Shown here: positions 1 through 64,000 of the stretch, piece by piece
Layout of the letters: the number at the start of each line of letters is the position of its first letter
How positions within the stretch are numbered: position 1 is the first letter of the stretch
Assembly (NCBI GenBank): GCA_965205025.1
Contig: CBDBFU010000032.1
Span: 32,001-96,000 of the forward strand
Origin: Candidatus Poribacteria bacterium
GTDB lineage: Bacteria; Poribacteria; WGA-4E; WGA-3G
Direction of reading: 5' to 3'
DNA length: 64,000 nt
Notes under the pieces: generated by a model
Database searches by the model: none
The model's input: the letters and a program-made list of their open reading frames with translations, nothing else
What the model was told of the DNA's origin: nothing
Position numbers and translations under genes: made by a program

Positions 1-270
1 TTCGCATGTATTGACCCATCTGATGGTTCGCGTCAATGGAAAAAGGGACGTTATGGTCATGGACAAACACTTCTAATCGGAGATGTCCTCTTGGTTCTTA
101 CAGAATCTGGAGAGATTGTGTTACTCAAACCAGACCCTGAAAAACATAATCAGCTGGCACAAATCCAAGGCATAACTGGACAGACATGGAACAATCCTGC
201 CATTGCAGGAAATCTTCTACTCGTACGTAATAGTCAAGAAGCCGCATGCTATCGATTACAGACTGAGTAA
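1..270 (+). CDS. C-terminal part of PQQ-like beta-propeller repeat protein (partial)
   Basis: Frame +1 read manually: ..CIDPSDGSRQWKKGRYGHG..TWNNPAIAGNLLLVRNSQEAACYRL*, stop at 268-270. Confidence 0.75.
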   Translation, partial: FACIDPSDGSRQWKKGRYGHGQTLLIGDVLLVLTESGEIVLLKPDPEKHNQLAQIQGITGQTWNNPAIAGNLLLVRNSQEAACYRLQTE

Positions 271-314
271 ATGAAATTATAGACCTTCTATTTTCAAGAC
301 TTTTTACCACTCAA

Positions 315-1262
315 ATGGATCATCATATTAAAAGAGGAATACAAATACTGATGAATGCATATTTAATCAACTTTTTCAGAATCTTTATTGTATGTGTACT
401 CGGTATCTCACTTTCCGGTATAACAACAGCATCTGCTACCAAAGACAAGTCGATTGATTCACCCCTTGAACAACAAATTGATGATTTCGTTAAGCAATAC
501 CGAAGAAAGAATAAGCTGACCTACACCGATAAGACCAGTTTTGTTGTCTACGATCTATATCGTAATAAGAAATTAGTATCAATTAATGAAGATACGGAAA
601 GAATGGCAGCCTCGTTAATTAAGAATTTTGTCATGCTTGTATATTTCCATGAAGTTAAGCAAGGACGTTTAGTCCATACGAATACGAATCGTCGCCACCT
701 AAAAAGAATGATTGAGGTAAGCTCAAATACCTCAACCAACTATTTTATTAACCTAATTGGAAGTCCATACAAGGTTAACAGGATTCTAAAAGCCAATTAC
801 GGCTATTTTAAACAGACACGAATTGTAGAGAGAATACCCACAACAGGAAGGACATATAAAAATACCACAAGTGCGAAGGACTTGAACAATTTCTATGTAC
901 AGTTGTGGAATAATAAATTACCATACACAGATAAAATGAAATGGTATCTTGGACTCCAAAACGGAGATTATATCTATAAACGCACGAGTATCCCGTCATC
1001 TGTAAAGGTTTACAATAAAACAGGAACTGTTTACGGATTAATCGGCGATAGTGGTATCTTAGTTCTTCGTGATCCAAAGGGGAATCCGAGACCTTATGTC
1101 TTTACCGGAATGATTGAAGACAAGACGAAAACTAACTATCGTAGACGACGCATATCATTTGGGGCATGGGTTGGAAACCGAGCTAATATCCTTAGACGGG
1201 TTTCTGAAAGAGTATATGATTATATAGACAATTCCTACGGTGGGAACTTTATTTTACGGTAA
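315..1262 (+). CDS. Secreted class A beta-lactamase-like serine hydrolase (start may be ATG 351)
   Basis: SxxK (AASLIK), SSN and KTG motifs; signal peptide. Confidence 0.8.
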   Translation: MDHHIKRGIQILMNAYLINFFRIFIVCVLGISLSGITTASATKDKSIDSPLEQQIDDFVKQYRRKNKLTYTDKTSFVVYDLYRNKKLVSINEDTERMAASLIKNFVMLVYFHEVKQGRLVHTNTNRRHLKRMIEVSSNTSTNYFINLIGSPYKVNRILKANYGYFKQTRIVERIPTTGRTYKNTTSAKDLNNFYVQLWNNKLPYTDKMKWYLGLQNGDYIYKRTSIPSSVKVYNKTGTVYGLIGDSGILVLRDPKGNPRPYVFTGMIEDKTKTNYRRRRISFGAWVGNRANILRRVSERVYDYIDNSYGGNFILR

Positions 1263-1282
1263 ATGTCTATTACAGGTGTTCT

Positions 1283-1918
1283 ATGGCATCTATAGTCGAT
1301 ATTGGGAGAAGGGTAGAACTTGTTCCAATTGATACACACTTCAAGGATATTACAATAGGGCTCTATCGCGACCAACAAGAGGATCGTACTGTTTATCGTG
1401 TCCATACCTACAGTCGTTTAGAGGGTGTTCAAGAACGAATCCAAAATGTCATTCAGTCAATGCAAACCTTAGGGGGTATGGAAACATCTGACGAACTTCT
1501 CTACTTTCCTTGCGGTGAAGGACATCAAGCTGCTTGTCGCCGAGTTTTTTTAGAAGCCTGTAAGCTTCCACAAGACTCCCCAGCAGAACAACGACCATTG
1601 AATACACTGGATAAGAAATCTAAACTAACTATTACTGTAAATTCATTAGGGAGCGGTATCTATAAGGTAGCTGCAAATGGAGAAGGACGCAGTGCTGAAC
1701 GGAGAGTCTCTGCTATTACAGGTGGATTAATGAAGTTAGGAGAGATGGAACCCGTGAAGGATAATGAGAACGATTCAGTCTCATTATCCTGCGGTTATTC
1801 TCACGATGCCCTTATCGGACTATTATTAGTTCGCGCCCCAAATGTGCGAGTTATTCTACGAGAAGATGAAGCAAGTGCATCTCGGGGCGTCTTAAGTGCT
1901 CCCAGTCAGCAGACATAG
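1283..1918 (+). CDS. Conserved hypothetical protein
   Basis: 211-aa ORF with RBS-like AGGTG; Cys/His motifs repeated twice (FPCGEGH, LSCGYSH). Confidence 0.7.
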   Translation: MASIVDIGRRVELVPIDTHFKDITIGLYRDQQEDRTVYRVHTYSRLEGVQERIQNVIQSMQTLGGMETSDELLYFPCGEGHQAACRRVFLEACKLPQDSPAEQRPLNTLDKKSKLTITVNSLGSGIYKVAANGEGRSAERRVSAITGGLMKLGEMEPVKDNENDSVSLSCGYSHDALIGLLLVRAPNVRVILREDEASASRGVLSAPSQQT

Positions 1919-1960
1919 AATATTTGAAGAAATGCTATAGATAAACGGGATATCAAACCT

Positions 1961-2974
1961 ATGAATGGACGAGAACGCGTCTTAGCTGCCCTCCGGAATG
2001 AACCCACTGATCGAACCCCAGTTTGCAATCCTACCTCCGTTGCTACTGTGGAATTGATGGATCTGGTCGATGCACCTTTTCCACAAGCCAATCGTGATCC
2101 GGAATTGATGGCACGGCTTGCAGCAACAGGTTATACAGAACTCGGTTTTGATACCATAATGCCAGTTTTCACTATCATTCAAGAGTCCAGCGCACTCGGA
2201 TGCAAAATTCAGTGGGAACAGAAGGACAACTGGCCAACCGTCAGAATGCGTGAACCTATATGGGAAGATGTTGATGATATTACTATCCCAAGCGACTTCT
2301 TAACCCATCCAGATACACAATGTGTCCTTGAAGCCATAAAGATTCTAAAAAAAGAATATGGTGATGAAGTGGCTGTTATTGGTAAAACAATGGGACCTTG
2401 GTCACTCGGATACCACTGCTTTGGTGTTGAACCTTTCCTATTACTTTCTCTTGATGATCCAGGTAAAACGAAACTTGCATTAGACCGTATGAAAGAGGCT
2501 ACTGTAGAATTCGGTATTGCGCAAATAGAAGCCGGTGCAGATGCCCTCACTCTTCCAGACCATGCAACAGGTGATCTTGTCAGTGGTGAATACTACGAAC
2601 GATATCTACGCGACTTACATATTGAATTCGTAGATCGAATACCTATCCCTCTTATACTACATATTTGTGGACGTACAGTTGATCGCATGGAATATATTGC
2701 ACAAACAGGTATGGCAGCTTTCCACTTCGACTCAAAAAATGAACCGAAAGAATCAATGGATATCGTAGAGAAACGGATCGCGCTGGTTGGTAATATCAAC
2801 AATCCTGAAACTCTTTTCGCCAAAGACCCCGAAGATGTTAAGGCAGAAGTCGTTAAAAATCTTGAAGCAGGTGTACCACTAATCGGTCCTGAATGTGCTA
2901 TCCCCCTCCAAACAACAATCGAAAACCTTCAAGAAATCCCAAAAGCCGTTCAGGAATGGCACCGTAATCAATGA
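1961..2974 (+). CDS. MtaA/CmuA-family methyltransferase (URO-D fold)
   Basis: N-terminal ERVLAAL..DRTPV, LHICG and terminal PEC zinc-ligand motifs. Confidence 0.85.
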   Translation: MNGRERVLAALRNEPTDRTPVCNPTSVATVELMDLVDAPFPQANRDPELMARLAATGYTELGFDTIMPVFTIIQESSALGCKIQWEQKDNWPTVRMREPIWEDVDDITIPSDFLTHPDTQCVLEAIKILKKEYGDEVAVIGKTMGPWSLGYHCFGVEPFLLLSLDDPGKTKLALDRMKEATVEFGIAQIEAGADALTLPDHATGDLVSGEYYERYLRDLHIEFVDRIPIPLILHICGRTVDRMEYIAQTGMAAFHFDSKNEPKESMDIVEKRIALVGNINNPETLFAKDPEDVKAEVVKNLEAGVPLIGPECAIPLQTTIENLQEIPKAVQEWHRNQ

Positions 2975-3096
2975 ACTCATGGCGAATTAAAGCTAATACC
3001 ATATCTAAAAATGTCTATCCGATGAACAGTTGTTATACCATTTTCAATTGATAGATTTACATTATGATTTACGTGATACAAGGTTTATATATATTA

Positions 3097-3176
3097 TGAG
3101 TCCCGTAGGGACGAAATGTCTATAGAAAAAGTGTTTATCCATTATCTTGAGTCCCGTAGGGACGGAATGTCTATAT
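3097..3176. repeat. REP-like doublet GAGTCCCGTAGGGACG(A/G)AATGTCTATA
   Basis: Two copies ~51 bp apart; same family at ~25426/25475, 38581, 56435, 59195/59246. Confidence 0.85.
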
Positions 3177-3238
3177 CAACATATAGATGGATATTGTGAA
3201 TGGAAAAAGTGTTAATATTTATCGTTTTGAGATGATAG

Positions 3239-3329
3239 CACTTTCACGGAAACCTTCACGGAGCAATTTTACGAGCCCTTATTCTATAAGGGTTTATAAT
3301 TTTAAGTATACCGATTCTCCGTGAATCAC
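3239..3329 (-). repeat. Conserved non-coding TCACGGAG/CTCCGTGAA element, copy 1 (core)
   Basis: Reverse complement matches 38977-39067 and 60741-60831. Confidence 0.85.
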
Positions 3330-3456
3330 ATTCGTTAATATTAATATAACTTAAGTATGAACGGAATGCATCTTTGGTTTTCATCTGATACCATTTCAAT
3401 TAATGTTTATCCCATGAACAGTTGTTATGTATGTCTTGAAATACTGCACAAACTGG

Positions 3457-3552
3457 ATGAAGATTAAATAAATATTTCGGTAATCCATCCCATAAAATTA
3501 TCGTAGGGACGGGATTTCCCCGTCCGTATATAGCCGAATTAATAAATTAATC
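3457..3552. mobile_element. MITE-A copy (ATGAAGATTAA end; right end truncated) with internal GTAG hairpin
   Basis: Similar to 54480-54580; follows the GCACAAACTGG half-hairpin. Confidence 0.65.
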
Positions 3553-3709
3553 ACTGAACACGTCATCTGCCAAATACAACATACCAACACCAACAACGGC
3601 AGTTAAAGGATAAAACCATTTTCTAAACTTCTTGAATTTTAGTTCCGTTCCATGTTGCTTTGATCTCATAACTTCCATTCTGGATAACATACTATCTCTT
3701 GTAGATGAA

Positions 3710-4615
3710 TCAGCCAAATGATTGACAGGCCTTACCATCCTCGTTGATATTTGACATATTAATTAGGTCAAAAGGGATTCCATCTTCTCTTGCTAATCGA
3801 TATAGAGCAAGTTTACATTTTTCAATATCTCGCATCCAAATCCCAAGTTGAGATTTGGCTTCCAATTCGACATAGTACTGATCTCTGTTTAAGCTACCAG
3901 GTCGAAGATTTTCCATTATATTGAGATAGGTTTCGTATTCGTTCTTTTCTATAGGGACACCTAACTCAATCTTTTCCATAAAATCAGCAACTATATGAAC
4001 ATCAGGTATATCACCGTATTCTTTGATAAGTCGTACGCGATTATATTCTGTCCATGCTTCTGGGTCTTCCTTTCTGATTTTCGCTACCGCACTTTGTTCA
4101 TCATAATAAGTTGTCCTGTGAAATAATGGTATTTCTTTTGTATCTGTACCCTTGATCGGACTCTCAGGAAATAAGTAGTTGTGAGCTTGAACAACAGCTC
4201 TTAGTTCGTCATCTGTTAAAACAATACTGAATGCCCTTTTAAGAGGATAATCTGCAAGGACATGCACCTGTTCGATGTCTCCGAAACGCTTGATGAGTGA
4301 TGCACGAAAGTATTCAGTGTATAGAATAAAGTCATCTGTATGTTCATAGATTTCATTTAGGTCAAGGATGACAGGTATACTTCCTATACTAAGTAGGTGT
4401 CGTGCATAAGCAGCACGTTCCACTGGATCTCTTGTCTTTTCCCAATCTCTTGGTACTCCGACTTCTAAATTCTCAAGTTTTTCAACAAAAGATGCAATCC
4501 TTAGTAACGGATCAGTTTCATGTTCAATTGGTGTCGGTGTGTCTTCCATTTCACCACAACTGAAGATGAATAAGATAATGGGTAACCATGCAAGTTGTAA
4601 TAAGTACTTTTTCAT
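3710..4615 (-). CDS. Lipoprotein with internal helical repeats
   Basis: Lipobox IFSC; repeated LIK(R/E)(F/Y)GDI..VH..AD(Y/F)..K unit. Confidence 0.75.
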   Translation of the reverse strand: MKKYLLQLAWLPIILFIFSCGEMEDTPTPIEHETDPLLRIASFVEKLENLEVGVPRDWEKTRDPVERAAYARHLLSIGSIPVILDLNEIYEHTDDFILYTEYFRASLIKRFGDIEQVHVLADYPLKRAFSIVLTDDELRAVVQAHNYLFPESPIKGTDTKEIPLFHRTTYYDEQSAVAKIRKEDPEAWTEYNRVRLIKEYGDIPDVHIVADFMEKIELGVPIEKNEYETYLNIMENLRPGSLNRDQYYVELEAKSQLGIWMRDIEKCKLALYRLAREDGIPFDLINMSNINEDGKACQSFG

Positions 4616-5297
4616 TTATTATCCTTTTATTTACTATAGTTTGGACAATTTTAGTGACAAGAAGCGGAAAAGAGGTTATCCTTTCAAAAAACACTAACAA
4701 CTTGAAAGGATCAACAAATGTAACCTCTTTCCCTCTTAGATGATATGTTATCAAAATTTATGGTACATTTCAAACACAATAACTTTACTCATTTTCGCAA
4801 CTTTGTCTTAGGATTGATCAATAATCCATACCCCGCGCAACAGTGTCTAATGTGTATCAATCCGGTGTCAAATACAAGTCGTATTGGGCACAGTTGAAGT
4901 TTCTTTCTCGTGGCAAATGGTGTGTTGATAAGGTTTCTACTTTTCTGACACAACTCGTTCAAACGATCTATAACAAGGTGTTTATGTCTATGATGAAACA
5001 CACGCTATCAAAACGGGTCGTAAACAATATGGGCTACATCTGTACGGACATCAGTTCGGTGCGCTCGGTTGGCTTTGTAAAACACCTATGGGACACGCAT
5101 TTTCCCGCTCTGTGTGCGCGTGATGTGCCCAAACACAAAAGATACAAGTCTGTCAGTAATACTTGAAAACTCAACTTGAAATGGACATAAATTGTCCAAA
5201 CTTTAGTAAAAGCAATTAGTGTATCAATTAAAACGAATTCTAATCTACCTACCTTCAAATTGCAAACAAGTTTTCAACACATAAAATCAAGTAAAAT

Positions 5298-6089
5298 TCA
5301 TTGGGTTCGGCACACACCAATAAGGTCTAACCCATGGTGAAGTTGCGTATCTGATACATGAAAATCTGATAATGTGATATTGGATATTAAGCTATCGTGA
5401 GTTGCTTTCATAAATGATTTTAACATTTTTCCACCAATATTAAAGCAGGATTGCAGCAGGCGTTTAGGAAGCCACTTACGCATTTTCAGGATATCCCACC
5501 TGAATATTTGCTGGACATACCGTGCTCGAATGTTTTGAAATTGTTGAACTTTTTCGCGGGCATGAAGTGCGTAAAGTGTTACATTTTTAAAACAGGATGA
5601 AAGGAGTTTGCGATATTCGTCAACGGAATACTCCCGTTCATGATAGGGCCACTCTATACCAGTAGCACTTCGAAAAGGTGAATAACGGTTTGGGGTAGAA
5701 ATCAACAGTATACCTGACTTTGATAGAAGTTTACTTATATCCGCTAATAAACGGGTCGGTTCTTTTAGATGTTCAATGACGTGAAAACAACAGACGATAT
5801 CAAACGTTTTGTGGGTATATTTTGAAAGATTCTCAACATGTTGAACGTCAAAACTAAGGTTTGGTAGGGGATATTTTCGTTGTGCTTCTTGAATAGATTT
5901 CTTATCTTTATCAATAGCCAAAACATCTTTGGCGTGTTGTGCTAACAGGTGTGCTCCATATCCTTCACCGCACCCAATATCTAATACATTCATTGCTTTT
6001 ATGAATTGCGTTGCATATTCATAAACAGCGCGATATTGACAATAAAAAGGATGATTTATTTTTTGAGATGGATCAGTTCTTTCTGCCAT
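5298..6089 (-). CDS. Class I SAM-dependent methyltransferase
   Basis: VLDIGCGEG, FHVIEHL, ISTPN motifs. Confidence 0.9.
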   Translation of the reverse strand: MAERTDPSQKINHPFYCQYRAVYEYATQFIKAMNVLDIGCGEGYGAHLLAQHAKDVLAIDKDKKSIQEAQRKYPLPNLSFDVQHVENLSKYTHKTFDIVCCFHVIEHLKEPTRLLADISKLLSKSGILLISTPNRYSPFRSATGIEWPYHEREYSVDEYRKLLSSCFKNVTLYALHAREKVQQFQNIRARYVQQIFRWDILKMRKWLPKRLLQSCFNIGGKMLKSFMKATHDSLISNITLSDFHVSDTQLHHGLDLIGVCRTQ

Positions 6090-6319
6090 GTAGCAACTCC
6101 TAAAAGATGTTATAGCATTTTTATAAATGTTTATACCATGAACAGATGTTATACATGGATTGAAATACTAATGTAAGAATTGGGGGTCGGAATTCCTATA
6201 AGTGTCAATTTAGTGCATCTCCAGTATCGGTAGCTTCGGTTTCCTAACCGAAGCGGAATTACGCGAGGACCTTCAATCAAAAGGATTCTCACAAATCCGG
6301 TGCGGTTGGGAAACCGCAC

Positions 6320-7774
6320 CATAGGCGTCAATTTAGCGGTTTTTTGTAGCATTTTCAAGATATTCCAATGTTGTTTTTCTATTAGCTCTTCTTTCAATGT
6401 AGCACCCGTTTTCGAATACTTGTTTTATCTCATCAAATGTCTCTCTAAGATGTCTCTTTGACTTGCGAAAGCTTATTGTGATTGTGCGTGTGTAGGACGT
6501 AATAAGCTCTACTGTTTTCGATAAACTATGCCGTAAACATCGCCATCCTATGACCAACATCACCCAATGCCGAATGATTGCAGCGATCAGTTTAGCATAT
6601 ATTTCACATAGAATACGATACGGTTTTTTACTTCGTGATGTGTCTACTTTTCCAAGGCTTTTAAAGCACTTAAATATCAACTCGATCTGCCATCGAATCC
6701 GCGCAATGACACATATCTGTTCAGCGGTGAGTTGATCCGTTCCAATATTTGTAATGTAGATATTCCAACCTGCGAGTTGGAGTCGTGCCTGTGATGCTTG
6801 TGTATGCTTTCGTTTAGCACGATAGTTGATATCTCGTCGTCGTTTTTCGGTTTCTTCTTCGGAGAGTCTCTGAGCTACTAATCTTACTTTCATCCGCTTT
6901 TTTGAACCTATGAAAATATCTGTTTCGATAATGTTTTCGGTCTGAAACTTGAGCCATTTATGTAAACAAAGAGGCTTTCCTGTATTGTCAAAAACCGAAC
7001 ACCTAACTTTATACCGTGAAATCCAAAAGACCCCTTCGTCCGTAAGTTCTTGAAGGGTTTGTAGCGAAAAATAACCGAGATCCGCAAGGCGTAAACTCCC
7101 TTGGGGGAGCCGGTCAATCTGTTTTTCTACAGTGCTATCAGCGGTGATGCCGTTGGTGAGTTGAAAGTGTTCGAATGTCCCTGTAGCAACATCGAAGCGT
7201 AGATGGAGTTTCAGTTCGGATTTGTTCGGATAATCCTTTTTACTGGCACCTTCCCAAATATCGTGAAGCGTATCAGGGAGTGTTATCCAGGAACTATCTT
7301 GTATATAGATACCGTTGAACTGTTCAAGGAGTGGGAGAACTTGTGGATCCGCAGAAATCACTTCGGACGCAGCCGCGTCAAGGATTGCTTTGAGGGTTTG
7401 TGCAGCTTCAGCAGTAAATCGTTGTTCAATCGCTTGTCGTGAGATTGGAGTACCGAGAGAAGCAGCAGTATGTGTAAGTTGAGTATAGGTGGCATCAGGA
7501 TTTTCTAACCAACTATAAATAAGTGTCTGAGCAAAATGACTCCCCGCAAGTTTTCGATTTCTTTTGCAAAATCCTGTTTCAAGGGCTGCTTCATCAGCAA
7601 TGGTTGTTAGAATCTGTTGCATTTTTTCAGGAACCTGTGATAATGTATTCATTGGAAACACCTCTTGTATAAAGTAAAAGGTAATATTTTTATACATTAT
7701 ATAGGAGGTGTTTTCACTTAACAATAATTATTATTGAAAAATCAGACATCCTTTTTCTAAAATTGACGCCTATA
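6320..7774 (-). mobile_element. Complete IS4-family insertion sequence with 20-bp target duplication
   Basis: Terminal IRs CATAGGCGTCAATTT / AAATTGACGCCTATA; flanking direct repeat GTGCGGTTGGGAAACCGCAC at 6300-6319 and 7775-7794. Confidence 0.9.
6333..7652 (-). CDS. IS4-family DDE transposase
   Basis: IQDSS, LADLGYF and R-WQIE-FK-K (YREK-like) motifs; probable start ATG 7652 after GAGG. Confidence 0.92.
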   Translation of the reverse strand: MNTLSQVPEKMQQILTTIADEAALETGFCKRNRKLAGSHFAQTLIYSWLENPDATYTQLTHTAASLGTPISRQAIEQRFTAEAAQTLKAILDAAASEVISADPQVLPLLEQFNGIYIQDSSWITLPDTLHDIWEGASKKDYPNKSELKLHLRFDVATGTFEHFQLTNGITADSTVEKQIDRLPQGSLRLADLGYFSLQTLQELTDEGVFWISRYKVRCSVFDNTGKPLCLHKWLKFQTENIIETDIFIGSKKRMKVRLVAQRLSEEETEKRRRDINYRAKRKHTQASQARLQLAGWNIYITNIGTDQLTAEQICVIARIRWQIELIFKCFKSLGKVDTSRSKKPYRILCEIYAKLIAAIIRHWVMLVIGWRCLRHSLSKTVELITSYTRTITISFRKSKRHLRETFDEIKQVFENGCYIERRANRKTTLEYLENATKNR

Positions 7775-7901
7775 GTGCGGTTGGGAAACCGCACCTACCG
7801 GCCTGGGGGTGGGAAAGATCGAGGATCGGAATCTACTCCTAATAGAACTAAAAGCACAAACTGGAAGTTTATGCTACATCAAAGAGATCTTTGAATGTGA
7901 C

Positions 7902-8894
7902 TTAGGATTTTCCATCATTCTGGTTAATATTATGCTTTGAAAGTTCATTTTCAGATTGTATGCGGCGTTCAAACCGAGATATAAGACCAATAATCAACTC
8001 TCCCAGTAGTCCGATAGAAAAAAACTGTGCACCAAGGATTAACATCAAAACAGAAAGCATAAGCAAGGGGCGAAAACCTACACCACCTTCTATAAACCAC
8101 ACAAAAGCAAGGTAGATCCCGATTAGCATACCGATAAAAGTGACAATTGCACCAATCATGCCAAAAACATGTAAAGGACGTTTAAGGTATTTTGTGATAA
8201 ACAACACTGTGAGTAGATCAAAGAATCCTTTTGGTATCCGCTTTAACCCGTACTTAGAAACGCCAAAACGGCGTGGATGATGTTTTACTTTGACTTCACC
8301 AACCCGATAGCCTGCTTGATGTGCCAATATAGGTATATACCGATGCAGGTCTCCGTAGAGGTGAAGTTCTTTAGCAACTTCTTTCCGATATGCCTTGAAC
8401 CCACAGTTCATGTCGTGAAGTTTTACACCGGTGAACCAAGCGGTAACGTTATTGAAAATGAAAGAGAAGGCGCGCTTTTCAAAGGGATCTTTCCGTGGAA
8501 ATTTCCACCCAGAAATGACATCGTAGGCACCGTTGTGAAGTGCGTCTAACAACTTGGGAATTTCCTCTGGGTCATCCTGTAGATCAGCGTCCATAGTGAT
8601 AACAATGTCTCCTGTCGCTGCAGCGAACCCCGCGGTGAGTGCTTCTGCTTTGCCCTGATTACGTTTGAAATGGATAATCTGAATTGGAGACAATTGTGCA
8701 GATGCAGCGAGAGCTTCCAACACCTCCGCAGTCGTATCGGTGCTGCCATCGTTGATAAAAACGACTTCTGCATTGTAGGAATGCGTTTTCAGGGTAAGTT
8801 CAATCTGCTGTAGTAAAACAGGAAGCGATTCCTCTTCATTGTATGCTGGGATAACAATTGATAATTGAGGGTCGTTATGTATTTCTTTTGACAT
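7902..8894 (-). CDS. GT2 polyprenol-phosphate glycosyltransferase (ArnC/DPM-like)
   Basis: IPAYNEE, DGSTD, DADLQD motifs; two C-terminal TM helices. Confidence 0.9.
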   Translation of the reverse strand: MSKEIHNDPQLSIVIPAYNEEESLPVLLQQIELTLKTHSYNAEVVFINDGSTDTTAEVLEALAASAQLSPIQIIHFKRNQGKAEALTAGFAAATGDIVITMDADLQDDPEEIPKLLDALHNGAYDVISGWKFPRKDPFEKRAFSFIFNNVTAWFTGVKLHDMNCGFKAYRKEVAKELHLYGDLHRYIPILAHQAGYRVGEVKVKHHPRRFGVSKYGLKRIPKGFFDLLTVLFITKYLKRPLHVFGMIGAIVTFIGMLIGIYLAFVWFIEGGVGFRPLLMLSVLMLILGAQFFSIGLLGELIIGLISRFERRIQSENELSKHNINQNDGKS

Positions 8895-10113
8895 TTTGCT
8901 GATAGATACTGATAAATTGTTCTATTGTTTTTGTCCAAGTTAATTCTTGCTGTATACGTTGTTGTCCTGCTCTGCCGAACTGTTCTCGTTTTGCGGGGTT
9001 TTCTAATAGCGATATAATTGCAGTTGCTAAATTGTTGACGTTTTTCTCATCCACTAATATGCCTGTTTCGCCATCTTTTACGACGATAGGTATTCCCGAA
9101 ATGTCTGTAGAAACCACAGGTTTTCCGCATGCCATCGCTTCTAAAATTACAATTGGACATCCGTCCACATTGCCTTTCGGATCAAATACTGCGGGGAGCA
9201 CAAACAGATCAGACATATAAAAATAGACGGGAACGTCCGCTCGACTTATCGTACCGGGAAACTGAACAAAATCTGAAACACCTAATTCCGTTGCGAGGGT
9301 TTTGAGACGAGACAGGTCAGTCCCATCTCCACCAATAATAACTTTTACATCCTGCACCTTTTCTTGGACATAGGGTAGTGCCTGAATCAGTACGTCGAAT
9401 CCCTTTTTTAAAACGATACGTCCTAACGCAAAAACGACGGGACAATCATCTGGAATTGAAAGTGTTCCCCGCATCTCAGTAATCTTTTTCTGAGACGGTG
9501 TAGAAAATACACTGGGTGTTACGCCATTGGGTATCATACACCGCTTATGTTCTGGTACACCCAATGCTGCTAACTCGGGCAAAAATACGGGTGTCACACT
9601 CGTTACCATTGCAGCATGTTTAAGTGTCCACCTTGCCATACTCTTGAAGATAAAATTCTGTTTTGAAACAAAAATGTCTGACCCGTGGAGCGTTATGACA
9701 AATGGAATTTTTAACAATCTATTGACCACCGCGCTTATGAAACCGTTGGGTAAAAGCCAGTGTGCATGAATCACGTCAAATTTGTGTTTGCGACTCAACC
9801 AAAAAAGGTGGAATATACCTGAAATAAACAGAAATGGTGCTAATAGGTATACATACTTCTTTAGTGCACAATCGTTCACCAATGTATTGGAATACCCTAA
9901 ACGTTGCAGCTGACGAGGAAAAAAGTAGCGATATGTACGTAGATTCACAGCACTATCTGTCTCGGAACGTTTAAACTGCGGGGTACCTGGTGTTAGAACT
10001 GTAATATCAACATCCTCTTGTTGCTGAAGTGTCTCAGCGATGGATTCAATAAATGGTGCCGTTGTGTCATCAGGAAAACGCGGATACCCATGTGTCAGTA
10101 TACAAACCTTCAT
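8875..10113 (-). CDS. GT4 glycosyltransferase
   Basis: GT-B motifs HAHW, KKGF, ILEAMACGKPVV. Confidence 0.9.
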   Translation of the reverse strand: MKVCILTHGYPRFPDDTTAPFIESIAETLQQQEDVDITVLTPGTPQFKRSETDSAVNLRTYRYFFPRQLQRLGYSNTLVNDCALKKYVYLLAPFLFISGIFHLFWLSRKHKFDVIHAHWLLPNGFISAVVNRLLKIPFVITLHGSDIFVSKQNFIFKSMARWTLKHAAMVTSVTPVFLPELAALGVPEHKRCMIPNGVTPSVFSTPSQKKITEMRGTLSIPDDCPVVFALGRIVLKKGFDVLIQALPYVQEKVQDVKVIIGGDGTDLSRLKTLATELGVSDFVQFPGTISRADVPVYFYMSDLFVLPAVFDPKGNVDGCPIVILEAMACGKPVVSTDISGIPIVVKDGETGILVDEKNVNNLATAIISLLENPAKREQFGRAGQQRIQQELTWTKTIEQFISIYQQNVKRNT

Positions 10114-11841
10114 CTAATTGTCCTCAGGATCCACCCTATAAATCCAGACATGATCAATACCGTTGAGAGATATTTGGTGTTCCAATTCACCATTTAGTGT
10201 GCCAGTTTGCGGCACACGTCCGATTTGCGAATCTCGGATATAGACGACTTCATAATCGGGATTATATCCACGGTTTCTATCTGCTCGATAGACAAAACCT
10301 TGAAAATAGTAATATACAAATTCAGTGGCAAGTGGCGACACTTGAACGACGAGATCTTCAGCATTCGGTTTCTCATTCAAATAGTTGGCTGCGATATCCA
10401 ACCCAGAGGCATCTCCTACAGTGATTATTTTCGTAATATCCGTGACTTTCCAACAAGGGTTGTAGTAAGTTCCATAATACGGGTGAAGACATAAAGCTGG
10501 CCATACCTGAATGAAAAATAACAAAATACAGGTAACAATGGTTAAGGAACGTTTGAAAACGAGTTCTTTGGATCCTAAGCGAGAATCAATAACACTATAT
10601 AGCCAGCGGAGAATTGTAACGAAACTTAAAGCAGCAAGTATTTCTAAAATTGGAAATGCAGGTAGTAAATAGCGACTGAATTTTTTGCTTGTAGCAGAAA
10701 GACATACTGTAAAAATCAGAACAACCACAACTAAAGCGACCACTTTACGAAATTGAACTCCAGTTTCAACTGTATGTTTACGATTTTTCCAAAAAAGAAA
10801 AATACCGACGAAAACAAGAGGCAACATAAATGGTGTGCTTTTAATTGATAGCACAAAAGGATAGAATAACCATCCAGGATCATAGACAACTTTTCCGAGA
10901 AAAAAGTGTTCTACTTCATGCGGTGTTGTGACTGCCCAATTTACTCTGTCAAAAACACGCCACGCGGTATGCCCTATACAGATACATATTACGATTAGTC
11001 CTATGATTGCAGACAAGGTGAGTAGAAAGGACGCGTGTTTCTTTTTTAAAACTCTCAACATAAAAAATACAATAATTGAAAGGCATACTCCGAACATGGC
11101 AAAAGCAACTGTCCAAAAAACGGGCCAAAATCCAAGTACTGTAAGGAGCGCGCAGCTGAAAAAACATAGTAATGCTGCTACGAATGAAAGAAAACGTCGT
11201 CTGTTTTCTTTATCCTGGTTATAGAATAAAATAAAACACAATATTATCCACACGACCAGAATAAATGAATAACTTTTGGAAAGACATGCTAACCCAAAAG
11301 TTATCCCTGAAAAGGTCAAATAGTTATACTTCTTGGGCATCTCACAGTACAACAAAAATAGCAGAACCGTTATAAGAATAAATACGGTTGCTAAAGCGTC
11401 CGTGTGCACTCGCCTCGTCTGTGCTAAGAATAAGGGTGAAAAAGTTAGAAACGCAACACTTGTTATTGCTTCCCAAAGTCCAAACAAACGATTAAGGAGA
11501 ATACCACAGACACCAATTCCAAACGATATTACGATACCAATCAACCATCTCGCAGCTGCTAAGTTAGCAAGATCAAAATGTGTTTCTAAAAAGAATGTCC
11601 GTAACCCCGAGACCCACATTGTTATTACACCAGGGTGATACGCAATAAGTGTTTCAGAGAAGTCTCCACGGGTGATAGCATCCATGAAGTCAGCACTTCG
11701 ATTGAGCCACCGTGCCTCATCGCTTGACCAATGGGCAGACAACGTCAAAAACCTTGGCAAGTTTATAACTACAAAGATACTCAATGCGAATAAAAGCACC
11801 GTGTAGCGGTGTGAAAATAACGAACATGTTTGTTGTGGCAT
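10114..11841 (-). CDS. ArnT/PMT-like GT-C membrane glycosyltransferase
   Basis: Multi-TM; early DE motif, HPG, RYLLP. Confidence 0.8.
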   Translation of the reverse strand: MPQQTCSLFSHRYTVLLFALSIFVVINLPRFLTLSAHWSSDEARWLNRSADFMDAITRGDFSETLIAYHPGVITMWVSGLRTFFLETHFDLANLAAARWLIGIVISFGIGVCGILLNRLFGLWEAITSVAFLTFSPLFLAQTRRVHTDALATVFILITVLLFLLYCEMPKKYNYLTFSGITFGLACLSKSYSFILVVWIILCFILFYNQDKENRRRFLSFVAALLCFFSCALLTVLGFWPVFWTVAFAMFGVCLSIIVFFMLRVLKKKHASFLLTLSAIIGLIVICICIGHTAWRVFDRVNWAVTTPHEVEHFFLGKVVYDPGWLFYPFVLSIKSTPFMLPLVFVGIFLFWKNRKHTVETGVQFRKVVALVVVVLIFTVCLSATSKKFSRYLLPAFPILEILAALSFVTILRWLYSVIDSRLGSKELVFKRSLTIVTCILLFFIQVWPALCLHPYYGTYYNPCWKVTDITKIITVGDASGLDIAANYLNEKPNAEDLVVQVSPLATEFVYYYFQGFVYRADRNRGYNPDYEVVYIRDSQIGRVPQTGTLNGELEHQISLNGIDHVWIYRVDPEDN

Positions 11842-11844
11842 GAA

Positions 11845-12129
11845 TTATTTGGAAGGTGTCTGGGTAGATTTTTGTTTTTTACTTTCCTGTTCTGCCCATG
11901 CTTGTTCCATTTTTTCTCGAAGTATCTTTCCACGCCTAATGCGTTCTTCTCGTGTTGGGCAGCAGCTGCAAGATTTCCTTTTCTTTTTAACAGCTGCACC
12001 TTGAGATGTAACAGAGTTTTCCTGCGGAATAGGTTGTATAGGTTTAGTGAGTCCAATTGTTGCGTAAACCATAAAACATGCAACGATTACACACAAACAA
12101 ATAATTCCTAATATTATAAAAAGTCTCAT
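11845..12129 (-). CDS. Small membrane-anchored protein with KSCSCC motif
   Basis: N-terminal TM helix, CSCC followed by a charged helix; start overlaps the upstream stop. Confidence 0.65.
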   Translation of the reverse strand: MRLFIILGIICLCVIVACFMVYATIGLTKPIQPIPQENSVTSQGAAVKKKRKSCSCCPTREERIRRGKILREKMEQAWAEQESKKQKSTQTPSK

Positions 12130-12926
12130 CTGTTATCCCCAGTGTTTTTATAGCGACCTTGTCTTACATCCTCATAAATACGATCTAAGTGTTCTTGGTT
12201 TTTGGGTGGCCACGGCACATCAGCGGGAAGTTCAAGTTCTTCACGGCTTATCGGCGGTGGTTTTTTAGGAAGAATATTACCCATATCATCAATATAAACG
12301 ACTTTCCAACCCCACGGGTGTTTACCCTTAAATGCAATGTCAAACATATGTTGCTCAGTAAGTTTAGCATTTCCACTACTTACTCCGTATCCCTTCAATC
12401 CTCTATTAATAATAACGCTTTTTTTAGGAAGTGGAAGAACGGTTCTTCCATCAGGTCCTAAAAATTCAACGGAGAATACGTTTGGATCTGCCTGCTTTGC
12501 GGTTTTGGTTTGTTGGTATTTCCAAATCTGTCTATCAATGTGAGCATCTTCAAAGGATTTCCAGTCATCATATATAGTACCGAAATACATTTTGGGAAGC
12601 CATTTCTCTGGATCAGATAAATATATACGCTCCTGATGCATTAAACCACTACGAAGCAACATCATATACTGATGGAAATCATTAGCATCTTCAAAAACAA
12701 TGCCTTTATCAAGAATCCTTTGAATCCATTTGGTTGGAGGGTATCTCTCATTACATGCCTGCAACCATTCAATAGAGACATTATCAAATGTAAATGCTTG
12801 AAGAATAGTTTCAGGAGTTTGTGGTAGCGGGCCCTCATATTTGATAACTGGTTTCTTTATTGTTTGAACACAGGATATAATCATGCATAAACTGAAAATT
12901 AACACAACTGTCAATATAACTTTCAT
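12126..12926 (-). CDS. Lipoprotein, paralog of 12923-14365
   Basis: Lipobox IISC; shared PQT, YP..W...LDKGI, IDR.IW.YQQ and GKHP..VYI..G blocks. Confidence 0.75.
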   Translation of the reverse strand: MKVILTVVLIFSLCMIISCVQTIKKPVIKYEGPLPQTPETILQAFTFDNVSIEWLQACNERYPPTKWIQRILDKGIVFEDANDFHQYMMLLRSGLMHQERIYLSDPEKWLPKMYFGTIYDDWKSFEDAHIDRQIWKYQQTKTAKQADPNVFSVEFLGPDGRTVLPLPKKSVIINRGLKGYGVSSGNAKLTEQHMFDIAFKGKHPWGWKVVYIDDMGNILPKKPPPISREELELPADVPWPPKNQEHLDRIYEDVRQGRYKNTGDNR

Positions 12927-14365
12927 TTTTCCTCCAAGAGATTAATTTTGCTATTACTTCGTCGTGCAGGTGGTTGCCGCCGCATCTGACGTTCTAATTG
13001 TTTAATCATTTCAATATCTTCTGCTTCAAGTCTACGGAGTCCTTCTTCAAGTCCATATTCATTTAATGTCCTAAAGGTTTTCTGAAGATACTCCGGACTA
13101 AACCTTTTGTTAAGAGTCTCCTCAATGTTTTCTGCGGTAGGTGGTTCAGGTCGCAACAACTTCTTAATTTCTGCTTCAAATTCAGCATCGCTTAGGGTGG
13201 AGAGTCTAAGTATTTCGGTGTCTATGTTTATTCGATCAGGTTTCTTGGTACTTTGATTAGGAATACTTTCTGTGAGATATTCTAAGTTTTCTGAAGGTAA
13301 TTTTTCTGCAAAGTCACCTTCAACAGATTGCGGTTTCCAAGTATCCGCAGGTGCACTAATCTCTTCTCGTGTTATCAAAGGAGGTTTTTCAAGGTGTGTA
13401 TCTCCATCTTCGTTGATGTAAACGATGTCATAATCTGTAGGATGTTTTCCACGAAATAAAATGTCAAATTTTTGTTCATCAGAAAGTGGAGTGCCGATAA
13501 AAGAGCCTCCCCCTTTGCCTCTTTCGACGTAAATACGTCCGGGAATAAATGGTATGAAGGTTTCTTGGTTAGGACCAATGAAAATTCCTCCAGATATTTC
13601 CGGATTCGACTCCATAGCGACTTTGAGTTGTTGGTATTCCCATATCTTCCTATCTATAAAAGCAGCTTCGTAGGTCTCCCAATCATTCGTAGGTGGAATA
13701 CCGAGATTACCCGATGCCCATTCTTCTGGTTGATGTTCACGTCGTGCTAAACTCCAGCGTGGTGCCATATAACCAGAATAGTCGCCATAATCTTCAATAG
13801 TGATACCTTTATCAAGGAGCATCTGAAGCCATTCAGCTTGAGGATACTTATCATCTATTGCAGGGTTGGCAATCATTTCTTCAAATGAAGTAAGTAGTGC
13901 TTCAACGGTTTGAGGACCCTTATGTTTTTTTGGTCCATCATCCGTTTGTTGCTTTTCAGGGGGTGGGAGTTCCGAAAAATCATAAACCCTAATAGGCGGC
14001 GGTATATCGGAATCTTCTTTTAGTCGTTTTGCCAACCTCTCAAATGTCTCTCGGGTTTGATCCCTTAACGTTTCAATCTGACTCAGTGCACCCGTAAACT
14101 CATGCGGCATTTCATTCTCAATCGTTTTTAAAAGCGCCTCGGTTTGGATATCTGTTTGTTCATCCAACCAAGATACCCACGGATCTGTATTCAGGTCCTT
14201 TTTATTTTCTCTAACTGTCGGTTCCACAGTAATTTCCCTAACCTTTGTTTGTTGCGGATTAACTGTGGGGATGTCTCTCTCAACAATCGGACGATATAGA
14301 AGAAAGGACACTATACCTAAAATAACTAAAAAAAGCAAAATATACAGAAGTTTTTTATGTTTCAT
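12923..14365 (-). CDS. Membrane-anchored hypothetical protein (partner family)
   Basis: Probable start MKHKK after GGAG; N-terminal TM; paralog of the downstream gene. Confidence 0.75.
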   Translation of the reverse strand: MKHKKLLYILLFLVILGIVSFLLYRPIVERDIPTVNPQQTKVREITVEPTVRENKKDLNTDPWVSWLDEQTDIQTEALLKTIENEMPHEFTGALSQIETLRDQTRETFERLAKRLKEDSDIPPPIRVYDFSELPPPEKQQTDDGPKKHKGPQTVEALLTSFEEMIANPAIDDKYPQAEWLQMLLDKGITIEDYGDYSGYMAPRWSLARREHQPEEWASGNLGIPPTNDWETYEAAFIDRKIWEYQQLKVAMESNPEISGGIFIGPNQETFIPFIPGRIYVERGKGGGSFIGTPLSDEQKFDILFRGKHPTDYDIVYINEDGDTHLEKPPLITREEISAPADTWKPQSVEGDFAEKLPSENLEYLTESIPNQSTKKPDRINIDTEILRLSTLSDAEFEAEIKKLLRPEPPTAENIEETLNKRFSPEYLQKTFRTLNEYGLEEGLRRLEAEDIEMIKQLERQMRRQPPARRSNSKINLLEEK

Positions 14366-14389
14366 TGTATAACTCCCGAATGAATGTGT

Positions 14390-14419
14390 CACCGGCAAAG
14401 TAGTTAATCTCTGCCGGTG
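14390..14419 (-). terminator. Stem-loop after small secreted protein gene
   Basis: CACCGGCA..TGCCGGTG inverted repeat. Confidence 0.5.
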
Positions 14420-14433
14420 AAAACATTAAATCC

Positions 14434-14919
14434 CTAAGAACTTGTAGAACACTCATCATAAATAGACTGATTTTCAAAAGTACCACTTGCTACAGCAGAG
14501 GTATCAACTGACATCCTTCCGTTTCTATCTATCTGAAGAAACCTACTTGCAGATACCTCCTGAGTATCTACTGAAATCCAAGTCCACCACAAAAAACTCT
14601 TTTCTTCTGCTGTTAGCCAAAATGGTTTCTCTCCCTCTCCATCAGGATCCCTTTTTGTGAGCCAACCCGCTTTGGCAATACAATAACCAGAACCTGTGTA
14701 TGAATCACCATCTTGCTTCACTTTACCGTCAGCATAACTGATAGAAAGTGTGGCAGAAGCTGAATTGGAGCCACAAGAGGCGTAAGCAGTCGCCACAACT
14801 CTCTCATCACTGGATAGCGCTGATTTATTATCATCATCAGCATTGGATTCTTGATGGTTATAGATAACTATACCCAAACATAATGCCACTACGAAAGTGG
14901 CAAACATTACTTTATTCAT
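14434..14919 (-). CDS. Small secreted Ser/Ala-rich protein with Cys residues
   Basis: Probable start MNKVMF after AAGGA; signal peptide ending SNA. Confidence 0.7.
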   Translation of the reverse strand: MNKVMFATFVVALCLGIVIYNHQESNADDDNKSALSSDERVVATAYASCGSNSASATLSISYADGKVKQDGDSYTGSGYCIAKAGWLTKRDPDGEGEKPFWLTAEEKSFLWWTWISVDTQEVSASRFLQIDRNGRMSVDTSAVASGTFENQSIYDECSTSS

Positions 14920-15021
14920 ATTTTTATCCTTTTTCAATGAGGGTATTAAGTAAATAATGATGCGTGTAACTATGGATAACCCTCTTAATCCTGCTGCATC
15001 ATATTTTAATATATAAATTGA

Positions 15022-15284
15022 CATTCAATACCTTCGCCAAATATGGCTGATGTTTCATAAGTTAACCTAAGATGAAGTTAACCTAAGATGCTTCTTATCC
15101 AGTAGGAATCCTTGCGATTCAGATCAATGATGTCCCATAGCCTTTTAGTCTGTGTCCACCCATAAAGTCAACTGGTGTGGAATATGGTCTATACAGGAAT
15201 AAAAATAACTTCCGAAAAACCTGAAGTTATTTAATCCTGAAATTCCAGAACTTCTCTGAGCAATCGGTCTTACTCACTATGACA
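15022..15284 (-). repeat. Conserved non-coding leader, copy 1
   Basis: Colinear with 17888-18130. Confidence 0.8.
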
Positions 15285-15777
15285 AGGTAACGGCGTAAAG
15301 TTCATTCACCCCGCTGTATCTCCACCCCCTCCGCCTATCCCTATTCACGTCCCAGAGATACACTGCCCCAGTATCATCTCCGATCGCAACGTGAATACCA
15401 TCCGGACTATAAGCAACTGCGTTAATACCTTGAGCATCAGCAAAATTCAAACGCTGAACCTCCTTTCCATCGCTCGTCCACAAATGGACCACTACGGTGG
15501 CACCGCCGGCGGCGATGAACTTCCCATCAGGGCTGAAGGCAACTCCTTTAATTGCACCACCGATTGAGTGATGGTAGATCCTTTCACCGTCGCTAACTTC
15601 CCAGAGTTCCACATCACCCCCAGCATCTCCTGTGATGATATACTCTCCATCAGGACTAAAATCAACAGAAAGGGCGTCATGAGAAAGATTGTATAACTTG
15701 GTTTGAGCAATGATATTTTCAGCCATGCCAAACCAAACAAAGATAACCATTGTAATCCAAAAAAAGTTCTTTCGCAT
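15277..15777 (-). pseudogene. Truncated secreted WD40-repeat protein
   Basis: Signal peptide and three WD40 repeats (FSPDG, YSPDG); ends abruptly at the start of the conserved leader. Confidence 0.75.
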
Positions 15778-15851
15778 TGTATATCTCCTTTGTAAAAAAT
15801 GAAATCACCTTACAATTGCCACACGGCAAAGGTTAAACCATTTCTAATAAA

Positions 15852-16199
15852 TTACATCACGTTTTCGATCTTGGTTGTATAATCGTACTTTGTTATACTC
15901 TCAATAGCGATTTTCGTGTAACTTCGTATGATCTCAGTGAGTTTATCCTGCATCTCTTGTAATGAAGTCAGAACAATTTGAAATAACTTTGCTTTGATGT
16001 CTTGCCATAGTCTTTCAATAGGGTTCAACTCGGGACTATAAGGCGGTAGAAAGAGGAATACTATATTCTCAGGAACTTGTAGTGATTTCGCTTGATGAAA
16101 ACGCCCATTATCAAGGACAAGGATATTCAGAGACGCCGGATACACCTTAGCAAACTCATCAAGAAATATTTGGAAACAGGTACTATTCAGATAAGGCAT
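15852..16199 (-). pseudogene. IS630-family transposase C-terminal remnant
   Basis: LDNGRFH and FLPPYSPELNPIERLW motifs; possible end AACCATTTCTA at ~15836. Confidence 0.88.
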
Positions 16200-16488
16200 T
16201 TCAACGAAAAAACTTGTCTTAACTATGCTGTTTTTTTGGTCTGAATTACCGTTGGCACTTCAGTTTGTTGTTTTTGTCGCCTTATGTTTCTACCTTTCAA
16301 GGAAGATTGTAGATAGAACAATACCGCTTTGAAAACTGCAATGGATTCAGTTGTTTACTAATTTAAAATAGGTTTGGTAATACATCTAAAAGTATGTATT
16401 AAAATCACTTTATATCCAAGCCAAATTACAATACAGACTATATTTTCAGAATATACCTATTACTAATAGTATTTCTTAAGATCTCAAT

Positions 16489-16977
16489 CTAATGTGCTGG
16501 ACCGTCAGTTTGACTACCACCTGGCGGATATTTAACTTTCGATTTATGATTATGTGAAATATATTCATCATTGAAAGATGTGACAATACCAGCAAGAGAT
16601 CTTGACTCATATTCAGGTTCCTGACTACCAAACCCAGGTACATCAGTCCAAGTATTATAGCGATAGGCATTTGCAGTAAATGAACCCTCTATACCTGGTT
16701 CTCCTGGAGCGACTTCTTTTCGATCCTCTTCCAAATGTGGCACATTTGCTACAACATAGTACCAACTTCGCGTTACACCACCATCAATTCTTGATGGTGC
16801 TGCAACATCAGCCGATGCCCTTGCCATAAAAAGAATAACACCAAGTGAACTTGATGTACCATTTATTGAAGCAGAACAAGTAGCAGTATTCCTGGGGCCA
16901 GAATGTGTCAACCCAATATTCCAAACAAATAATAACGTAACAAAAAACAATAAAAAAGCCAAAAGATAATGTTTCAT
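16489..16977 (-). CDS. Small secreted protein
   Basis: Signal peptide; RBS AGGAG adjoins the upstream stop. Confidence 0.7.
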   Translation of the reverse strand: MKHYLLAFLLFFVTLLFVWNIGLTHSGPRNTATCSASINGTSSSLGVILFMARASADVAAPSRIDGGVTRSWYYVVANVPHLEEDRKEVAPGEPGIEGSFTANAYRYNTWTDVPGFGSQEPEYESRSLAGIVTSFNDEYISHNHKSKVKYPPGGSQTDGPAH

Positions 16978-16988
16978 TATATCTCCTT

Positions 16989-17774
16989 TTATTTTAATCC
17001 TAAAAATTCATACGGATCAATACCTTCTGAGTCGTAATCCAATATACGAATACTTTCTGGGGTTTCTCCTTCGGCTATTTTAACATATTCAGACGGCGTA
17101 ATGTCGCCTCCACCGAATGAATCCGAGATTACTGAGAGTCTTGAAGGTGATCCGTTAGACATATCATCAATTACATCCAATTTACTATATCTTACATAAA
17201 CAGTTCTTGGATACAATAAGTATACTTTCTGGTTGATATCAAATTTGAGACCGGTAATATCCCGTTCTCCATTATTCCATAATTTTACACGGACACGGGA
17301 TAAGATCTCAAATGTCCGTTGTCTACTACTTGGCATTTTTGCTACCCCAGGATTTTCCCATGCTACATCGTATGGGTAATCTTCAGGGATTTTTGGATAC
17401 GGTCCAAATCCAAAAGGAGAAGTCCGTAAATCACTCTGAAGTTTATTTTCATCTAATGGTAGACTCAGAGATCCATCATTTTGGGTTTCAACATTAGATT
17501 GCGTTTTTCTCTCTTGTTTCTCCCGAACTTCCTTAAGAAAACTCGTCCATTCATAACTCAATGAATCAGAAGTTGAATTAAGATATGTATCTTTCAGCGT
17601 TAAATCAGCATCTATCGGCTCTTGCTTTTCCTCCTCTTTAATTTTACTAAGAAACTTTTCATGTTCAAACTCACTTTGCTTGATTTCCTCCTTCACTTGA
17701 CGAGACCAAACAAAACTACCAACAGTAATAATGATACAAGTGAAGATCACACCAGTAATGAGAATACGTTGCAT
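16989..17774 (-). CDS. Membrane-anchored hypothetical protein (SPFGFGPYP..P.DYP / GIDPY.FL family)
   Basis: N-terminal TM; paralog at 24187-25006. Confidence 0.75.
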   Translation of the reverse strand: MQRILITGVIFTCIIITVGSFVWSRQVKEEIKQSEFEHEKFLSKIKEEEKQEPIDADLTLKDTYLNSTSDSLSYEWTSFLKEVREKQERKTQSNVETQNDGSLSLPLDENKLQSDLRTSPFGFGPYPKIPEDYPYDVAWENPGVAKMPSSRQRTFEILSRVRVKLWNNGERDITGLKFDINQKVYLLYPRTVYVRYSKLDVIDDMSNGSPSRLSVISDSFGGGDITPSEYVKIAEGETPESIRILDYDSEGIDPYEFLGLK

Positions 17775-17829
17775 TTGTTATTCTCCTATATTGGATTATT
17801 AAATAGACAGTATTAAGCAAATAATGGAG

Positions 17830-17869
17830 GCAAGACTCAATAATCAGTATAAGCAATTATTGAGTCTGC
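17830..17869. terminator. Long stem-loop between leader copy 2 and the downstream gene
   Basis: AGACTCAATAAT..ATTATTGAGTCT inverted repeat. Confidence 0.5.
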
Positions 17870-17887
17870 ACTATTTCAATTTATCAA

Positions 17888-18130
17888 ATTCAATACCTAA
17901 ACTAATAATGACAGATTTTTCATAAGCTAATCTAAGTTGTTACTTGTCCAGTAGGAATCCCTCAGTTCTGATTGATGTTGCCCATAAAGAGTTAGTTTGT
18001 GACCCCATTAAGTCAACTGGCTTAGAATTTGGTCTTAACAAGAATAAAATCACTTCTTGAAAAACCTGAAATTACTTTTAATCTTGAAATCTCGGAACTT
18101 CTCTGAGCAATCCAATTACTCACTATGACA
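17888..18130 (-). repeat. Conserved non-coding leader, copy 2
   Basis: Colinear with 15022-15284. Confidence 0.8.
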
Positions 18131-18376
18131 CCCATCAACTAAAACTTAGATAATTGGCGCAGCTATTGAATTGTATACCTTCCTTTTAGATATGATTTAA
18201 ACATATCTATCTGATTGGAGACTTTATTGACGCCACTGAGTACATTATGTATAACCATATCTTTGCCCTATAGCGTCAGTGGTCTCCATATATGTGTGTC
18301 AAGGTGTTGCCAATCATAGAGATCTAACATCATAAATACTTAGCAACGCTTGACATAAATACACCAACAGAAATAT

Positions 18377-18429
18377 GACCTGCCTCTATAATTAAATGAC
18401 CCATGTTTTATACTTCAAAAGGTGCAAAA
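18377..18429 (-). promoter_or_regulatory. Putative ECF promoter TGCACC-N20-GTC
   Basis: Motif copy with exact 20-nt spacer. Confidence 0.55.
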
Positions 18430-18799
18430 TCGTAATAAAAGAATATTTAATTCTGAATTATACTGTTTTCAAAAATTAATGCGCTGGTAAAAACAACAAT
18501 ATGATAATATTATCTATCTGATGGAGTATACTGCAGAAAACAAAACATAGAAGTTTCACTCCTGAATTTTAAGACAAACATCATATTGAAGCATCTGACG
18601 GTTAAAGTTCACAAATGGAATTATGCTGACAACATTGCCTTAACAAGAACAACTTCATTGAATTTTGTTATTATTTTCTATTAACCATTTAGCCTTAAAA
18701 TGTTAACTAGCACAACGCGTAAGTATAGAAATATTATTGGTACATATATTGGTGCGGCAAAGATCCTCACGTGTTAGATTATTGTTAAAGTAAGACTTA

Positions 18800-19233
18800 T
18801 TAATAGGTTGTTACCTTAATGTCAATTCCAAGTTCATTCGCGATTTTTTCAAGTACTTCTTTCATAGTAGTCGGACGTTCAAGACGTAGTATGAAATATT
18901 CTCCCAATTGTGATTGATTAAGAGATTTATCTTTTTCCTTCATAACTATATGTACCCCTTCATGTCCTTCAAAATATTTGTCAATAAACAGTAATTCCCG
19001 TTTATATATTTCTTCTAATCCTAAACACTCTATTGCTTGAAAATATGTATCTATAGGTTTTTCGTCTGTATACCAATTATCTCCTATTTTCACGTTCAAT
19101 TTACCTCTTGGATCCGGTTCCCAATAATGCTTTCCTTAATTGAACCATCGGAGAATTGGACTCTAATGAAATCCTCTCCAATTTCGTAATTAGTGATTCC
19201 AGAATCGCCTCCAACATTTGCATATACTTCCAT
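18800..19233 (-). pseudogene. Frameshifted or chimeric gene: KTSC-like N-terminus plus C-terminal domain of unknown function
   Basis: GGAGG then MEVYANVGGDSGITNYEIGEDFIRVQFSDG (45-aa ORF); continues in another frame into ORF 18800-19099. Confidence 0.5.
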
Positions 19234-19576
19234 TTTTCCTCCTGTTGATTTTGCATTAATTTGTAAGGAAATTATATTTTTATTTTACAATAAATTTCTG
19301 TTGACCCACTGCGGTAGCTCCTGAATACAAGGAATTGACCAACTGTAGATCTTGTAAAAGTTACGTTTTATCACCATCATCGTTGGCGTGTAATATATCT
19401 TCGTTTCCAGAACAATTTAATTCCAGTAATACCAGAATGCCAAGATTTTAGTATTTCAGGTCTAAGTTTTATTTGTAGATACGAAATGATACTTAAGACG
19501 AGAAGGTTCCTCTCAAGTTCTCTATCACAAATTATCTATCTTCGTAATTTGCACTTTTTACAAACTTAAAAAATAT

Positions 19577-19628
19577 GACCCCCTCTATAATTAAATGACC
19601 CATGTTTTATACTTCAAAAGGTGCAAAA
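19577..19628 (-). promoter_or_regulatory. Putative ECF promoter TGCACC-N20-GTC
   Basis: Motif copy. Confidence 0.55.
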
Positions 19629-20063
19629 TCGTAAATAAGGTGTATTTTATTTTCATTTATACTGTTTTCGATAAATTTAAACCTATAAGAAACAACAGTA
19701 TGATAATATATTTTACCTGACAGAACATGCTGCAGAAAACCAAAAGTAGAAGTTTTACACCTGAATTTTAGGCACAAGTGCTGTGTAAAGTGAGAGAGGT
19801 ACGTTTTACCACCATCACCGTTGACGTGTAGTATCTTCGTTTCCTGAACCATCTAATTCCAGTAATCCCAGAATTCCAAGATTAGAGGATTTCAAGTCTA
19901 AGTTTTATGTAATTTCTTAGTCGTGATGATTCTTTTTCAGTGATTACCCATCCTCTTCATTTGTAGGTACGAAATGATACTTAAGACGATAACGTTTGCT
20001 CTCAAGTTCTCTATCACAAATTATCTATCTTCGTAATTTGCACTTTTTACAAACTTAAAATAT

Positions 20064-20115
20064 GACACCCTCTATAATTAAATGACCCATGTTTTATACT
20101 TCAAAAGGTGCAAAA
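20064..20115 (-). promoter_or_regulatory. Putative ECF promoter TGCACC-N20-GTC
   Basis: Motif copy, divergent from the sigma gene promoter. Confidence 0.55.
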
Positions 20116-20194
20116 TCGTAAAAAAGTATATTTTATAGTATAATATTCCTTGTATTTAGGTAAGTAACATACCTCTTTTATACCTCTTTTATCT

Positions 20195-20245
20195 TTTTGC
20201 ACCTTTTGCCTCTATTTAAATGTGTCTTTATTAATAGAGGGAGTC
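20195..20245 (+). promoter_or_regulatory. Putative autoregulatory promoter of the ECF sigma gene
   Basis: TTTTGCACC-N20-GTCTTT..ATAGAGG, 80 bp upstream of the sigma ATG. Confidence 0.6.
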
Positions 20246-20324
20246 TAATCATTAGGTGTAAATAAATCTAAACCTACCGTTTGTGATTTAATAATATAAT
20301 ATAAGGTTAATAGGGAGATGTATC

Positions 20325-23186
20325 ATGGCAGAAAACAGTGTTGAATTAATTGCAAGAATTTTGGATGGCGACAAACAAGCATTTAATACTTTAATAAGCA
20401 AGTACCAAAAAAGAACTCATGCACTTGCTTGGAAGATGACAGGTGATTACGAGACCGCTGAAGAAATCACACAAGACGTATTTGTCAAAGTATATAACAA
20501 ATTGCATACACTTAGAAATCCAAAGCAATTTGATGGATGGCTCTATGTAATTACAAGGAGATTATGCATTAATTGGATGGAACGGAAGCAATCCAATATG
20601 AGATCGTTAGAGCAGATTTCAACGGAGGAATTAGATGAGATTTCTTATCGGCAATATGAATTGCAATTAATAGAAACAAATACTATCGAAGATAAACAGG
20701 ATATTGTCAAGGAGCTCTTGTCAAAATTGCCAGAAAGTGAACGAACGGTAATAACACTCTACTATATCGGCGATATGACGCCAACAGAGATAAGCAAAAA
20801 ATTAGGTGTATCCGTGAACACAATTAAAGCCAGATTACTACGTGGACAAAAACGTTTACAAGCGAAAGGGAAATCTATAATTAATGAAAATCTTGAAAGT
20901 GTACAACTTTCTACCGATCTAACTGAGAGTATCATGAAACAGATTCAAGATCTCAAACCTGAGCCAGTTGTTGCCAAACCGTTTCTCCCATGGACTGTTC
21001 TCGGTGCTTCATTCGTTTTAGTACTTCTACTGTTAGGTGCGATGAACCATTATATCACTCACTTTCAGCAACCTTATAATTACGAGGCATTATCAGAACC
21101 TACAATTGAAATCGTTGAATCCCCTATAACTGTTGATATTGTTACAAATACAGTTGAGCGTAAACGTTTAGTTGGAAATATAAGTAGTAATAATAGCAAT
21201 GGAAGAAGTCCACAGATATCTGAAACTGTTATAGATTCCAATAATCAGAATAACCCACTCAAATTATCTACTGCTGATTGGACATACATCGGAAAACCAA
21301 GTGGAACCACTATTTTCAATATTTTCTCTACTTCAGAAGATGATCTCTATGCAAGTGCAGGTACAGGTATTTATAAATTAGTTAAGAGTACAAATACATG
21401 GTCAAATGTCACCGCAGATATTCCTATTCATGGACACTTATCCCCAATAGCACATTATAAAGGAGCGATTTATGCTATCAACGGTTCCAATATACATTCT
21501 TCAACTGATAAAGGTAAAACTTGGGAGGTAATGTGTTCAATACCACAAGGAATTGAAATTGGATTAATAGTGCAAAATAATACCTCAGCAGGTAATTCAG
21601 ACGATAATATTGTAATGTATCTCGCTTTAGAAAAAAAAGGAGTATTTAAATCAATTGATTTAGGTAAACAATGGACACCTATGAATAAAGGCTTGGAGGA
21701 TAAGAAAATTACGGTCTTAGATACAATTGATAACGCACTAATTATTGGTACGAATCAAGGCATTTATCGGTTGAATTCAGGTATATGGGAAAAATTGCCA
21801 GTTGATCCGTATAGAAAAATCGAATCTTTGGCAGTATATAAACATAATCTTTATATTCTAACAGGTCCAGAGTCTCAAGAGGTTTCTAAGACTAACTCAC
21901 AACTTTTAAGATCCGAAGCGAAACATGATAAATCGCGTCGTATTTTCCACTCAGAAAATCTGGGTGACTCTTGGAGAGAGATCACACCTAAAAACAACCT
22001 TTTATCAATTAAACTTTCAATTGGTAAATATACAAAGATTTCAGCAAACGGAAAATCACTGTATGTATATGGAACTTATACAATGCACTCAATGGATCAA
22101 GGGAAATCATGGGATGCGCTTCAACCCTATATGACTTCAATTAGACCAAGATATCCTTCTGTATTCTCACTGACCAAAGATACTTATTACAATATCAATA
22201 TGTCCGGTCTTCACCGTTCAACTGATAATGGTACCACATGGCAACCGTTCATGGATGGCATTTTGGGAACAAGTGTCTTCGATATGATAGCATTTAATAA
22301 TAGATTATATGTGAATACTGGTAATATCATTCTTGTACAGACAACCGATGAAAGAGGGTGGGAATCAATACCTGTTTATTCTTGGAAATCTACAGGGAAA
22401 GCAGTTCCAATTACATACCAACACCTCAACCATCTTACTGAATCAAAGTTTGCAATAGTCAATAATGTACTTTATGGAATTAGTCATCGAGGAAGTAAAC
22501 TGTATATTTACAAATTATCGGCATACGATACTCATTTTTCATTGATAAAAATGATACCTTTTAGTCAACTTACAACGAATTCTGATAGACATTCTACCTT
22601 TGGCACTTTTACTGTAAGTGATAATATATTCTATATAGAATTCAATTACAGACTATTCAAATGGGAAGATGGAAGTTCAAAAATAGAAAATACAGGCATA
22701 ATTGATACGACTAAATACTCTAATGTCAAATTTACAGGAGGATTAAAGGTCGCAGCTTTATCAGATACTGTTTATGTTGGCAAACGGGATGGAAGGCTTC
22801 TTCGATCAGATGATCGTGGGAACAATTGGCAAGACATGACATCAAATCTTCCATTCACTGTCTCAAATTTCAAAGATATTACCTTTGTTGGAAATACCGT
22901 TTATGTTTCTACAGACAAAGGTGTTTTGGCTTCACAAAACGGAGACCACTGGTGGAGATTAACTAATACTGAAGGGAAACATATTATTATAGATAAATTC
23001 ACTATTCATAAGTCAAACATATATGGGGCAAGTGATACTGGTGCTTATTACTTAGATCAACAAGGTAAATGGGAACAAATCTATCCAAACATACAAGATA
23101 AGGTTATTTCTTTAACTTGCACTAACAATAAACTCTATATCGTTACTGAACAGCAAGGCATACGCTATGCATCCATAAAGAAATAA
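20325..23186 (+). CDS. ECF sigma-70 factor fused to a TM helix and extracytoplasmic BNR/Asp-box beta-propeller
   Basis: Region 2 (AEEITQDVFVK..FDGWLY), region 4 (LPESERTV..LGVSVNTIKARL), TM at ~aa 222-240, SxDxGxxW repeats. Confidence 0.9.
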   Translation: MAENSVELIARILDGDKQAFNTLISKYQKRTHALAWKMTGDYETAEEITQDVFVKVYNKLHTLRNPKQFDGWLYVITRRLCINWMERKQSNMRSLEQISTEELDEISYRQYELQLIETNTIEDKQDIVKELLSKLPESERTVITLYYIGDMTPTEISKKLGVSVNTIKARLLRGQKRLQAKGKSIINENLESVQLSTDLTESIMKQIQDLKPEPVVAKPFLPWTVLGASFVLVLLLLGAMNHYITHFQQPYNYEALSEPTIEIVESPITVDIVTNTVERKRLVGNISSNNSNGRSPQISETVIDSNNQNNPLKLSTADWTYIGKPSGTTIFNIFSTSEDDLYASAGTGIYKLVKSTNTWSNVTADIPIHGHLSPIAHYKGAIYAINGSNIHSSTDKGKTWEVMCSIPQGIEIGLIVQNNTSAGNSDDNIVMYLALEKKGVFKSIDLGKQWTPMNKGLEDKKITVLDTIDNALIIGTNQGIYRLNSGIWEKLPVDPYRKIESLAVYKHNLYILTGPESQEVSKTNSQLLRSEAKHDKSRRIFHSENLGDSWREITPKNNLLSIKLSIGKYTKISANGKSLYVYGTYTMHSMDQGKSWDALQPYMTSIRPRYPSVFSLTKDTYYNINMSGLHRSTDNGTTWQPFMDGILGTSVFDMIAFNNRLYVNTGNIILVQTTDERGWESIPVYSWKSTGKAVPITYQHLNHLTESKFAIVNNVLYGISHRGSKLYIYKLSAYDTHFSLIKMIPFSQLTTNSDRHSTFGTFTVSDNIFYIEFNYRLFKWEDGSSKIENTGIIDTTKYSNVKFTGGLKVAALSDTVYVGKRDGRLLRSDDRGNNWQDMTSNLPFTVSNFKDITFVGNTVYVSTDKGVLASQNGDHWWRLTNTEGKHIIIDKFTIHKSNIYGASDTGAYYLDQQGKWEQIYPNIQDKVISLTCTNNKLYIVTEQQGIRYASIKK

Positions 23187-23227
23187 GTTCTTGTTCAACA
23201 TTGAATCTTCACATATAGGTTATAAAT

Positions 23228-23515
23228 ATGAACAAAAATTATAAATATGAAGGTGTACATCTCAAGCCTCAAATTGCCGAAAAGCTTATTTTAAAACTAT
23301 TCTCAGGAAAAACTGTTACCAGAAGCGAAATTGACACGGGGGTAATTCAATTTCATGAATCGGCAGGTGGTCTTCCATCAACTGCTAAGACAAACCCAAT
23401 TCGTACTGCTCTGAGATATCTAAAGGAAAATGGTCTCGCAGAAAACATTTCCAAAGGACCTGGTAGCACTTGGCGGATATCAAATTCAGTAATTGTATCT
23501 TCTATGAATTTGTAG
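23228..23515 (+). CDS. Small hypothetical protein, possibly winged-helix
   Basis: 95-aa ORF; ALRYLKENGLAE..G.W wHTH-like end. Confidence 0.55.
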   Translation: MNKNYKYEGVHLKPQIAEKLILKLFSGKTVTRSEIDTGVIQFHESAGGLPSTAKTNPIRTALRYLKENGLAENISKGPGSTWRISNSVIVSSMNL

Positions 23516-23559
23516 ACCATATTTTGAATTGGCAATCTATTAGTCCGTTTTAGTAAAAT

Positions 23560-23592
23560 GATAGACAGATAGCGTAAAGGCTACCTGTCTAT
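23560..23592. terminator. Stem-loop between convergent genes
   Basis: ATAGACAGATAGC..GCTACCTGTCTAT inverted repeat. Confidence 0.55.
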
Positions 23593-23609
23593 ACTTAATA
23601 TTCGGTTAT

Positions 23610-24170
23610 TTAATCTACACTCACGGATACAGAGTTTTCATGATTGAGTTGAGTATCAGGATTTAGTATAGGTTGGGAGTTAGAACCAGATTCTGCAGGA
23701 TTGATCAATTCTACAGTAAGACGACCATTTGCCCCACTGTATGCTGTGGTTACACTAATGTTCTGAGGTAGATTACCTATTTGTGGTTGCCTAAACACAT
23801 TCGTACTATATTCCCACCATGGACCATTAAATTTCTTTTCGATTGAAATAGAGTTTACTCCTACTATATTTATCGATGCCGAAAGACCATACTCTCCACT
23901 ATAATTAGGACTATTAGCATAGGAATGGAAATTTGCACTGCAACTAAACACATCCTCACCAGCGTCTATTCTATATAAACCTTTCTTGATGTATCAACTT
24001 CTAAGGGACCGTCCCCATCCGCACAACGTTCCCAGTTGCCATCCCATATTCGGGAAATCATCAAAAGTTCCAGATTTCCTGAACTCAGAATCAGTTGCCT
24101 GAACTATACCATTAATTATCACTCCGCTGATTATTACTACAATTAGTAAACTATAAACAAATCTTCTCAT
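23610..24170 (-). pseudogene. Small secreted protein, frameshifted
   Basis: MRRFVYSLLIVVIISGVIINGIVQA signal peptide at 24170; C-terminal part in ORF 23610-23951. Confidence 0.55.
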
Positions 24171-24186
24171 AATAGAAATTCCTTCC

Positions 24187-25006
24187 TTATTTTAAATCTA
24201 AAAATTGATATGGGTCAATACCTCCGTCAGTAGAATCAATTATCTTAATTCCTGGAGGGCACATCACTTTCTTTAAGTACACCTTTTGTTTCAATGATAT
24301 CTCTGAGAGATTTCCCGGCTTCTCTATCACCGGATACACCAGTTGCATATCTTTCCACGGTGCCGTCGGATCTCACTCGATCTTTCCATTCAACATAAAC
24401 AGTACCGGAATATTCACATATATCTTCCCGTTTATCATCGCCCCACCGAGTGAATGTATACCTTGCTTCCACAATTTGATTTGGACACGCAATAGTAATT
24501 CATGTGCTACAGTAAGAGATTTTGGGTTATCCCAAATATTTCTGTGCCGGATAATCAACTGGAATCTCAGGAAAAGGACCAAAACCGTTGAATGAAACCG
24601 GTCTCTTTGTAGGTTCAGGGAATCGTTTCTCTGTTGATAGACCTATATCATCATGTATCACCTCTTTCACGAACAAGTCCGCATTTTCAGTTCGGTTCTC
24701 TGAAGATTCTGTTAGATTTTCCTCAGATTTAGACATCTCAGGCGTTGACACCTTTGGCTGCCTATTTATCTGATCATTTTTCGACAAAACCAATTGTGAC
24801 CTAACATCAGTATCAGCAAGCTGCTGACTGAATAATGCTATTGAATGTTCATGAAAGAGGTAACACACACCAGAAAAAAGAACAAGAAAACATAACCCAC
24901 CAAGTATCCATTTGTTTACATAAGTTCTTGAATCATATTTACCTCGTTTAAATAATTGTCTCGTTATAGTAGTAAAATATCTAATGCAGTTTAAAATTAA
25001 AAACAT
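24187..25006 (-). pseudogene. Paralog of 16989-17774, frameshifted
   Basis: SFNGFGPFPEIPVDYP, ELLLRVQIKLWKQG and terminal GIDPYQFLDLK* lie in different frames. Confidence 0.75.
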
Positions 25007-25008
25007 CA

Positions 25009-25060
25009 GACACCTTCTATAATTAAAAGACATATAATTTAGAGGTCATAAGGTGCAAAA
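25009..25060 (-). promoter_or_regulatory. Putative ECF promoter TGCACC-N20-GTC
   Basis: Boxes conserved, spacer sequence diverged; directly upstream of the partner gene. Confidence 0.6.
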
Positions 25061-25839
25061 AATGAATATGTAGAATTAAATGAATACGCAGATTTGTTAT
25101 ATTCTCACAATTCTGTGTTATAAAATTGAGCCATCATATTCTAAGATTAGATACAAGGACCTCCTAAGAAATACCCCATAGGCATCAACAATTAAGTCTT
25201 ATGCCAACTTCGGTTGGACACTACATTAGGGATTTCTAATAGTACTAAACTTTGGACAATTATATGTGATACACATTTCGCACTGCTGAGGCTGCGTTTT
25301 TGGGGCATCTATAGACGTCAATTTAGTGAGATTAACGAGTTGTGCTAAATAACTTTTAGCAACCAATAATTTCACATATATAATAGTTGATATGAATATC
25401 CTACATTAGTTAAGACTTTTCTTTAGTCCCGTAGGGACGGAATGTCTATAGAAAACCTATGAAAAACCTAAGTTGAGTCCCGTAGGGACGGAATGTCTAT
25501 AGTAAAAAACCAAAATCCGTAAAAACAACAAATACATTTAGTTAACTGGCACAAGTCGTGAGATTAGTATATTTTTAGTTTGTTTTGGGGTGTCTGAACC
25601 ACGGATTACGCGAAACAGAGTGTTAGGAGAGGATAAGGAGTAACACCAATTCTAATAAATAATATGTCATCACATAAATTTTATGGAATTGAATATTGTT
25701 GGGAACTATCTTCTGTAGGAGCGACCTCTCGGTCGTAACATGGAGATTGCCCCTACAGAATTTCCACCCTCAAGGATGATCCTGAATTTGCTAAATACTC
25801 TCTCAGGACATCCTTAATGGTCAGACAGATAAGACAAGT

Positions 25840-26886
25840 CTATACAGACAATTCAGACAACCTTACAGTCTTCCCACCGGCTTCAGCAGATTGATCAGCA
25901 GCAAACACAACACGATGCGTTTCAAAGGCTGTATCGAAATCGGTCAATGGCATCGGTTCATTTCTACCAATACTATCTATAAACGCTTGAAACTGCGGTT
26001 CATACGGATGATCACTCACATCACCAGAATCTATCAGTGATGTTTCAAGGTTACTCCATTTACTCTTATCCATACCTTTCAGTTTAGCAGAATAGATCTT
26101 ATTATCAAGCAAACTCCCTTCACTTCCAACAAGATGAATATGAAAATAATACGGTTGTAGACAATCTACACACGAAGTCACCTTACCAATCTTCTGTCCA
26201 CCCTCAAACTTAAGTAAACTCACACTGGTGGTCTTATATTCATACGGTTGAAATACTTCTCCGGCAGATTGTGTATGATAACTGGTAACCTCTTCCACAT
26301 CTCCATCCATAAAAAACAGAAGCGCATCAAGGGCATGACACCCTGCGGTTAACAAAGTACTGCCACCAAAATCCTTCTTGATATTCCATTCATACTGACC
26401 ATACCAAGGTCCAATCCCATGGTAGTAATCCACTTCAGCGTAGTGTAGTTCTCCCAACAATCCGTTATCAATAACTGAACGAATCATCGTAAAATGAGCA
26501 CTATATCGGCACTCAAAGCATACACACACATGCACACCATTGCTCTTAACAGCATCTCTTATCGCTTTTGCATCGTCGTATGTCAGACAGATAGGTTTTT
26601 CGATGATGAGATGTTTTCCTGCTTCTGCAGCAGCAATTGCTTGTTCCGCATGAAACGGATGTGGTGTACAGATATCAATAATGTGTACATCAGGATCAGC
26701 AAGCATCTTATCATAAGCAGTATACGCTTTTAATGGTGTACCGTAAGTCTCCTCTAATACTGATTCATCATGTTCACGACGCGAACAGATCGCAGTAACA
26801 TCTGATCCTGCTATTGCTTTAAAAGCTTCAATATGTGCTCCCGCAACCCAACCCAGACCAACAATACCTACATTTAAGTTTGCCAT
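25840..26886 (-). CDS. Gfo/Idh/MocA oxidoreductase
   Basis: GLGWVA Rossmann motif, EKP, GCHALD. Confidence 0.92.
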
Positions 26887-26974
26887 AATTTTTTCTCCTT
26901 ATTTCATTATGTTTCTGACATTTTACCACAAATCTTGATTTTAAGGATATATACATTGAAGAAATTAAAAATAA

Positions 26975-27600
26975 TATGAAGAAAATATATTCATCTAACA
27001 ACTAAAATACATAACACAATAACATAAGATAAAAATAAAATCTTTGTCATAATGAAAATAAAATTGTATAATACTATATCGTTCAATTTTTGTAAACCAA
27101 AACTAATAGGTTGTTAATAGGAATATGAGTCGGAAAGGATAAGGATACAAACTAAAAACCAATAACGAAAAACAAATGACTATCTATAAAAACGATCCTA
27201 ATTACCAAATTACATTTACCTCAAAAAATATGCAACTTTTCCCTATTTGGAATGTCAAAATCAGGAAGGACAACAAAAACACAAAATCACATTTTTTTGA
27301 AATTCTTATAAATCAAATTCAAACTACTATGAACCCAGTATACGACAAGGGTTATAGGGGTAATTTACACCAATTTCAATGTCACACCGTGTGACAAAAA
27401 GTGTAACTTTTTTCCTTTTTTTCGACGCATAGACTCATGCTACAACAACACGATCCACTGTCTGAGTATTTAGGATTAAATGTCTGTTTTTATACACTAT
27501 TTTCTGTCTGTATATTAGGATTAAATGTCTGTTTTTATACCTTCTTTAACAATCAGAAATATCAGTTACTGAAGAGGATTTTTCAAGACTAATATATGAC
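26975..27600 (+). repeat. ~600-bp dispersed repeat with 72-codon ORF, copy 1
   Basis: Colinear with 59815-60380. Confidence 0.85.
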
Positions 27601-27756
27601 AATATTTACACACACCTTCTCATATTCAGGTTGACGTACATACAATAAAATGATATACTTAAACGGATTTAAAATATTAACTCATAAGAATATTGCAAAC
27701 TACTTGAGGATAGGACTAAATATAGAAAAATGAGACTTTTCTCTGGAGGAAATACC

Positions 27757-29637
27757 ATGACAAAGGGTATATTTTATTCGTTTACCTTGATATTGTTACT
27801 ATTTGTAATTTCGCTTGGTTATACTCAAAATGAATGGGTTAAAGTAAGTGAATCTCAATGGAATGCATCCTTTTCTGATGTGTTCTTTATTGATGATCAG
27901 AACGGATGGATTGTTGGTAGCAATTCTACCATACTCAACACTACGGATGGTGGCAAGACATGGAAAAATCAACCAAACCAACCATTACCCTTTAAAGTAG
28001 AATTAAAGAAAATCCGTTTTATCAATCCTAAAATCGGATGGGTTGTTGGTGAAAATGGTACAGTATTAAAAACGACAGACGGTGGAGCATTATGGAATAA
28101 ATTACCCACAGATACCAATGTTGCATTATTGGGAGTATCCTTTGCTGACGAAAAACATGGATGGGCATGCGGCGATGGTGGCTTCATCATGCATACAAAT
28201 AATGGCGGCGTCAGTTGGAAACAGCAGGAAATCGAAACAAATAATACCATTGAAGGTATACATTTCACATCTCCACAGACCGGTTGGGCAGCAGGGGGTG
28301 GTGGCACTTTACTCCATACAATTGATGGCGGAAATAATTGGGATTTCCAGACAAGTGCAACTGTCAATACACTGGATGCAATTTCAATGCTTGATGAAAC
28401 TACCGGTTGGGCAGTTGGAGCCGGTGGGGCTGTCGTTTCTACAAATGACGGTATGAATTGGATCGTACAACAAAGCAATGTGCCAAATTCAAACGGAATG
28501 CCTGAACCCATTTGGGATGTCCACTTTGCCGATATGTCTACTGGGATTGCTGCCGCAGAATTTGGTGTGATCCTCATTACGCAGGATGGTGGTACTACAT
28601 GGAAACCATATCCTGAAAGACCTGTCGCTGCTCGTTTGCAAGGCGTTCATATGATTAGTCCAACAGAATGTTGGATAGTCGGTGATAAAGCAACTATCCT
28701 CCACACAAATGATGGTGGCATGACATGGGATGTTATTTCAAATGCAAACGATTTACAAGCAGCACATTTTTACAATGATAACCTTGGATGGGCTGTCGGA
28801 TTAGCCGGAAGTGTCCTGCATACAAACGATAGTGGTAAAACATGGAAACCTCAAAATAGTGGTGATGTATTTGAACTCTTTGGTGTAGGATTTGTTAACG
28901 AAAATAAGGGGTATATTGTCGGTAGTAATGCCGCACTGCTTGAAACATTAGATGGAGGCAACACTTGGCATAGTGTAAGTGATCCTGGAGACGAAGGACA
29001 CGGTACCGCAAAAAGAATCAAATTCAGTGGTACATTCAGTTTCAAGAGTGCTGTGGGTTCATACGGATTGAGTTTTGGGACTGATAAACATGGATGGGCA
29101 GTCGGAGAAACTGGTAAGGTTATGAAAACTGAGGATGGGGGTGAAACTTGGTTTGGGGTAGATTTCGATACGGGTTTTACCGGCGCAGGGTTCAATAATT
29201 TATTCGGGGTTCATTTCATTAATAAGGATGTCGGTTGGTTAGTTGGTTTTGCTGGAACAATTGCAATGACCACAGATGCTGGACAAAACTGGACAATATC
29301 ATTTGGTTCATCTGAATTACAAGATGTCTACGGCATTAACCCTACAACCGCATGGGTTGCTGGTAGCGAAGGAACAATACAAATAACCACAGACGGAGGA
29401 GCAACTTGGATTGATCAAACTGTTCCAACAAATGAAAATTTAAACGCTATACTCTTTATTGATGAAAAAATAGGGTGGGCAGCTGGTGATAAAGGTGTAA
29501 TTGTCCATACAACTGATGGTGGTGTTACTTGGTTAGAATATCCATCACCTACAAAAAATAATATAAAAGATATTGTGAAAACACCTGAGGGAACTTTGTG
29601 GATGGTTGGGGATTCGACTACAATACTACGATATTAA
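27757..29637 (+). CDS. Secreted YCF48-like BNR-repeat beta-propeller protein
   Basis: About 14 repeats of F.D...GW.VG..G..L.T.DGG..W; start after GGAGG. Confidence 0.9.
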   Translation: MTKGIFYSFTLILLLFVISLGYTQNEWVKVSESQWNASFSDVFFIDDQNGWIVGSNSTILNTTDGGKTWKNQPNQPLPFKVELKKIRFINPKIGWVVGENGTVLKTTDGGALWNKLPTDTNVALLGVSFADEKHGWACGDGGFIMHTNNGGVSWKQQEIETNNTIEGIHFTSPQTGWAAGGGGTLLHTIDGGNNWDFQTSATVNTLDAISMLDETTGWAVGAGGAVVSTNDGMNWIVQQSNVPNSNGMPEPIWDVHFADMSTGIAAAEFGVILITQDGGTTWKPYPERPVAARLQGVHMISPTECWIVGDKATILHTNDGGMTWDVISNANDLQAAHFYNDNLGWAVGLAGSVLHTNDSGKTWKPQNSGDVFELFGVGFVNENKGYIVGSNAALLETLDGGNTWHSVSDPGDEGHGTAKRIKFSGTFSFKSAVGSYGLSFGTDKHGWAVGETGKVMKTEDGGETWFGVDFDTGFTGAGFNNLFGVHFINKDVGWLVGFAGTIAMTTDAGQNWTISFGSSELQDVYGINPTTAWVAGSEGTIQITTDGGATWIDQTVPTNENLNAILFIDEKIGWAAGDKGVIVHTTDGGVTWLEYPSPTKNNIKDIVKTPEGTLWMVGDSTTILRY

Positions 29638-29750
29638 TATCTGTCATTTACTTTAAGAAATTCTAATACTATTTCTGATAATTAAAGTCGCTTTTAATGT
29701 AGCATAAACTTCCAGTTTGTCCTGAGAATCTCCTTTGTAGCACAAACTTC

Positions 29751-29865
29751 ATGAGGATTAAGTAAATATTTCGGTAATTCTAATTTTTCCAAGCCCGGTA
29801 GGTGCGGTTTCCTAACCGCACTGGATCTTTCTTTTAAATTACCGAATTTAAAAATTAATCTTCAT
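29751..29865. mobile_element. MITE-A inserted in GCACAAACT..AGTTTGTGC hairpin loop
   Basis: TIR ATGAGGATTAA/TTAATCTTCAT; flanked C/C; empty hairpin at ~29699-29720. Confidence 0.8.
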
Positions 29866-29969
29866 CCAGTTTGTGCACTCTGCGGTTAACTTAAAGTTCG
29901 GTCTACAATGTGTCTTATCAAACTCACGTTAGAAATGGTTTAACATACTACCTTTTGGAGGATTAATTT

Positions 29970-31358
29970 ATGAATCCAATTAGGTTCCGTTACTCAATTT
30001 GGGTAGCAACCTTTTTATTCGTTATAGTATCAATCTCAATTCAAGCACAAGAATACAGAGAATTGACACTTGAAGATAGTCTGCAAATTGCACAAAAGGA
30101 TAATTTATCTATTCAGGCTGCAGAACAAAAACTTATCGCTGCAAAGACGCAGGTAGATTTAGCACGTTCAGCATTATTACCAAGACTTTCAGCAAATGGG
30201 AATTACACCTATTTTAAAGACATTCAGAAATCCGTTATTCAGGCTGAAGGAGGATTTGGATTTCCTACGCCAGCACAAGAAATGAATCAGATGTCCACGC
30301 CAGATCCTGATAATGAGGCTGAGTTAATTGAATTGGAATTTGGGGCACATCATAATGTACAAGGAACAGTAAATTTAACCCAACCAATTTTTGCATGGGG
30401 ACGGATCTATAATAACTATAAAGCTGCAACAATCGGATATACTGCGGCAGAAGAAGAATTATCATCTGCTTATGAGAATCTTCGCTTAACTGTGTATGAG
30501 TCCTTTTACGGTGTTCTGATTACCCAAGAATTTGTAAAAGTCGCTGAACAAAGTGTCGAATTGGTTGAACTGCAACTCGCTCTCGCTGAGAGATCTTTTG
30601 CAGTCGGAGCAACAACAAATTTTGATGTTCTACGCGCTAAAGTTCAACTCGCAAATACAAAATCACAGTTGATTCAGGCACGTAATAGAGTCAAGAATGC
30701 TAAAGATTCATATAAAACTATATTAAACATTCCTCTTACACAAGATATTTCTGTAAAGGGGTCATTCCAAATACAACAGATAGAGAAAAAACTCGATGAG
30801 TTAATCTCAATAGCTATGACCCATCGTCCAGAAGTAAAACAATCTAACCTAAATGAACAGATAGGACAAAAACAACTCAGTGTTGCTAAAACCCAAAACC
30901 TGCCTGATCTCGCTTTTTTCTCTAATTATCAAATATCCCATAGTGAAAGACTCACAGAGATGAATAGAATTTGGAGTTTAGGTTTACAAATTAATGTTCC
31001 TATATTCGACGGTTTCGCATCACGGGCAGCTGTAAAACAAACCGAATCTACACTTAAGCAGATTGAATTATCTTCAAAACAGATAAAATCTTCTGTAGAA
31101 TTTGAGGTAAGATCCTCATATCTTGCATTACTTGAAGCTAAAACCCTTATAGACGTACAAAAGGAAACTGTTGCTCAAGCAGATGCAAGTGTACGTTTAG
31201 CAAATCTACAATTTGAATCAGGTATAATAACCACTGTCGAATTAACCGATGCGCAACTTGCACTATTACAGGCAAAAGTCAATCGATTACAAGCACAACA
31301 CAATTATGTGATTGGTCTCGCAAGATTAGAAAAAGCAATTGGACAAAGGATACAGTGA
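29970..31358 (+). CDS. tolC: TolC-family outer membrane efflux protein
   Basis: Two OEP repeats (LLPRLS, PIFAWG, NLPDL, PIFDGF). Confidence 0.9.
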   Translation: MNPIRFRYSIWVATFLFVIVSISIQAQEYRELTLEDSLQIAQKDNLSIQAAEQKLIAAKTQVDLARSALLPRLSANGNYTYFKDIQKSVIQAEGGFGFPTPAQEMNQMSTPDPDNEAELIELEFGAHHNVQGTVNLTQPIFAWGRIYNNYKAATIGYTAAEEELSSAYENLRLTVYESFYGVLITQEFVKVAEQSVELVELQLALAERSFAVGATTNFDVLRAKVQLANTKSQLIQARNRVKNAKDSYKTILNIPLTQDISVKGSFQIQQIEKKLDELISIAMTHRPEVKQSNLNEQIGQKQLSVAKTQNLPDLAFFSNYQISHSERLTEMNRIWSLGLQINVPIFDGFASRAAVKQTESTLKQIELSSKQIKSSVEFEVRSSYLALLEAKTLIDVQKETVAQADASVRLANLQFESGIITTVELTDAQLALLQAKVNRLQAQHNYVIGLARLEKAIGQRIQ

Positions 31359-31446
31359 TATCTTGAAATCCAGAATCTATCATATTCACGGACACATTAT
31401 ATTTGAAACATACATTAAACAAAATAATCAAAGAACTCTATAAATA

Positions 31447-31598
31447 ACCCAAGTTGCTATGAACGGATTTGATCGTTCCAACACAGTTTTTATTACATTT
31501 TCCTCACCCCAGAGGGGTGATATGTCTATAGAAAAAGGTATATCAATATCCTGCACTCCAGCGGAGTGCTATGTAAGTAAATAGTTGGCAACTTAGGT
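31447..31598. mobile_element. MITE with ACC(C/T)AAGTTGC ends and 8-bp duplication
   Basis: TATAAATA at 31439-31446 and 31599-31606; partial copy at 33368-33530. Confidence 0.65.
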
Positions 31599-31632
31599 TA
31601 TAAATAAAATTATTGGCAAGGAGACATCTATA

Positions 31633-33240
31633 GTGAGAACAATCTGGATTGTTATCATCATAATTGCAGTAGCCGCAGTTATTGCAATGTTCAGATTCTT
31701 AAAACCTGTGAAACCTGAACTTGATGAACTGGCTGATACATCCGTAGCTAAACCGGTAGAAATATCCAAAGCTAAGCGGGGAGAAATTAGGGCTGAACTA
31801 CAATTATCAGGGACGATTGAAGCACAAGCACAAGTAAGTGTTTTCCCAAAAATTGCTGGAAGAATTATTTCACTTTCAGTCACTGAGGGAGAAATGGTTA
31901 CTGCTGGACAATCCCTCGCTGTTGTAGAACATGAAGAATTGAAGTTGGCTGTTCAACAAGCTGAAGCGGTTTTAGATTCAGCAAAAGCTGCATATTCCCA
32001 AACTGAACAACTCGCTGAAGTTCGAGTACTTACACAGGTTTCACAAGCAAGTGCACAACTACAGGCGGCTGAAATATCATTGAATCAGGTTAAAGATCTT
32101 GCAGAAATACGAACTGTGACCCAGATAGACCAAGCTGAGGCTGGATTAAAGTCTCTTGAAGCAAATTTAGAAAAAATTAAATCGGGTGCAAGAGATGAAG
32201 ACCGTAGACAAGCTGAAGCTGGTTTGAACCAAGCAAAATCAAATCTATTAAATGCAGAAAACAACTATGCTCGCATAGAAAATCTATATAAAAATGGGGC
32301 AATTAGTCAGCAATCCTATGAAAATACGAAAACACAATTAGACATTGTATCAGCACAACATAAGATCGCTACAGAACAGCTTCAACTCATTACAACAGGC
32401 GCGCGTGAAGAGGATATCACTGCAATGGAAGCACAGGTCGAACAGGCTGTCGCAGCTTTAAAACTTGCACAAACACAAGCAGAAACAAAAACATGGCAAA
32501 AGGACATCGCACTCGCACAATCACAAGTTGAATCCGCACAAGCAGGATTGACTTCCGCACAATCCTTAGTTAAAGCAAGAAGTTGGAATGCAGAAATTAC
32601 ATCTGCCAAAACATCCCTCACACAAGCAGAGATTGCTCTCAAACTTGCGATAAAGAAACTTAAAGACGCAACCATAGAAGCACCAATATCAGGGATTATC
32701 TCACAACGTTTCTTAGATTTAGGGGGAATGGCAGCACCTACTGCCCCCTTATTTGAAATCGTAGATGTTGGCACAGTGAAGGCTACTGTAGATTTGATTG
32801 AATCACAACTTAGTCGTATTAAATTAGAACAACAAGCGGAAATTAAAATTGATGGTATTAACACACCAATTACCGGGGCAATTTCATACATCAGTCCTAC
32901 TTTACAACCTGTTAGACGAACTGCTACAGTAGAATTTTCTATTCAAAACACTGAAGGAATTCTGAAACCAGGTATGTTTGCAAAAGTCACATTACCTGTT
33001 GAAATACGTCCCGATGCTGTTCTTATCCCACGTGTATCACTCATTGAAGATACAGTAACAAAAAAACGAAATGTCTTCATCGTAGAAGCAGGTGTCTCAA
33101 AACAACTTCCAGTCGAAATTGGGCTCACAAGTGGTGGAGAGGTAGAAATTCGTAAAGGCTTAAATGGTGGTGAATCTGTTATTGTTGCTGGACAACATTC
33201 CCTAAAAGTTGGGGAAAATGTTACTGTGGTAAACCCATAG
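31633..33240 (+). CDS. Efflux periplasmic adaptor (MFP) with extended coiled coil
   Basis: V.EG..V..GQ.L, IEAPISGII, LKPGMFA motifs. Confidence 0.9.
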   Translation: MRTIWIVIIIIAVAAVIAMFRFLKPVKPELDELADTSVAKPVEISKAKRGEIRAELQLSGTIEAQAQVSVFPKIAGRIISLSVTEGEMVTAGQSLAVVEHEELKLAVQQAEAVLDSAKAAYSQTEQLAEVRVLTQVSQASAQLQAAEISLNQVKDLAEIRTVTQIDQAEAGLKSLEANLEKIKSGARDEDRRQAEAGLNQAKSNLLNAENNYARIENLYKNGAISQQSYENTKTQLDIVSAQHKIATEQLQLITTGAREEDITAMEAQVEQAVAALKLAQTQAETKTWQKDIALAQSQVESAQAGLTSAQSLVKARSWNAEITSAKTSLTQAEIALKLAIKKLKDATIEAPISGIISQRFLDLGGMAAPTAPLFEIVDVGTVKATVDLIESQLSRIKLEQQAEIKIDGINTPITGAISYISPTLQPVRRTATVEFSIQNTEGILKPGMFAKVTLPVEIRPDAVLIPRVSLIEDTVTKKRNVFIVEAGVSKQLPVEIGLTSGGEVEIRKGLNGGESVIVAGQHSLKVGENVTVVNP

Positions 33241-33269
33241 AGGATATATGCGATAATCCTTATTTCATA

Positions 33270-33355
33270 CATTCTGTAGGAGGGAACTCCGATTCCCGAC
33301 TATATTGGACTTACGAATCGTTGATCCATTCTGTAGGAGGGAACTCCGATTCCCG
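33270..33355. repeat. GTAG-REP doublet CATTCTGTAGGAGGGAACTCCGATTCCCG
   Basis: Two identical 29-bp copies. Confidence 0.8.
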
Positions 33356-33431
33356 TATATATATATAACCTAAGTTGCTACTAACGGATTTTGATCGTTT
33401 CAACACAGTTTTCAAACACTTTCCTCACCCC

Positions 33432-33466
33432 GGTGAATGACCTAATGTCATTCATACCGTTGATTC
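33432..33466 (+). mobile_element. 35-bp mini-element in CACCCC/GGGGTG hairpin loop
   Basis: Empty site at ~31505-31519. Confidence 0.7.
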
Positions 33467-33549
33467 GAGGGGTGATATGTCTATAGAAAAAGGTATATCA
33501 ACATCCTGCACTCCAGCGGAGTGCTATGTAGCATAACATACCGTAAAAT

Positions 33550-35016
33550 ATGAAAGTGGAACAACTGCATGGACCTGCAGTAAAACCGTCTCAAGTTGTT
33601 GAACTGGAATATCTTATACAATGCGATTCCCCTGAAATTTTTGGAATACATGGATTACAGAAAGAGGGGAGTATCATAGTAACACGAGCACCCGCGCGAC
33701 TTGACATTATGGGCGGGATAGCAGATTATTCTGGGTCAAATGTCTTTGAGATGACATTAAACCGAGCAGCTGTCGTCGCTTGTCAATCAAGAGAGGATAA
33801 TAATCTAAGAGCATTAACAATTCAACAAGTAGGTCTATTAAGACCATATTTTCAAATTACACTTGATGATTTTTACACTGATGGTTCATTGAAATCTTAT
33901 TCTGAAATTCGTAGTTTATTTAATGATGATCCTAAAACATCTTGGAGCGGGTACATACTTGGTTGCTTCTTCACTTTACTTAAAGAAAATAAAATTCAGA
34001 ATTTTCCACATGGCGCTGCTATTGCAATCAAAAGTGATATCCCAATGGGAGCAGGAATAGCATCTTCAGCAGCAATTGAAGTTGCAACCTTATGTGCTAT
34101 AAATCACCTTTACAATCTAAAATTAGAGGGAATTGAGATAGCCAGACTCGCTCAAATTGTCGAAAATAGAATTGTAGGTGCACCTTGTGGAATAATGGAT
34201 CAATTGACATCTGCTATTGGAACTCAAGGGAAGATTCTATCTATTCTTTGTCAACCTGATAAGATACTCGAATCCATAGAAATACCACATCAAGTTAGTT
34301 TTATAGGTATTCATACAAAAGTTCCTCGTAGTACAAAAAGTTCTGCCTATATTGACACACGAACAGCAGCCTTCATGGGATTACGTATTTTAAAAGAAAA
34401 ACTTAACTGGGATAAATTAGATGATAATTATCTATGTCATATAACTGTTCAAGAATTTCAGCAACACTGTTTGCCATTATTACCTAATGAAATGAAGGGG
34501 GTTGATTTTCTGGAGAAATATAACGGGACAGACGATAAGGTAACAGAAGTAGACCCTGATAAGGTTTATGCAGTTAAGGACAGGGTTAAACACCCGGTAT
34601 ATGAAAATGAACGTGTTAAACAATTTATCCATGCCATAAAAAATACTATAAAATATCCCAATAATGCCACGGAGTATTTATCAGAAGCTGGAACATTAAT
34701 GTATGAATCAAATGATAGTTATCGTGATTTAGCTGGACTGGGTTCACAGGAAATTGATGGACTTGTAAACATTGCAAGAAAAATTGGTGAAGATGCAGGA
34801 ATATATGGAGCAAAAATTACTGGTGGAGGCGGTGGTGGCACTGTTGCTATATTATGCTATGGAGATGTATCTATGGCATTGACACAGATCATCTCTGCGT
34901 ATAAATTGGCATGGGGAATCGAAACAGAAATCTTTGCCGGATCTACATACGGAGCATGTGAATTTGGACATATATTATGGGAGTTAAAAGAAAGTGAACC
35001 ACCAACTCATTTCTAA
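33550..35016 (+). CDS. GHMP sugar kinase (galactokinase / L-arabinokinase-like)
   Basis: RAPARLDIMGGIADYSG, GAGIASSAA, CGIMDQ, GAKITGGGGGG. Confidence 0.88.
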   Translation: MKVEQLHGPAVKPSQVVELEYLIQCDSPEIFGIHGLQKEGSIIVTRAPARLDIMGGIADYSGSNVFEMTLNRAAVVACQSREDNNLRALTIQQVGLLRPYFQITLDDFYTDGSLKSYSEIRSLFNDDPKTSWSGYILGCFFTLLKENKIQNFPHGAAIAIKSDIPMGAGIASSAAIEVATLCAINHLYNLKLEGIEIARLAQIVENRIVGAPCGIMDQLTSAIGTQGKILSILCQPDKILESIEIPHQVSFIGIHTKVPRSTKSSAYIDTRTAAFMGLRILKEKLNWDKLDDNYLCHITVQEFQQHCLPLLPNEMKGVDFLEKYNGTDDKVTEVDPDKVYAVKDRVKHPVYENERVKQFIHAIKNTIKYPNNATEYLSEAGTLMYESNDSYRDLAGLGSQEIDGLVNIARKIGEDAGIYGAKITGGGGGGTVAILCYGDVSMALTQIISAYKLAWGIETEIFAGSTYGACEFGHILWELKESEPPTHF

Positions 35017-35131
35017 CATGTTTTACACACTACCCTGGTGCCTCTGGTCTCTAATACCATATTCAATTGATACTCTTACATTATGATTTAAGTGAAACAA
35101 AAACAATCATATACAGATTTATTAGTCCCGT

Positions 35132-35248
35132 ATGAAGTTAAAAAAATAAAATAGGTAATTTGGACCCAGAGCTGGTAGGTGCGGTTTCCTAACCGCACCG
35201 GATTCTACAAGAAACTGGAAATTACCCGAATAAATTCTTTAACTTCAT
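35132..35248. mobile_element. MITE-A inserted in GTCCCGTAGGGA hairpin loop
   Basis: TIR ATGAAGTTAA; flanked T/T; nearly identical to 60540-60656. Confidence 0.85.
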
Positions 35249-35313
35249 TAGGGAGGAAAGGTCTATAGAAAAAGGTATATCAACATCCTGCACTCCAGCG
35301 GAGTGCTATGTAA

Positions 35314-35427
35314 TACCATTTCTATTTAAATAGTTCACATTATGAATACTCTTAGTAGTCCCCCTGATAAGGGGGATTTAGGGGGTCTCTTTAAGTTAAT
35401 AATGGGCGATAATTATTTAGAATGGTA
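35314..35427. mobile_element. MITE-B with TACCATT ends and TAA duplication
   Basis: Empty site GCTATG-TAA-GTAAATAG at ~31568-31584. Confidence 0.75.
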
Positions 35428-35539
35428 TAAGTAGATAGGTGGCAACTTCAGTTAAATTAAGAGCAGCTATACAGAAGTACATCAGGATATCATAACAAAA
35501 GCATCCATGATGAACATAAAAAATTCAATTCAACTATAG

Positions 35540-37513
35540 ATGGAATCCTCAGTAGATAATTTTACACAACAAAATAGAATAAGAGATTTTGGCGTCACAT
35601 GGCGTGCCATAGTAATCGCTATCTTCCTAATTCCACCAAATGTGTTTTGGGTAATTGAAGTAGAGTGTGTTTGGCATTCAGGACATCCTACCACGATTTC
35701 TCTGTTTTGGAACGTTGTCCTGAATATATTTTTCCTTATCCTCATCAATCTTTTCATAAAGAAAGTAGCCCCAAACTCCGCATTAAAACAGGGAGAGTTG
35801 ATTACTATTTATGCCATGCTATCAATCGCATCTGGTTTAGCCGGACACGATATGTTAGCACTAACTATCCCTGCCCTCCCACATGCATTTTGGTTTGCAA
35901 CCATAGAAAATGACTGGGCGGATACTTTTCATGCATACATTCCACAACATCTTGTCGTTTCCGATAAAGAGATTATTCGAGGCTTCTATGAGGGAGATAC
36001 ACCCTTTTATAACCTACAAGTAGGTGGGGCATGGATCATGCCAACCTTATGGTGGACATCCTTTATTTTGGCTTTGGGTGTAATCATGATCTGTATCAAT
36101 GTGCTTGTTCGAAAACAGTGGACTGAACATGAAAAACTGGCATATCCTATCATCCAACTCCCTATGGCAATTACTGAAGGAGGTGGCAGAGCACAACTCT
36201 TTAAGAATCGGATCTTGTGGTACGGTTTTATCATTGCAGCAGTCGTGAATATATGGCACGGATTAGCACACTTCTTTCCAATATTACCAGACTTTAGTGT
36301 CCGGCATAATTCCCGAAATTGGGGAGCATTCTTCACAGAAAAACCGTGGAATGCTGTTGGAAATATACCTGTTCCACTCTACCCTTTTGTCATCGGGTTA
36401 GGATTCTTATTACCACTTGATCTCTCATTCTCATTATGGTTCTTTTATCTGTTTGAAAAGATACAACGGGTTATGGGGAGTGCTCTTGGAATACCTGCTC
36501 CCTTCCCATATAGTAGCGAACAATCCATTGGTGGATGGATGGCTATCTTTCTCATTGCATTAATCGTCACACGCAAACATATTATGAATGTCATACGGAC
36601 GATCTTCGGGATGAAGGGCGGAATTGACGATTCCGATGAACCAATTCGGTACAGAACAGCATTCTTGTTAATTGCCATTGCCAGCCTATACATAATATGG
36701 TTCTGCATAAAAGCGGGGATGACATTACCCATAATCCTTCCGTTTTTCGGTTTCTTCTATGCAATTTCTATCGCTATAACCCGTGTCAGGGCAGAACTGG
36801 GTCCACCGGCTCATGAAATGGCTGGTATGTGTAACGCTCAACAATTCTTAGTTAATATACTGGGTACACGCCGTATCGGTCCTAACAATCTTACTGTATT
36901 CCCATATTTTTGGTTCTTTAGTGGTAGAGGATACCGTGAACATATAATGCCACATCAACTTGAGGCATTTAAGATGGCTGAGCGAGCAAATATGAATACA
37001 AAGAGATTGGTATTTGCTATGATTATTGCCGTCGTTCTCGGTTCACTTTCCGCTTTTTGGGCAACTCTATCTGAACTCTATCGTCTTGGTGGCGCGGTAA
37101 CGGGGGCAGGGGGTGGAATCGGACCCTCAGTTGGACATATCGGTCAATTTGGTTGGTTAGCAGGATTATTTGCTTTCCCACGAGACCCAAATGTACCGGC
37201 TATGAGTTTTATGGCTGGAGGAATGGGAGTTACATTCCTCCTAATGTTTATGAGAATGCGCTTTATTTGGTGGCCCCTACACCCAGCCGGATACCCTATA
37301 TCAATGACATTTGGGGTAGGATATTTTTGGAGTTGTTTGGTAATTAGTACTTTTCTTAAATGGATGGCGTTAAGATTTGGTGGTCCTACAACATATCGAA
37401 AGATGGTATTCTTCTTCTTTGGTGTAATTCTGGGAGAATATTGTGTAGGAGCATTCTGGAGTGTCTTAAGTGTTATTATACGCGAACCTATATACGATTT
37501 TGCACCGGGGTAA
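35540..37513 (+). CDS. Polytopic membrane protein (OPT-like / DUF6785-type putative transporter)
   Basis: Many TMs; RKQW.EHEKL.YPI, RVRAELG, WWPLHPAGY motifs. Confidence 0.7.
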   Translation: MESSVDNFTQQNRIRDFGVTWRAIVIAIFLIPPNVFWVIEVECVWHSGHPTTISLFWNVVLNIFFLILINLFIKKVAPNSALKQGELITIYAMLSIASGLAGHDMLALTIPALPHAFWFATIENDWADTFHAYIPQHLVVSDKEIIRGFYEGDTPFYNLQVGGAWIMPTLWWTSFILALGVIMICINVLVRKQWTEHEKLAYPIIQLPMAITEGGGRAQLFKNRILWYGFIIAAVVNIWHGLAHFFPILPDFSVRHNSRNWGAFFTEKPWNAVGNIPVPLYPFVIGLGFLLPLDLSFSLWFFYLFEKIQRVMGSALGIPAPFPYSSEQSIGGWMAIFLIALIVTRKHIMNVIRTIFGMKGGIDDSDEPIRYRTAFLLIAIASLYIIWFCIKAGMTLPIILPFFGFFYAISIAITRVRAELGPPAHEMAGMCNAQQFLVNILGTRRIGPNNLTVFPYFWFFSGRGYREHIMPHQLEAFKMAERANMNTKRLVFAMIIAVVLGSLSAFWATLSELYRLGGAVTGAGGGIGPSVGHIGQFGWLAGLFAFPRDPNVPAMSFMAGGMGVTFLLMFMRMRFIWWPLHPAGYPISMTFGVGYFWSCLVISTFLKWMALRFGGPTTYRKMVFFFFGVILGEYCVGAFWSVLSVIIREPIYDFAPG

Positions 37514-37519
37514 AACAAA

Positions 37520-38578
37520 ATGAAATTGACTTACTTCTTTCTATCTATATTGATGATTAGTTTAATCCTATCACATACAACTTTTGCTGCGGATGAAGGA
37601 GCACATGCAGCAGAATTCCTCAGCCACGGTGTCGGGGCAAGAGCACTCGGTATGGGAAGTGCATTTGTTGCTATCGCAGATGATTCCACCGCAACATACT
37701 GGAATCCTGCTGGACTGACAGATGTCGAAAACCACAGTTTTTCAGCTATGTATTCCGATACATTTGGATCCAGTGATGGCAGTTTTATTACAAATGGTCT
37801 CGTCAATTATAACTTTGTAAACTACGTTCACCAAATTGAAGATATAGGGAGTCTCGGCATTAGTTGGATTCGACTCGGTGTCGATGATATTCCACGGACA
37901 ACATTTATTGATATCGACAACAACGGAAAACTCGGGGATTATCAGGATATTAATGGAAATGGAGTAAAAGATACAGGTGAGCCTTACATTGATAGACCTA
38001 CAGTTGCAGGATATTTCAGTAATACAGATAACGCTCTTTTGATCTCTTATGCACGCAATATACAATCTGCAATCTCCGTTGGTGGAAGCGTGAAACTTCT
38101 AAAACAATCAATATTCGATTATAGTGGCAGCGGCTTCGGTATCGACTTAGGTTTTATATTTACCCCATATAAAGGACTAAGATTGGGGACAATGTTACTC
38201 GATGCAACTGGAACTCAAATTCGATGGGATACTGCTGACAATCCAATTTTCACACGCGGAAGAAGAATTAGAGTCGGTGGAGCATATCAATTTGCTTTCA
38301 ATCGATTGGGGAACGGATCTATCAGTGCTGATATCGAAACTGACCAAGCTGATTATACTGAAGGTACAGACTCAGGGGGTGGCATTATCTATCGAACTGG
38401 TGCGGAATTTTGGTTGTTTAACACCCTCGCATTACGGACTGGCTGGAACGGACAAGGTCTATCAATAGGATCTGGTTTACAGTTAAGAATCAGTAGTATG
38501 ACCTTCTTTGTAGATTATGCCTTTAATTCACATACCCTCGGCGGGTCACAACGCATCTCAGTCTCTGGACAATTCTAA
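37520..38578 (+). CDS. PorV/PorQ-like (UPF0164) outer membrane beta-barrel
   Basis: GVGARALGMGSAFVAIADD..A.YWNPAGL; terminal Phe. Confidence 0.8.
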   Translation: MKLTYFFLSILMISLILSHTTFAADEGAHAAEFLSHGVGARALGMGSAFVAIADDSTATYWNPAGLTDVENHSFSAMYSDTFGSSDGSFITNGLVNYNFVNYVHQIEDIGSLGISWIRLGVDDIPRTTFIDIDNNGKLGDYQDINGNGVKDTGEPYIDRPTVAGYFSNTDNALLISYARNIQSAISVGGSVKLLKQSIFDYSGSGFGIDLGFIFTPYKGLRLGTMLLDATGTQIRWDTADNPIFTRGRRIRVGGAYQFAFNRLGNGSISADIETDQADYTEGTDSGGGIIYRTGAEFWLFNTLALRTGWNGQGLSIGSGLQLRISSMTFFVDYAFNSHTLGGSQRISVSGQF

Positions 38579-38802
38579 TTGAGTCCCGTAGGGACGGAAT
38601 GTTTATAGAATAACTTGAAAATAAATAACTATTTCCTAATGCCAATAATGTAAACTAATCAATTAGAGTTGGTAATAGTTACATTTCTGTCTGTAATACA
38701 CACATAATTTACTTAAAGAAAATATTTCAATGTTAAGTATTAGAAGCCCCAGCGGGGCGAAATGTTTGTAGAAAACGTACTGAACCACTAAACCTAAGCC
38801 CA

Positions 38803-38836
38803 GGTGAATGCCATAAGGCATTCATACCGTTGATTT
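38803..38836 (+). mobile_element. 34-bp mini-element in AGCCC/GCGGGGCG hairpin loop
   Basis: Empty hairpin AGCCCCAGCGGGGCG just upstream at ~38745. Confidence 0.7.
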
Positions 38837-38976
38837 GCGGGGCGACATGTGTATCGCTCAAACTATCCAAACTATAGTTTAATTATCAAACTCACGTTAA
38901 AAATATATAGAATGGTATCAAATGAAAACAAAAGATGCATTTCTTCCACACTTAAGTTATATGTATATTAATATAT

Positions 38977-39067
38977 GTGATTCACGGAGAATTGGTATAA
39001 TTAAAATTATAAATCCTTATAGAATAAGGGTTCGTAAAATTGCTCCGTGAAGGTTTCCGTGAAAGTG
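38977..39067 (+). repeat. Conserved TCACGGAG/CTCCGTGAA element, copy 2 (core)
   Basis: Matches 3239-3329 (reverse complement) and 60741-60831. Confidence 0.85.
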
Positions 39068-39292
39068 CAATCATCTCACAACAATAAATATTAACACTTT
39101 TTACATTCACAACGCACCCAGGTAGTTAAATTAACTTGACTATTACTGTTAGATTCTATATACTTTTCTATTTAATGATACTATTCATAAATTATTTAGA
39201 AACTAACCGTATTAAGCAGTTAATTATCAATTAAGACAAAGAAACTTTCCTATACAACCTTAACTGAATATTAAGGCAATAAGGAGTAAAGA

Positions 39293-41741
39293 ATGGCTAT
39301 TGAGAGCGCGGGAGCTTATGATGTATCTGTTATCCCACCAGATGTTGCTCGCGAAATTGAAATATATGAAATCAGACTTGGCCGCGCACAAGCAGGTCAA
39401 GGAGAGGAAAAAATCTGGACGGAATTTAGACTTCGTCATGGGGTCTATGGGCAACGTGATGATAGATCACAGATGATACGGGTAAAAATTCCATTCGGTG
39501 GACTTACCGCAGACCAACTTGAAATGTTAGCCGATGTCGCTGAAGAATTTTCCGATAATATCATTCACATTACAACACGACAAGATGTTCAATACCATTA
39601 TGTAGATATCAATCACACACCAGAACTCATGAGACGCCTGGCAAGTGTAGGTATTACAACCAAGGAAGCCTGTGGAAATGTCGTACGAAACGTTACAGCA
39701 TGTCCATTAAGTGGTGTGTGTCATGATGAATCTTTCGATGTCACCCCTTATTCAAAAGCTCTTTCCGCATTTCTATTGGGACATGAGGATGCAAAAGATT
39801 TTGGACGTAAATTCAAAATTGCATTTTCCGGTTGTGAAGAACACCCTTGCGGATTGGCAAATATGCACGACATCGGGGCAGTTGCAGCTGTAAAAGAGGT
39901 TGATGGGGAAGTTAAGAAGGGCTTTAAACTTTATGTTGGTGGTGGTCTTGGCGCTGTCCCACATCAAGCTAAAATCTTTGATGAATTTCTTCCAGCAGAA
40001 GAACTCCTTCCTATTTCTCAATCCATTTGTAGAGTTTTCACAAGATTAGGTGAACGAAAAAATCGGAATAAGGCACGTTTGAAATTTGTCATTGCTAAAT
40101 ACGGTATTGAAGAATTCCGTAAACTTGTCCTCGAAGATAGAGAAACATTAAGATATGACCCCGCTTGGACAGAATACCTTGATAATCTGGATGCCTATGA
40201 TGAAACACCCCTTAAACCACCTACACAACTCAACGGCGCATCAAATCCTGAAGGGTTTGATGAGTGGTATCAATCAAATGTTCGTTTACAACGTCAACCC
40301 GGTTATGCCTATGTAACGATTACACTTCCCCTGGGGGATCTAACTGCAGACCAAACCAGATCTTTAGCTGACATTTCACGTAAGTATGTAAAAGATACAA
40401 TACGTGCTACTGTTGAACAGAACATTGTACTACGATGGGTTACAATGACAGATCTACCCGCACTTTATAAAGAACTAACAGAGGTTGGTTTGGGTGATCC
40501 GGGGGCTGAATCCCTTGTGGATATTACCGCATGTCCCGGGACTGATTCATGTAAACTTGGAGTATCTTCTTCTCGTGGATTGGCTGGCACACCTCCGTGG
40601 ACATTTCATTGAAACTGGACATAAAGAAGATATAAAAGATTTCCGTATTAAGATAAGTGGATGTCCTAATTCCTGCGGACAACACCATATCGCAAATATT
40701 GGTTTCTTCGGTTCATCAAGGCGAATTGGTGAACATATTGCTCCGTACTATCAAGTTCTACTCGGTGGACACATGATTGAGAATGCCAGTTCCTATGGAC
40801 TTGCCACAGGAAAAATACACGGGAAGTATATTCCAGATTTCATTGAAGAATTAACAGGTAAATATTCTGATGAGAAGAATGGAGAAGAAACCTTTACTGA
40901 TTACGTCGCACGTCTCGGTAAAGCCGAAATCAAGCAAATCTTATCAAAGTATGATAAAATTCCTACTTATGAAGAAGCACCTGAATTCTATGTAGACACC
41001 GGTGACACCAAAGATTACCAACTCAAAACAGGTGTCGGTGAGTGTGCAGGAGAAGTCGTCGCACTTGTCTCTATGAAGTTAGATGAAGCCGATCGGTTAA
41101 TATATGAATCCGGTTTAGACTTAGAAAAAGGTGATTATCAAAAATCCGCTGAACTGGCTTTTAGTGCAATGATTAGAGCTGCAGATGGACTGCTAACGAC
41201 GGTTGGATTGCAATATATTGATGATGGAACAACCGTGAATGAATTCCGCACACACTTCTTTGAAGCTGGTAACTTCTTCCCAGGTTATGGGGGCACATAT
41301 ATTCAAGGCAACGGAAGAGGATGCATCTACATTTAACCAAGAATTGTCACACCGTCGTGTTGAGGAAGCCACTCTCTTTGTGGAAGAATCGCATAACGTG
41401 TACAATCGTATGCGGATTAAACAGGAAGAAGAGGAAGCAAGTCGGAAAAAGTCACGAAAATCCCGTACTGCAGCTAAACCGAAAGTCGTTAAAGAAACAA
41501 AGAAGGTTGAAGAAATCACTGACAGCCTTGATCTCAAAGGTGTTGCCTGTCCCTTCAACTATGTTTCAGGCTAAGGTACGGTTAGAGACTATGGATGTCG
41601 GTCAACTATTAGAAATCACCATTGACGATGGTGAACCAATTGAGAATGTACCCGTCAGTCTCTCTAATGACGGTCATGAAAATACTTGATACAAAGAAAA
41701 TTGGAAAACACTATCGTCTGACAATTAAAAAAGGTGAATAG
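39293..41741 (+). CDS. Siroheme nitrite/sulfite reductase with C-terminal TusA/SirA-like domain (split by apparent frameshifts)
   Basis: TTRQD, FSGC, CPGTDSCKLG, GCPNSCG; LDLKGVACP; pieces in four ORFs. Confidence 0.8.
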
Positions 41742-41976
41742 TTCACTTTTGTTGGAGATTTATTCTAAACCAATTTCAAGCGATTACCTACTAATGAAAT
41801 AGATAGGTAATCGCTTTCTTCATGAAAATACGAAATGCTAAAAAGCGTTGGATTTCCAGAATAACAAATTCCTAATGCATGAATTATTCATTCATGTCTT
41901 ATATAGTTTCTCTCCCTTGAAATATATCTATATATAAGATAAACTAATACTTAATACAAAACAAACTGAGGAAATT

Positions 41977-42852
41977 ATGCAAGATAACCAAGATTCAATC
42001 ACTCAGAATAATAATGAAACACCAACACTGAATTTGCAACCGATGCAATTATCAGACATACTTGACGGAATGTTTACGTTGTATAGGAATCATATTCGTC
42101 TCTATATTCATATTGTTGTCGTATTCTTCGCAATATCTTATGTTACAGATAAATTGTTAGTGTTTTCTCTACTAAACTCCGTGTCAGCAGGGAATTTTGG
42201 CGCGGTATTTTTATTATCCACCGTATCCATATTGTTATCCTTATATATCGTTGCGGTCTTGTCTTATGCGACAGCACATGTCTTTTTAGGACAAAACATC
42301 TCCACTGGAAATGCATTTTTACATACTTTGCGTCTATTTGCAAAATACCTTGTATGTGGTATAATCTATTTCTTAGTACTTGGTGGATTATCTATTACTA
42401 TAATCGGTATTCCTTTTGCTATTTATTTCTTTATTCGATGGGGATACTATACACTACCTCTTTTGTTAGAAGAAAAAACGATTATGGGTTCATTAAAACG
42501 GAGTTCGGAATTGGTAAAAGGAACTTGGTTACGAGTATTTGGTATTACGATTCTTATTATTCTTATTGTTCAAATGATTCAGACCATATTTTCTACATCT
42601 ATAGGTATGGTCTTCTCCTTAATTCCTGCAGCTTATGAAATACAGGACGTTAGCATTATTGAAAACTTAAGAAGATTATTCGCTCCATCACCTGTAGATA
42701 TCGGTTGGCCAATTTATTTGATACGAAGCTTTATTACAATGGGAATTCATTCAATCCTATTGCCAATTGCCTCAATCGGTGGAACGTTACTATATTTCGA
42801 CTTACGTATCCGAAAAGATGCGTATGACCTTGAAATGCAGGTTACAAATTAG
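41977..42852 (+). CDS. Membrane protein of MoxR-associated locus
   Basis: Multi-TM; LKRS.ELVKG.W and LYFDLRIRK motifs. Confidence 0.75.
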   Translation: MQDNQDSITQNNNETPTLNLQPMQLSDILDGMFTLYRNHIRLYIHIVVVFFAISYVTDKLLVFSLLNSVSAGNFGAVFLLSTVSILLSLYIVAVLSYATAHVFLGQNISTGNAFLHTLRLFAKYLVCGIIYFLVLGGLSITIIGIPFAIYFFIRWGYYTLPLLLEEKTIMGSLKRSSELVKGTWLRVFGITILIILIVQMIQTIFSTSIGMVFSLIPAAYEIQDVSIIENLRRLFAPSPVDIGWPIYLIRSFITMGIHSILLPIASIGGTLLYFDLRIRKDAYDLEMQVTN

Positions 42853-42883
42853 GAAGTTATCTCACAGGACATTATTACTAAGA

Positions 42884-44070
42884 ATGGAAAACCCTAAACC
42901 CACCAAACTTCCTTCTTTAATCCTTTCCCTCTATAAGGATAATATTGGCTTGTTTCTACGAATCATGCTACCTGTCGTTATCATAGCAATTATCCTTAAT
43001 ATCTTCGTATATTACTTGCATGTCAGTATGGTTGAACAGATTAACCCAGTACTACAAAGAACTATTGGGAATAGTCCTTCTCAATCTGATGAAAATAATC
43101 TTGATCAACAAGAAAACAGTGTATCAGTAAGGTTAAATACCAATGGAGGAATATCTCCTTTTCCTTCCGCACTCTACAAAGAATTCTCTTCTAACAAAGT
43201 AAAATATAATTGGACTCCTAATCATATAGAATCAACTGATCGCACACCTATATTTTGGCAAATATTACCTTATCCCATTGATAGGAAATATGAATGATTC
43301 AGTTGGTTGGAGTTGGTCAATCTCCTTTAGAACAATAGAATACACCCCTCTAATTCTTCTCATCTTCACCTTATGTCCACTATCAATCGTTGTAGCTTTT
43401 CAAATACAGACTTCAAATATAGATCAACCTGCAGGAATATCTCCACTGACAGCGCGTTCTGTATGGAAATATACAAGTAGTAGAGCACTGAAAGTATTAA
43501 TTATACCAATACTATTTATAGTAATTACCGAATTAAGTCGACATATCTATTTGTTGATTTCATTATTATTTCCAAGGCTACCCGTCTCTTACGATGGAAT
43601 ACCACTTGTACTTTTACACATGTTTGTTAATATCTATTTTCTGGTAACTCTAAGTCTTTATAATCAATGTATAATGTTCGAGAATAGGTCAATAATAGAT
43701 ATCTTCAAGAGGAGTCATTCACTTGTCAGAGGTGTGAGATTGAAGTATCTATCAATTTACTTACTGACTGCAGGGGGTAGCTGCCATCGTATCCTCAGTT
43801 CTTATGGGTTCTGCATTATTTGTTCTGTCTTTCTTCTTTACCGAACTTGCTCCAATTCAAGATGCATTAACACCACTCAAATTTCTGTCTCTCTTTACTG
43901 GTGGTGATGTCGCGGTAATGCTACCGGATAAGCTGGATATACTTCCTACAGTTTCAATTCTAATAGTTAGTGGCATTATTTCTACACTAATAGTTCCACT
44001 CTGGGCGATAGTTACCACACATTTATATAATGAGAGAATAGGTATGAAACCAAAGGTTATTGATGCATAA
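42884..44070 (+). CDS. Paralogous membrane protein (frameshifted across three ORFs)
   Basis: FKRSHSLVRG and THLY motifs parallel the upstream gene. Confidence 0.55.
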
Positions 44071-44708
44071 TGAGAGTAAGATTTCAGTATACAAGCTATG
44101 TTATAATAATTCTTCTAAGCTTACACTTTAATATTCACGCTGTTTCTCAAGAAAAAACACAGTATGATGAATTTAGATATACACAATCAAATCATAAAGT
44201 ATCCTATGATAAATACCATAAGGAACTAATGAAAATTCTGGAACCTGATCCAGGATTTTCTTTTAACATTGATTACATCATCCTCCCAATTGCAGTTATA
44301 GCCATAGGTATAGTTGTACTATATTTTGTAAGACAGATTCGGATGAATTATATCTTTGAAGCAAGAAACGAGGAAACCGATCCACAGGATGACAATGTGG
44401 AGACAGAAAAGAGTGCACTTGATCGTGCAGAAACAGCAATTGAAGCAAACGATTTTCGAGGAGCACTGAGATTCCTATATATCTCTGCTGTTCTACACTT
44501 ACAGGAATGTGGTATTCTCCCGTATGACAAGAGTATTACAAATCGTGAATACTTACAATTGGCACACACAGATCTTGATCTACAAGAGACATTAGCACCT
44601 ATAATAACAATCTTTGATGAGGTCTGGTACGGATATAAACATTGCGATGAACACACGGTAGAGAATTTTCGTGATACTTTGAAAGCAGTTTATGCAAGAA
44701 GTTCATAA
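44070..44708 (+). CDS. DUF4129-type protein
   Basis: ALRFLY, TNREY, FDEVWYG motifs. Confidence 0.75.
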   Translation: MRVRFQYTSYVIIILLSLHFNIHAVSQEKTQYDEFRYTQSNHKVSYDKYHKELMKILEPDPGFSFNIDYIILPIAVIAIGIVVLYFVRQIRMNYIFEARNEETDPQDDNVETEKSALDRAETAIEANDFRGALRFLYISAVLHLQECGILPYDKSITNREYLQLAHTDLDLQETLAPIITIFDEVWYGYKHCDEHTVENFRDTLKAVYARSS

Positions 44709-44750
44709 CAAAGTTCTTATGCACATAATACACAAGCCAGCATCCTATTT

Positions 44751-45869
44751 ATGAAACTGATTCTACGAAATTTTGCCACTATTATAATTATACTGTTCAT
44801 CACAAGCTTTCTTAATTCATGTGATTATTTAGAGACTGGTGATACACTTACTCGTATCTTAAGGAAACTAAAGTTTCGAGTTACTGAAATATCTAATAAT
44901 TATCCTTCTCGACTAAAGAAATATGATGTATTGTTCATACAAGATCTCAACACTCCACCGACAGAAAACGAAATCATAAAAATACAAGACTTTGTAAAAA
45001 ATGGCGGCATCTTAGTCGTATGTAGTGGAAATGATAAAGCGATAAATGGACTGATTGAAACATACGGTTTGAAACTACATAATTTACCCAATAGCTTAGA
45101 ATTCGTCCATAGAATGAATCCTTACCCCAATTTCCACGACCAACCTCTGGATGAAATCCGTCCACGTACATACTATGTTATTGATTCTTTAGGAAGAGAT
45201 ATTACCATACTCTACGGTTCAGAAGATAAAGGAGTAGTTGTGACTTTCGAAGATGGTGAAGGTAAGGTGTTTTTTATAACATCCTCCTATATTTTTCATC
45301 AGAATGGTCTTTGGACAGAAGAAAATGCAACGCTTCTATACAATCTAACCTCTACATTTCCTAGATCTGCACAAATCGGATTAGCAGTTGAACGTTATGT
45401 CTCTCTTGAAACGAAACCGCCAAATACATTTGTGACATTAGTGCTAAAAACCCCTGTTGGACTCGCAGGTGTTTATCTTTGTATCTTATTTTTCCTATTC
45501 ATAGCTCTACAAGGTAGACGATTTGGTAAGCCATTGGATATATATGAGGAAAACAGACGTTTGAGTTCTGAATATGTTAATGCAATGACTGCACTCTATC
45601 AAAAAAACAATACTCGAATGGATATATTACAACATATAAGAGACAAGTTCAGATATGATTTAGGTATACGATGGCGTGTAAATCCAAATTTAGATACTGC
45701 TACTTATATCGAGGAGTTAAACTCACATGGGTTGGTAGACGAGGAAGGTGTTCTTTCAAATTTATTAATCAATTTGGATTCAACCAATGTATCAGAATCA
45801 CAACTACTTGACATCGCAAAAAAAGTTGATGCATTTCGCGAGTTATCTAATTTGACAACCAAAAACTGA
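44751..45869 (+). CDS. DUF4350-type protein
   Basis: FVKNGG, GRRFGKP, EYVNAM..LY motifs. Confidence 0.7.
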   Translation: MKLILRNFATIIIILFITSFLNSCDYLETGDTLTRILRKLKFRVTEISNNYPSRLKKYDVLFIQDLNTPPTENEIIKIQDFVKNGGILVVCSGNDKAINGLIETYGLKLHNLPNSLEFVHRMNPYPNFHDQPLDEIRPRTYYVIDSLGRDITILYGSEDKGVVVTFEDGEGKVFFITSSYIFHQNGLWTEENATLLYNLTSTFPRSAQIGLAVERYVSLETKPPNTFVTLVLKTPVGLAGVYLCILFFLFIALQGRRFGKPLDIYEENRRLSSEYVNAMTALYQKNNTRMDILQHIRDKFRYDLGIRWRVNPNLDTATYIEELNSHGLVDEEGVLSNLLINLDSTNVSESQLLDIAKKVDAFRELSNLTTKN

Positions 45870-45934
45870 AATCCTATAGGAATAATCCATACAATTGGCC
45901 ATACTTTAACTATTGCAAAGAGAAATAATAAATA

Positions 45935-46888
45935 ATGGAAAATATAGTACAATCAATTTTTGATAGAATGAAAACAGAAGTGCAAAAAGCTGTTGTTGGT
46001 CAAACCGAGCTTTTTGAATTAATAGTCGTCGGTCTATTTTCCGGTGGACATATTCTTCTGGAAGGTGTACCGGGTACAGCCAAAACACTAATTGCCAAGA
46101 CTTTAGCCAAATTAGTCTCAGGAGAATTTAGTCGTGTACAGTTTACACCTGATTTGATGCCATCCGATATAGTAGGTACAAGTGTATATGACTCAAATAC
46201 AAACCAGTTTAATTTGAAACGGGGTCCTGTATTCACGAATGTATTGCTGGCAGATGAAATTAATCGAGCACCCGCAAAAACTCAATCCGCACTCTTAGAA
46301 TGTATGGAAGAACGACAGGTAAGTATAGATGGTGTGCGTCATGAACTTCAATCTCCATTTATTGTCATAGCAACACAAAACCCAATTGAATATGAGGGAA
46401 CATATCCATTACCCGAAGCTCAACTTGACCGTTTCATTTTTAAATTACTCGTTGATTATCCTGGAAAAGAGGTAGAAAACCAGATTTTGCTGAATTACCA
46501 TGAAGGGTTTGATGCTACACAGTTAGAATCAATAGGAATACAAGGTGTTTTTGACAATACCTCACTACAAGAGTATAAATCTGCGATTAAGCAAGTCACC
46601 GTGGAATCTTCAATTATCAACTATATTGTCAGTTTAGCTGAGGCATCCCGTACTTCCAATGAGCTAATATTAGGTGGAAGTCCACGCGCTTCAGTAGCTC
46701 TCCTATTAACAAGCAAATCCTTTGCAGCACTAAAAGGTAGGGATTATATTATACCTGACGACATAAAATATCTAATGCCGCATGTCTATCGTCATAGAAT
46801 AATATTGAAACCTGAAGCTGAAATCGAAGGTCTAACCCCAGATGATGTGGTGGATCGATTGCTCGCGGAAGTAGAAATCCCACGATAA
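45935..46888 (+). CDS. moxR: MoxR-family AAA+ ATPase
   Basis: GVPGTAKT, RVQFTPDLMPSD, DEINRA, YPLPEAQLDRF. Confidence 0.95.
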   Translation: MENIVQSIFDRMKTEVQKAVVGQTELFELIVVGLFSGGHILLEGVPGTAKTLIAKTLAKLVSGEFSRVQFTPDLMPSDIVGTSVYDSNTNQFNLKRGPVFTNVLLADEINRAPAKTQSALLECMEERQVSIDGVRHELQSPFIVIATQNPIEYEGTYPLPEAQLDRFIFKLLVDYPGKEVENQILLNYHEGFDATQLESIGIQGVFDNTSLQEYKSAIKQVTVESSIINYIVSLAEASRTSNELILGGSPRASVALLLTSKSFAALKGRDYIIPDDIKYLMPHVYRHRIILKPEAEIEGLTPDDVVDRLLAEVEIPR

Positions 46889-46892
46889 AATC

Positions 46893-48247
46893 ATGCATCT
46901 TAGCAAACGACTGCTCTATTTTCTCATTCCTTTAGCTATTCCAATCATACTCGTCACAACCGTACCAATTTTATTATATATTGGTTGTTTTTATTTCCTT
47001 TTATTATTATGTGTTAGTGTGGTTGATTATGTGACGAATCCGTTTATCAAAGGAATTGAAATCAATCGTGAGGTTAACTCAAAATTTTCATTAGGTGTTG
47101 AAAACAGTGTTGTATTAAATATAATCAACCGAACCGAACAAACTGTGAATTTAACCATAAAGGATGATTTTCCTGACGAATTCATTTATAAGAATATAAT
47201 ACATAAATCTTCTGTACAGTCATCAGATTCAGCTCAGTTAACATATCATCTCACACCCATACGACGGGGATTTACGAATTTGGAAATATACATGTTCGCT
47301 GTTTGGGAAAATTAGGATTAGTACTTCGTCAGTTTAAAGTTATAGCAACAACAGAGATAAAGGTTTACCCTAATCTGCAAGCAATACGGGAATATGAGCT
47401 ATTAATAAAACGAGGAATGCTACAACAGATTGGTCTAAAAAGTTCACGCCTGTTCGGAGAAGGTACGGAAATGGAAAGATTAAGAGATTATACACCTGAT
47501 GATGACTATAGACGGATAGATTGGAAAGCTACTGCAAGGCATAGAAAACCCATCGTTAGAGAATATGAGACTGAAAAAAGTCAAGATGTGATAATAATGT
47601 TAGATACAGGCAGATTGATGGCTACACCAGTTAGGTTATCTAAACCTGATTTGCTGACCGATGAGGACAGTTTGAAATATTACATGTTGAAGTTGGATTA
47701 TGCTATAAACACAACACTAATGACAGCTTATGTCTCTACCCTCAGAGGTGATAAAGTCGGTTTACTTGCTTTTGCTGATAATGTTCACCAATACTTATCC
47801 CCTAAACCTGGGAAAAAGCAGTTCTTAACGATGTTAGAATCTACATACGCATTACCTGTGATTCCTGTAGAACCGGATTTTGAATCTGCATTTACATACC
47901 TTTCTACAAAACAGCGTAAACGGGCACTAATCATACTATTCACTGATATATTGGATAAAGATTCCGCTGAAGGTATCGCAAAATATGTTGCACAATTTTC
48001 CAAACACCATCTTGTTGTATGTGTAACATTGGCTGATTCGGGTATCATAGAATTATCAGAGAAAAAAGCCACAGATTCTAAATCTGTTTATCAAAAGGCA
48101 ATCGCAGAACGACTGTTACAAGAAAAATATGTTATATTAGAAGTGTTAAAACGTCAGGGCGTAATTGCAATTGATGTTCCTGCACATCAATTAACAATGG
48201 CAGTTATAAATAAGTATATGGAGTTAAAGGCGAAGTCTATGATTTAA
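46893..48247 (+). CDS. DUF58 protein (one apparent frameshift near 47270)
   Basis: LRDY..DDYRRIDWKATAR, LDTGRLM. Confidence 0.85.
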
Positions 48248-48360
48248 CCTTAATTGTCAATTATCAGAATGAAGACTTTTGCTATTTTCTTTGACACTCC
48301 AGAGAATAAACCTTATAATACTGTTGATAAAAATACAGAACACCTTATATATAGATCAAA

Positions 48361-48781
48361 ATGTCATCACGTAGAAAATCGCGCATCTTGGCGATGCAAA
48401 TCCTATATCAATCTCATCTCATAAAAACTCCTATCAATACAATTATCGAAGATTTTTTGAAAACTCAAGAGACCGAAGAAACACTCCATCCTTTTAGCGA
48501 AAAACTCGTAAAAGGAACAACTCAAAATCTTGAGAATATTGATGCTGAAATCAATGCTTCTTCAAAAAAATTGGAAAATGCATCGATTACCGATAGTTGA
48601 TTTGACTATTCTTAGGATTGCTACCTATGAAATACTCTATGTAGAAGAAATTGATGCTGCCACTTCTATCAATGAAGCCATAGAGATATCCAAATCATAT
48701 AGTACACAAGATTCACCAAAGTTTATTAACGGTGTCCTTGATAACATCCGAAAAACACACGAGAATACCACAAAGGACTGA
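48361..48781 (+). CDS. nusB: Transcription antitermination factor NusB (frameshift in an A run near 48565)
   Basis: RRKSR..AMQILYQ; INEAIEISKSY..KFINGVLD. Confidence 0.9.
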
Positions 48782-48829
48782 CATTTCTATAGTCCAAATA
48801 TACAACTCAATATTTCTCCACCAGACAAA

Positions 48830-50617
48830 ATGTCAAATCTCAAATCGTCCATTATCGTTTTTCTTTTTATACTTCCTTTCAATCTATTTGCTGCACAAGA
48901 ATACACATTCTTATATGAATTCGGTGAAAAAGGGGAAGGTGAAGGACAGTTTGCTAAGAAGTTATTCACAGCATTTGATAACGAGGGTGGAATTTATATT
49001 ACGGATACCGAGAATTATAAGATTCTAAAGTTTAATGAAACTGGAAGATTCATATCTGAGATCAAGGTTACAAAATCCTCTGATTTTCGATTCATAAATC
49101 CAACATCTATAACTATAGGTCTTGACAAATCAATTTATGTAATGGATTGGACTCTCATACACATTATAGGAACAAATTCCCCTAAGATATTTAACTACGG
49201 ACCATGCATACATAAATTCGATGAAAATGGTCTTTATATTACTACTATTACACTACAGGATTTAAGCAAACGACTTGATAAGCTTGAGTCTGCTTCTCCA
49301 GGATTAGATGGTGAAGGGAAATATGCACTTATAATCCCAAATGGCAACACAAAACGGAACTTTTTACTCACGATTGATTCTCAAGATAACCTATATATTT
49401 GTGATGATGGTACTATTTACAAACTTGATTCAGAAGGCGGACTGATAAGGAAATTCCCTATTTCTCAACCAGCGGTTGGACAGGTAAGAAAACCTACCGA
49501 TCTGACTGTAGATAAATCCGAGAATTTATATATTGTGGATGAAGATGGACACAGAGTCATCAAGTTTGATCCATCAGGAAAATTCAGTAAGTCAATCGGG
49601 GAATCTGGGGATAAAATTGGACAGTTTATTAAACCGTTTAAGATTGCAACCTTACATGATGGTTCACTACTTATTGCTGACAAAGCAAAATACCTAAAGG
49701 ACTTTTTATCTTCTTTACCTAAACGACTACATGATCCAACACCCCGATATGACGGGTTTTCAAGGTCGTTTCGATACCGCATTCGTAGAATACAACGAAT
49801 TAACACAAATGGTGAATTCACCCAACAGATTTTGATTCCATTTCAAAGAGAATCTGAAGAAGATGTCGGACTTAAACTGAAAGGTATTGATTATGATGGA
49901 AACTTATATTACTTAAACACAGAAAAATTACACTTCAGGAAATATACACCAAAATCCTCTTTGTTTTCTTCTATGTTTCAAACAGAACTAAAACTACGAT
50001 ATACACGTGATATTCAGGATGTTGAAATAGACAATCAAGACGATCTGGATGCTGATCTATATACAAAGTCTGATTTTGACGAAAAGATAATTCAGGATGC
50101 TGCAGATGCACATCTTACCTTTTCTTACGACTTTAATGAGAACTTTCGACTTGGAGTCTCCAACCAACTGACATTACTTAGAATGACAGATACCAGCTAT
50201 TATAGATCACGAGATTTTGAAGATTTTCGAGGTACATTCAATCAAGATGATGAGTCCACAGAAACCTCCTTAGATAACAGAATTCAGTTTGAATTAGTAT
50301 GGGTAAGAGACCACAGCATCTACAGATATCGTGAAGCTCGTTTATACGGTTATTTCAGTACAATCCGCCTTGATTTTATCAATGACGCATTAGACCGTAG
50401 TAATTATAGGTATTTCGATTTCTTCGCAAAACTGTCCGATTGGGGTGGTGGGATCAAATATGATCTAAACAGAACATTTAGATTAAATTTCGAAATTACA
50501 CATTTCTTTGGTAAGAATAGATACACTTATCATGACGAAACCAACGAACTTTATGCCACAGGAATGCAGCAGGCAGACACAATTCGAGCAGTTCTATATT
50601 TGTATGGTTTCTTCTAA
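48830..50617 (+). CDS. Secreted NHL-repeat protein with beta-barrel-like C-terminus
   Basis: G.GEGQF and F..P..I..D...YI.D repeats; alternating strands ending in FF. Confidence 0.75.
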   Translation: MSNLKSSIIVFLFILPFNLFAAQEYTFLYEFGEKGEGEGQFAKKLFTAFDNEGGIYITDTENYKILKFNETGRFISEIKVTKSSDFRFINPTSITIGLDKSIYVMDWTLIHIIGTNSPKIFNYGPCIHKFDENGLYITTITLQDLSKRLDKLESASPGLDGEGKYALIIPNGNTKRNFLLTIDSQDNLYICDDGTIYKLDSEGGLIRKFPISQPAVGQVRKPTDLTVDKSENLYIVDEDGHRVIKFDPSGKFSKSIGESGDKIGQFIKPFKIATLHDGSLLIADKAKYLKDFLSSLPKRLHDPTPRYDGFSRSFRYRIRRIQRINTNGEFTQQILIPFQRESEEDVGLKLKGIDYDGNLYYLNTEKLHFRKYTPKSSLFSSMFQTELKLRYTRDIQDVEIDNQDDLDADLYTKSDFDEKIIQDAADAHLTFSYDFNENFRLGVSNQLTLLRMTDTSYYRSRDFEDFRGTFNQDDESTETSLDNRIQFELVWVRDHSIYRYREARLYGYFSTIRLDFINDALDRSNYRYFDFFAKLSDWGGGIKYDLNRTFRLNFEITHFFGKNRYTYHDETNELYATGMQQADTIRAVLYLYGFF

Positions 50618-50619
50618 TA

Positions 50620-50740
50620 TGGATTTCCTTGGATATGGAATCTGCAGCCTTACTATCAGGTGTGACACCATCCGTCAGATCAAAGTGATGAAAAGTGCCT
50701 GTCAAAACATCAAAGCAAAGTTGGAGTTTCAAGTGGTGTG
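50620..50740 (-). pseudogene. IS4 transposase fragment
   Basis: KLQLCFDVLTGTFHHFDLTDGVTPDS resembles KLHLRFDVATGTFEHFQLTNGITADS of 6333-7652. Confidence 0.75.
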
Positions 50741-50767
50741 AATGCTTCGTCTCTGTGAGATTAATTG

Positions 50768-51682
50768 TTATAATGGGAGTGGAATCTGATCTGTATAAGC
50801 ACTGATACGTTCATTAGCTAAGTCAATATATTTTTTCTCAATATCGTAGCCAATATAATGTCGTCCAGCTTTGAGCGCAGATAGACATGTTGTCCCACTT
50901 CCACAAAATGGGTCCAACACAACATCACCTTCAAAGGTATAGAGTTGAATGAGTCGATAAGGTAGTTCTTCAGGAAACGGAGCTGGATGTCCGATACGTT
51001 TCGCTGAAACGGATGGAAATGTCCAGATACTTTTTGTCCACGCTAAGAAATCTTCTTTATTTATAGTATTCTCTTTATCATTACGTTTTCGTGAAAATGT
51101 GTCTTTTGAAAAAACAAGAATATATTCGTGGACATCTCTTAGTACTGGATTTGTAGCAGACAACCAACTTCCCCATGCAGTAGAACTTCCTGCACTGGAC
51201 GCTTTATCCCAGATGATTTCGCCGCGCATATAGTAGCCTATTTCTAACATATCTTCTATGATGAAACTATGCAGCGGGATATACGGTTTTCGTCCTAAAT
51301 TTGCGATATTAATGCATGCCCTACCCCCTGTAACTAATTTCTTGTAGGTTTCTGAAAAAACAGAACGCAGAAGTTCTCTATATTCCTCTAAGGATAAATC
51401 ATCGTCGTATTCCTTTTTAGCATTATAGGGTGGAGATGTAACCATGAGATGGATGCTACTATCTGGAATATCAGACATATTCTCACTGGATGTACAATAG
51501 AGTTGGTTCAGGTTTTCATCAGGAATTGTGTTTTCTATCCACTCATCAGGTTCGGGTAGTTCCTGATCTGCATAGAGTTTCCCTCTATAGAATTCACTGG
51601 AATCGTGATTGATTCTTCCAGTTGTTCCGAATGCACTTGTCTGTGTTCCTTTTTTTTGAGTGTCAGAATCTGTTTTATCCAT
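50768..51682 (-). CDS. Orphan N4/N6 DNA methyltransferase, beta class
   Basis: TSPPY precedes HPAPFP and DPFCGSGTT. Confidence 0.9.
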   Translation of the reverse strand: MDKTDSDTQKKGTQTSAFGTTGRINHDSSEFYRGKLYADQELPEPDEWIENTIPDENLNQLYCTSSENMSDIPDSSIHLMVTSPPYNAKKEYDDDLSLEEYRELLRSVFSETYKKLVTGGRACINIANLGRKPYIPLHSFIIEDMLEIGYYMRGEIIWDKASSAGSSTAWGSWLSATNPVLRDVHEYILVFSKDTFSRKRNDKENTINKEDFLAWTKSIWTFPSVSAKRIGHPAPFPEELPYRLIQLYTFEGDVVLDPFCGSGTTCLSALKAGRHYIGYDIEKKYIDLANERISAYTDQIPLPL

Positions 51683-51696
51683 TACTTCTATCCACC

Positions 51697-52908
51697 CTAA
51701 TACCTGTCTGGATACCAATAAATCACATCACGTTTTGGAAACAATAAACCTAAAAACGCAGAGACTTCATCTGGAACTGATTCACCTGTATTCGCCTGTT
51801 CCCAGCTAATATCCCCAAATAAGAGTCGCCAGAAATCCTCTTCACTCATGTCTAATTGAATAGCATCCGAATCATTTTCTACAATCTGAATCGTTTCATT
51901 CCCATCATAACGCAACACTGCTTGTTGACCGTTAACAGTGGAAAATACGACTGCAAGTTGGGGGATCGATTTATCAGAATCCACAATTTTAGATTCCCAA
52001 TCTACCACGAAACGTCTCAGTAGTGTAGTAAGGCTAATCGCATAAAGCATCATATTTGTATGTATCGTAGTGTTGACCTCATTTCCAACTTCTACTATCA
52101 GACGTTCTACAAAAGGATGTTTAGGTGTAAACATGCCTCTGATAGCTTCTATCTTCTCTTGTTCACATACTTGTAAGAGATGGTTTATAAGTGAGTCTAT
52201 TGCATTTGGATATTCAGGTAAATATCCTACTTCACGAATATCCATACCTGTTTCATCAATTTCATAGTTTAAATATCCAACTGGGTTTCCATTTTGATGT
52301 GCCACAACGGTTGGAAGGATATTGCGTATTCGGGAGGGTTCCATATTCCAGTAGGAACGTGTTCGAGAAATAGCTCCACTCTGGTGTGCGTTGGAGATAT
52401 CGTAAATTGATGCCACAGCATCTAAATCAGTCTCTAAATTAAAATCACTTATCTGATACGTTGATTCCTCAATATTCCTCTCTGTTGAGTTGATCAGTAA
52501 ATTGAAACCTTCTATGGGTAAGGAAGTCCATCCAAATCGTTCGTAGAATTCCTCTGGAATGATAGTAAACAGGATACCAAGGTCGTATCCTTCCGTTTTA
52601 AAATATTCTACGGTCTGACGCATGAGGGCAGATGCATAACCTACACCTTGATATTTAGGATGTGTACATACACCACCGATACCTCCCATGGTTACGAGGG
52701 AATCACCCATCCTCATCCTACGTTCCCAGATACGCAATGTTGAAACAACAACATCGTTCACAACAACGACCCTTGTCTGTTGAAGTCTGTAGCTGCTATC
52801 CCCTTTTACATACTGCCAGTATCGTTCCTGTTGATTTGGATTGAAGGCTATACAGTTTAGTTCAACTACCTGTTCTAATTCTGATTCGCGTGCTGCTCTA
52901 ATTTCCAT
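51697..52908 (-). CDS. Eis-like GNAT acetyltransferase
   Basis: GIGGVCTHPKYQGVGYAS..FYERFGW; tandem GNAT domains plus SCP2-like tail. Confidence 0.85.
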   Translation of the reverse strand: MEIRAARESELEQVVELNCIAFNPNQQERYWQYVKGDSSYRLQQTRVVVVNDVVVSTLRIWERRMRMGDSLVTMGGIGGVCTHPKYQGVGYASALMRQTVEYFKTEGYDLGILFTIIPEEFYERFGWTSLPIEGFNLLINSTERNIEESTYQISDFNLETDLDAVASIYDISNAHQSGAISRTRSYWNMEPSRIRNILPTVVAHQNGNPVGYLNYEIDETGMDIREVGYLPEYPNAIDSLINHLLQVCEQEKIEAIRGMFTPKHPFVERLIVEVGNEVNTTIHTNMMLYAISLTTLLRRFVVDWESKIVDSDKSIPQLAVVFSTVNGQQAVLRYDGNETIQIVENDSDAIQLDMSEEDFWRLLFGDISWEQANTGESVPDEVSAFLGLLFPKRDVIYWYPDRY

Positions 52909-52927
52909 TAATATTCCTTGTAACATC

Positions 52928-53977
52928 TTACTTCATTGTAAAAACAACGCCTAAAGCATCAGCGGGTGTTTCAATCAATTTGTCACACCCATCTGCAGCG
53001 TTGTCAATTGGAAGTAAATCAGTAATTAAATGTCCAACATTGATTTTACCTTCAGACATCAATCTAAGGGATAATTCTAAGTTGCGTTGAGTTGGCCACG
53101 GCACAAAAACCGGTGGATAGTCAGCGCCGTGTTCATAATCCTCATCGTGATATCCTGGACCTGTGCGTGCAGCACTGATAACATCAACGTTTCCAAGTCC
53201 TGCTGCAAACCCGTGTGTAATACTGGCACCACCGACAATGACGATTCGACCCATTTTGTGTGTATCGGGTGCTGTCTTTAACATTGCACGAATCTGTTGA
53301 AATGCACCGCTGGCATCTCCCCCGAAGGCGATGATTCCACAATCCATGCCGTATCCTCTCGTGAATTCAGCTGCAATTGGAATCGGATCTGTTTCAGACA
53401 CATTTATTGCTTTGTCTACACCTGCATTTTTGGCAATCTCTAACCGTAATGCAAAATTATCTAAACCGATGACATACGCACCTGCAATTTTTGCGATCTG
53501 ACATGCGAATTGTCCAACGATACCCAAACCTGCTACCACAACATTCTCTCCGATCCGTATCCGTCCACGTTGAACTGCATGGAGTGCTGTTGCTGCAAGG
53601 TGGATGGATGCGGCGTGTTCGTCCTTAACGTTTTCTGGAATCTTCGCACAAAGGTTATGGGGAACACACGCATAGGTTGCATGTAATGCGTAACCTCCTC
53701 CCATGCCTGCCACTCTGTCCCCGATCTCAAATTCATCACAATCTCCCTCTTTACCGATAACAACCCCCGCATTAGTATATCCGAAGGGTCGCTTATTTTC
53801 AGGAGATCCCGGGTTCTCTCGTCTTCTTTTCATCCCACCCAATTCCGTCCCTGGACTCACCATCGATGCGTGGACTTCAATTAGTAATTGTCCCGGTTTT
53901 GGATTAGGTGTTTCCTGTTCCTCTGTTGTAATATAACCGGCATCGTTCCGCATCACAACTTTTCTGATTTTACTCAT
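52928..53977 (-). CDS. MDR / zinc-type alcohol dehydrogenase-like oxidoreductase
   Basis: SPGTE, GY..AG.V, GLGIVG. Confidence 0.88.
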   Translation of the reverse strand: MSKIRKVVMRNDAGYITTEEQETPNPKPGQLLIEVHASMVSPGTELGGMKRRRENPGSPENKRPFGYTNAGVVIGKEGDCDEFEIGDRVAGMGGGYALHATYACVPHNLCAKIPENVKDEHAASIHLAATALHAVQRGRIRIGENVVVAGLGIVGQFACQIAKIAGAYVIGLDNFALRLEIAKNAGVDKAINVSETDPIPIAAEFTRGYGMDCGIIAFGGDASGAFQQIRAMLKTAPDTHKMGRIVIVGGASITHGFAAGLGNVDVISAARTGPGYHDEDYEHGADYPPVFVPWPTQRNLELSLRLMSEGKINVGHLITDLLPIDNAADGCDKLIETPADALGVVFTMK

Positions 53978-54436
53978 TTCTGTTACCTTTATAGCAGTAG
54001 TATCAATTCTTATCGTATTTTATTCTATTTCTGATTTAGTGTCAAATCATGAAGGTGGTAAGGGTGTGTAAAGTAATTGTCACTTTATTTAACACCAATG
54101 ATATCTCAATTCCAATTCATCCAGTCTGAATTTCGAGATTTACAGCTTATTCTTTGCTACTATAATTTTGACAATTCTATTTCAAGGGTAACTGAGAATC
54201 TAATGATAAGTCTATTTTTTGGAGTTTTCTATATCAAAAATACCGTACTCCAGCGGGGTACTATGTGTCTATAGAAAACAATATCGGAACAATCTGGCAC
54301 TCCAGCGGAGTGCTATGTCCTAATCCACTATGAATGTTTAGTGACAAATACTATACATACCCAGGTGGTAAGTTTAAAATTAGTCCCTCATTGTTCCAAC
54401 GGAATGTTTATAGCAAAAGTGTCTATCCCAATAATT

Positions 54437-54631
54437 GAGTCGCGGGGAATGCCAAAAGGCATTCCCCGGTGAATGTCTAATGAGGATTAAGTAAATATTT
54501 CGGTAATCCAGTCCATAAACTTATCGTAGGGGCGGGGTTAACCCGCCCGTATATTACCGAATTAATAAATTAATCTTCATATGTCATTCATTCCGTTGAT
54601 TTCTTGATTTGGTAGGGACGAAATGTCTATA
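54437..54631. mobile_element. Nested stack: REP > mini-element > mini-element > MITE-A (54480-54580) > REP
   Basis: Each layer matches stand-alone copies elsewhere in the window. Confidence 0.7.
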
Positions 54632-54942
54632 ATATAATATCAAAATCCGTGAAAACAACAAATACAATCCGTTAACTAGCGCAAGTCGTTAATTAGTTTT
54701 GTTAAAGTTGCACCGAAGATAGTATATGATATATGAGTATCCACTTATTTGGTGTTTTTTGTGTGATAATTATGAGAAAGGTGATACAATTAACAACTAC
54801 AATTATCTTGATATATTGTAGGTTTTCTATAGTACATCACATCGTATATGTAGTCCGGCACACTCAAATATCGACGCATTTATGTTCTTTTCCCAGTTGA
54901 AAAGGACTGAAATCAGTCCAACCTATAAGGAAGATAGCATCA

Positions 54943-55134
54943 GTGAGATTTTTAGAGAAAAAAGCTGCTTTGCGTAAGCAAAGGACATTCTGGCGCATGA
55001 TTAGACTAATTCTGTTTATTGTGTGCGTATTTTTTGCAATCTATCTGACTATAACTCTAAACAAGTTAAAAATAGAGCATAAAGATTACACAGATATCCC
55101 TACACCAACACACGAATTCATCCCTGACCGTTAA
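54943..55134 (+). CDS. Small single-TM protein
   Basis: AAGGAAG RBS, GTG start, hydrophobic helix. Confidence 0.5.
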   Translation: MRFLEKKAALRKQRTFWRMIRLILFIVCVFFAIYLTITLNKLKIEHKDYTDIPTPTHEFIPDR

Positions 55135-55286
55135 CGTTATAATTTTGACGAGGTTGAAATGAAAAAAGTTTCTGTTCACTCACAATTTAGACAAACTGAT
55201 CAACAATCATCCACTTGCAAAAGACTACCACATAAATGAGATCAGTATCACCCTCAATAACATAAAGTTTGAAATAAGGAGGACAA

Positions 55287-55418
55287 ATGGATTTACGTAA
55301 GTTACGGGAAAACTCAGATTCGGAACTCCAGCAGTTTAAAAGAAATATGAAAGCTTATGCTCGGTTCTTTAGCACTTTGCTTACCATATTTTCTATCGCT
55401 ATGCTAATTTTCCTATAG
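55287..55418 (+). CDS. Small 43-aa protein with C-terminal TM
   Basis: Strong AGGAGG RBS; MDLRKLRENSD..LLTIFSIAMLIFL*. Confidence 0.5.
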   Translation: MDLRKLRENSDSELQQFKRNMKAYARFFSTLLTIFSIAMLIFL

Positions 55419-55469
55419 TTTTGAAAGAGAACACATCAAATTTATACAAAATTTAGGAGATTGATCCTG

Positions 55470-56168
55470 ATGAAAAATCAACGAAACGTACCAAGACATA
55501 TTGTGATAGGAACAATTTGCCTTGTAATGATGGGTTGCTTAACATTGTACTTTGTTTTTTATCGATCTCAGCTAAACGTTGATCCAATAAAAAAGTATAA
55601 CACTATTACCATTACACAAAAAGATTCTGTTGAAACAATTGAAAAATCTGTATCATCAGCATCGGATACTGCAGATACAGAAGGTATCAAGGAAACTTTG
55701 AGTAAAGCAGAAACTGTCGTCATGTCAACTTCCGAAAACTCCAGTAATGTAGCCTTTCCAGTTGATGAGAACCGACAGATTAAGTCCGAACAAGATTCAC
55801 AGAAAAGCGTAGCAGTCTCTACTAAATATGCAGAAAATATGAGGATCCTGATGGAAGCAATGGAGACTCTAAAGAAGGCAGATGACACCCTAGCACGACA
55901 TAAACAATTCATGGAAATTCTAGACACGGTACCTATCTCCCAACACCAAGGAAAATTACCTGAGAATGTAGTCGAAGATCTACTTAATCAACTTGTCCCC
56001 AATTTGGTTGAGGAATTGAACACACTTTCTGCAACAGAACAACGCGAACTTATTACCCAGTTGCGACCATTGATGAAAACAATGGTTGAAGCGCAAACCC
56101 AGGAGTCCGATTCAGCCGATGTTCTCTTAAAAATGCTTCGTGCTCATGGGTTTGAACCGAAGTTTTGA
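55470..56168 (+). CDS. Membrane-anchored helical hypothetical protein
   Basis: AGGAG RBS; N-terminal TM. Confidence 0.65.
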   Translation: MKNQRNVPRHIVIGTICLVMMGCLTLYFVFYRSQLNVDPIKKYNTITITQKDSVETIEKSVSSASDTADTEGIKETLSKAETVVMSTSENSSNVAFPVDENRQIKSEQDSQKSVAVSTKYAENMRILMEAMETLKKADDTLARHKQFMEILDTVPISQHQGKLPENVVEDLLNQLVPNLVEELNTLSATEQRELITQLRPLMKTMVEAQTQESDSADVLLKMLRAHGFEPKF

Positions 56169-56654
56169 GAATGGAGGTTGCTTGAAAATATGACTGAAGA
56201 TCCAGAGTTCAAGAAAGAAGTACAATCCTTGCTGTCAGATACATTTCGTGAGTAGTTGTTTGTTTTTACAAAGTTTACGGCGTGAAGGTTTCTCATTCCT
56301 TCACACCACTCTCAATATATTAGGCATTATAACGGAGTAAATTGTAATACCATTTCCAATTGATTAATTTACATTATGACTTAAGTAAAACTGGGATAAT
56401 CATATACAGATATATGAGTCCCGGGGTAGGTATTGAGTCCCATAGGGACGGAATGTTTATAGCAAAGGTGTATAGCCCCATAATTGAGTCCCGGGGAATA
56501 CCTAAATAGCATTCATACCGTTGATTCCTTGATTCGAGGGACGGAATGTTTATAGAAATCGTTATCACCATTATACCAAGCCTAGCGGGGCAAAAGGTGT
56601 ATCCCTAAATTGACGCCTATATCTATTATTGAAACAACCCAACCAAGTCGTAAT

Positions 56655-59119
56655 TTATCTTTTATCGTTAGATATAACAGTTTCCCTAAACCAACACCGC
56701 CTCCCATCAGTTTTCAAAATAATCGCACCGAGTTGGTCCGTACGGAGTTGAATACAGTTCCGATCCTGATACCGAGAAACAACATCTGCATGTGGAAATT
56801 GATACCGATTCCCTTTACCCAGAGAATAGATAGCATAACGTGGTTGAACCGCATCCAAAAATTCTGCAGTACTTGACGTCCTACTTCCATGATGCGGAAC
56901 CTTTATTATTTCTGACCTTAGATCTTGTTGAGATGTCAATATACGTTTTTCAGCATTGGCTTCTATATCTCCACTAAACAATATATCCACCAAACCGTAG
57001 CTAACTTTCAACACCAATGAATCGTCATTCTTATCATCATCTATAAGATTTGTCTCATCTGCATCTATTGGGTGGAGTAGAGAAAGCGTTGCAGAAGGCG
57101 TGAATTCTATTTTCCCAGCATAGGGATAGGAATACGGTAGTTTTTGGGTTTTTGCAATGTTCCGTAGACGATTATGTGTTGATGAATCCAGTTCCATATC
57201 CGGAATTCCAATGAAATGTTTAACATTATAGTTTTGTAGTATGTAAGCAAGGCCACCACCATGGTCTAAATCCGGAATGTGTTAGCATAACCATATCAAC
57301 ACGTCTGATATTCTCAGAATCAAGATAGGGTTCAATTATCCGTTTACCTACATCATACTCCACTTCACGTTTCTTCTTTTCATTATAATAGGCATGTTGG
57401 ATACCCCCATCTACCAGCATAACCTGTTTATCAGGAAACCTGATAACTGCGGCATCACCTTGACCAACATCCAAAGTGGTTATTTCTAAGAGTCTACCCT
57501 CTTCTTTAAATCCTCTATCCCACACCCAGATTGTCAGAATTGATAATCCGATAAGACTCGCTATCCTCCACTGTTCATATAGATAACGCCACTGTGTAGC
57601 ACATATACATATCACGATGTAAATAAAGATAAGACCTATCGTTGGTGGAGCAATCTTTACTATCCCCCAATCTTGTCCAAATAGACTTATGAGTTTGAGG
57701 AATATATGCATAATAATCTGATTTATTATCCCTAACAATTTCGCTAATGGTAGCCAAATAAACCCAACACACACAGATGCCATTCCAACACCAACAATTA
57801 ATGACACAAGACCAACAGCAAACGGACCGACAATTATACCTAAGGGGTATGTTCTATAAAAATGGTAAGCGATAAGAGGAGAAGTGCCAATTTGTGCTGC
57901 CAAGGTTACCAGATAGGACAATACCAACCATTTTACTGCCGATCTTCTCATTTTTTGAAAATGGGTATACTCCACAGACTCCTCTGTATCCCAGAACTTT
58001 CGGAACGGTTTCTCCATTTTAGATACAAAGAATACAATTGCAGCAACCGCAACAAAAGAGAGTTGAAAACCTACATCCCATAACTGAGTAGGATTAATTA
58101 AAAGCAATACCAGTGCAGCAACCGCAAGTAAATTGTAAATATCCGCGTCCCTGTCAATAATTGTTGCAAACAGAAACAAGATCGCCATTAACGATGCACG
58201 AAATACTGAAGGACGAAAACCGACTAAACTCGCATAGAGAATTACACCTAAAATTGTTAGAAGACATACCATCTTTTTCGGCATCCGAAATATTGACAGT
58301 CCAAGGTAACAAAACAGTGCTATAAGACCTACATGTAATCCTGACACTGCAAGAACATGGAATGTTCCACTGTTCCGAAACATATCCAATGTTTCTGTCG
58401 GTACATCTCCTCGTTTTCCAAGTAGAATGCCTTTTAAGAGTTGAGCATGGAGTGATATTTCATTTTTAGGTGATGTATCCTGTTTTGAATAAGCATAATC
58501 AATAATCCGTTCTGTTCGAAAACGTAGTGATTCTATCCATCGTAATGGTAGGAATCCCGATTGTTTTCCAATTTGTAGTAATCCTTGGTGTTGGATAATT
58601 CCAGTTACATTTTGGCGTTCGAGATATGCTCGGTAATCAAACCCTCCAGGATTCCGTTTTGATTGGGGTTGCTGTAATACACCTGTTATAGTCAGATGTT
58701 TCCCGTATCGTAGTGAAACCAGATCTTGAAATCTTATTAAGCACTTAGCAGACACAGATTTGGTAGGATCAGATAATAGCTGAATCTTACCTACAGCATA
58801 GCATGCATCCCATGATTCTCCCCGTTCAGGTTGATAAACAGTTTTCCCTGTAAAACTGATCGGTTGTTCATAGAAGTTATCTGGTATTGATGGAACTGTT
58901 GCAACATCTAAACGCAACATACCACTGGCAAACACAGCAATATGTAAAAGTGTATAACAGATGTATTTTGATCGTTTTCTGGTGAAGATGCAACCCATCA
59001 GAAGTATCAGTACGGAAACCCAAATCCATAATAATGGAATTGATGTATACTCACCAGTGATGATACCTAAAATGAATGGAATAAGAAAAAAATAAGGCAG
59101 GACGAGACTTGAATGTCAT
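56655..59119 (-). CDS. comEC: Competence protein ComEC/Rec2 (frameshifted)
   Basis: NPGGFDY, HVLAVSGLHVG, GFQLSF, DVGQGDA, PHHGS. Confidence 0.9.
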
Positions 59120-59372
59120 TGATAAATGTAATACCATTTTCAATTGATACACTTACGATTTAAGTGAAATAGGAACAATCATATATAGATTTATGAGTCC
59201 CGTAGGGACGAAATGTCTATAGAAAACGGGTTTATCCACTATCTTGAGTCCCATAGGGACGGAATGTTTATAGAAGTCAATATCACCAATACCCTAAGCC
59301 CCAGAGGGGCGAAAGGTTTGTAGAAAACGGTGAACCCACCAAACAAGCCCCAGCGGGGCGAAAGGTGTATCC

Positions 59373-59493
59373 CTAAATTGACGCCTATAGTGCGGTGAAT
59401 CAACGGTATGAATGCCATAAGGCATTCCCCGGGAAACCGCACCTACCGGGTTTGGGAAAAATAGAATTACCGAAATATTTACTTAATCCTCAT
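59373..59493. mobile_element. IS4 end abutting a REP hairpin that holds a 34-bp mini-element, within a MITE-A half
   Basis: CTAAATTGACGCCTATA|GTGCGGT[59397-59430]GGGAAACCGCAC..TTAATCCTCAT. Confidence 0.75.
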
Positions 59494-59591
59494 CCAGTTT
59501 GTGCGGTATTTCAAGACATGTTTAACAACTGTTCATGAGATAAACATTTATAGAAATGGTATAAGTAAATAGGTGGCAACCTGAGTTATTA

Positions 59592-59704
59592 TACCATTTC
59601 TAATTGAAAATGTCTCTTTTTTGTACCACAAACTTTCAGTTTGTGACCTGAAAAATGACTACCATAATAACCGGTTAATGAGACAATAATCTATAGAAAT
59701 GGTA
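59592..59704. mobile_element. MITE-B with TACCATTTCTA ends and TTA duplication
   Basis: 11-bp perfect TIR; TTA on both flanks. Confidence 0.75.
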
Positions 59705-59814
59705 TTATATTATTTGATATGATAAATATCAACTTTAACCTTGTAATAGGGTGTGTAAAGTTATTGGCATTAAAAGACATTAAATGAAACGGATCAAACA
59801 TTTTAATTAAAAAA

Positions 59815-60380
59815 ATGAAGAAAACACCCATTTCTAACAACTAACATATATATATCACAATAATATAAAAATATTTGTCAAAATGAAAATAAAATTGTAT
59901 ACTACTATATCGTTCAATATTTGTAAACAAAAAATAAAGAACAAAGAACTAAAAACTAATGGCTATCTATAAAAACGATCCTAATTACGAAATATTATAT
60001 ACGTCAAAAAAGCATACCTTTATAACCGTTAGGAATGCCAAATTCAGAAAGTACAACAAAAACACAAAATCACACTTTTTCGAATTTCTTATAAATCAAG
60101 TTCAAACTGGAATAAAGCCAGTCTATGACAGGGGTTACAGGGGTAATTTACACCAATTTCAATGTCACACCGTGTGACAAAAAGTGTAACTTTTTTCATT
60201 TTTTCGACGCATAGAGAAATGCAATAACAACACGATCTACTGTCTGAGTATTTAGGATTAAATAGCTGATTTTACACGTTATTTTATGTCTGTATATTAG
60301 GATTAAATGTCCGTTTTTATACCTTTTTGACAATCAGAAATATCAGTTATTAAAGAGTATTCTCAAGACAAATATATGCC
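59815..60380 (+). repeat. ~600-bp dispersed repeat with 72-codon ORF, copy 2
   Basis: Colinear with 26975-27600. Confidence 0.85.
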
Positions 60381-60539
60381 AATTATATATAAAGACTAAA
60401 TTGGACAATTCTAATTCAGAGGAAACTGAGTATCTAATGATAAATCTATTTTTTATTCAGTTTTGTATATCAAAAATACCGTACTCCAGCGGAGTACTAT
60501 GTCTATAGAAAACAATATGGGAACAGTCTGGCACTCCAG

Positions 60540-60656
60540 ATGAAGTTAAAAAAATAAAATAGGTAATTTGGACCCAGAGCTGGTAGGTGCGGTTTCCTAA
60601 CCGCACCAGATTCTACAAGAAACTGGAAATTACCCGAATAAATTCTTTAACTTCAT
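60540..60656. mobile_element. MITE-A in GCACTCCAGCGGAGTGC hairpin loop
   Basis: Flanked G/G; empty paralogous site at ~54297-54313. Confidence 0.85.
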
Positions 60657-60740
60657 GCGGAGTGCTATGTGCCAATACACTTCGTATGAAAAACATATAA
60701 GTACTTAATACACACCTAAGTTATAGTGTAATTAACGGGT

Positions 60741-60831
60741 GTGATTCACGGAGAACTGGTCTACTTTAAATTATAAACCCTTATAGAATAAGGCTTCGTA
60801 AAATTGCTCCGTGAAGGTTTCCGTGAAAGTG
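60741..60831 (+). repeat. Conserved TCACGGAG/CTCCGTGAA element, copy 3 (core)
   Basis: Matches the other two copies. Confidence 0.85.
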
Positions 60832-61107
60832 TAAAAAATTCAAGACGACAAATATTAACAGTTTTTTACAATACACAGTACCCATAGATCTAACATATAT
60901 GGAATTGAGAGAAATACTAAAGATGCTACTTGAGATAAATATTAGTATTCCAAGTACGATAGCAGCGTAATGTTTAGTGACAAAAACTTTACATACCCCG
61001 TTTTAATAAACGGCTTGAATCATAATCTTAAGCATGCTAAATTTATACTGTCTAACTTGATTTAAAGTAATATTCATTCGACAAATATTCGTATAGGTAA
61101 GTATGAT

Positions 61108-62250
61108 ATGGGAACACTTTTTATAAAGGGATTCGTTAGAGATGTCAAATACACTCCGTGTTTTAATCCAGAAGAATTTAAAGTTTACAACCTGTCAGAT
61201 TTTGATGTGAACAATGTTAATTCCTATGGCTTAGTAAATTTAGGTATTTCTGAGAATAATCTAGCATATTCGAAATGGGTTTCTCCGAAAAGAACAAGGA
61301 CCTATCCTTTTGCAAGAATCTATAATACTTACCATCTTAATACAAAGAAAGTTACGATAATTCCAATTATAAAGGATGAAGGGGCTGGTACTCAAAATAA
61401 TGACCGAATTAATTTTATCACATTTTCATGGATGAACCTTCTTAATGTCTATATCATTCTGTCATGGTATGAAGATGCGTATAAAAAAGAAGGTACTACA
61501 GATAGAATTACCAATCAATTACTTAATACTGATAGTATCAGAGAGAAATTAGATCAAGTTAGCCGTTATCAGGCAAGTGCTTTACACTGGAATACAAACC
61601 ATTTTATAGACAATTTTGAAGAAATCTATTTGAATGCTGTTAACAGTTATAAGAAAATATCTGTAAATAGGAAAGTCGGAATGCACTCTTCGGAAGACCA
61701 TTTAAAGAAACTTGAAACATTTAAGAAAGATGGTGTTTTTTGTATAGAGACTTTCAAAGAGTCTACTCTTCCAGCTTCCTATTCTGCTGCTATAAGAGAA
61801 TCAGTCACTGTTCATGAGTTAGAATCTTTGAGTGAAAATACTAAAGGAGTTTTTTCAATTACTAATTATCAAGGTGGAGAATATCATCTTACTGCTGATG
61901 AGGTATATTGGGAAAATGACAAATTTGTAATACAAGAATCTAAGAATAGTAGTAGGAAAAAATTCCCATCTGATAATGACATTAAGGACGGACTATTTAA
62001 GCTAATCTTGTTCTCAAATTTAGAACAATTAACATTTAGTAATAGAACAAACGTTGATTATATTGTCCGATTAAAGTTAACTGGAGATTTTACTGATACG
62101 CTTTTTCTGCCCAATGATACGAATTCAATCAATCAATTTAGTGCAACAAACCGTTTGACAACTTCACAAAAAAGAATCCTCACTCTTCTAAACCGAGAAT
62201 CAATTGAAAACGAAAAATTACAGGTTTGGATAACAAAATACAATTATTGA
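61108..62250 (+). CDS. Putative type II restriction endonuclease
   Basis: PD-(D/E)xK-like AD..QESK motif; directly upstream of a Dam-type methyltransferase. Confidence 0.65.
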   Translation: MGTLFIKGFVRDVKYTPCFNPEEFKVYNLSDFDVNNVNSYGLVNLGISENNLAYSKWVSPKRTRTYPFARIYNTYHLNTKKVTIIPIIKDEGAGTQNNDRINFITFSWMNLLNVYIILSWYEDAYKKEGTTDRITNQLLNTDSIREKLDQVSRYQASALHWNTNHFIDNFEEIYLNAVNSYKKISVNRKVGMHSSEDHLKKLETFKKDGVFCIETFKESTLPASYSAAIRESVTVHELESLSENTKGVFSITNYQGGEYHLTADEVYWENDKFVIQESKNSSRKKFPSDNDIKDGLFKLILFSNLEQLTFSNRTNVDYIVRLKLTGDFTDTLFLPNDTNSINQFSATNRLTTSQKRILTLLNRESIENEKLQVWITKYNY

Positions 62251-62262
62251 TTATAGGACATT

Positions 62263-63099
62263 ATGCAAAAGTTAGCAAAAAGTCCGTTGCGTTACCCAGG
62301 AGGTAAATCAAGGGCTTTAAAACAGATTCTTCCTCTAATCCCTCATAATATTAAAGAATATCGTGAGCCTTTTGTTGGCGGGGGTTCTGTCTTTTTTGCA
62401 ATCCGAAGTATTTTTCAAAAATTAATTCATTCTTACTGGATTAATGATCTTAATTACGATTTATACTGTTTTTGGAAACAGACGCGGGACAATGTCACCA
62501 AATTAGTAGATACGCTAATAGATACAAAAATAAAATATGATAACGATGGTAAATTACTTTTTGATGAATTAGCATCTATGAAAGATTCGCTATGCGAGAA
62601 TAAACAGATACTTCCTGAATTTGAACGGGCGGTAAGGTTTTTTATACTCAATAGAATCACTTTTTCTGGGATTGTTGATTCGGGAGGGTATTCTCAGGCA
62701 GCCTATGAAAGTCGTTTTACAGACTCATCAATTTCACGAATTAACATGATTTCACCATACCTGTCTGGGGTCAATATAACCTGTGATGACTACGTTGATG
62801 CATTATTCCAAAAAGGAGAAGATGTCTATATTTTTCTCGATCCTCCATATTGGAAGGCTAAGGATTCTAAACTGTATGGTACGAGAGGATCTTTACATAC
62901 ATCATTTGATCATATAGAATTTGCAGAAAATATGAAAAAATGTCCTCATAAGTGGCTAATTACTTATGACGATTCTCCCAAAATTCGTGAACTCTTTAAT
63001 TTTGCAGATATACAGGAATGGACTTTACAATATGGTATGAACAATTATAAAAAAGATACAGCTGCAAAAGGGAATGAGTTATTCATCAAGAATTATTGA
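62263..63099 (+). CDS. Dam-family (D12 class) N6-adenine DNA methyltransferase
   Basis: LRYPGGK, EPFVGGGSV, DPPY. Confidence 0.92.
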   Translation: MQKLAKSPLRYPGGKSRALKQILPLIPHNIKEYREPFVGGGSVFFAIRSIFQKLIHSYWINDLNYDLYCFWKQTRDNVTKLVDTLIDTKIKYDNDGKLLFDELASMKDSLCENKQILPEFERAVRFFILNRITFSGIVDSGGYSQAAYESRFTDSSISRINMISPYLSGVNITCDDYVDALFQKGEDVYIFLDPPYWKAKDSKLYGTRGSLHTSFDHIEFAENMKKCPHKWLITYDDSPKIRELFNFADIQEWTLQYGMNNYKKDTAAKGNELFIKNY

Positions 63100-63114
63100 T
63101 AGGGAGGAATCAGT

Positions 63115-64000
63115 GTGAGCAAAGATATACTTAACTATTTTTTACCACCACAGATAGAATTTGGTGAAGGTGCAATCGCAAATTTACCAAACCATGTCCA
63201 AACACTTGCCGGTAAAAAACCATTTATCGTAAGTGATGTTGGGATAACCAATGCTGGAATATTATCACAAGCCACCTCTCCTTTAGATGATGCAAATATC
63301 CCTTATGCAACTTTCATAGACATTGAACCAAACCCAACAGATACAAGTGTTTTAGAAGGTGTAAAAGTCTATATAGAGCAACAGTGTGACATAGTCATTG
63401 CTGTTGGTGGCGGCAGTGTGATGGATGCTGCGAAAGCAATTCGTCTCCTAACAACACATGAACCCCCTTTAGAAACTTACTATGTCGATTCAAATGGTGC
63501 TGATAAAATAAATGCGGATATGCCACCTTTGATATGTGTTCCCACAACAGCAGGAACAGGGAGCGAAGTCTCTCAAGGTGCAATAATTACCGATACTTCT
63601 CTACAAACGACTAACCGTTGGCGTAAACGTGCATTAATTTCTCGGTACAATATGTCAAACGTTGCATTATTAGATCCGACATTGACAGTGAAAATGCCAC
63701 CTGCTTTGACGGCAGCAACTGGGATGGACGCAATCACCCACGGGATTGAAGCTTATGTAGCAACAAAATATCATCCAATTTCTGAAGGTGTAGCACTGCA
63801 AGCAATAAAGATATTAGGAGCGAATATCAGAACAGCATATCATCAAGGTGATAATATGGCTGCAAGAGGAGAGATGTTATTAGCCTCATGTATGGGGGCA
63901 TTTTCATTTCAAAAAGGTCTCGGGGCTGTGCATTCAATTGCACACCAATTATCAACAGATGCACCCATCCCCCACGGTGTTGCAAATGCAATTCTACTAC
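63115..64000 (+). CDS. Iron-containing alcohol dehydrogenase (partial, runs off window)
   Basis: GTG after GGAGG; EPNP, GGGSVMDAAK, PTTAGTGSE, DAITHGIE, VHSIAH. Confidence 0.92.
   Translation, partial: MSKDILNYFLPPQIEFGEGAIANLPNHVQTLAGKKPFIVSDVGITNAGILSQATSPLDDANIPYATFIDIEPNPTDTSVLEGVKVYIEQQCDIVIAVGGGSVMDAAKAIRLLTTHEPPLETYYVDSNGADKINADMPPLICVPTTAGTGSEVSQGAIITDTSLQTTNRWRKRALISRYNMSNVALLDPTLTVKMPPALTAATGMDAITHGIEAYVATKYHPISEGVALQAIKILGANIRTAYHQGDNMAARGEMLLASCMGAFSFQKGLGAVHSIAHQLSTDAPIPHGVANAILL

Follow-up and report, generated by a model that had tools for sequence, protein, structure and literature searches.

Poribacteria-wide gene pairs encoding a variable secreted protein and a membrane-anchored partner of unrecognised fold

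The Lif foldase consists of an inner-membrane anchor, a spacer and a periplasmic domain, and its gene adjoins that of one secreted client. In chaperone-usher pili, a periplasmic helper is encoded beside variable Ig-like secreted subunits. Polymorphic toxins of the Rhs, CDI and MafB types carry a variable secreted domain, occur in tandem arrays, exchange sequence between conserved flanks and show a surplus of orphan partners. Lactococcin 972 is described as a lipid II-binding beta-sandwich (PMC9964109). In the Poribacteria, dominant uncultured symbionts of sponges, surface biology is known chiefly from domain counts, in the account given by PMC3909097.

Here we describe a gene pair found in a 64,000-nucleotide stretch of a Poribacteria genome (the window), in which a small secreted protein, the cargo, is encoded next to a membrane-anchored partner. 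The pair is undescribed and the partner is of unrecognised fold; no account of these cassettes was found in the literature covered, which was largely open-access. The three cassettes of the window belong to two related Poribacteria-wide systems, types A and B, and are among the expanded, fast-evolving gene pairs of the phylum. Sequences and structural models make a role of the pair in handling variable surface-recognition proteins probable. The first-pass annotation had described three like cassettes, and these are real, but cassette 1 has its cargo first and its partner second, and its cargo is of another family.

Cassettes 2 and 3 are of type A and lie on the minus strand. In cassette 2, the partner (16989..17774, 261 aa) is composed of an N-terminal membrane anchor, a low-complexity spacer of ~95 aa and a C-terminal domain of ~150 aa, and is followed by a cargo of 162 aa with a signal peptide (16489..16977). 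In cassette 3, as assembled, the partner is split into three frameshifted pieces (24187..25033) and the cargo into two by one frameshift (23610..24170). These frameshifts are probably assembly indels, because contigs from other runs show gaps over the region 22363-25361 (0 substitutions and 7 gaps in run X2; 7 gaps in the X5 contig; 2 and 5 gaps in two X3 contigs), and since a homolog of the cargo elsewhere (L315), intact at 185 aa and 82% identical over 125 aa, adjoins an intact partner. Both partners bear the motifs FGP(Y/F)P.IP.DYP, RV..KLW..G and GIDPY.FL.LK at the stop, as annotated; 11 and 16 nt separate their stop codons from the start codon (ATG) that follows, and these gaps hold an RBS rich in purines.

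The type-A partner was detected in 116 of 151 genomes. For the cassettes, some genomes yield 17 or more profile matches, and 898 clusters form at 50% identity. The conserved domain begins about 117 residues from the start, and almost no part of the protein is cytoplasmic. Its model is confident (pLDDT 89.6) and alpha/beta, and the C-terminal domain is a candidate new fold: comparison with the PDB gave no match (best E 0.87; best Z 3.3, helical fragments only), nor did BFVD (best E 0.15), PDB sequence profiles matched only anchor or coil (best E 0.0016, over profile positions 11-77), and the ESM Atlas returned no family, its best scores of 0.85 and 0.80 being leads only. That neither partners nor cargos fall into a named family was borne out in Pfam (0 families) and NCBIfam. 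The invariant residues P, P, E and L suggest no known catalytic set. A plasmid search gave no match, and the single viral-contig match (L334) was discarded, as it consists of the word GIDPY occurring by chance in a 1136-aa ORF that is not related. In its arrangement of anchor, spacer and predicted extracytoplasmic domain, adjoining a secreted client, the partner resembles Lif; unlike Lif, it has no Lif/Lipase_chap Pfam match, it is alpha/beta with a small all-beta client, and the pair occurs in many copies and is hypervariable.

The type-A cargos constitute one hypervariable family with an Ig-like head, sometimes placed on an Ig/FN3 stalk. The head model comprises eight strands and is all-beta (pLDDT 89). 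Structurally it comes closest to Ig-like sandwiches from proteins of biofilms and adhesion, namely CsgC (Z 6.0) and CsgH (Z 5.8-7.6), both aligned at rmsd 3.5-4.2, SdrE (Z 5.8) and Vibrio RbmA (Z 5.5-5.9), all below Z 8, with values common among beta-sandwiches. The likeness to CsgC/CsgH, RbmA and MSCRAMM Ig domains (Z 5.5-7.6) is generic Ig-like, at 2-10% identity. Some long cargos share an Ig-like stalk, recognised by a sequence pattern, and carry FN3 domains (Pfam), the stalk motif being present in only 14 of 102. The heads have an acidic character (median net charge -6), and one Gly is their only near-invariant position; a TW(G/A) motif at the cargo end was found in 0 of 102. Longer cargo fusions were looked for and not found, which is a weak indication that they are absent. 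The cargo motifs ATAYASCG (14434-14919), TATCSASING (16489-16977) and FSCSANF (23610-23993) lie where the first-pass annotation placed them, and the description as Ser/Ala/Gly-rich holds (28-34% Ser+Ala+Gly in the mature parts, against 20% genome-wide). The window cargos likewise contain Cys, one to three each, but this is not a family trait, as 26 of 102 cargos have none. With a putative helper encoded beside a variable Ig-like secreted protein, the cassettes are reminiscent of chaperone-usher pili; unlike these, the helper is membrane-anchored, and a Pfam scan of 16 window proteins gave no PapD-type match and no usher. Among the fold matches listed for the partner model, helical fragments up to Z 3.3, there is no two-Ig chaperone, which does not speak against such a fold. 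The Pfam scan also gave no secretin and, unlike in curli systems, no curlin-repeat or CsgG/E/F genes.

Membership of the window cargos in this family differs in strength. The cassette 3 cargo matches the type-A cargo HMM at E 8.7e-4. With an HMM built without its own genome, 16489 ranked 7 of 21,655 ORFs at E 0.19, and its HHalign probability against A3 is only 0.8%; this weakly suggests a divergent member of the type-A family. Compared directly with A3 in HHalign, neither 16489 nor 14434 gave a match.

The proposed adjacency of a conserved partner and a divergent secreted cargo recurs across relatives. An RBS and a signal-peptide gene are located 3' of 153 of 220 type-A partners, with a median gap of 13 nt, compared to 275 of 3164 control ORFs; for type B, a divergent secreted cargo adjoins the partner at 17 of 29 loci outside the own genome, by our reading of these loci. 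Seen from the cargo, the partner is directly upstream in 55 of 70 hits and downstream in 7 more, and 3 of 68 evaluable hits have no partner nearby. Conversely, 67 of 177 intact partners are found without an intact long cargo. The two genes are co-inherited, as cargos at least 50% identical always go with partners at least 52% identical, and the cargo evolves faster: its dN/dS exceeds that of the partner in 39 of 39 close pairs, which are not independent (medians 0.49 vs 0.19). In places the cassettes form tandem arrays. One cassette pair (L109) is a mosaic, being 95-100% alike in the stalk and in the greater part of the partner and 87% around the signal peptide, with heads just 44-63% alike between these near-identical flanks. 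In this single example, heads 28% identical stand beside partners 96-98% alike, and one partner type therefore goes with heads 28% identical. Decay is asymmetric. The cargo is broken next to an intact partner in 42 of 144 cases, and the converse, a broken partner with a cargo, is seen in 4 of 55, which fits a cargo that is harmful without its partner.

Based on these observations, we tentatively favor, somewhat short of an even chance, the following mechanism, in which the partner is a membrane-tethered chaperone or guard for polymorphic recognition proteins. Each cassette would yield a Sec-exported small beta-sandwich protein and a tethered partner, probably at matched levels from a single transcript. 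The C-terminal domain of the partner, held outside the inner membrane on its long spacer, would catch the newly exported head via features of the common fold, and would prevent misfolding, aggregation or envelope harm until release or display. The heads may then act as polymorphic recognition or adhesion domains, and their diversity would arise as cassettes are duplicated, residues change rapidly and conserved flanks recombine. Speaking against this reading are the fold matches below Z 8, the rarity of the stalk motif, and the lack of usher, secretin or curli genes among the 16 window proteins and of the TW(G/A) tail in 102 cargos, none of which points to a route to the surface.

The strongest alternative, which we consider possible though doubtful, is that the head acts as a bacteriocin, Sec-secreted and aimed at the envelope, with a shape like that of lactococcin 972, which is used between Poribacteria strains in the sponge and neutralised by the tethered partner. 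The excess of orphan partners over orphan cargos and the tandem lipoprotein-type partners found 3' of cargos at four loci (L282, L292, L294 and L297) fit immunity better than a chaperone, and the tandem arrays point the same way. As for the fold, lactococcin 972 (PDB 2lgn) can be superposed over its whole chain on the modelled head (66 of 66 residues, rmsd 2.7, Z 4.6, rank 32), as can most of formosin D (9hkj, assigned by its title; 74 of 85 residues, Z 5.4), both, like the predicted head, being small unmodified beta-sandwiches, but these Z values are within the common range. Furthermore, 0 of 64 cargos match the Lcn972 Pfam or a toxin family at E<=0.1, the window cargos are likewise without an Lcn972 match, and the head differs in having two more strands, an acidic charge and, in some cargos, an Ig/FN3 stalk. 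To our knowledge, the type-A partner is unrelated to anything from lactococcin 972-family loci. The cassettes are similar to those of Rhs, CDI and MafB in their variable secreted domain, arrays, flank exchange and surplus of orphan partners; in contrast, the variable part is an N-terminal head without toxin family or catalytic residues, and one partner family serves all heads, mostly lies upstream and is not exchanged along with the head. A cognate immunity gene is expected to travel with the toxin tip. The L109 heads, 28% identical beside 96%-identical partners, and the mostly upstream position of the partner thus argue against immunity.

A broader form of the chaperone reading, which we rate as rather unlikely, is a diversity-generating recognition system of a new kind, in which phylum-specific Ig-like heads would be varied by flank recombination in mobile cassettes, and a tethered escort of new fold would license their export or display for recognition between strains or between symbiont and sponge. 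As partner and head are small, fold confidently in the models and can be expressed in E. coli, the adhesion, antagonism and chaperone hypotheses are directly testable.

Alternatively, the pair could serve kin or host recognition, the secreted head being a ligand whose receptor, the anchored partner, would act on envelope signalling, e.g. through an ECF sigma factor; this we consider improbable. The window encodes, on the plus strand, a fusion of an ECF sigma factor, a transmembrane helix and a BNR-type propeller (20325..23186), one of many paralogs, and the first-pass annotation had made the cassettes part of an ECF-sigma island. That unit did not hold up: ECF genes are present in 6 of 56 type-A loci of 8 kb, and windows drawn at random from this genome, which totals 74 ECF-domain hits, contain one in 8.5% of cases (P 0.47); the gene is no fixed part of the cassette system. 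Its link to the cassettes appears local, made by a promoter motif. A 67-nt repeat with an ECF-type motif (TGCACC-N15-21-GTC) faces cassette 2 in three copies (18363..20115, minus strand) and cassette 3 in a fourth (24994-25060). The motif is located upstream of 14 of 74 ECF genes, against 15 of 1499 operon-first controls. In relatives, it is found 5' of 6 of 164 type-A partners, against the same 15 of 1499 controls from different genomes (P 0.013), which together with the co-inheritance of partner and cargo speaks for signalling, but a partner almost without a cytoplasmic part and the lack of ECF enrichment at type-A loci speak against it. The sole fusion of an ECF domain to the type-B module (G000 C2:117395) has no transmembrane helix; it was dropped as evidence of sensing and looks like a chance chimera.

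Cassette 1 represents type B, also on the minus strand. Its cargo (14434..14919, 161 aa, with a signal peptide) lies upstream of its own partner (12923..14365), for which the likeliest start is the ATG at 14365, giving 480 aa with a membrane anchor and a core that ends in a C-terminal module related to type A. This module, anticipated in the first-pass annotation as common to both partner types, was recovered by profile-profile comparison (HHalign probability 78.8%, E 1.7e-5, 65 columns; 88% under another column rule; reversed controls at most 1.5%). The partner is followed by a short paralog of 266 aa with a lipobox-like start, IISC, identified by eye (12126..12926), and the paralogy suggested earlier stands (37% over 211 aa, E 5e-40). 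An HMM built from 20 genes that precede type-B partners in other genomes placed 14434 at rank 1 of 21,655 ORFs (E 0.017); the type-A cargo HMM placed it at rank 81. Since the cargo profiles of the two types fail to match each other (at most 0.8%), the idea of one cargo family was discarded; the three window cargos thus form two families, the type-B cargo being the one encoded upstream of its partner. In runs X3 and X5, cover is zero over 13920-14403 and almost absent over 14404-14887, with no spanning contig.

Downstream of the short paralog, on the same strand, are genes for an anchored 94-aa protein with a CSCCP motif (11845..12129), the one paralog of which in the genome lies 5' of an STT3-like gene (by sequence likeness), and for a PMT_2-family (GT-C) glycosyltransferase, co-directional with the cassette (10114..11841) and followed by GT4 and then GT2 genes. 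STT3-family genes also occur 3' of type-B partners at L222, L234 and G000 C3 (Pfam), and by sequence likeness at L235, L238, L240 and L241. Least probable of all, the partners could be modifying or targeting factors that hand the cargo to a GT-C glycosyltransferase, the cassettes encoding variable glycoproteins, as these STT3 genes and the PMT_2 gene would favor, but 14 own-genome type-A loci show no such glycosyltransferase link, 37 of 102 type-A cargos are without an N-X-S/T sequon, and the invariant partner residues argue against catalysis of a known type.

A search of positions 11000-26000 against Rfam gave nothing credible. A MITE-like repeat, R1 (~290 nt, minus strand), lies directly upstream of the type-B cassette (14997..15320), with a second copy upstream of the type-A cassette 2 (17854..18172). 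Two passengers lie between the copies, both on the minus strand: a WD40 gene that is truncated (15277-15777) and part of a DDE_3 transposase (15852-16259). The outer ends of the copies are inverted repeats of each other (15023-15044 and 18150-18171).

Based on genome-wide searches, structure models and the fate of broken cassettes, we tentatively propose that polymorphic recognition proteins would be chaperoned or guarded by the tethered type-A partner. In the cassette layout, a conserved tethered domain would be coupled to a secreted, variable Ig-like head. The window, positions 32001-96000 of contig C32, holds two type-A cassettes, cassette 2 (partner 16989, cargo 16489) and cassette 3 (partner 24187, cargo 23610), and one of type B, cassette 1 (related partners 12923 and 12126, cargo 14434); all three small genes and their partners lie where the first-pass annotation placed them, with the motifs that it quoted. 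The named relatives of the window proteins are from Candidatus Poribacteria. Window partners and cargos have no Pfam match at E<=0.1 and a single weak, sub-threshold match in NCBIfam; no described family was found for any cassette component, nor a published description of the cassettes in the literature searched.

Searches with the type-A partner gave 17 matching ORF segments at 14 loci of its own genome and matches in 116 of 151 genomes of the phylum; three families have it in 115 of their 135 genomes, and the six others in 0 of 15. When 185,579 species genomes were scanned with a pattern, 185 places were confirmed, and titles of the listed loci name Poribacteria (71/75) or 'uncultured bacterium' (4/75). 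At 50% identity, the partners form 898 clusters. Their architecture runs from an anchor through a spacer to a domain bounded by SPFGFGPYP and GIDPY.FL.L, for which a confident model was obtained (pLDDT 89.6, pTM 0.81) that had no match in a fold search of PDB and BFVD. The same domain is carried by small lipoprotein-like proteins and, in P0048, P0061, P0083 and relatives, is joined to a TPR/YfiO-like lipoprotein (~380 aa).

Pairing with a cargo was assessed from both sides. Among 220 distinct partners, each with at least 150 nt downstream, 185 are followed within 120 nt by an RBS and ATG, and 153 by a gene that is signal-peptide-like by our own hydropathy heuristic (at least 90 aa in 122; median gap 13 nt), compared with 275 of 3164 own-genome ORFs under the identical rule; in 7 cases the next gene is another type-A partner. 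In the reverse direction, the type-A cargo alignment matched 73 of 151 genomes, and 64 new loci were chosen among the 150 matches listed, a few of the proteins being identical or nearly so to training members. The 70 cargo hits have a partner directly upstream, intact in 51 and broken in 4, a partner downstream in 7, or a contig edge in 2; the six scored 'none' comprise two with a partner-like ORF just beyond the 400-nt cut, one cargo that comes second in a tandem, and three true orphans. The usual order is reversed in L282, L292, L294 and L297, where the cargo precedes genes for the type-A domain, two or three in number and for the most part short and lipoprotein-like. In a tandem duplication on another contig of the window's genome (C9:146117-148632), the first partner is paired with a 62-aa cargo stub and the second, near-identical to it, with the full 259-aa cargo.

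By phmmer, 122 cargos sort into 34 clusters, the largest with 50 members. An HMM built solely on other genomes' cargos, 108 in number after removal by eye of six non-cargo or duplicate entries, ranks six cargos and a cargo-like ORF upstream of a partner as the top 7 of the own genome's 21,655 ORFs. Cargo 23610 is matched at E 8.7e-4 by this HMM, whose training set contains close homologs of it; for 16489, which is 7th of 21,655 at E 0.19, HHalign gives no support (0.8%), and its family membership therefore rests mostly on position. The cargo that was folded is a canonical one from contig C29 of the same genome rather than a window cargo; its head model has 8 strands (pLDDT 89) and no match at Z 8, the nearest folds being CsgC (Z 6.0), CsgH (Z 5.8-7.6), SdrE, MspA and RbmA, with formosin D at Z 5.4 and lactococcin 972 at Z 4.6 (66/66 residues, rmsd 2.7). 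Type-A heads are acidic and vary in Cys content. A conserved Ig-like stalk motif is present in 14 of 102 cargos, two of them with FN3 domains, and one cargo (L052:4707-5948) has a duplicated Cys-rich C-terminal repeat after the stalk. According to PMC3909097, Poribacteria commonly encode signal-peptide-bearing proteins of the Ig-like and FN3 kinds, whose secretion route that paper leaves open.

Across 101 cassettes (5050 pairs), cargo likeness tracks partner likeness, and whenever two cargos share 50% identity or more, their partners share at least 52%, which we take as inheritance as a unit rather than co-adaptation, since kinship alone would suffice. In each of 39 close pairs, dN/dS is higher for the cargo than for the partner (medians 0.49 vs 0.19); positive selection is not claimed, because some values >1 stem from truncated or poorly aligned cargos. 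Two cassettes of locus L109 show a DNA likeness of 95-100% along the stalk and most of the partner, 87% in the signal peptide region and 44-63% in the head, a mosaic that, as one example, reflects head exchange or flank homogenisation and suggests that the partner reads the fold, not the variable surface. In several other cassette pairs, stalks are 80-87% alike while heads and partners are unrelated. Behind 177 intact partners we found a long cargo (102), a short signal-peptide ORF (32), a tiny ORF (10), none (25) or another partner (8). Broken cargos by intact partners (42/144) exceed broken partners by cargos (4/55; nominal P 7e-4); the counts include kin, which are not independent observations, some short cargos may be real, and indel errors as in the window blur both sides. 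The asymmetry suggests that a cargo without its partner is costly.

Together, the decay asymmetry, the L109 case, the stalks and the acidity lead us to favour a chaperone or guard over its rivals. A putative bacteriocin and immunity pair, with which the likeness of the head to lactococcin 972 would sit well, is less probable on the same evidence, and a putative ligand and receptor pair is improbable. Lif-client pairs and polymorphic effector cassettes work similarly, but the present cassettes lack membership features of each. The two leading mechanisms are known logics, performed by new proteins.

The type-B HMM matches 10 own-genome ORFs, none in common with the type-A HMM, and type-B partners match in 88 of 101 genomes. 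The distant C-terminal module proposed for both types was borne out by HHalign (78.8% at E 1.7e-5, and 88% under -M first, vs <=1.5% for reversed controls). In the best 29 non-own type-B loci, a small secreted-type gene lies directly upstream in 17 by our reading, two of which the heuristic missed because the chosen ATG was internal; there is a fragment at a further locus, and another lies at an edge. Searched with an HMM built on 20 such upstream genes, the 21,655 ORFs give 14434 as the top match (E 0.017), and type-B cargos have no match to the type-A cargo profile. Judged by sequence, types A and B have homologous partners in opposite gene order. STT3-family genes stand behind type-B partners in L222, L234 and on contig C3 of the own genome, and a PMT_2 gene behind the window's, yet putative glycosylation targeting is the least probable of the readings. 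Most weaker own-genome type-B matches have other neighbours, such as permease clusters. At C2:108787-123595, ABC-2-type permease-like genes alternate with signal-peptide proteins; these bear the type-B core's N-terminal half, and one of them is joined to an ECF domain that has no transmembrane helix. At C20:100098-106814 and C20:110031-112745, the latter containing the paralog of 11845, an STT3-like gene is preceded by an ECF gene, anchored proteins and a Gly/Cys-tailed protein.

The view of the cassettes as an ECF-sigma island did not hold as a unit, with ECF domains in 6 of 56 8-kb type-A loci vs 8.5% of random windows. The ECF-propeller gene has 82 phmmer matches in its own genome. The motif TG(C/A)A(A/C)C-N16-20-GTC precedes 14/74 ECF genes vs 15/1499 operon-first controls, and the expanded ECF-fusion family of Poribacteria may use it as an autoregulatory consensus. 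In the window, ECF-type promoter motifs of this kind lie at 18363-20115, 20195 and 24994-25060; repeat D1 carries three that face cassette 2 and a further one ahead of cassette 3. Ahead of relatives' partners the motif is found in only 6/164, and ECF control is plausible at this locus, not generally. Two small orphan ORFs lie nearby, one of 99 aa without family (18800-19099, minus strand) and one of 95 aa with a faint wHTH match (23228-23515, plus strand); by eye, a similar wHTH-like ORF precedes the ECF gene in L207.

As assembled, cassette 3 has frameshifts in both partner and cargo genes. Across 22363-25361, a contig from sequencing run X2 differs by 0 substitutions and 7 gaps, one from X5 by 7 gaps and two from X3 by 2 and 5; X1 and X2 belong to one study, which may be the assembly's source. 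Locus L315 has intact homologs of both genes as a pair. The frameshifts are probably assembly errors, ~7 indels within this region, and further frameshifts elsewhere in the genome may be artefacts too.

The genome holds 10 copies of R1, a MITE-like element of ~290 nt with terminal inverted repeats (14997-15320 and 17854-18172 in the window); 6 of them immediately precede cassettes of type A or type B, and another precedes an STT3-like cassette. Beyond two own-genome loci, just 3/333 loci have part of it, so R1 is lineage-specific. At the 5' end, R1 shows weak similarity to the end of a transposase-like gene, presumably IS4-type (C14:122902-123032). In X3 and X5, from two other studies, contigs join 15210 to 18332, skipping cassette 2; this suggests its gain or loss, these contigs being ~1 kb, divergent and maybe from a different R1 site. 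A ~0.45-kb tandem duplication (repeats D3, D5, D14, D17) occupies a non-coding or decayed stretch at 19359-20161. A 34 nt x2 repeat at 25420-25510, whose summed contig depth is very high in each of the four runs, is probably a REP-like element abundant in sponge metagenomes. Further on, a secreted YCF48/BNR propeller protein (27730-29637; Pfam) and, by eye, a TolC-like outer-membrane protein (29970-31358) are consistent with a two-membrane envelope.

Follow-up and report, generated by a model that had tools for sequence, protein, structure and literature searches.

A 34- to 35-base non-coding element inserted into the loops of REP-like hairpins in Poribacteria

Results

The window, meaning the whole 64,000-base stretch of a Candidatus Poribacteria contig (CBDBFU010000032.1) analyzed here, carries five copies of a very small element, each lying in a hairpin of another repeat. 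All five copies named in the original prediction were found by sequence reading and tail search. The 17-base tail of the element, CATTCATACCGTTGATT, occurs without mismatch at 33449, 38819, 56510, and 59398 (minus strand) and with one mismatch at 54585. Together with a match at 13544, this makes six in the window, where 0.41 are expected by chance and none of 100 shuffles reached six. The match at 13544 has three mismatches and no hairpin, and we read it as chance. The hosts belong to four hairpin families, as predicted: CACCCC..GAGGGGTG, GCCC(C/A)..GCGGGGCG, GTCCC..GGGAC (two copies), and GGTGCGGTTTCC..ACCGCAC.

Copy 1 (33432–33466, plus strand, 35 bases) consists of the module GGTGAATG-ACCTAATGT-CATTCATACC followed by the tail GTTGATTC, and lies in the loop of a REP-like hairpin with arms CACCCC and GAGGGGTG (33426–33474, plus strand). 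Its single-stranded DNA forms a fold of -6.7 kcal/mol (z -3.3), and over 33418–33482 the host stem closes around this inner hairpin (-12.6 kcal/mol, z -4.2). An empty paralogue of the host, CACCCC-A-GAGGGGTG, is present at 31505–31519 (plus strand). Copy 2 (38803–38836, plus strand) is a full 34 bases in a GCCC(A)..GCGGGGCG hairpin, with a fold of -8.4 kcal/mol (z -4.4); an empty hairpin of the same family, GCCCC-AGC-GGGGC, lies at 59347–59359 (plus strand). Copy 3 is split into a left part, GGTGAATGTCTA (54468–54479, plus strand), and a right part with the mismatched tail, ATGTCATTCATTCCGTTGATTT (54581–54602, plus strand), by a 101-base IS630-type MITE with ends ATGAGGATTAAG.. and ..TTAATCTTCAT that is inserted in the loop (54480–54580, plus strand). 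Immediately 5' of copy 3 stands a perfect palindrome, GGGGAATGCCAAAAGGCATTCCCC (54444–54467), made of two left hairpin-module halves head to head. The genome holds five such head-to-head forms, including this one, and no tail-to-tail forms. Copy 4 (56493–56527, plus strand) sits in a GTCCC..GGGAC hairpin. Extra tail units, CTTGATT, follow on the plus strand 3' of copy 3 (54603–54609) and of copy 4 (56528–56534). Copy 5 (59397–59430, minus strand) is a full 34 bases in the loop of a GTAG-tagged hairpin (GGTAGGTGCGGTTTCC..ACCGCAC), with a fold of -7.1 kcal/mol (z -3.0). That the copies are hairpins holds for four of the five (z -3.0 to -4.4); the stem of copy 4, GGGGAATAC.., has decayed and no longer folds (-0.3 kcal/mol, z +1.0).

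The element is a bulged hairpin, GGKGAATG-loop-CATTCATACC, followed by the tail GTTGATTY, with 34–35 bases in all. The hairpin module runs GG(G/T)GAATG, two variable stem bases, a loop of 4–5 bases, the matching bases, and CATTC-A-TA-CC; its stem has a two-base bulge, and the tail, GTTGATT plus C or T, is single-stranded. The invariant unpaired parts are (C)GG on the 5' side and ATACCGTTGATT on the 3' side. Covariation supports the stem. Across 57 distinct sequences from four genomes, compensatory changes occur at 6 of 10 stem pairs (26 cells), a score that 0 of 500 shuffles matched and that slid controls fell well below. Within the genome containing the window (G000), three stem pairs exceed 5000 shuffles (0, 3, and 0 shuffles matching the observed value). 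The unpaired flanks are fixed across two genera while the stem varies by compensation. The termini, GGKG.. and ..GTTGATTY, are not inverted repeats, and orthologous and paralogous junctions show no target-site duplication. A MITE of a DDE transposon was rejected as an identity for the element, which lacks both features. The predicted anatomy of one internal hairpin with a varying inner stem, an asymmetric tail, and no terminal inverted repeats is confirmed.

In the related species G004, the orthologous site is empty and reads CACCCC-A-GAGGGGTG where the window has the 35 bases of copy 1. The flanks are nearly unchanged and a single A is exchanged for 35 bases. This site and the paralogous empty sites support the prediction that insertion replaces a loop base without target duplication. 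The flanks of copy 1 resemble the G004 orthologue more than they do the filled paralogue (94% alike). The G004 site gives the one clean orthologous filled/empty pair obtained; the other spacers compared differ by whole composite repeats. Genome-wide, CACCCC-family loops give 27 matches (both strands counted), the empty forms GCCCC-AGC/AGA-GGGGCGAAA make up 108 of 114 matches of the GCCCC family, and empty forms GGT[TG]CGGT-TTCCTA-ACCG[AC]AC exist in the host family of copy 5. Empty paralogous hosts far outnumber filled ones, and the junction is constant inside each host family, as is the orientation of the element relative to the host hairpin (flank tables). A C run precedes the element, with C at -2 in 186 of 200 full arrays, and one or two loop bases beside it are replaced. 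The orthologous and paralogous empty sites are the evidence for genuine insertion of a minimal non-coding element into hairpin loops, with no duplication of the target. Junction details vary by one or two bases among host families, which is untidy for one precise enzyme.

The element also inserts into itself. Whole units have entered older units at a fixed joint, between ATACC and GTTGATT, and one fixed joint leads to arrays with equal numbers of tails and hairpins. Such equality was found in 165 of 200 strict full arrays (one of each in 141, two in 23, three in 1), and no array had two hairpins and one tail. Octamer arrays of at least two tail units come after CGTTGATT in 15 of 17 cases. A GAACG/CGTTC subfamily of 16 copies, defined by a compensatory pair change, occupies no fewer than four types of context: some copies are nested, within seven different outer hairpin variants, others lie directly in the loops of two host families, and one comes after another repeat. 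All 10 nested copies have CCTTGATT after them. These varied contexts count for mobility independent of the host repeat.

Tails in G000 number 286 at up to two mismatches and 263 at up to one, and there are 200 strict full arrays. None of the 263 lies inside ORF proxies (at least 200 residues, together 77.6% of the genome). All 37 genomes sampled from the genus have the tail, at 2–549 copies (a spread of up to 270-fold), as do 53 of 57 from a sister genus; it was found in 0 of 5 genomes from three other genera of the family and essentially nowhere beyond. In G000, pairs of neighboring elements separated by 5 kb or more lie on one strand 92 times and on opposite strands 34 times; an IS630-MITE control gave 10 and 10. 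This clustering is mild in G017 and absent in the closed genome G043, and GC skew is too weak for linking strand bias to replication. The hairpin variant follows the host family (one MITE context, 23 of 24; GTCCC family, 14 of 17; CTGATAAGGGG family, 12 of 14), and much of the spread therefore needs no transposition. G000 also has whole composite repeats, element included, that G004 lacks. The variant of copy 1, with loop ACCTAATGT, is confined to its single host family; consequently, its donor was a paralogue of that family. Such a same-family donor is equally compatible with homology-assisted copying.

Interrupted copies contain unrelated IS630-type elements that landed in the loop. For example, 1.2-kb full relatives of the MITE in copy 3, with a 404-residue IS630-like frame, occupy the same loop position in four other copies. 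These elements have their own 28-base inverted ends, situated inside the hairpin loop. Of 590 IS630-type ends, 36 adjoin a left half of the element and 21 a right half, and most lie elsewhere. The search for a longer ORF-bearing element between both ends of the element, proposed with the original prediction, returned only these unrelated insertions and no autonomous copy.

No IS110 DEDD gene and no RVT_1 (reverse transcriptase) gene were found in G000, which is 95.5% complete. Its Y1/HUH genes are limited to three copies of a REP-associated tyrosine transposase (RAYT), all intact and two identical, with REP arrays on both sides of each. These REPs are a different family, GAGTCCCGTAGGGACGGAATG. 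Immediately upstream of each RAYT gene, a tail unit is fused to a REP right arm, CGTTGATT(T/G)GGTAAGGAC. Six inverted element pairs were examined; none encloses a shared gene and none flanks a RAYT. Of 39 genomes of the genus, only 21 yielded the G000-type RAYT. Six relatives without it have 171–549 element copies (G052 with 549, G017 with 454, and G046, G002, G048, and G004). G048, a closed genome that holds 205 copies, gave no Y1 match whatsoever. G003 has a RAYT and 2 element copies. TnpB runs inversely to the element (97 TnpB and 2 elements in G003, 0 and 263 in G000), and neither RAYT, any Y1, nor TnpB tracks element count across relatives. Element arrays occur within about 330 bases upstream of a divergent RAYT in G004, and none within about 1.7 kb of three more divergent RAYT loci from relatives. 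In G052, the ends of the IS605-type element are unrelated to the present element. Of the proposed minimal non-autonomous element, the non-coding inserting module stands, but the HUH/Y1, IS110, and reverse transcriptase mobilizers suggested for it show no link to it.

Discussion

We favor, at a probability of about one half, the explanation that the element is a non-coding, non-autonomous mobile module of 34–35 bases, moved by a putative enzyme in trans and then multiplied mostly passively. The enzyme would be strand-specific and would recognize the folded single strand, in which the bulged hairpin may mark the strand and the fixed flanks may give the cut sites. It would cut the target after CC at the exposed tip of a hairpin and join the unit in. 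After rare primary events, most copies would multiply as passengers of the REP hairpins and IS630-type MITEs that contain them, and recombination between direct copies could produce chimeric flanks.

An alternative that we consider unlikely needs no dedicated enzyme: a few ancient chance insertions would have spread by hitch-hiking on mobile host repeats, and by short-tract gene conversion or template switching between paralogous hairpins. The match of hairpin variant to host family, the composite repeats present whole in G000 and absent in G004, the confinement of the copy 1 variant, and the existence of high-copy genomes without candidate transposases all speak for it. However, the nesting joint is exact, non-homologous, and common to many outer and inner variants, and the product expected of homology-guided switching, two hairpins with one tail, is the form that no array has. 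One subfamily occupies at least four unrelated contexts, and the flanks of copy 1 resemble those of its empty orthologue in G004 more than those of the filled paralogue. In addition, the 17-base tail is identical in two genera whose genes are only about 70% alike; therefore, a constraint such as protein recognition is called for.

It is also doubtful, and slightly more so, that the element is of REP type and served in trans by a Y1 HUH transposase, either the RAYT of G000 or one since lost, that would cut and rejoin the folded strand in the way it handles its own REPs. The three intact RAYT copies amid REP arrays, the tail unit fused to the REP arm upstream of each, and the G004 RAYT with element arrays nearby would fit this account, as would the bulged hairpin, fixed unpaired flanks, lack of target duplication, and regional strand clustering that the element has in common with REP families. 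On the other hand, the REPs flanking RAYT are of another family, the element never forms inverted pairs around RAYT, and it lacks the GTAG or CGTC tag described for REPs (PMC3733652). The presence of RAYT bears no relation to copy number, G048 lacks any Y1 match, and the three other divergent loci have no element close by.

A selected structural site that serves the host without being mobile itself, acting in protein binding or at the RNA level like the motifs of BIME mosaics, appears very improbable. Conservation across two genera, compensation in the stem, and strictly intergenic placement are what such a site could show, but congeners carry from 2 to 549 copies, orthologous sites differ in presence, copies self-nest and decay, and no Rfam family matches positions 30000–62000 at E values up to 1. 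The idea that the element is an excision scar, the two ends of a longer element, or a stray CRISPR repeat is already largely refuted and has next to no chance of being right: an IS630-type end does precede 21 tails, and the size and hairpin-plus-tail shape are like those of CRISPR repeats (a resemblance only), but the IS630-type elements bring their own ends, the majority of loops are uninterrupted (200 full arrays), and a crude scan for regularly spaced repeats gave REP tandem arrays and loci C13, C14, and C18 and no array of the element.

The original statement that there is no described equivalent was too strong, as cyanobacterial small dispersed repeats (SDRs) and REP elements, as far as the descriptions consulted go, are of the same kind. 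SDR1–8 of Nostocaceae (Elhai et al. 2008, Genome Res 18:1484) are described in citing passages as about 21–27 bases long, dispersed, apparently mobile, without a known transposase, and absent outside Nostocaceae; SDR5 enters the HIP1 palindrome between its third and fourth bases (PMC4390886, PMC5861425, PMC13756078). Going by these descriptions, the likeness is one of kind only: very small size, dispersal, and precise insertion inside other short repeats. The present element, however, belongs to Poribacteria, is longer (34–35 bases), and has a fixed tail that builds octamer arrays and self-nesting at one joint. With the REP/REPIN-RAYT system, as the sources present it (PMC3116915; PMC3733652), it shares intergenic hairpins in hundreds of copies, kept structure, fixed unpaired bases, and no target duplication. 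REP hairpins are described there with a conserved GTAG or CGTC tag at one end (PMC3733652), whereas the element has neither and does not occur in inverted doublets. REPs and RAYTs of this kind occur in G000, and REP hairpins are hosts of the element, but the element flanks no RAYT, and the number of its copies does not vary with Y1 genes. Some insertion sequences are reported to target REP hairpins, such as the palindromic units of BIMEs (J Bacteriol 181:6929 and Tobes and Pareja 2006, both cited in PMC3116915). The target is the same, a hairpin of another repeat, but as described these are full-size with their own transposase gene, whereas the element is 35 bases without a gene.

Palindrome-associated elements derived from IS200/IS605, like the present element, depend on a hairpin and have neither inverted ends nor target duplication. 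Such miniatures go in with one orientation, 3' of a short fixed motif, and neither duplicate nor lose target bases; insertion in G000 has one orientation, no duplication, and a C run before it, and one or two target bases are replaced. The miniatures carry distinct left and right ends, each with its own hairpin, whereas the element has only one hairpin.

No link to Y1/HUH, TnpB, IS110, or reverse transcriptase was found, and we tentatively raise a more specific possibility, itself rather unlikely: that the enzyme moving this element and its Poribacteria relatives belongs to none of the tested families, reads the bulged single-stranded hairpin and the fixed 12-base tail, and inserts the 35-base unit at exposed hairpin tips by replacing a loop base. 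If true, mobile DNA of the smallest class would be transposed by a new chemistry.

Insertion of the element into hairpin loops

A search of the window with the tail CATTCATACCGTTGATT returned five matches with at most one mismatch, along with a further match at 13544 that has three mismatches and no hairpin. Chance would give 0.41 matches, and six were reached in 0 of 100 shuffles. The tail search and direct reading of the sequence confirmed that five copies of the element, a 34- to 35-base bulged hairpin module ending in GTTGATTY, lie where the original prediction had put them. Copies 1 (33432–33466) and 2 (38803–38836) are full elements on the forward strand, copy 3 is split (54468–54479 and 54581–54602, forward), copy 4 is full-length (56493–56527, forward), and copy 5 is a full element on the reverse strand (59397–59430). 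The place of copy 4 was correct, but its hairpin is not intact, as the stem is mutated and folding is lost. The four host hairpin families (REP-like repeats that carry the element in their loop) also match their earlier description, as does the empty paralogue of the copy 1 host hairpin at 31505–31519 on the forward strand.

The element is truly inserted at hairpin loops. Between the window and its relative G004, the spacer separating a membrane-fusion gene from a GHMP-kinase gene aligns nearly base for base. The sole exception is that G004 reads CTTACCCC-A-GAGGGGTG where the window reads CTCACCCC, the 35 bases of the element, and GAGGGGTG. Empty forms predominate in every host family of G000, the window's own genome: they account for 108 of 114 matches to GCCCC-AGC/AGA-GGGGCGAAA, 202 of 205 to GTCCC-GTA/ATA-GGGAC, and 40 of 42 to CTGATAAGGGG-GAT-TTAGGGGG, and a further host family has the empty form GGT[TG]CGGT-TTCCTA-ACCG[AC]AC. 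Filled forms within each family share a single junction and a single orientation. In three families, a dinucleotide (CA, TA, or GA, each with a final A) gives way to C plus the element. The GTCCC family, and the GTAG-tagged family at a second site, show one or two additional bases instead of replacement. Insertion without target duplication and without inverted ends, as originally proposed, was borne out at orthologous and paralogous junctions. No further clean orthologous filled/empty pair was found among the window's other four copies and approximately 60 kb of three G000 regions, compared with G004 and the relative G018; the spacers compared among these three genomes were non-collinear or differed by entire composite repeats.

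Several features of the surrounding sequence were also recorded. The G000 assembly comprises 5.66 Mb in 33 contigs, with approximately 38% G+C. Logan contigs over 41500–61499 break at repeats, with ends near 54132, 54554, 56462, 56541, and 59198. The 2.6-kb spacer at 54055–56670 holds a frame of 235 residues (55461–56168) for which Pfam gives no match. The DNA in its place cannot be aligned and spans only approximately 1.2 kb in G004 and 0.4 kb in G018. A ComEC-like competence protein is represented by two adjacent minus-strand frames (56655–57197 and 57226–58998), one of 590 residues with Competence and DUF4131 domains and the other of 180 residues with a weak metallo-beta-lactamase match; the pair may represent one gene that has been split or has suffered a frameshift.

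Self-nesting and tail arrays

The element also enters copies of itself. Across 200 arrays in G000, the numbers of hairpins and tails were coupled: 141 arrays had one of each, 23 had two of each, and one had three of each. A single hairpin was followed by two to five tails in 31 arrays, two hairpins by three, five, or six tails in three arrays, and five hairpins by four tails in one; two hairpins with one tail never occurred. The nested order is invariably outer hairpin, inner hairpin, GTTGATT, and CCTTGATT, and a whole unit therefore entered an older unit between ATACC and GTTGATT. After nesting, the G of the older tail reads C. Octamer arrays of at least two units come after CGTTGATT in 15 of 17 cases and are a by-product of the element.

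Another type of joint was seen in five head-to-head palindromes, each of two left halves of the hairpin module, located on G000 contigs C2, C14, C15, and C29 and at 54444–54467 of the window, with flanks from two different hosts. G000 has no tail-to-tail counterpart. These palindromes look like the outcome of inversion or of hairpin-mediated joining at the loop.

Structural constraint and distribution

The 200 strict copies in G000 follow a common plan of (C)GG(G/T)GAA(T/C)G, 7–10 inner bases, C(A/G)TTCATACC, GTTGATT, and a final C (154 copies) or T (46 copies). Folding as single-stranded DNA gives a hairpin of 7–10 pairs for four of the five window copies (z scores of −3.0 to −4.4, energies of −6.7 to −8.4 kcal/mol). 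The GGTG form has a two-base bulge, across which the CC of ATACC pairs with the outer GG. We aligned 57 distinct copies from G000, its congener G052, and the sister-genus genomes G151 and G136, and found both-sided changes at six of ten stem pairs (26 cells). This covariation was reached in 0 of 500 shuffles, and scores dropped sharply when the structure was shifted by one to three columns. Even among G000 copies alone, three stem pairs exceeded 5000 shuffles. Columns 26–37 of the 57-copy alignment, spanning ATACCGTTGATT, were invariant. Together, the covariation and the invariant columns indicate constraint on the shape of the stem and also on the sequence of the unpaired flanks. A search of Rfam over 30000–62000 of the window, at E up to 1, gave no match. 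In the sister-genus copies from G151 and G136 (loci L114–L142), the tail is identical and the stems differ (e.g., GAAGCCC/GGGCTTC and TCTATGCC/GGCATAGA); tail arrays there are built of units of six to seven bases, not octamers.

A tail search allowing up to one mismatch across 151 genomes of the phylum found the tail in all 37 other genomes sampled from the genus (2–549 copies each) and in 53 of 57 genomes of the sister genus (1–167 copies each). It was absent from all five genomes of three other genera of the family, and all other families gave lone, chance-level matches. The tail is unchanged between congeners whose genes are often only ~70% identical. Which subfamily dominates varies by species; for example, CGTTC forms are numerous in G043. 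Viral contigs yielded five exact 17-mer matches, all without the hairpin, which are chance matches.

Own mobility versus hitch-hiking

Copies might multiply only as passengers of their host repeats. The hairpin variant follows the host family in 23 of 24, 14 of 17, and 12 of 14 cases in three families, and an IS630-type MITE with two insertion contexts inside it is present in G000 and absent from G004. Many copies therefore merely ride with their hosts. However, the context spread of the GAACG/CGTTC subfamily, defined by a compensatory change, counts against pure hitch-hiking: its 16 copies occupy at least four kinds of context, and 10 of the 16 are nested, within seven different outer variants. 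Simple transposition from a random donor is also countered, in this case by the copy 1 variant, which is confined to its own host family. Some flanks are chimeric, pairing a left arm from one family with a right arm from a different one, and deletion between neighboring direct copies would fit this arrangement.

Neighboring copies at least 5 kb apart in G000 lie on the same strand in 92 cases and on opposite strands in 34. The REP families take the same local strand, but the ends of IS630-type MITEs do not (10 versus 10). All hairpin repeat families of G000 keep one strand over 100–300 kb and then switch jointly. Strand clustering is similar in G052, mild in G017, and absent from the closed genome G043. 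IS200/IS605 elements are linked with the lagging-strand template, and by analogy it is possible that the clustering seen here is tied to that template. Cumulative GC and TA skews were noisy and too weak for defining replichores or placing the switches at the origin or terminus.

Longer forms and candidate mobilizers

Copy 3 is interrupted by a 101-base MITE (54480–54580), the ends of which match a 1.2-kb element carrying an IS630-like frame of 404 residues. The 1.2-kb element sits at the identical loop position in four other copies (G000 contigs C7, C12, C18, and C20), and its MITEs (~100–130 bases) recur at one loop position of the element. Among 590 IS630-type ends, 36 adjoin the left half of the element and 21 the right half. 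Where the IS630-type elements and MITEs sit in the loop, their junctions lack a visible plain TA duplication. The original prediction suggested looking for a longer, ORF-bearing form bounded by both ends. Among 51 tails without an adjacent left half, no ORF-bearing form besides the IS630-type was found, and the recurrent tail-to-left-half distances were ~131 bases (the MITE) and 1257–1260 bases (the IS630-type insertion sequence). An autonomous master copy was consequently rejected.

Of the proposed mobilizers (HUH/Y1, IS110, or reverse transcriptase), a Y1 enzyme is the only one found in G000. Searches of this genome, which is 95.5% complete, gave no IS110 DEDD domain, RVT_1, or TnpB. G000 has three intact copies of a REP-associated tyrosine transposase (RAYT) of 157–162 residues, matching Pfam Y1_Tnp at 100 bits, two of which are identical (loci L001–L003; contig C27: 72619–73089, 86984–87454, and 53023–53493). 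The closest relatives of a RAYT gene of G000 are in Candidatus Poribacteria MAGs, at 64–75% identity. This counted against a heterocystous cyanobacterium as the source, a reading that GC content and heptamer-like repeats had suggested and under which the element would have belonged to the small dispersed repeat (SDR) families. The REP GAGTCCCGTAGGGACGGAATGTCTATAG flanks them in direct copies upstream and inverted copies downstream, which is the classical arrangement but with a repeat other than the element. At each locus, the upstream REPs form tandem arrays, and a tail unit joined to half a REP immediately precedes the start codon.

Y1 genes do not match the copy number of the element. The G000-type RAYT is present in 21 of 39 genomes of the genus and was not found in G052, G017, G046, G002, G048, G012, G010, G001, or G004, which hold 131–549 copies; the closed genome G048 has no Y1 domain of any kind. 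A second, divergent RAYT family was observed at locus L154 (G017:C1:313500–317800), between inverted GTAG-tagged hairpins of the copy 5 host family. Element arrays are nearby at only one of four loci examined for this family, and it was not found in G000, though the GTAG-tagged hairpins are kept there (236 matches, both strands counted). TnpB is richest where the element is scarcest (97 TnpB and 2 elements in G003, 94 and 5 in G057, 30 and 9 in G009), and the TnpB-free G000 and G004 hold 263 and 171 copies. The IS605-type element of G052 was rejected as a source, as its ends are unrelated. None of the candidate families tested here was identified as the mobilizing enzyme.

Comparison with known systems and significance

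The original prediction knew of no described equivalent. In kind, this did not hold: the element shares several features with REP elements and is the same in kind as the very small mobile repeats (SDRs) of Nostocaceae, a likeness drawn from citing descriptions of SDRs rather than from their sequences. Our literature searches turned up no account of such repeats in Poribacteria, and nothing relevant on the insertion of palindromic repeats into loops. The element fails defining tests of REP/RAYT systems, of IS200/IS605 derivatives (it has a single hairpin in place of distinct left and right ends), and of DDE MITEs, and, on a crude scan for spaced repeats, also that of CRISPR repeats, a possible match raised earlier.

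How the smallest bacterial repeats move, including REPs and cyanobacterial SDRs, is largely open. This family gives unusually clear testable rules: a fixed self-insertion joint, a tail count that records events, and the replacement of loop bases. It also combines a variable stem with flanks frozen across two genera, and ranges from 2 to 549 copies in close relatives, contrasts in copy number that should let phyletic profiling find the mobilizer. Its junction rules bring the movement of such tiny repeats within reach of a test. Nesting, in turn, explains the rapid intergenic turnover in these sponge symbionts and the short-read assembly breaks found there.
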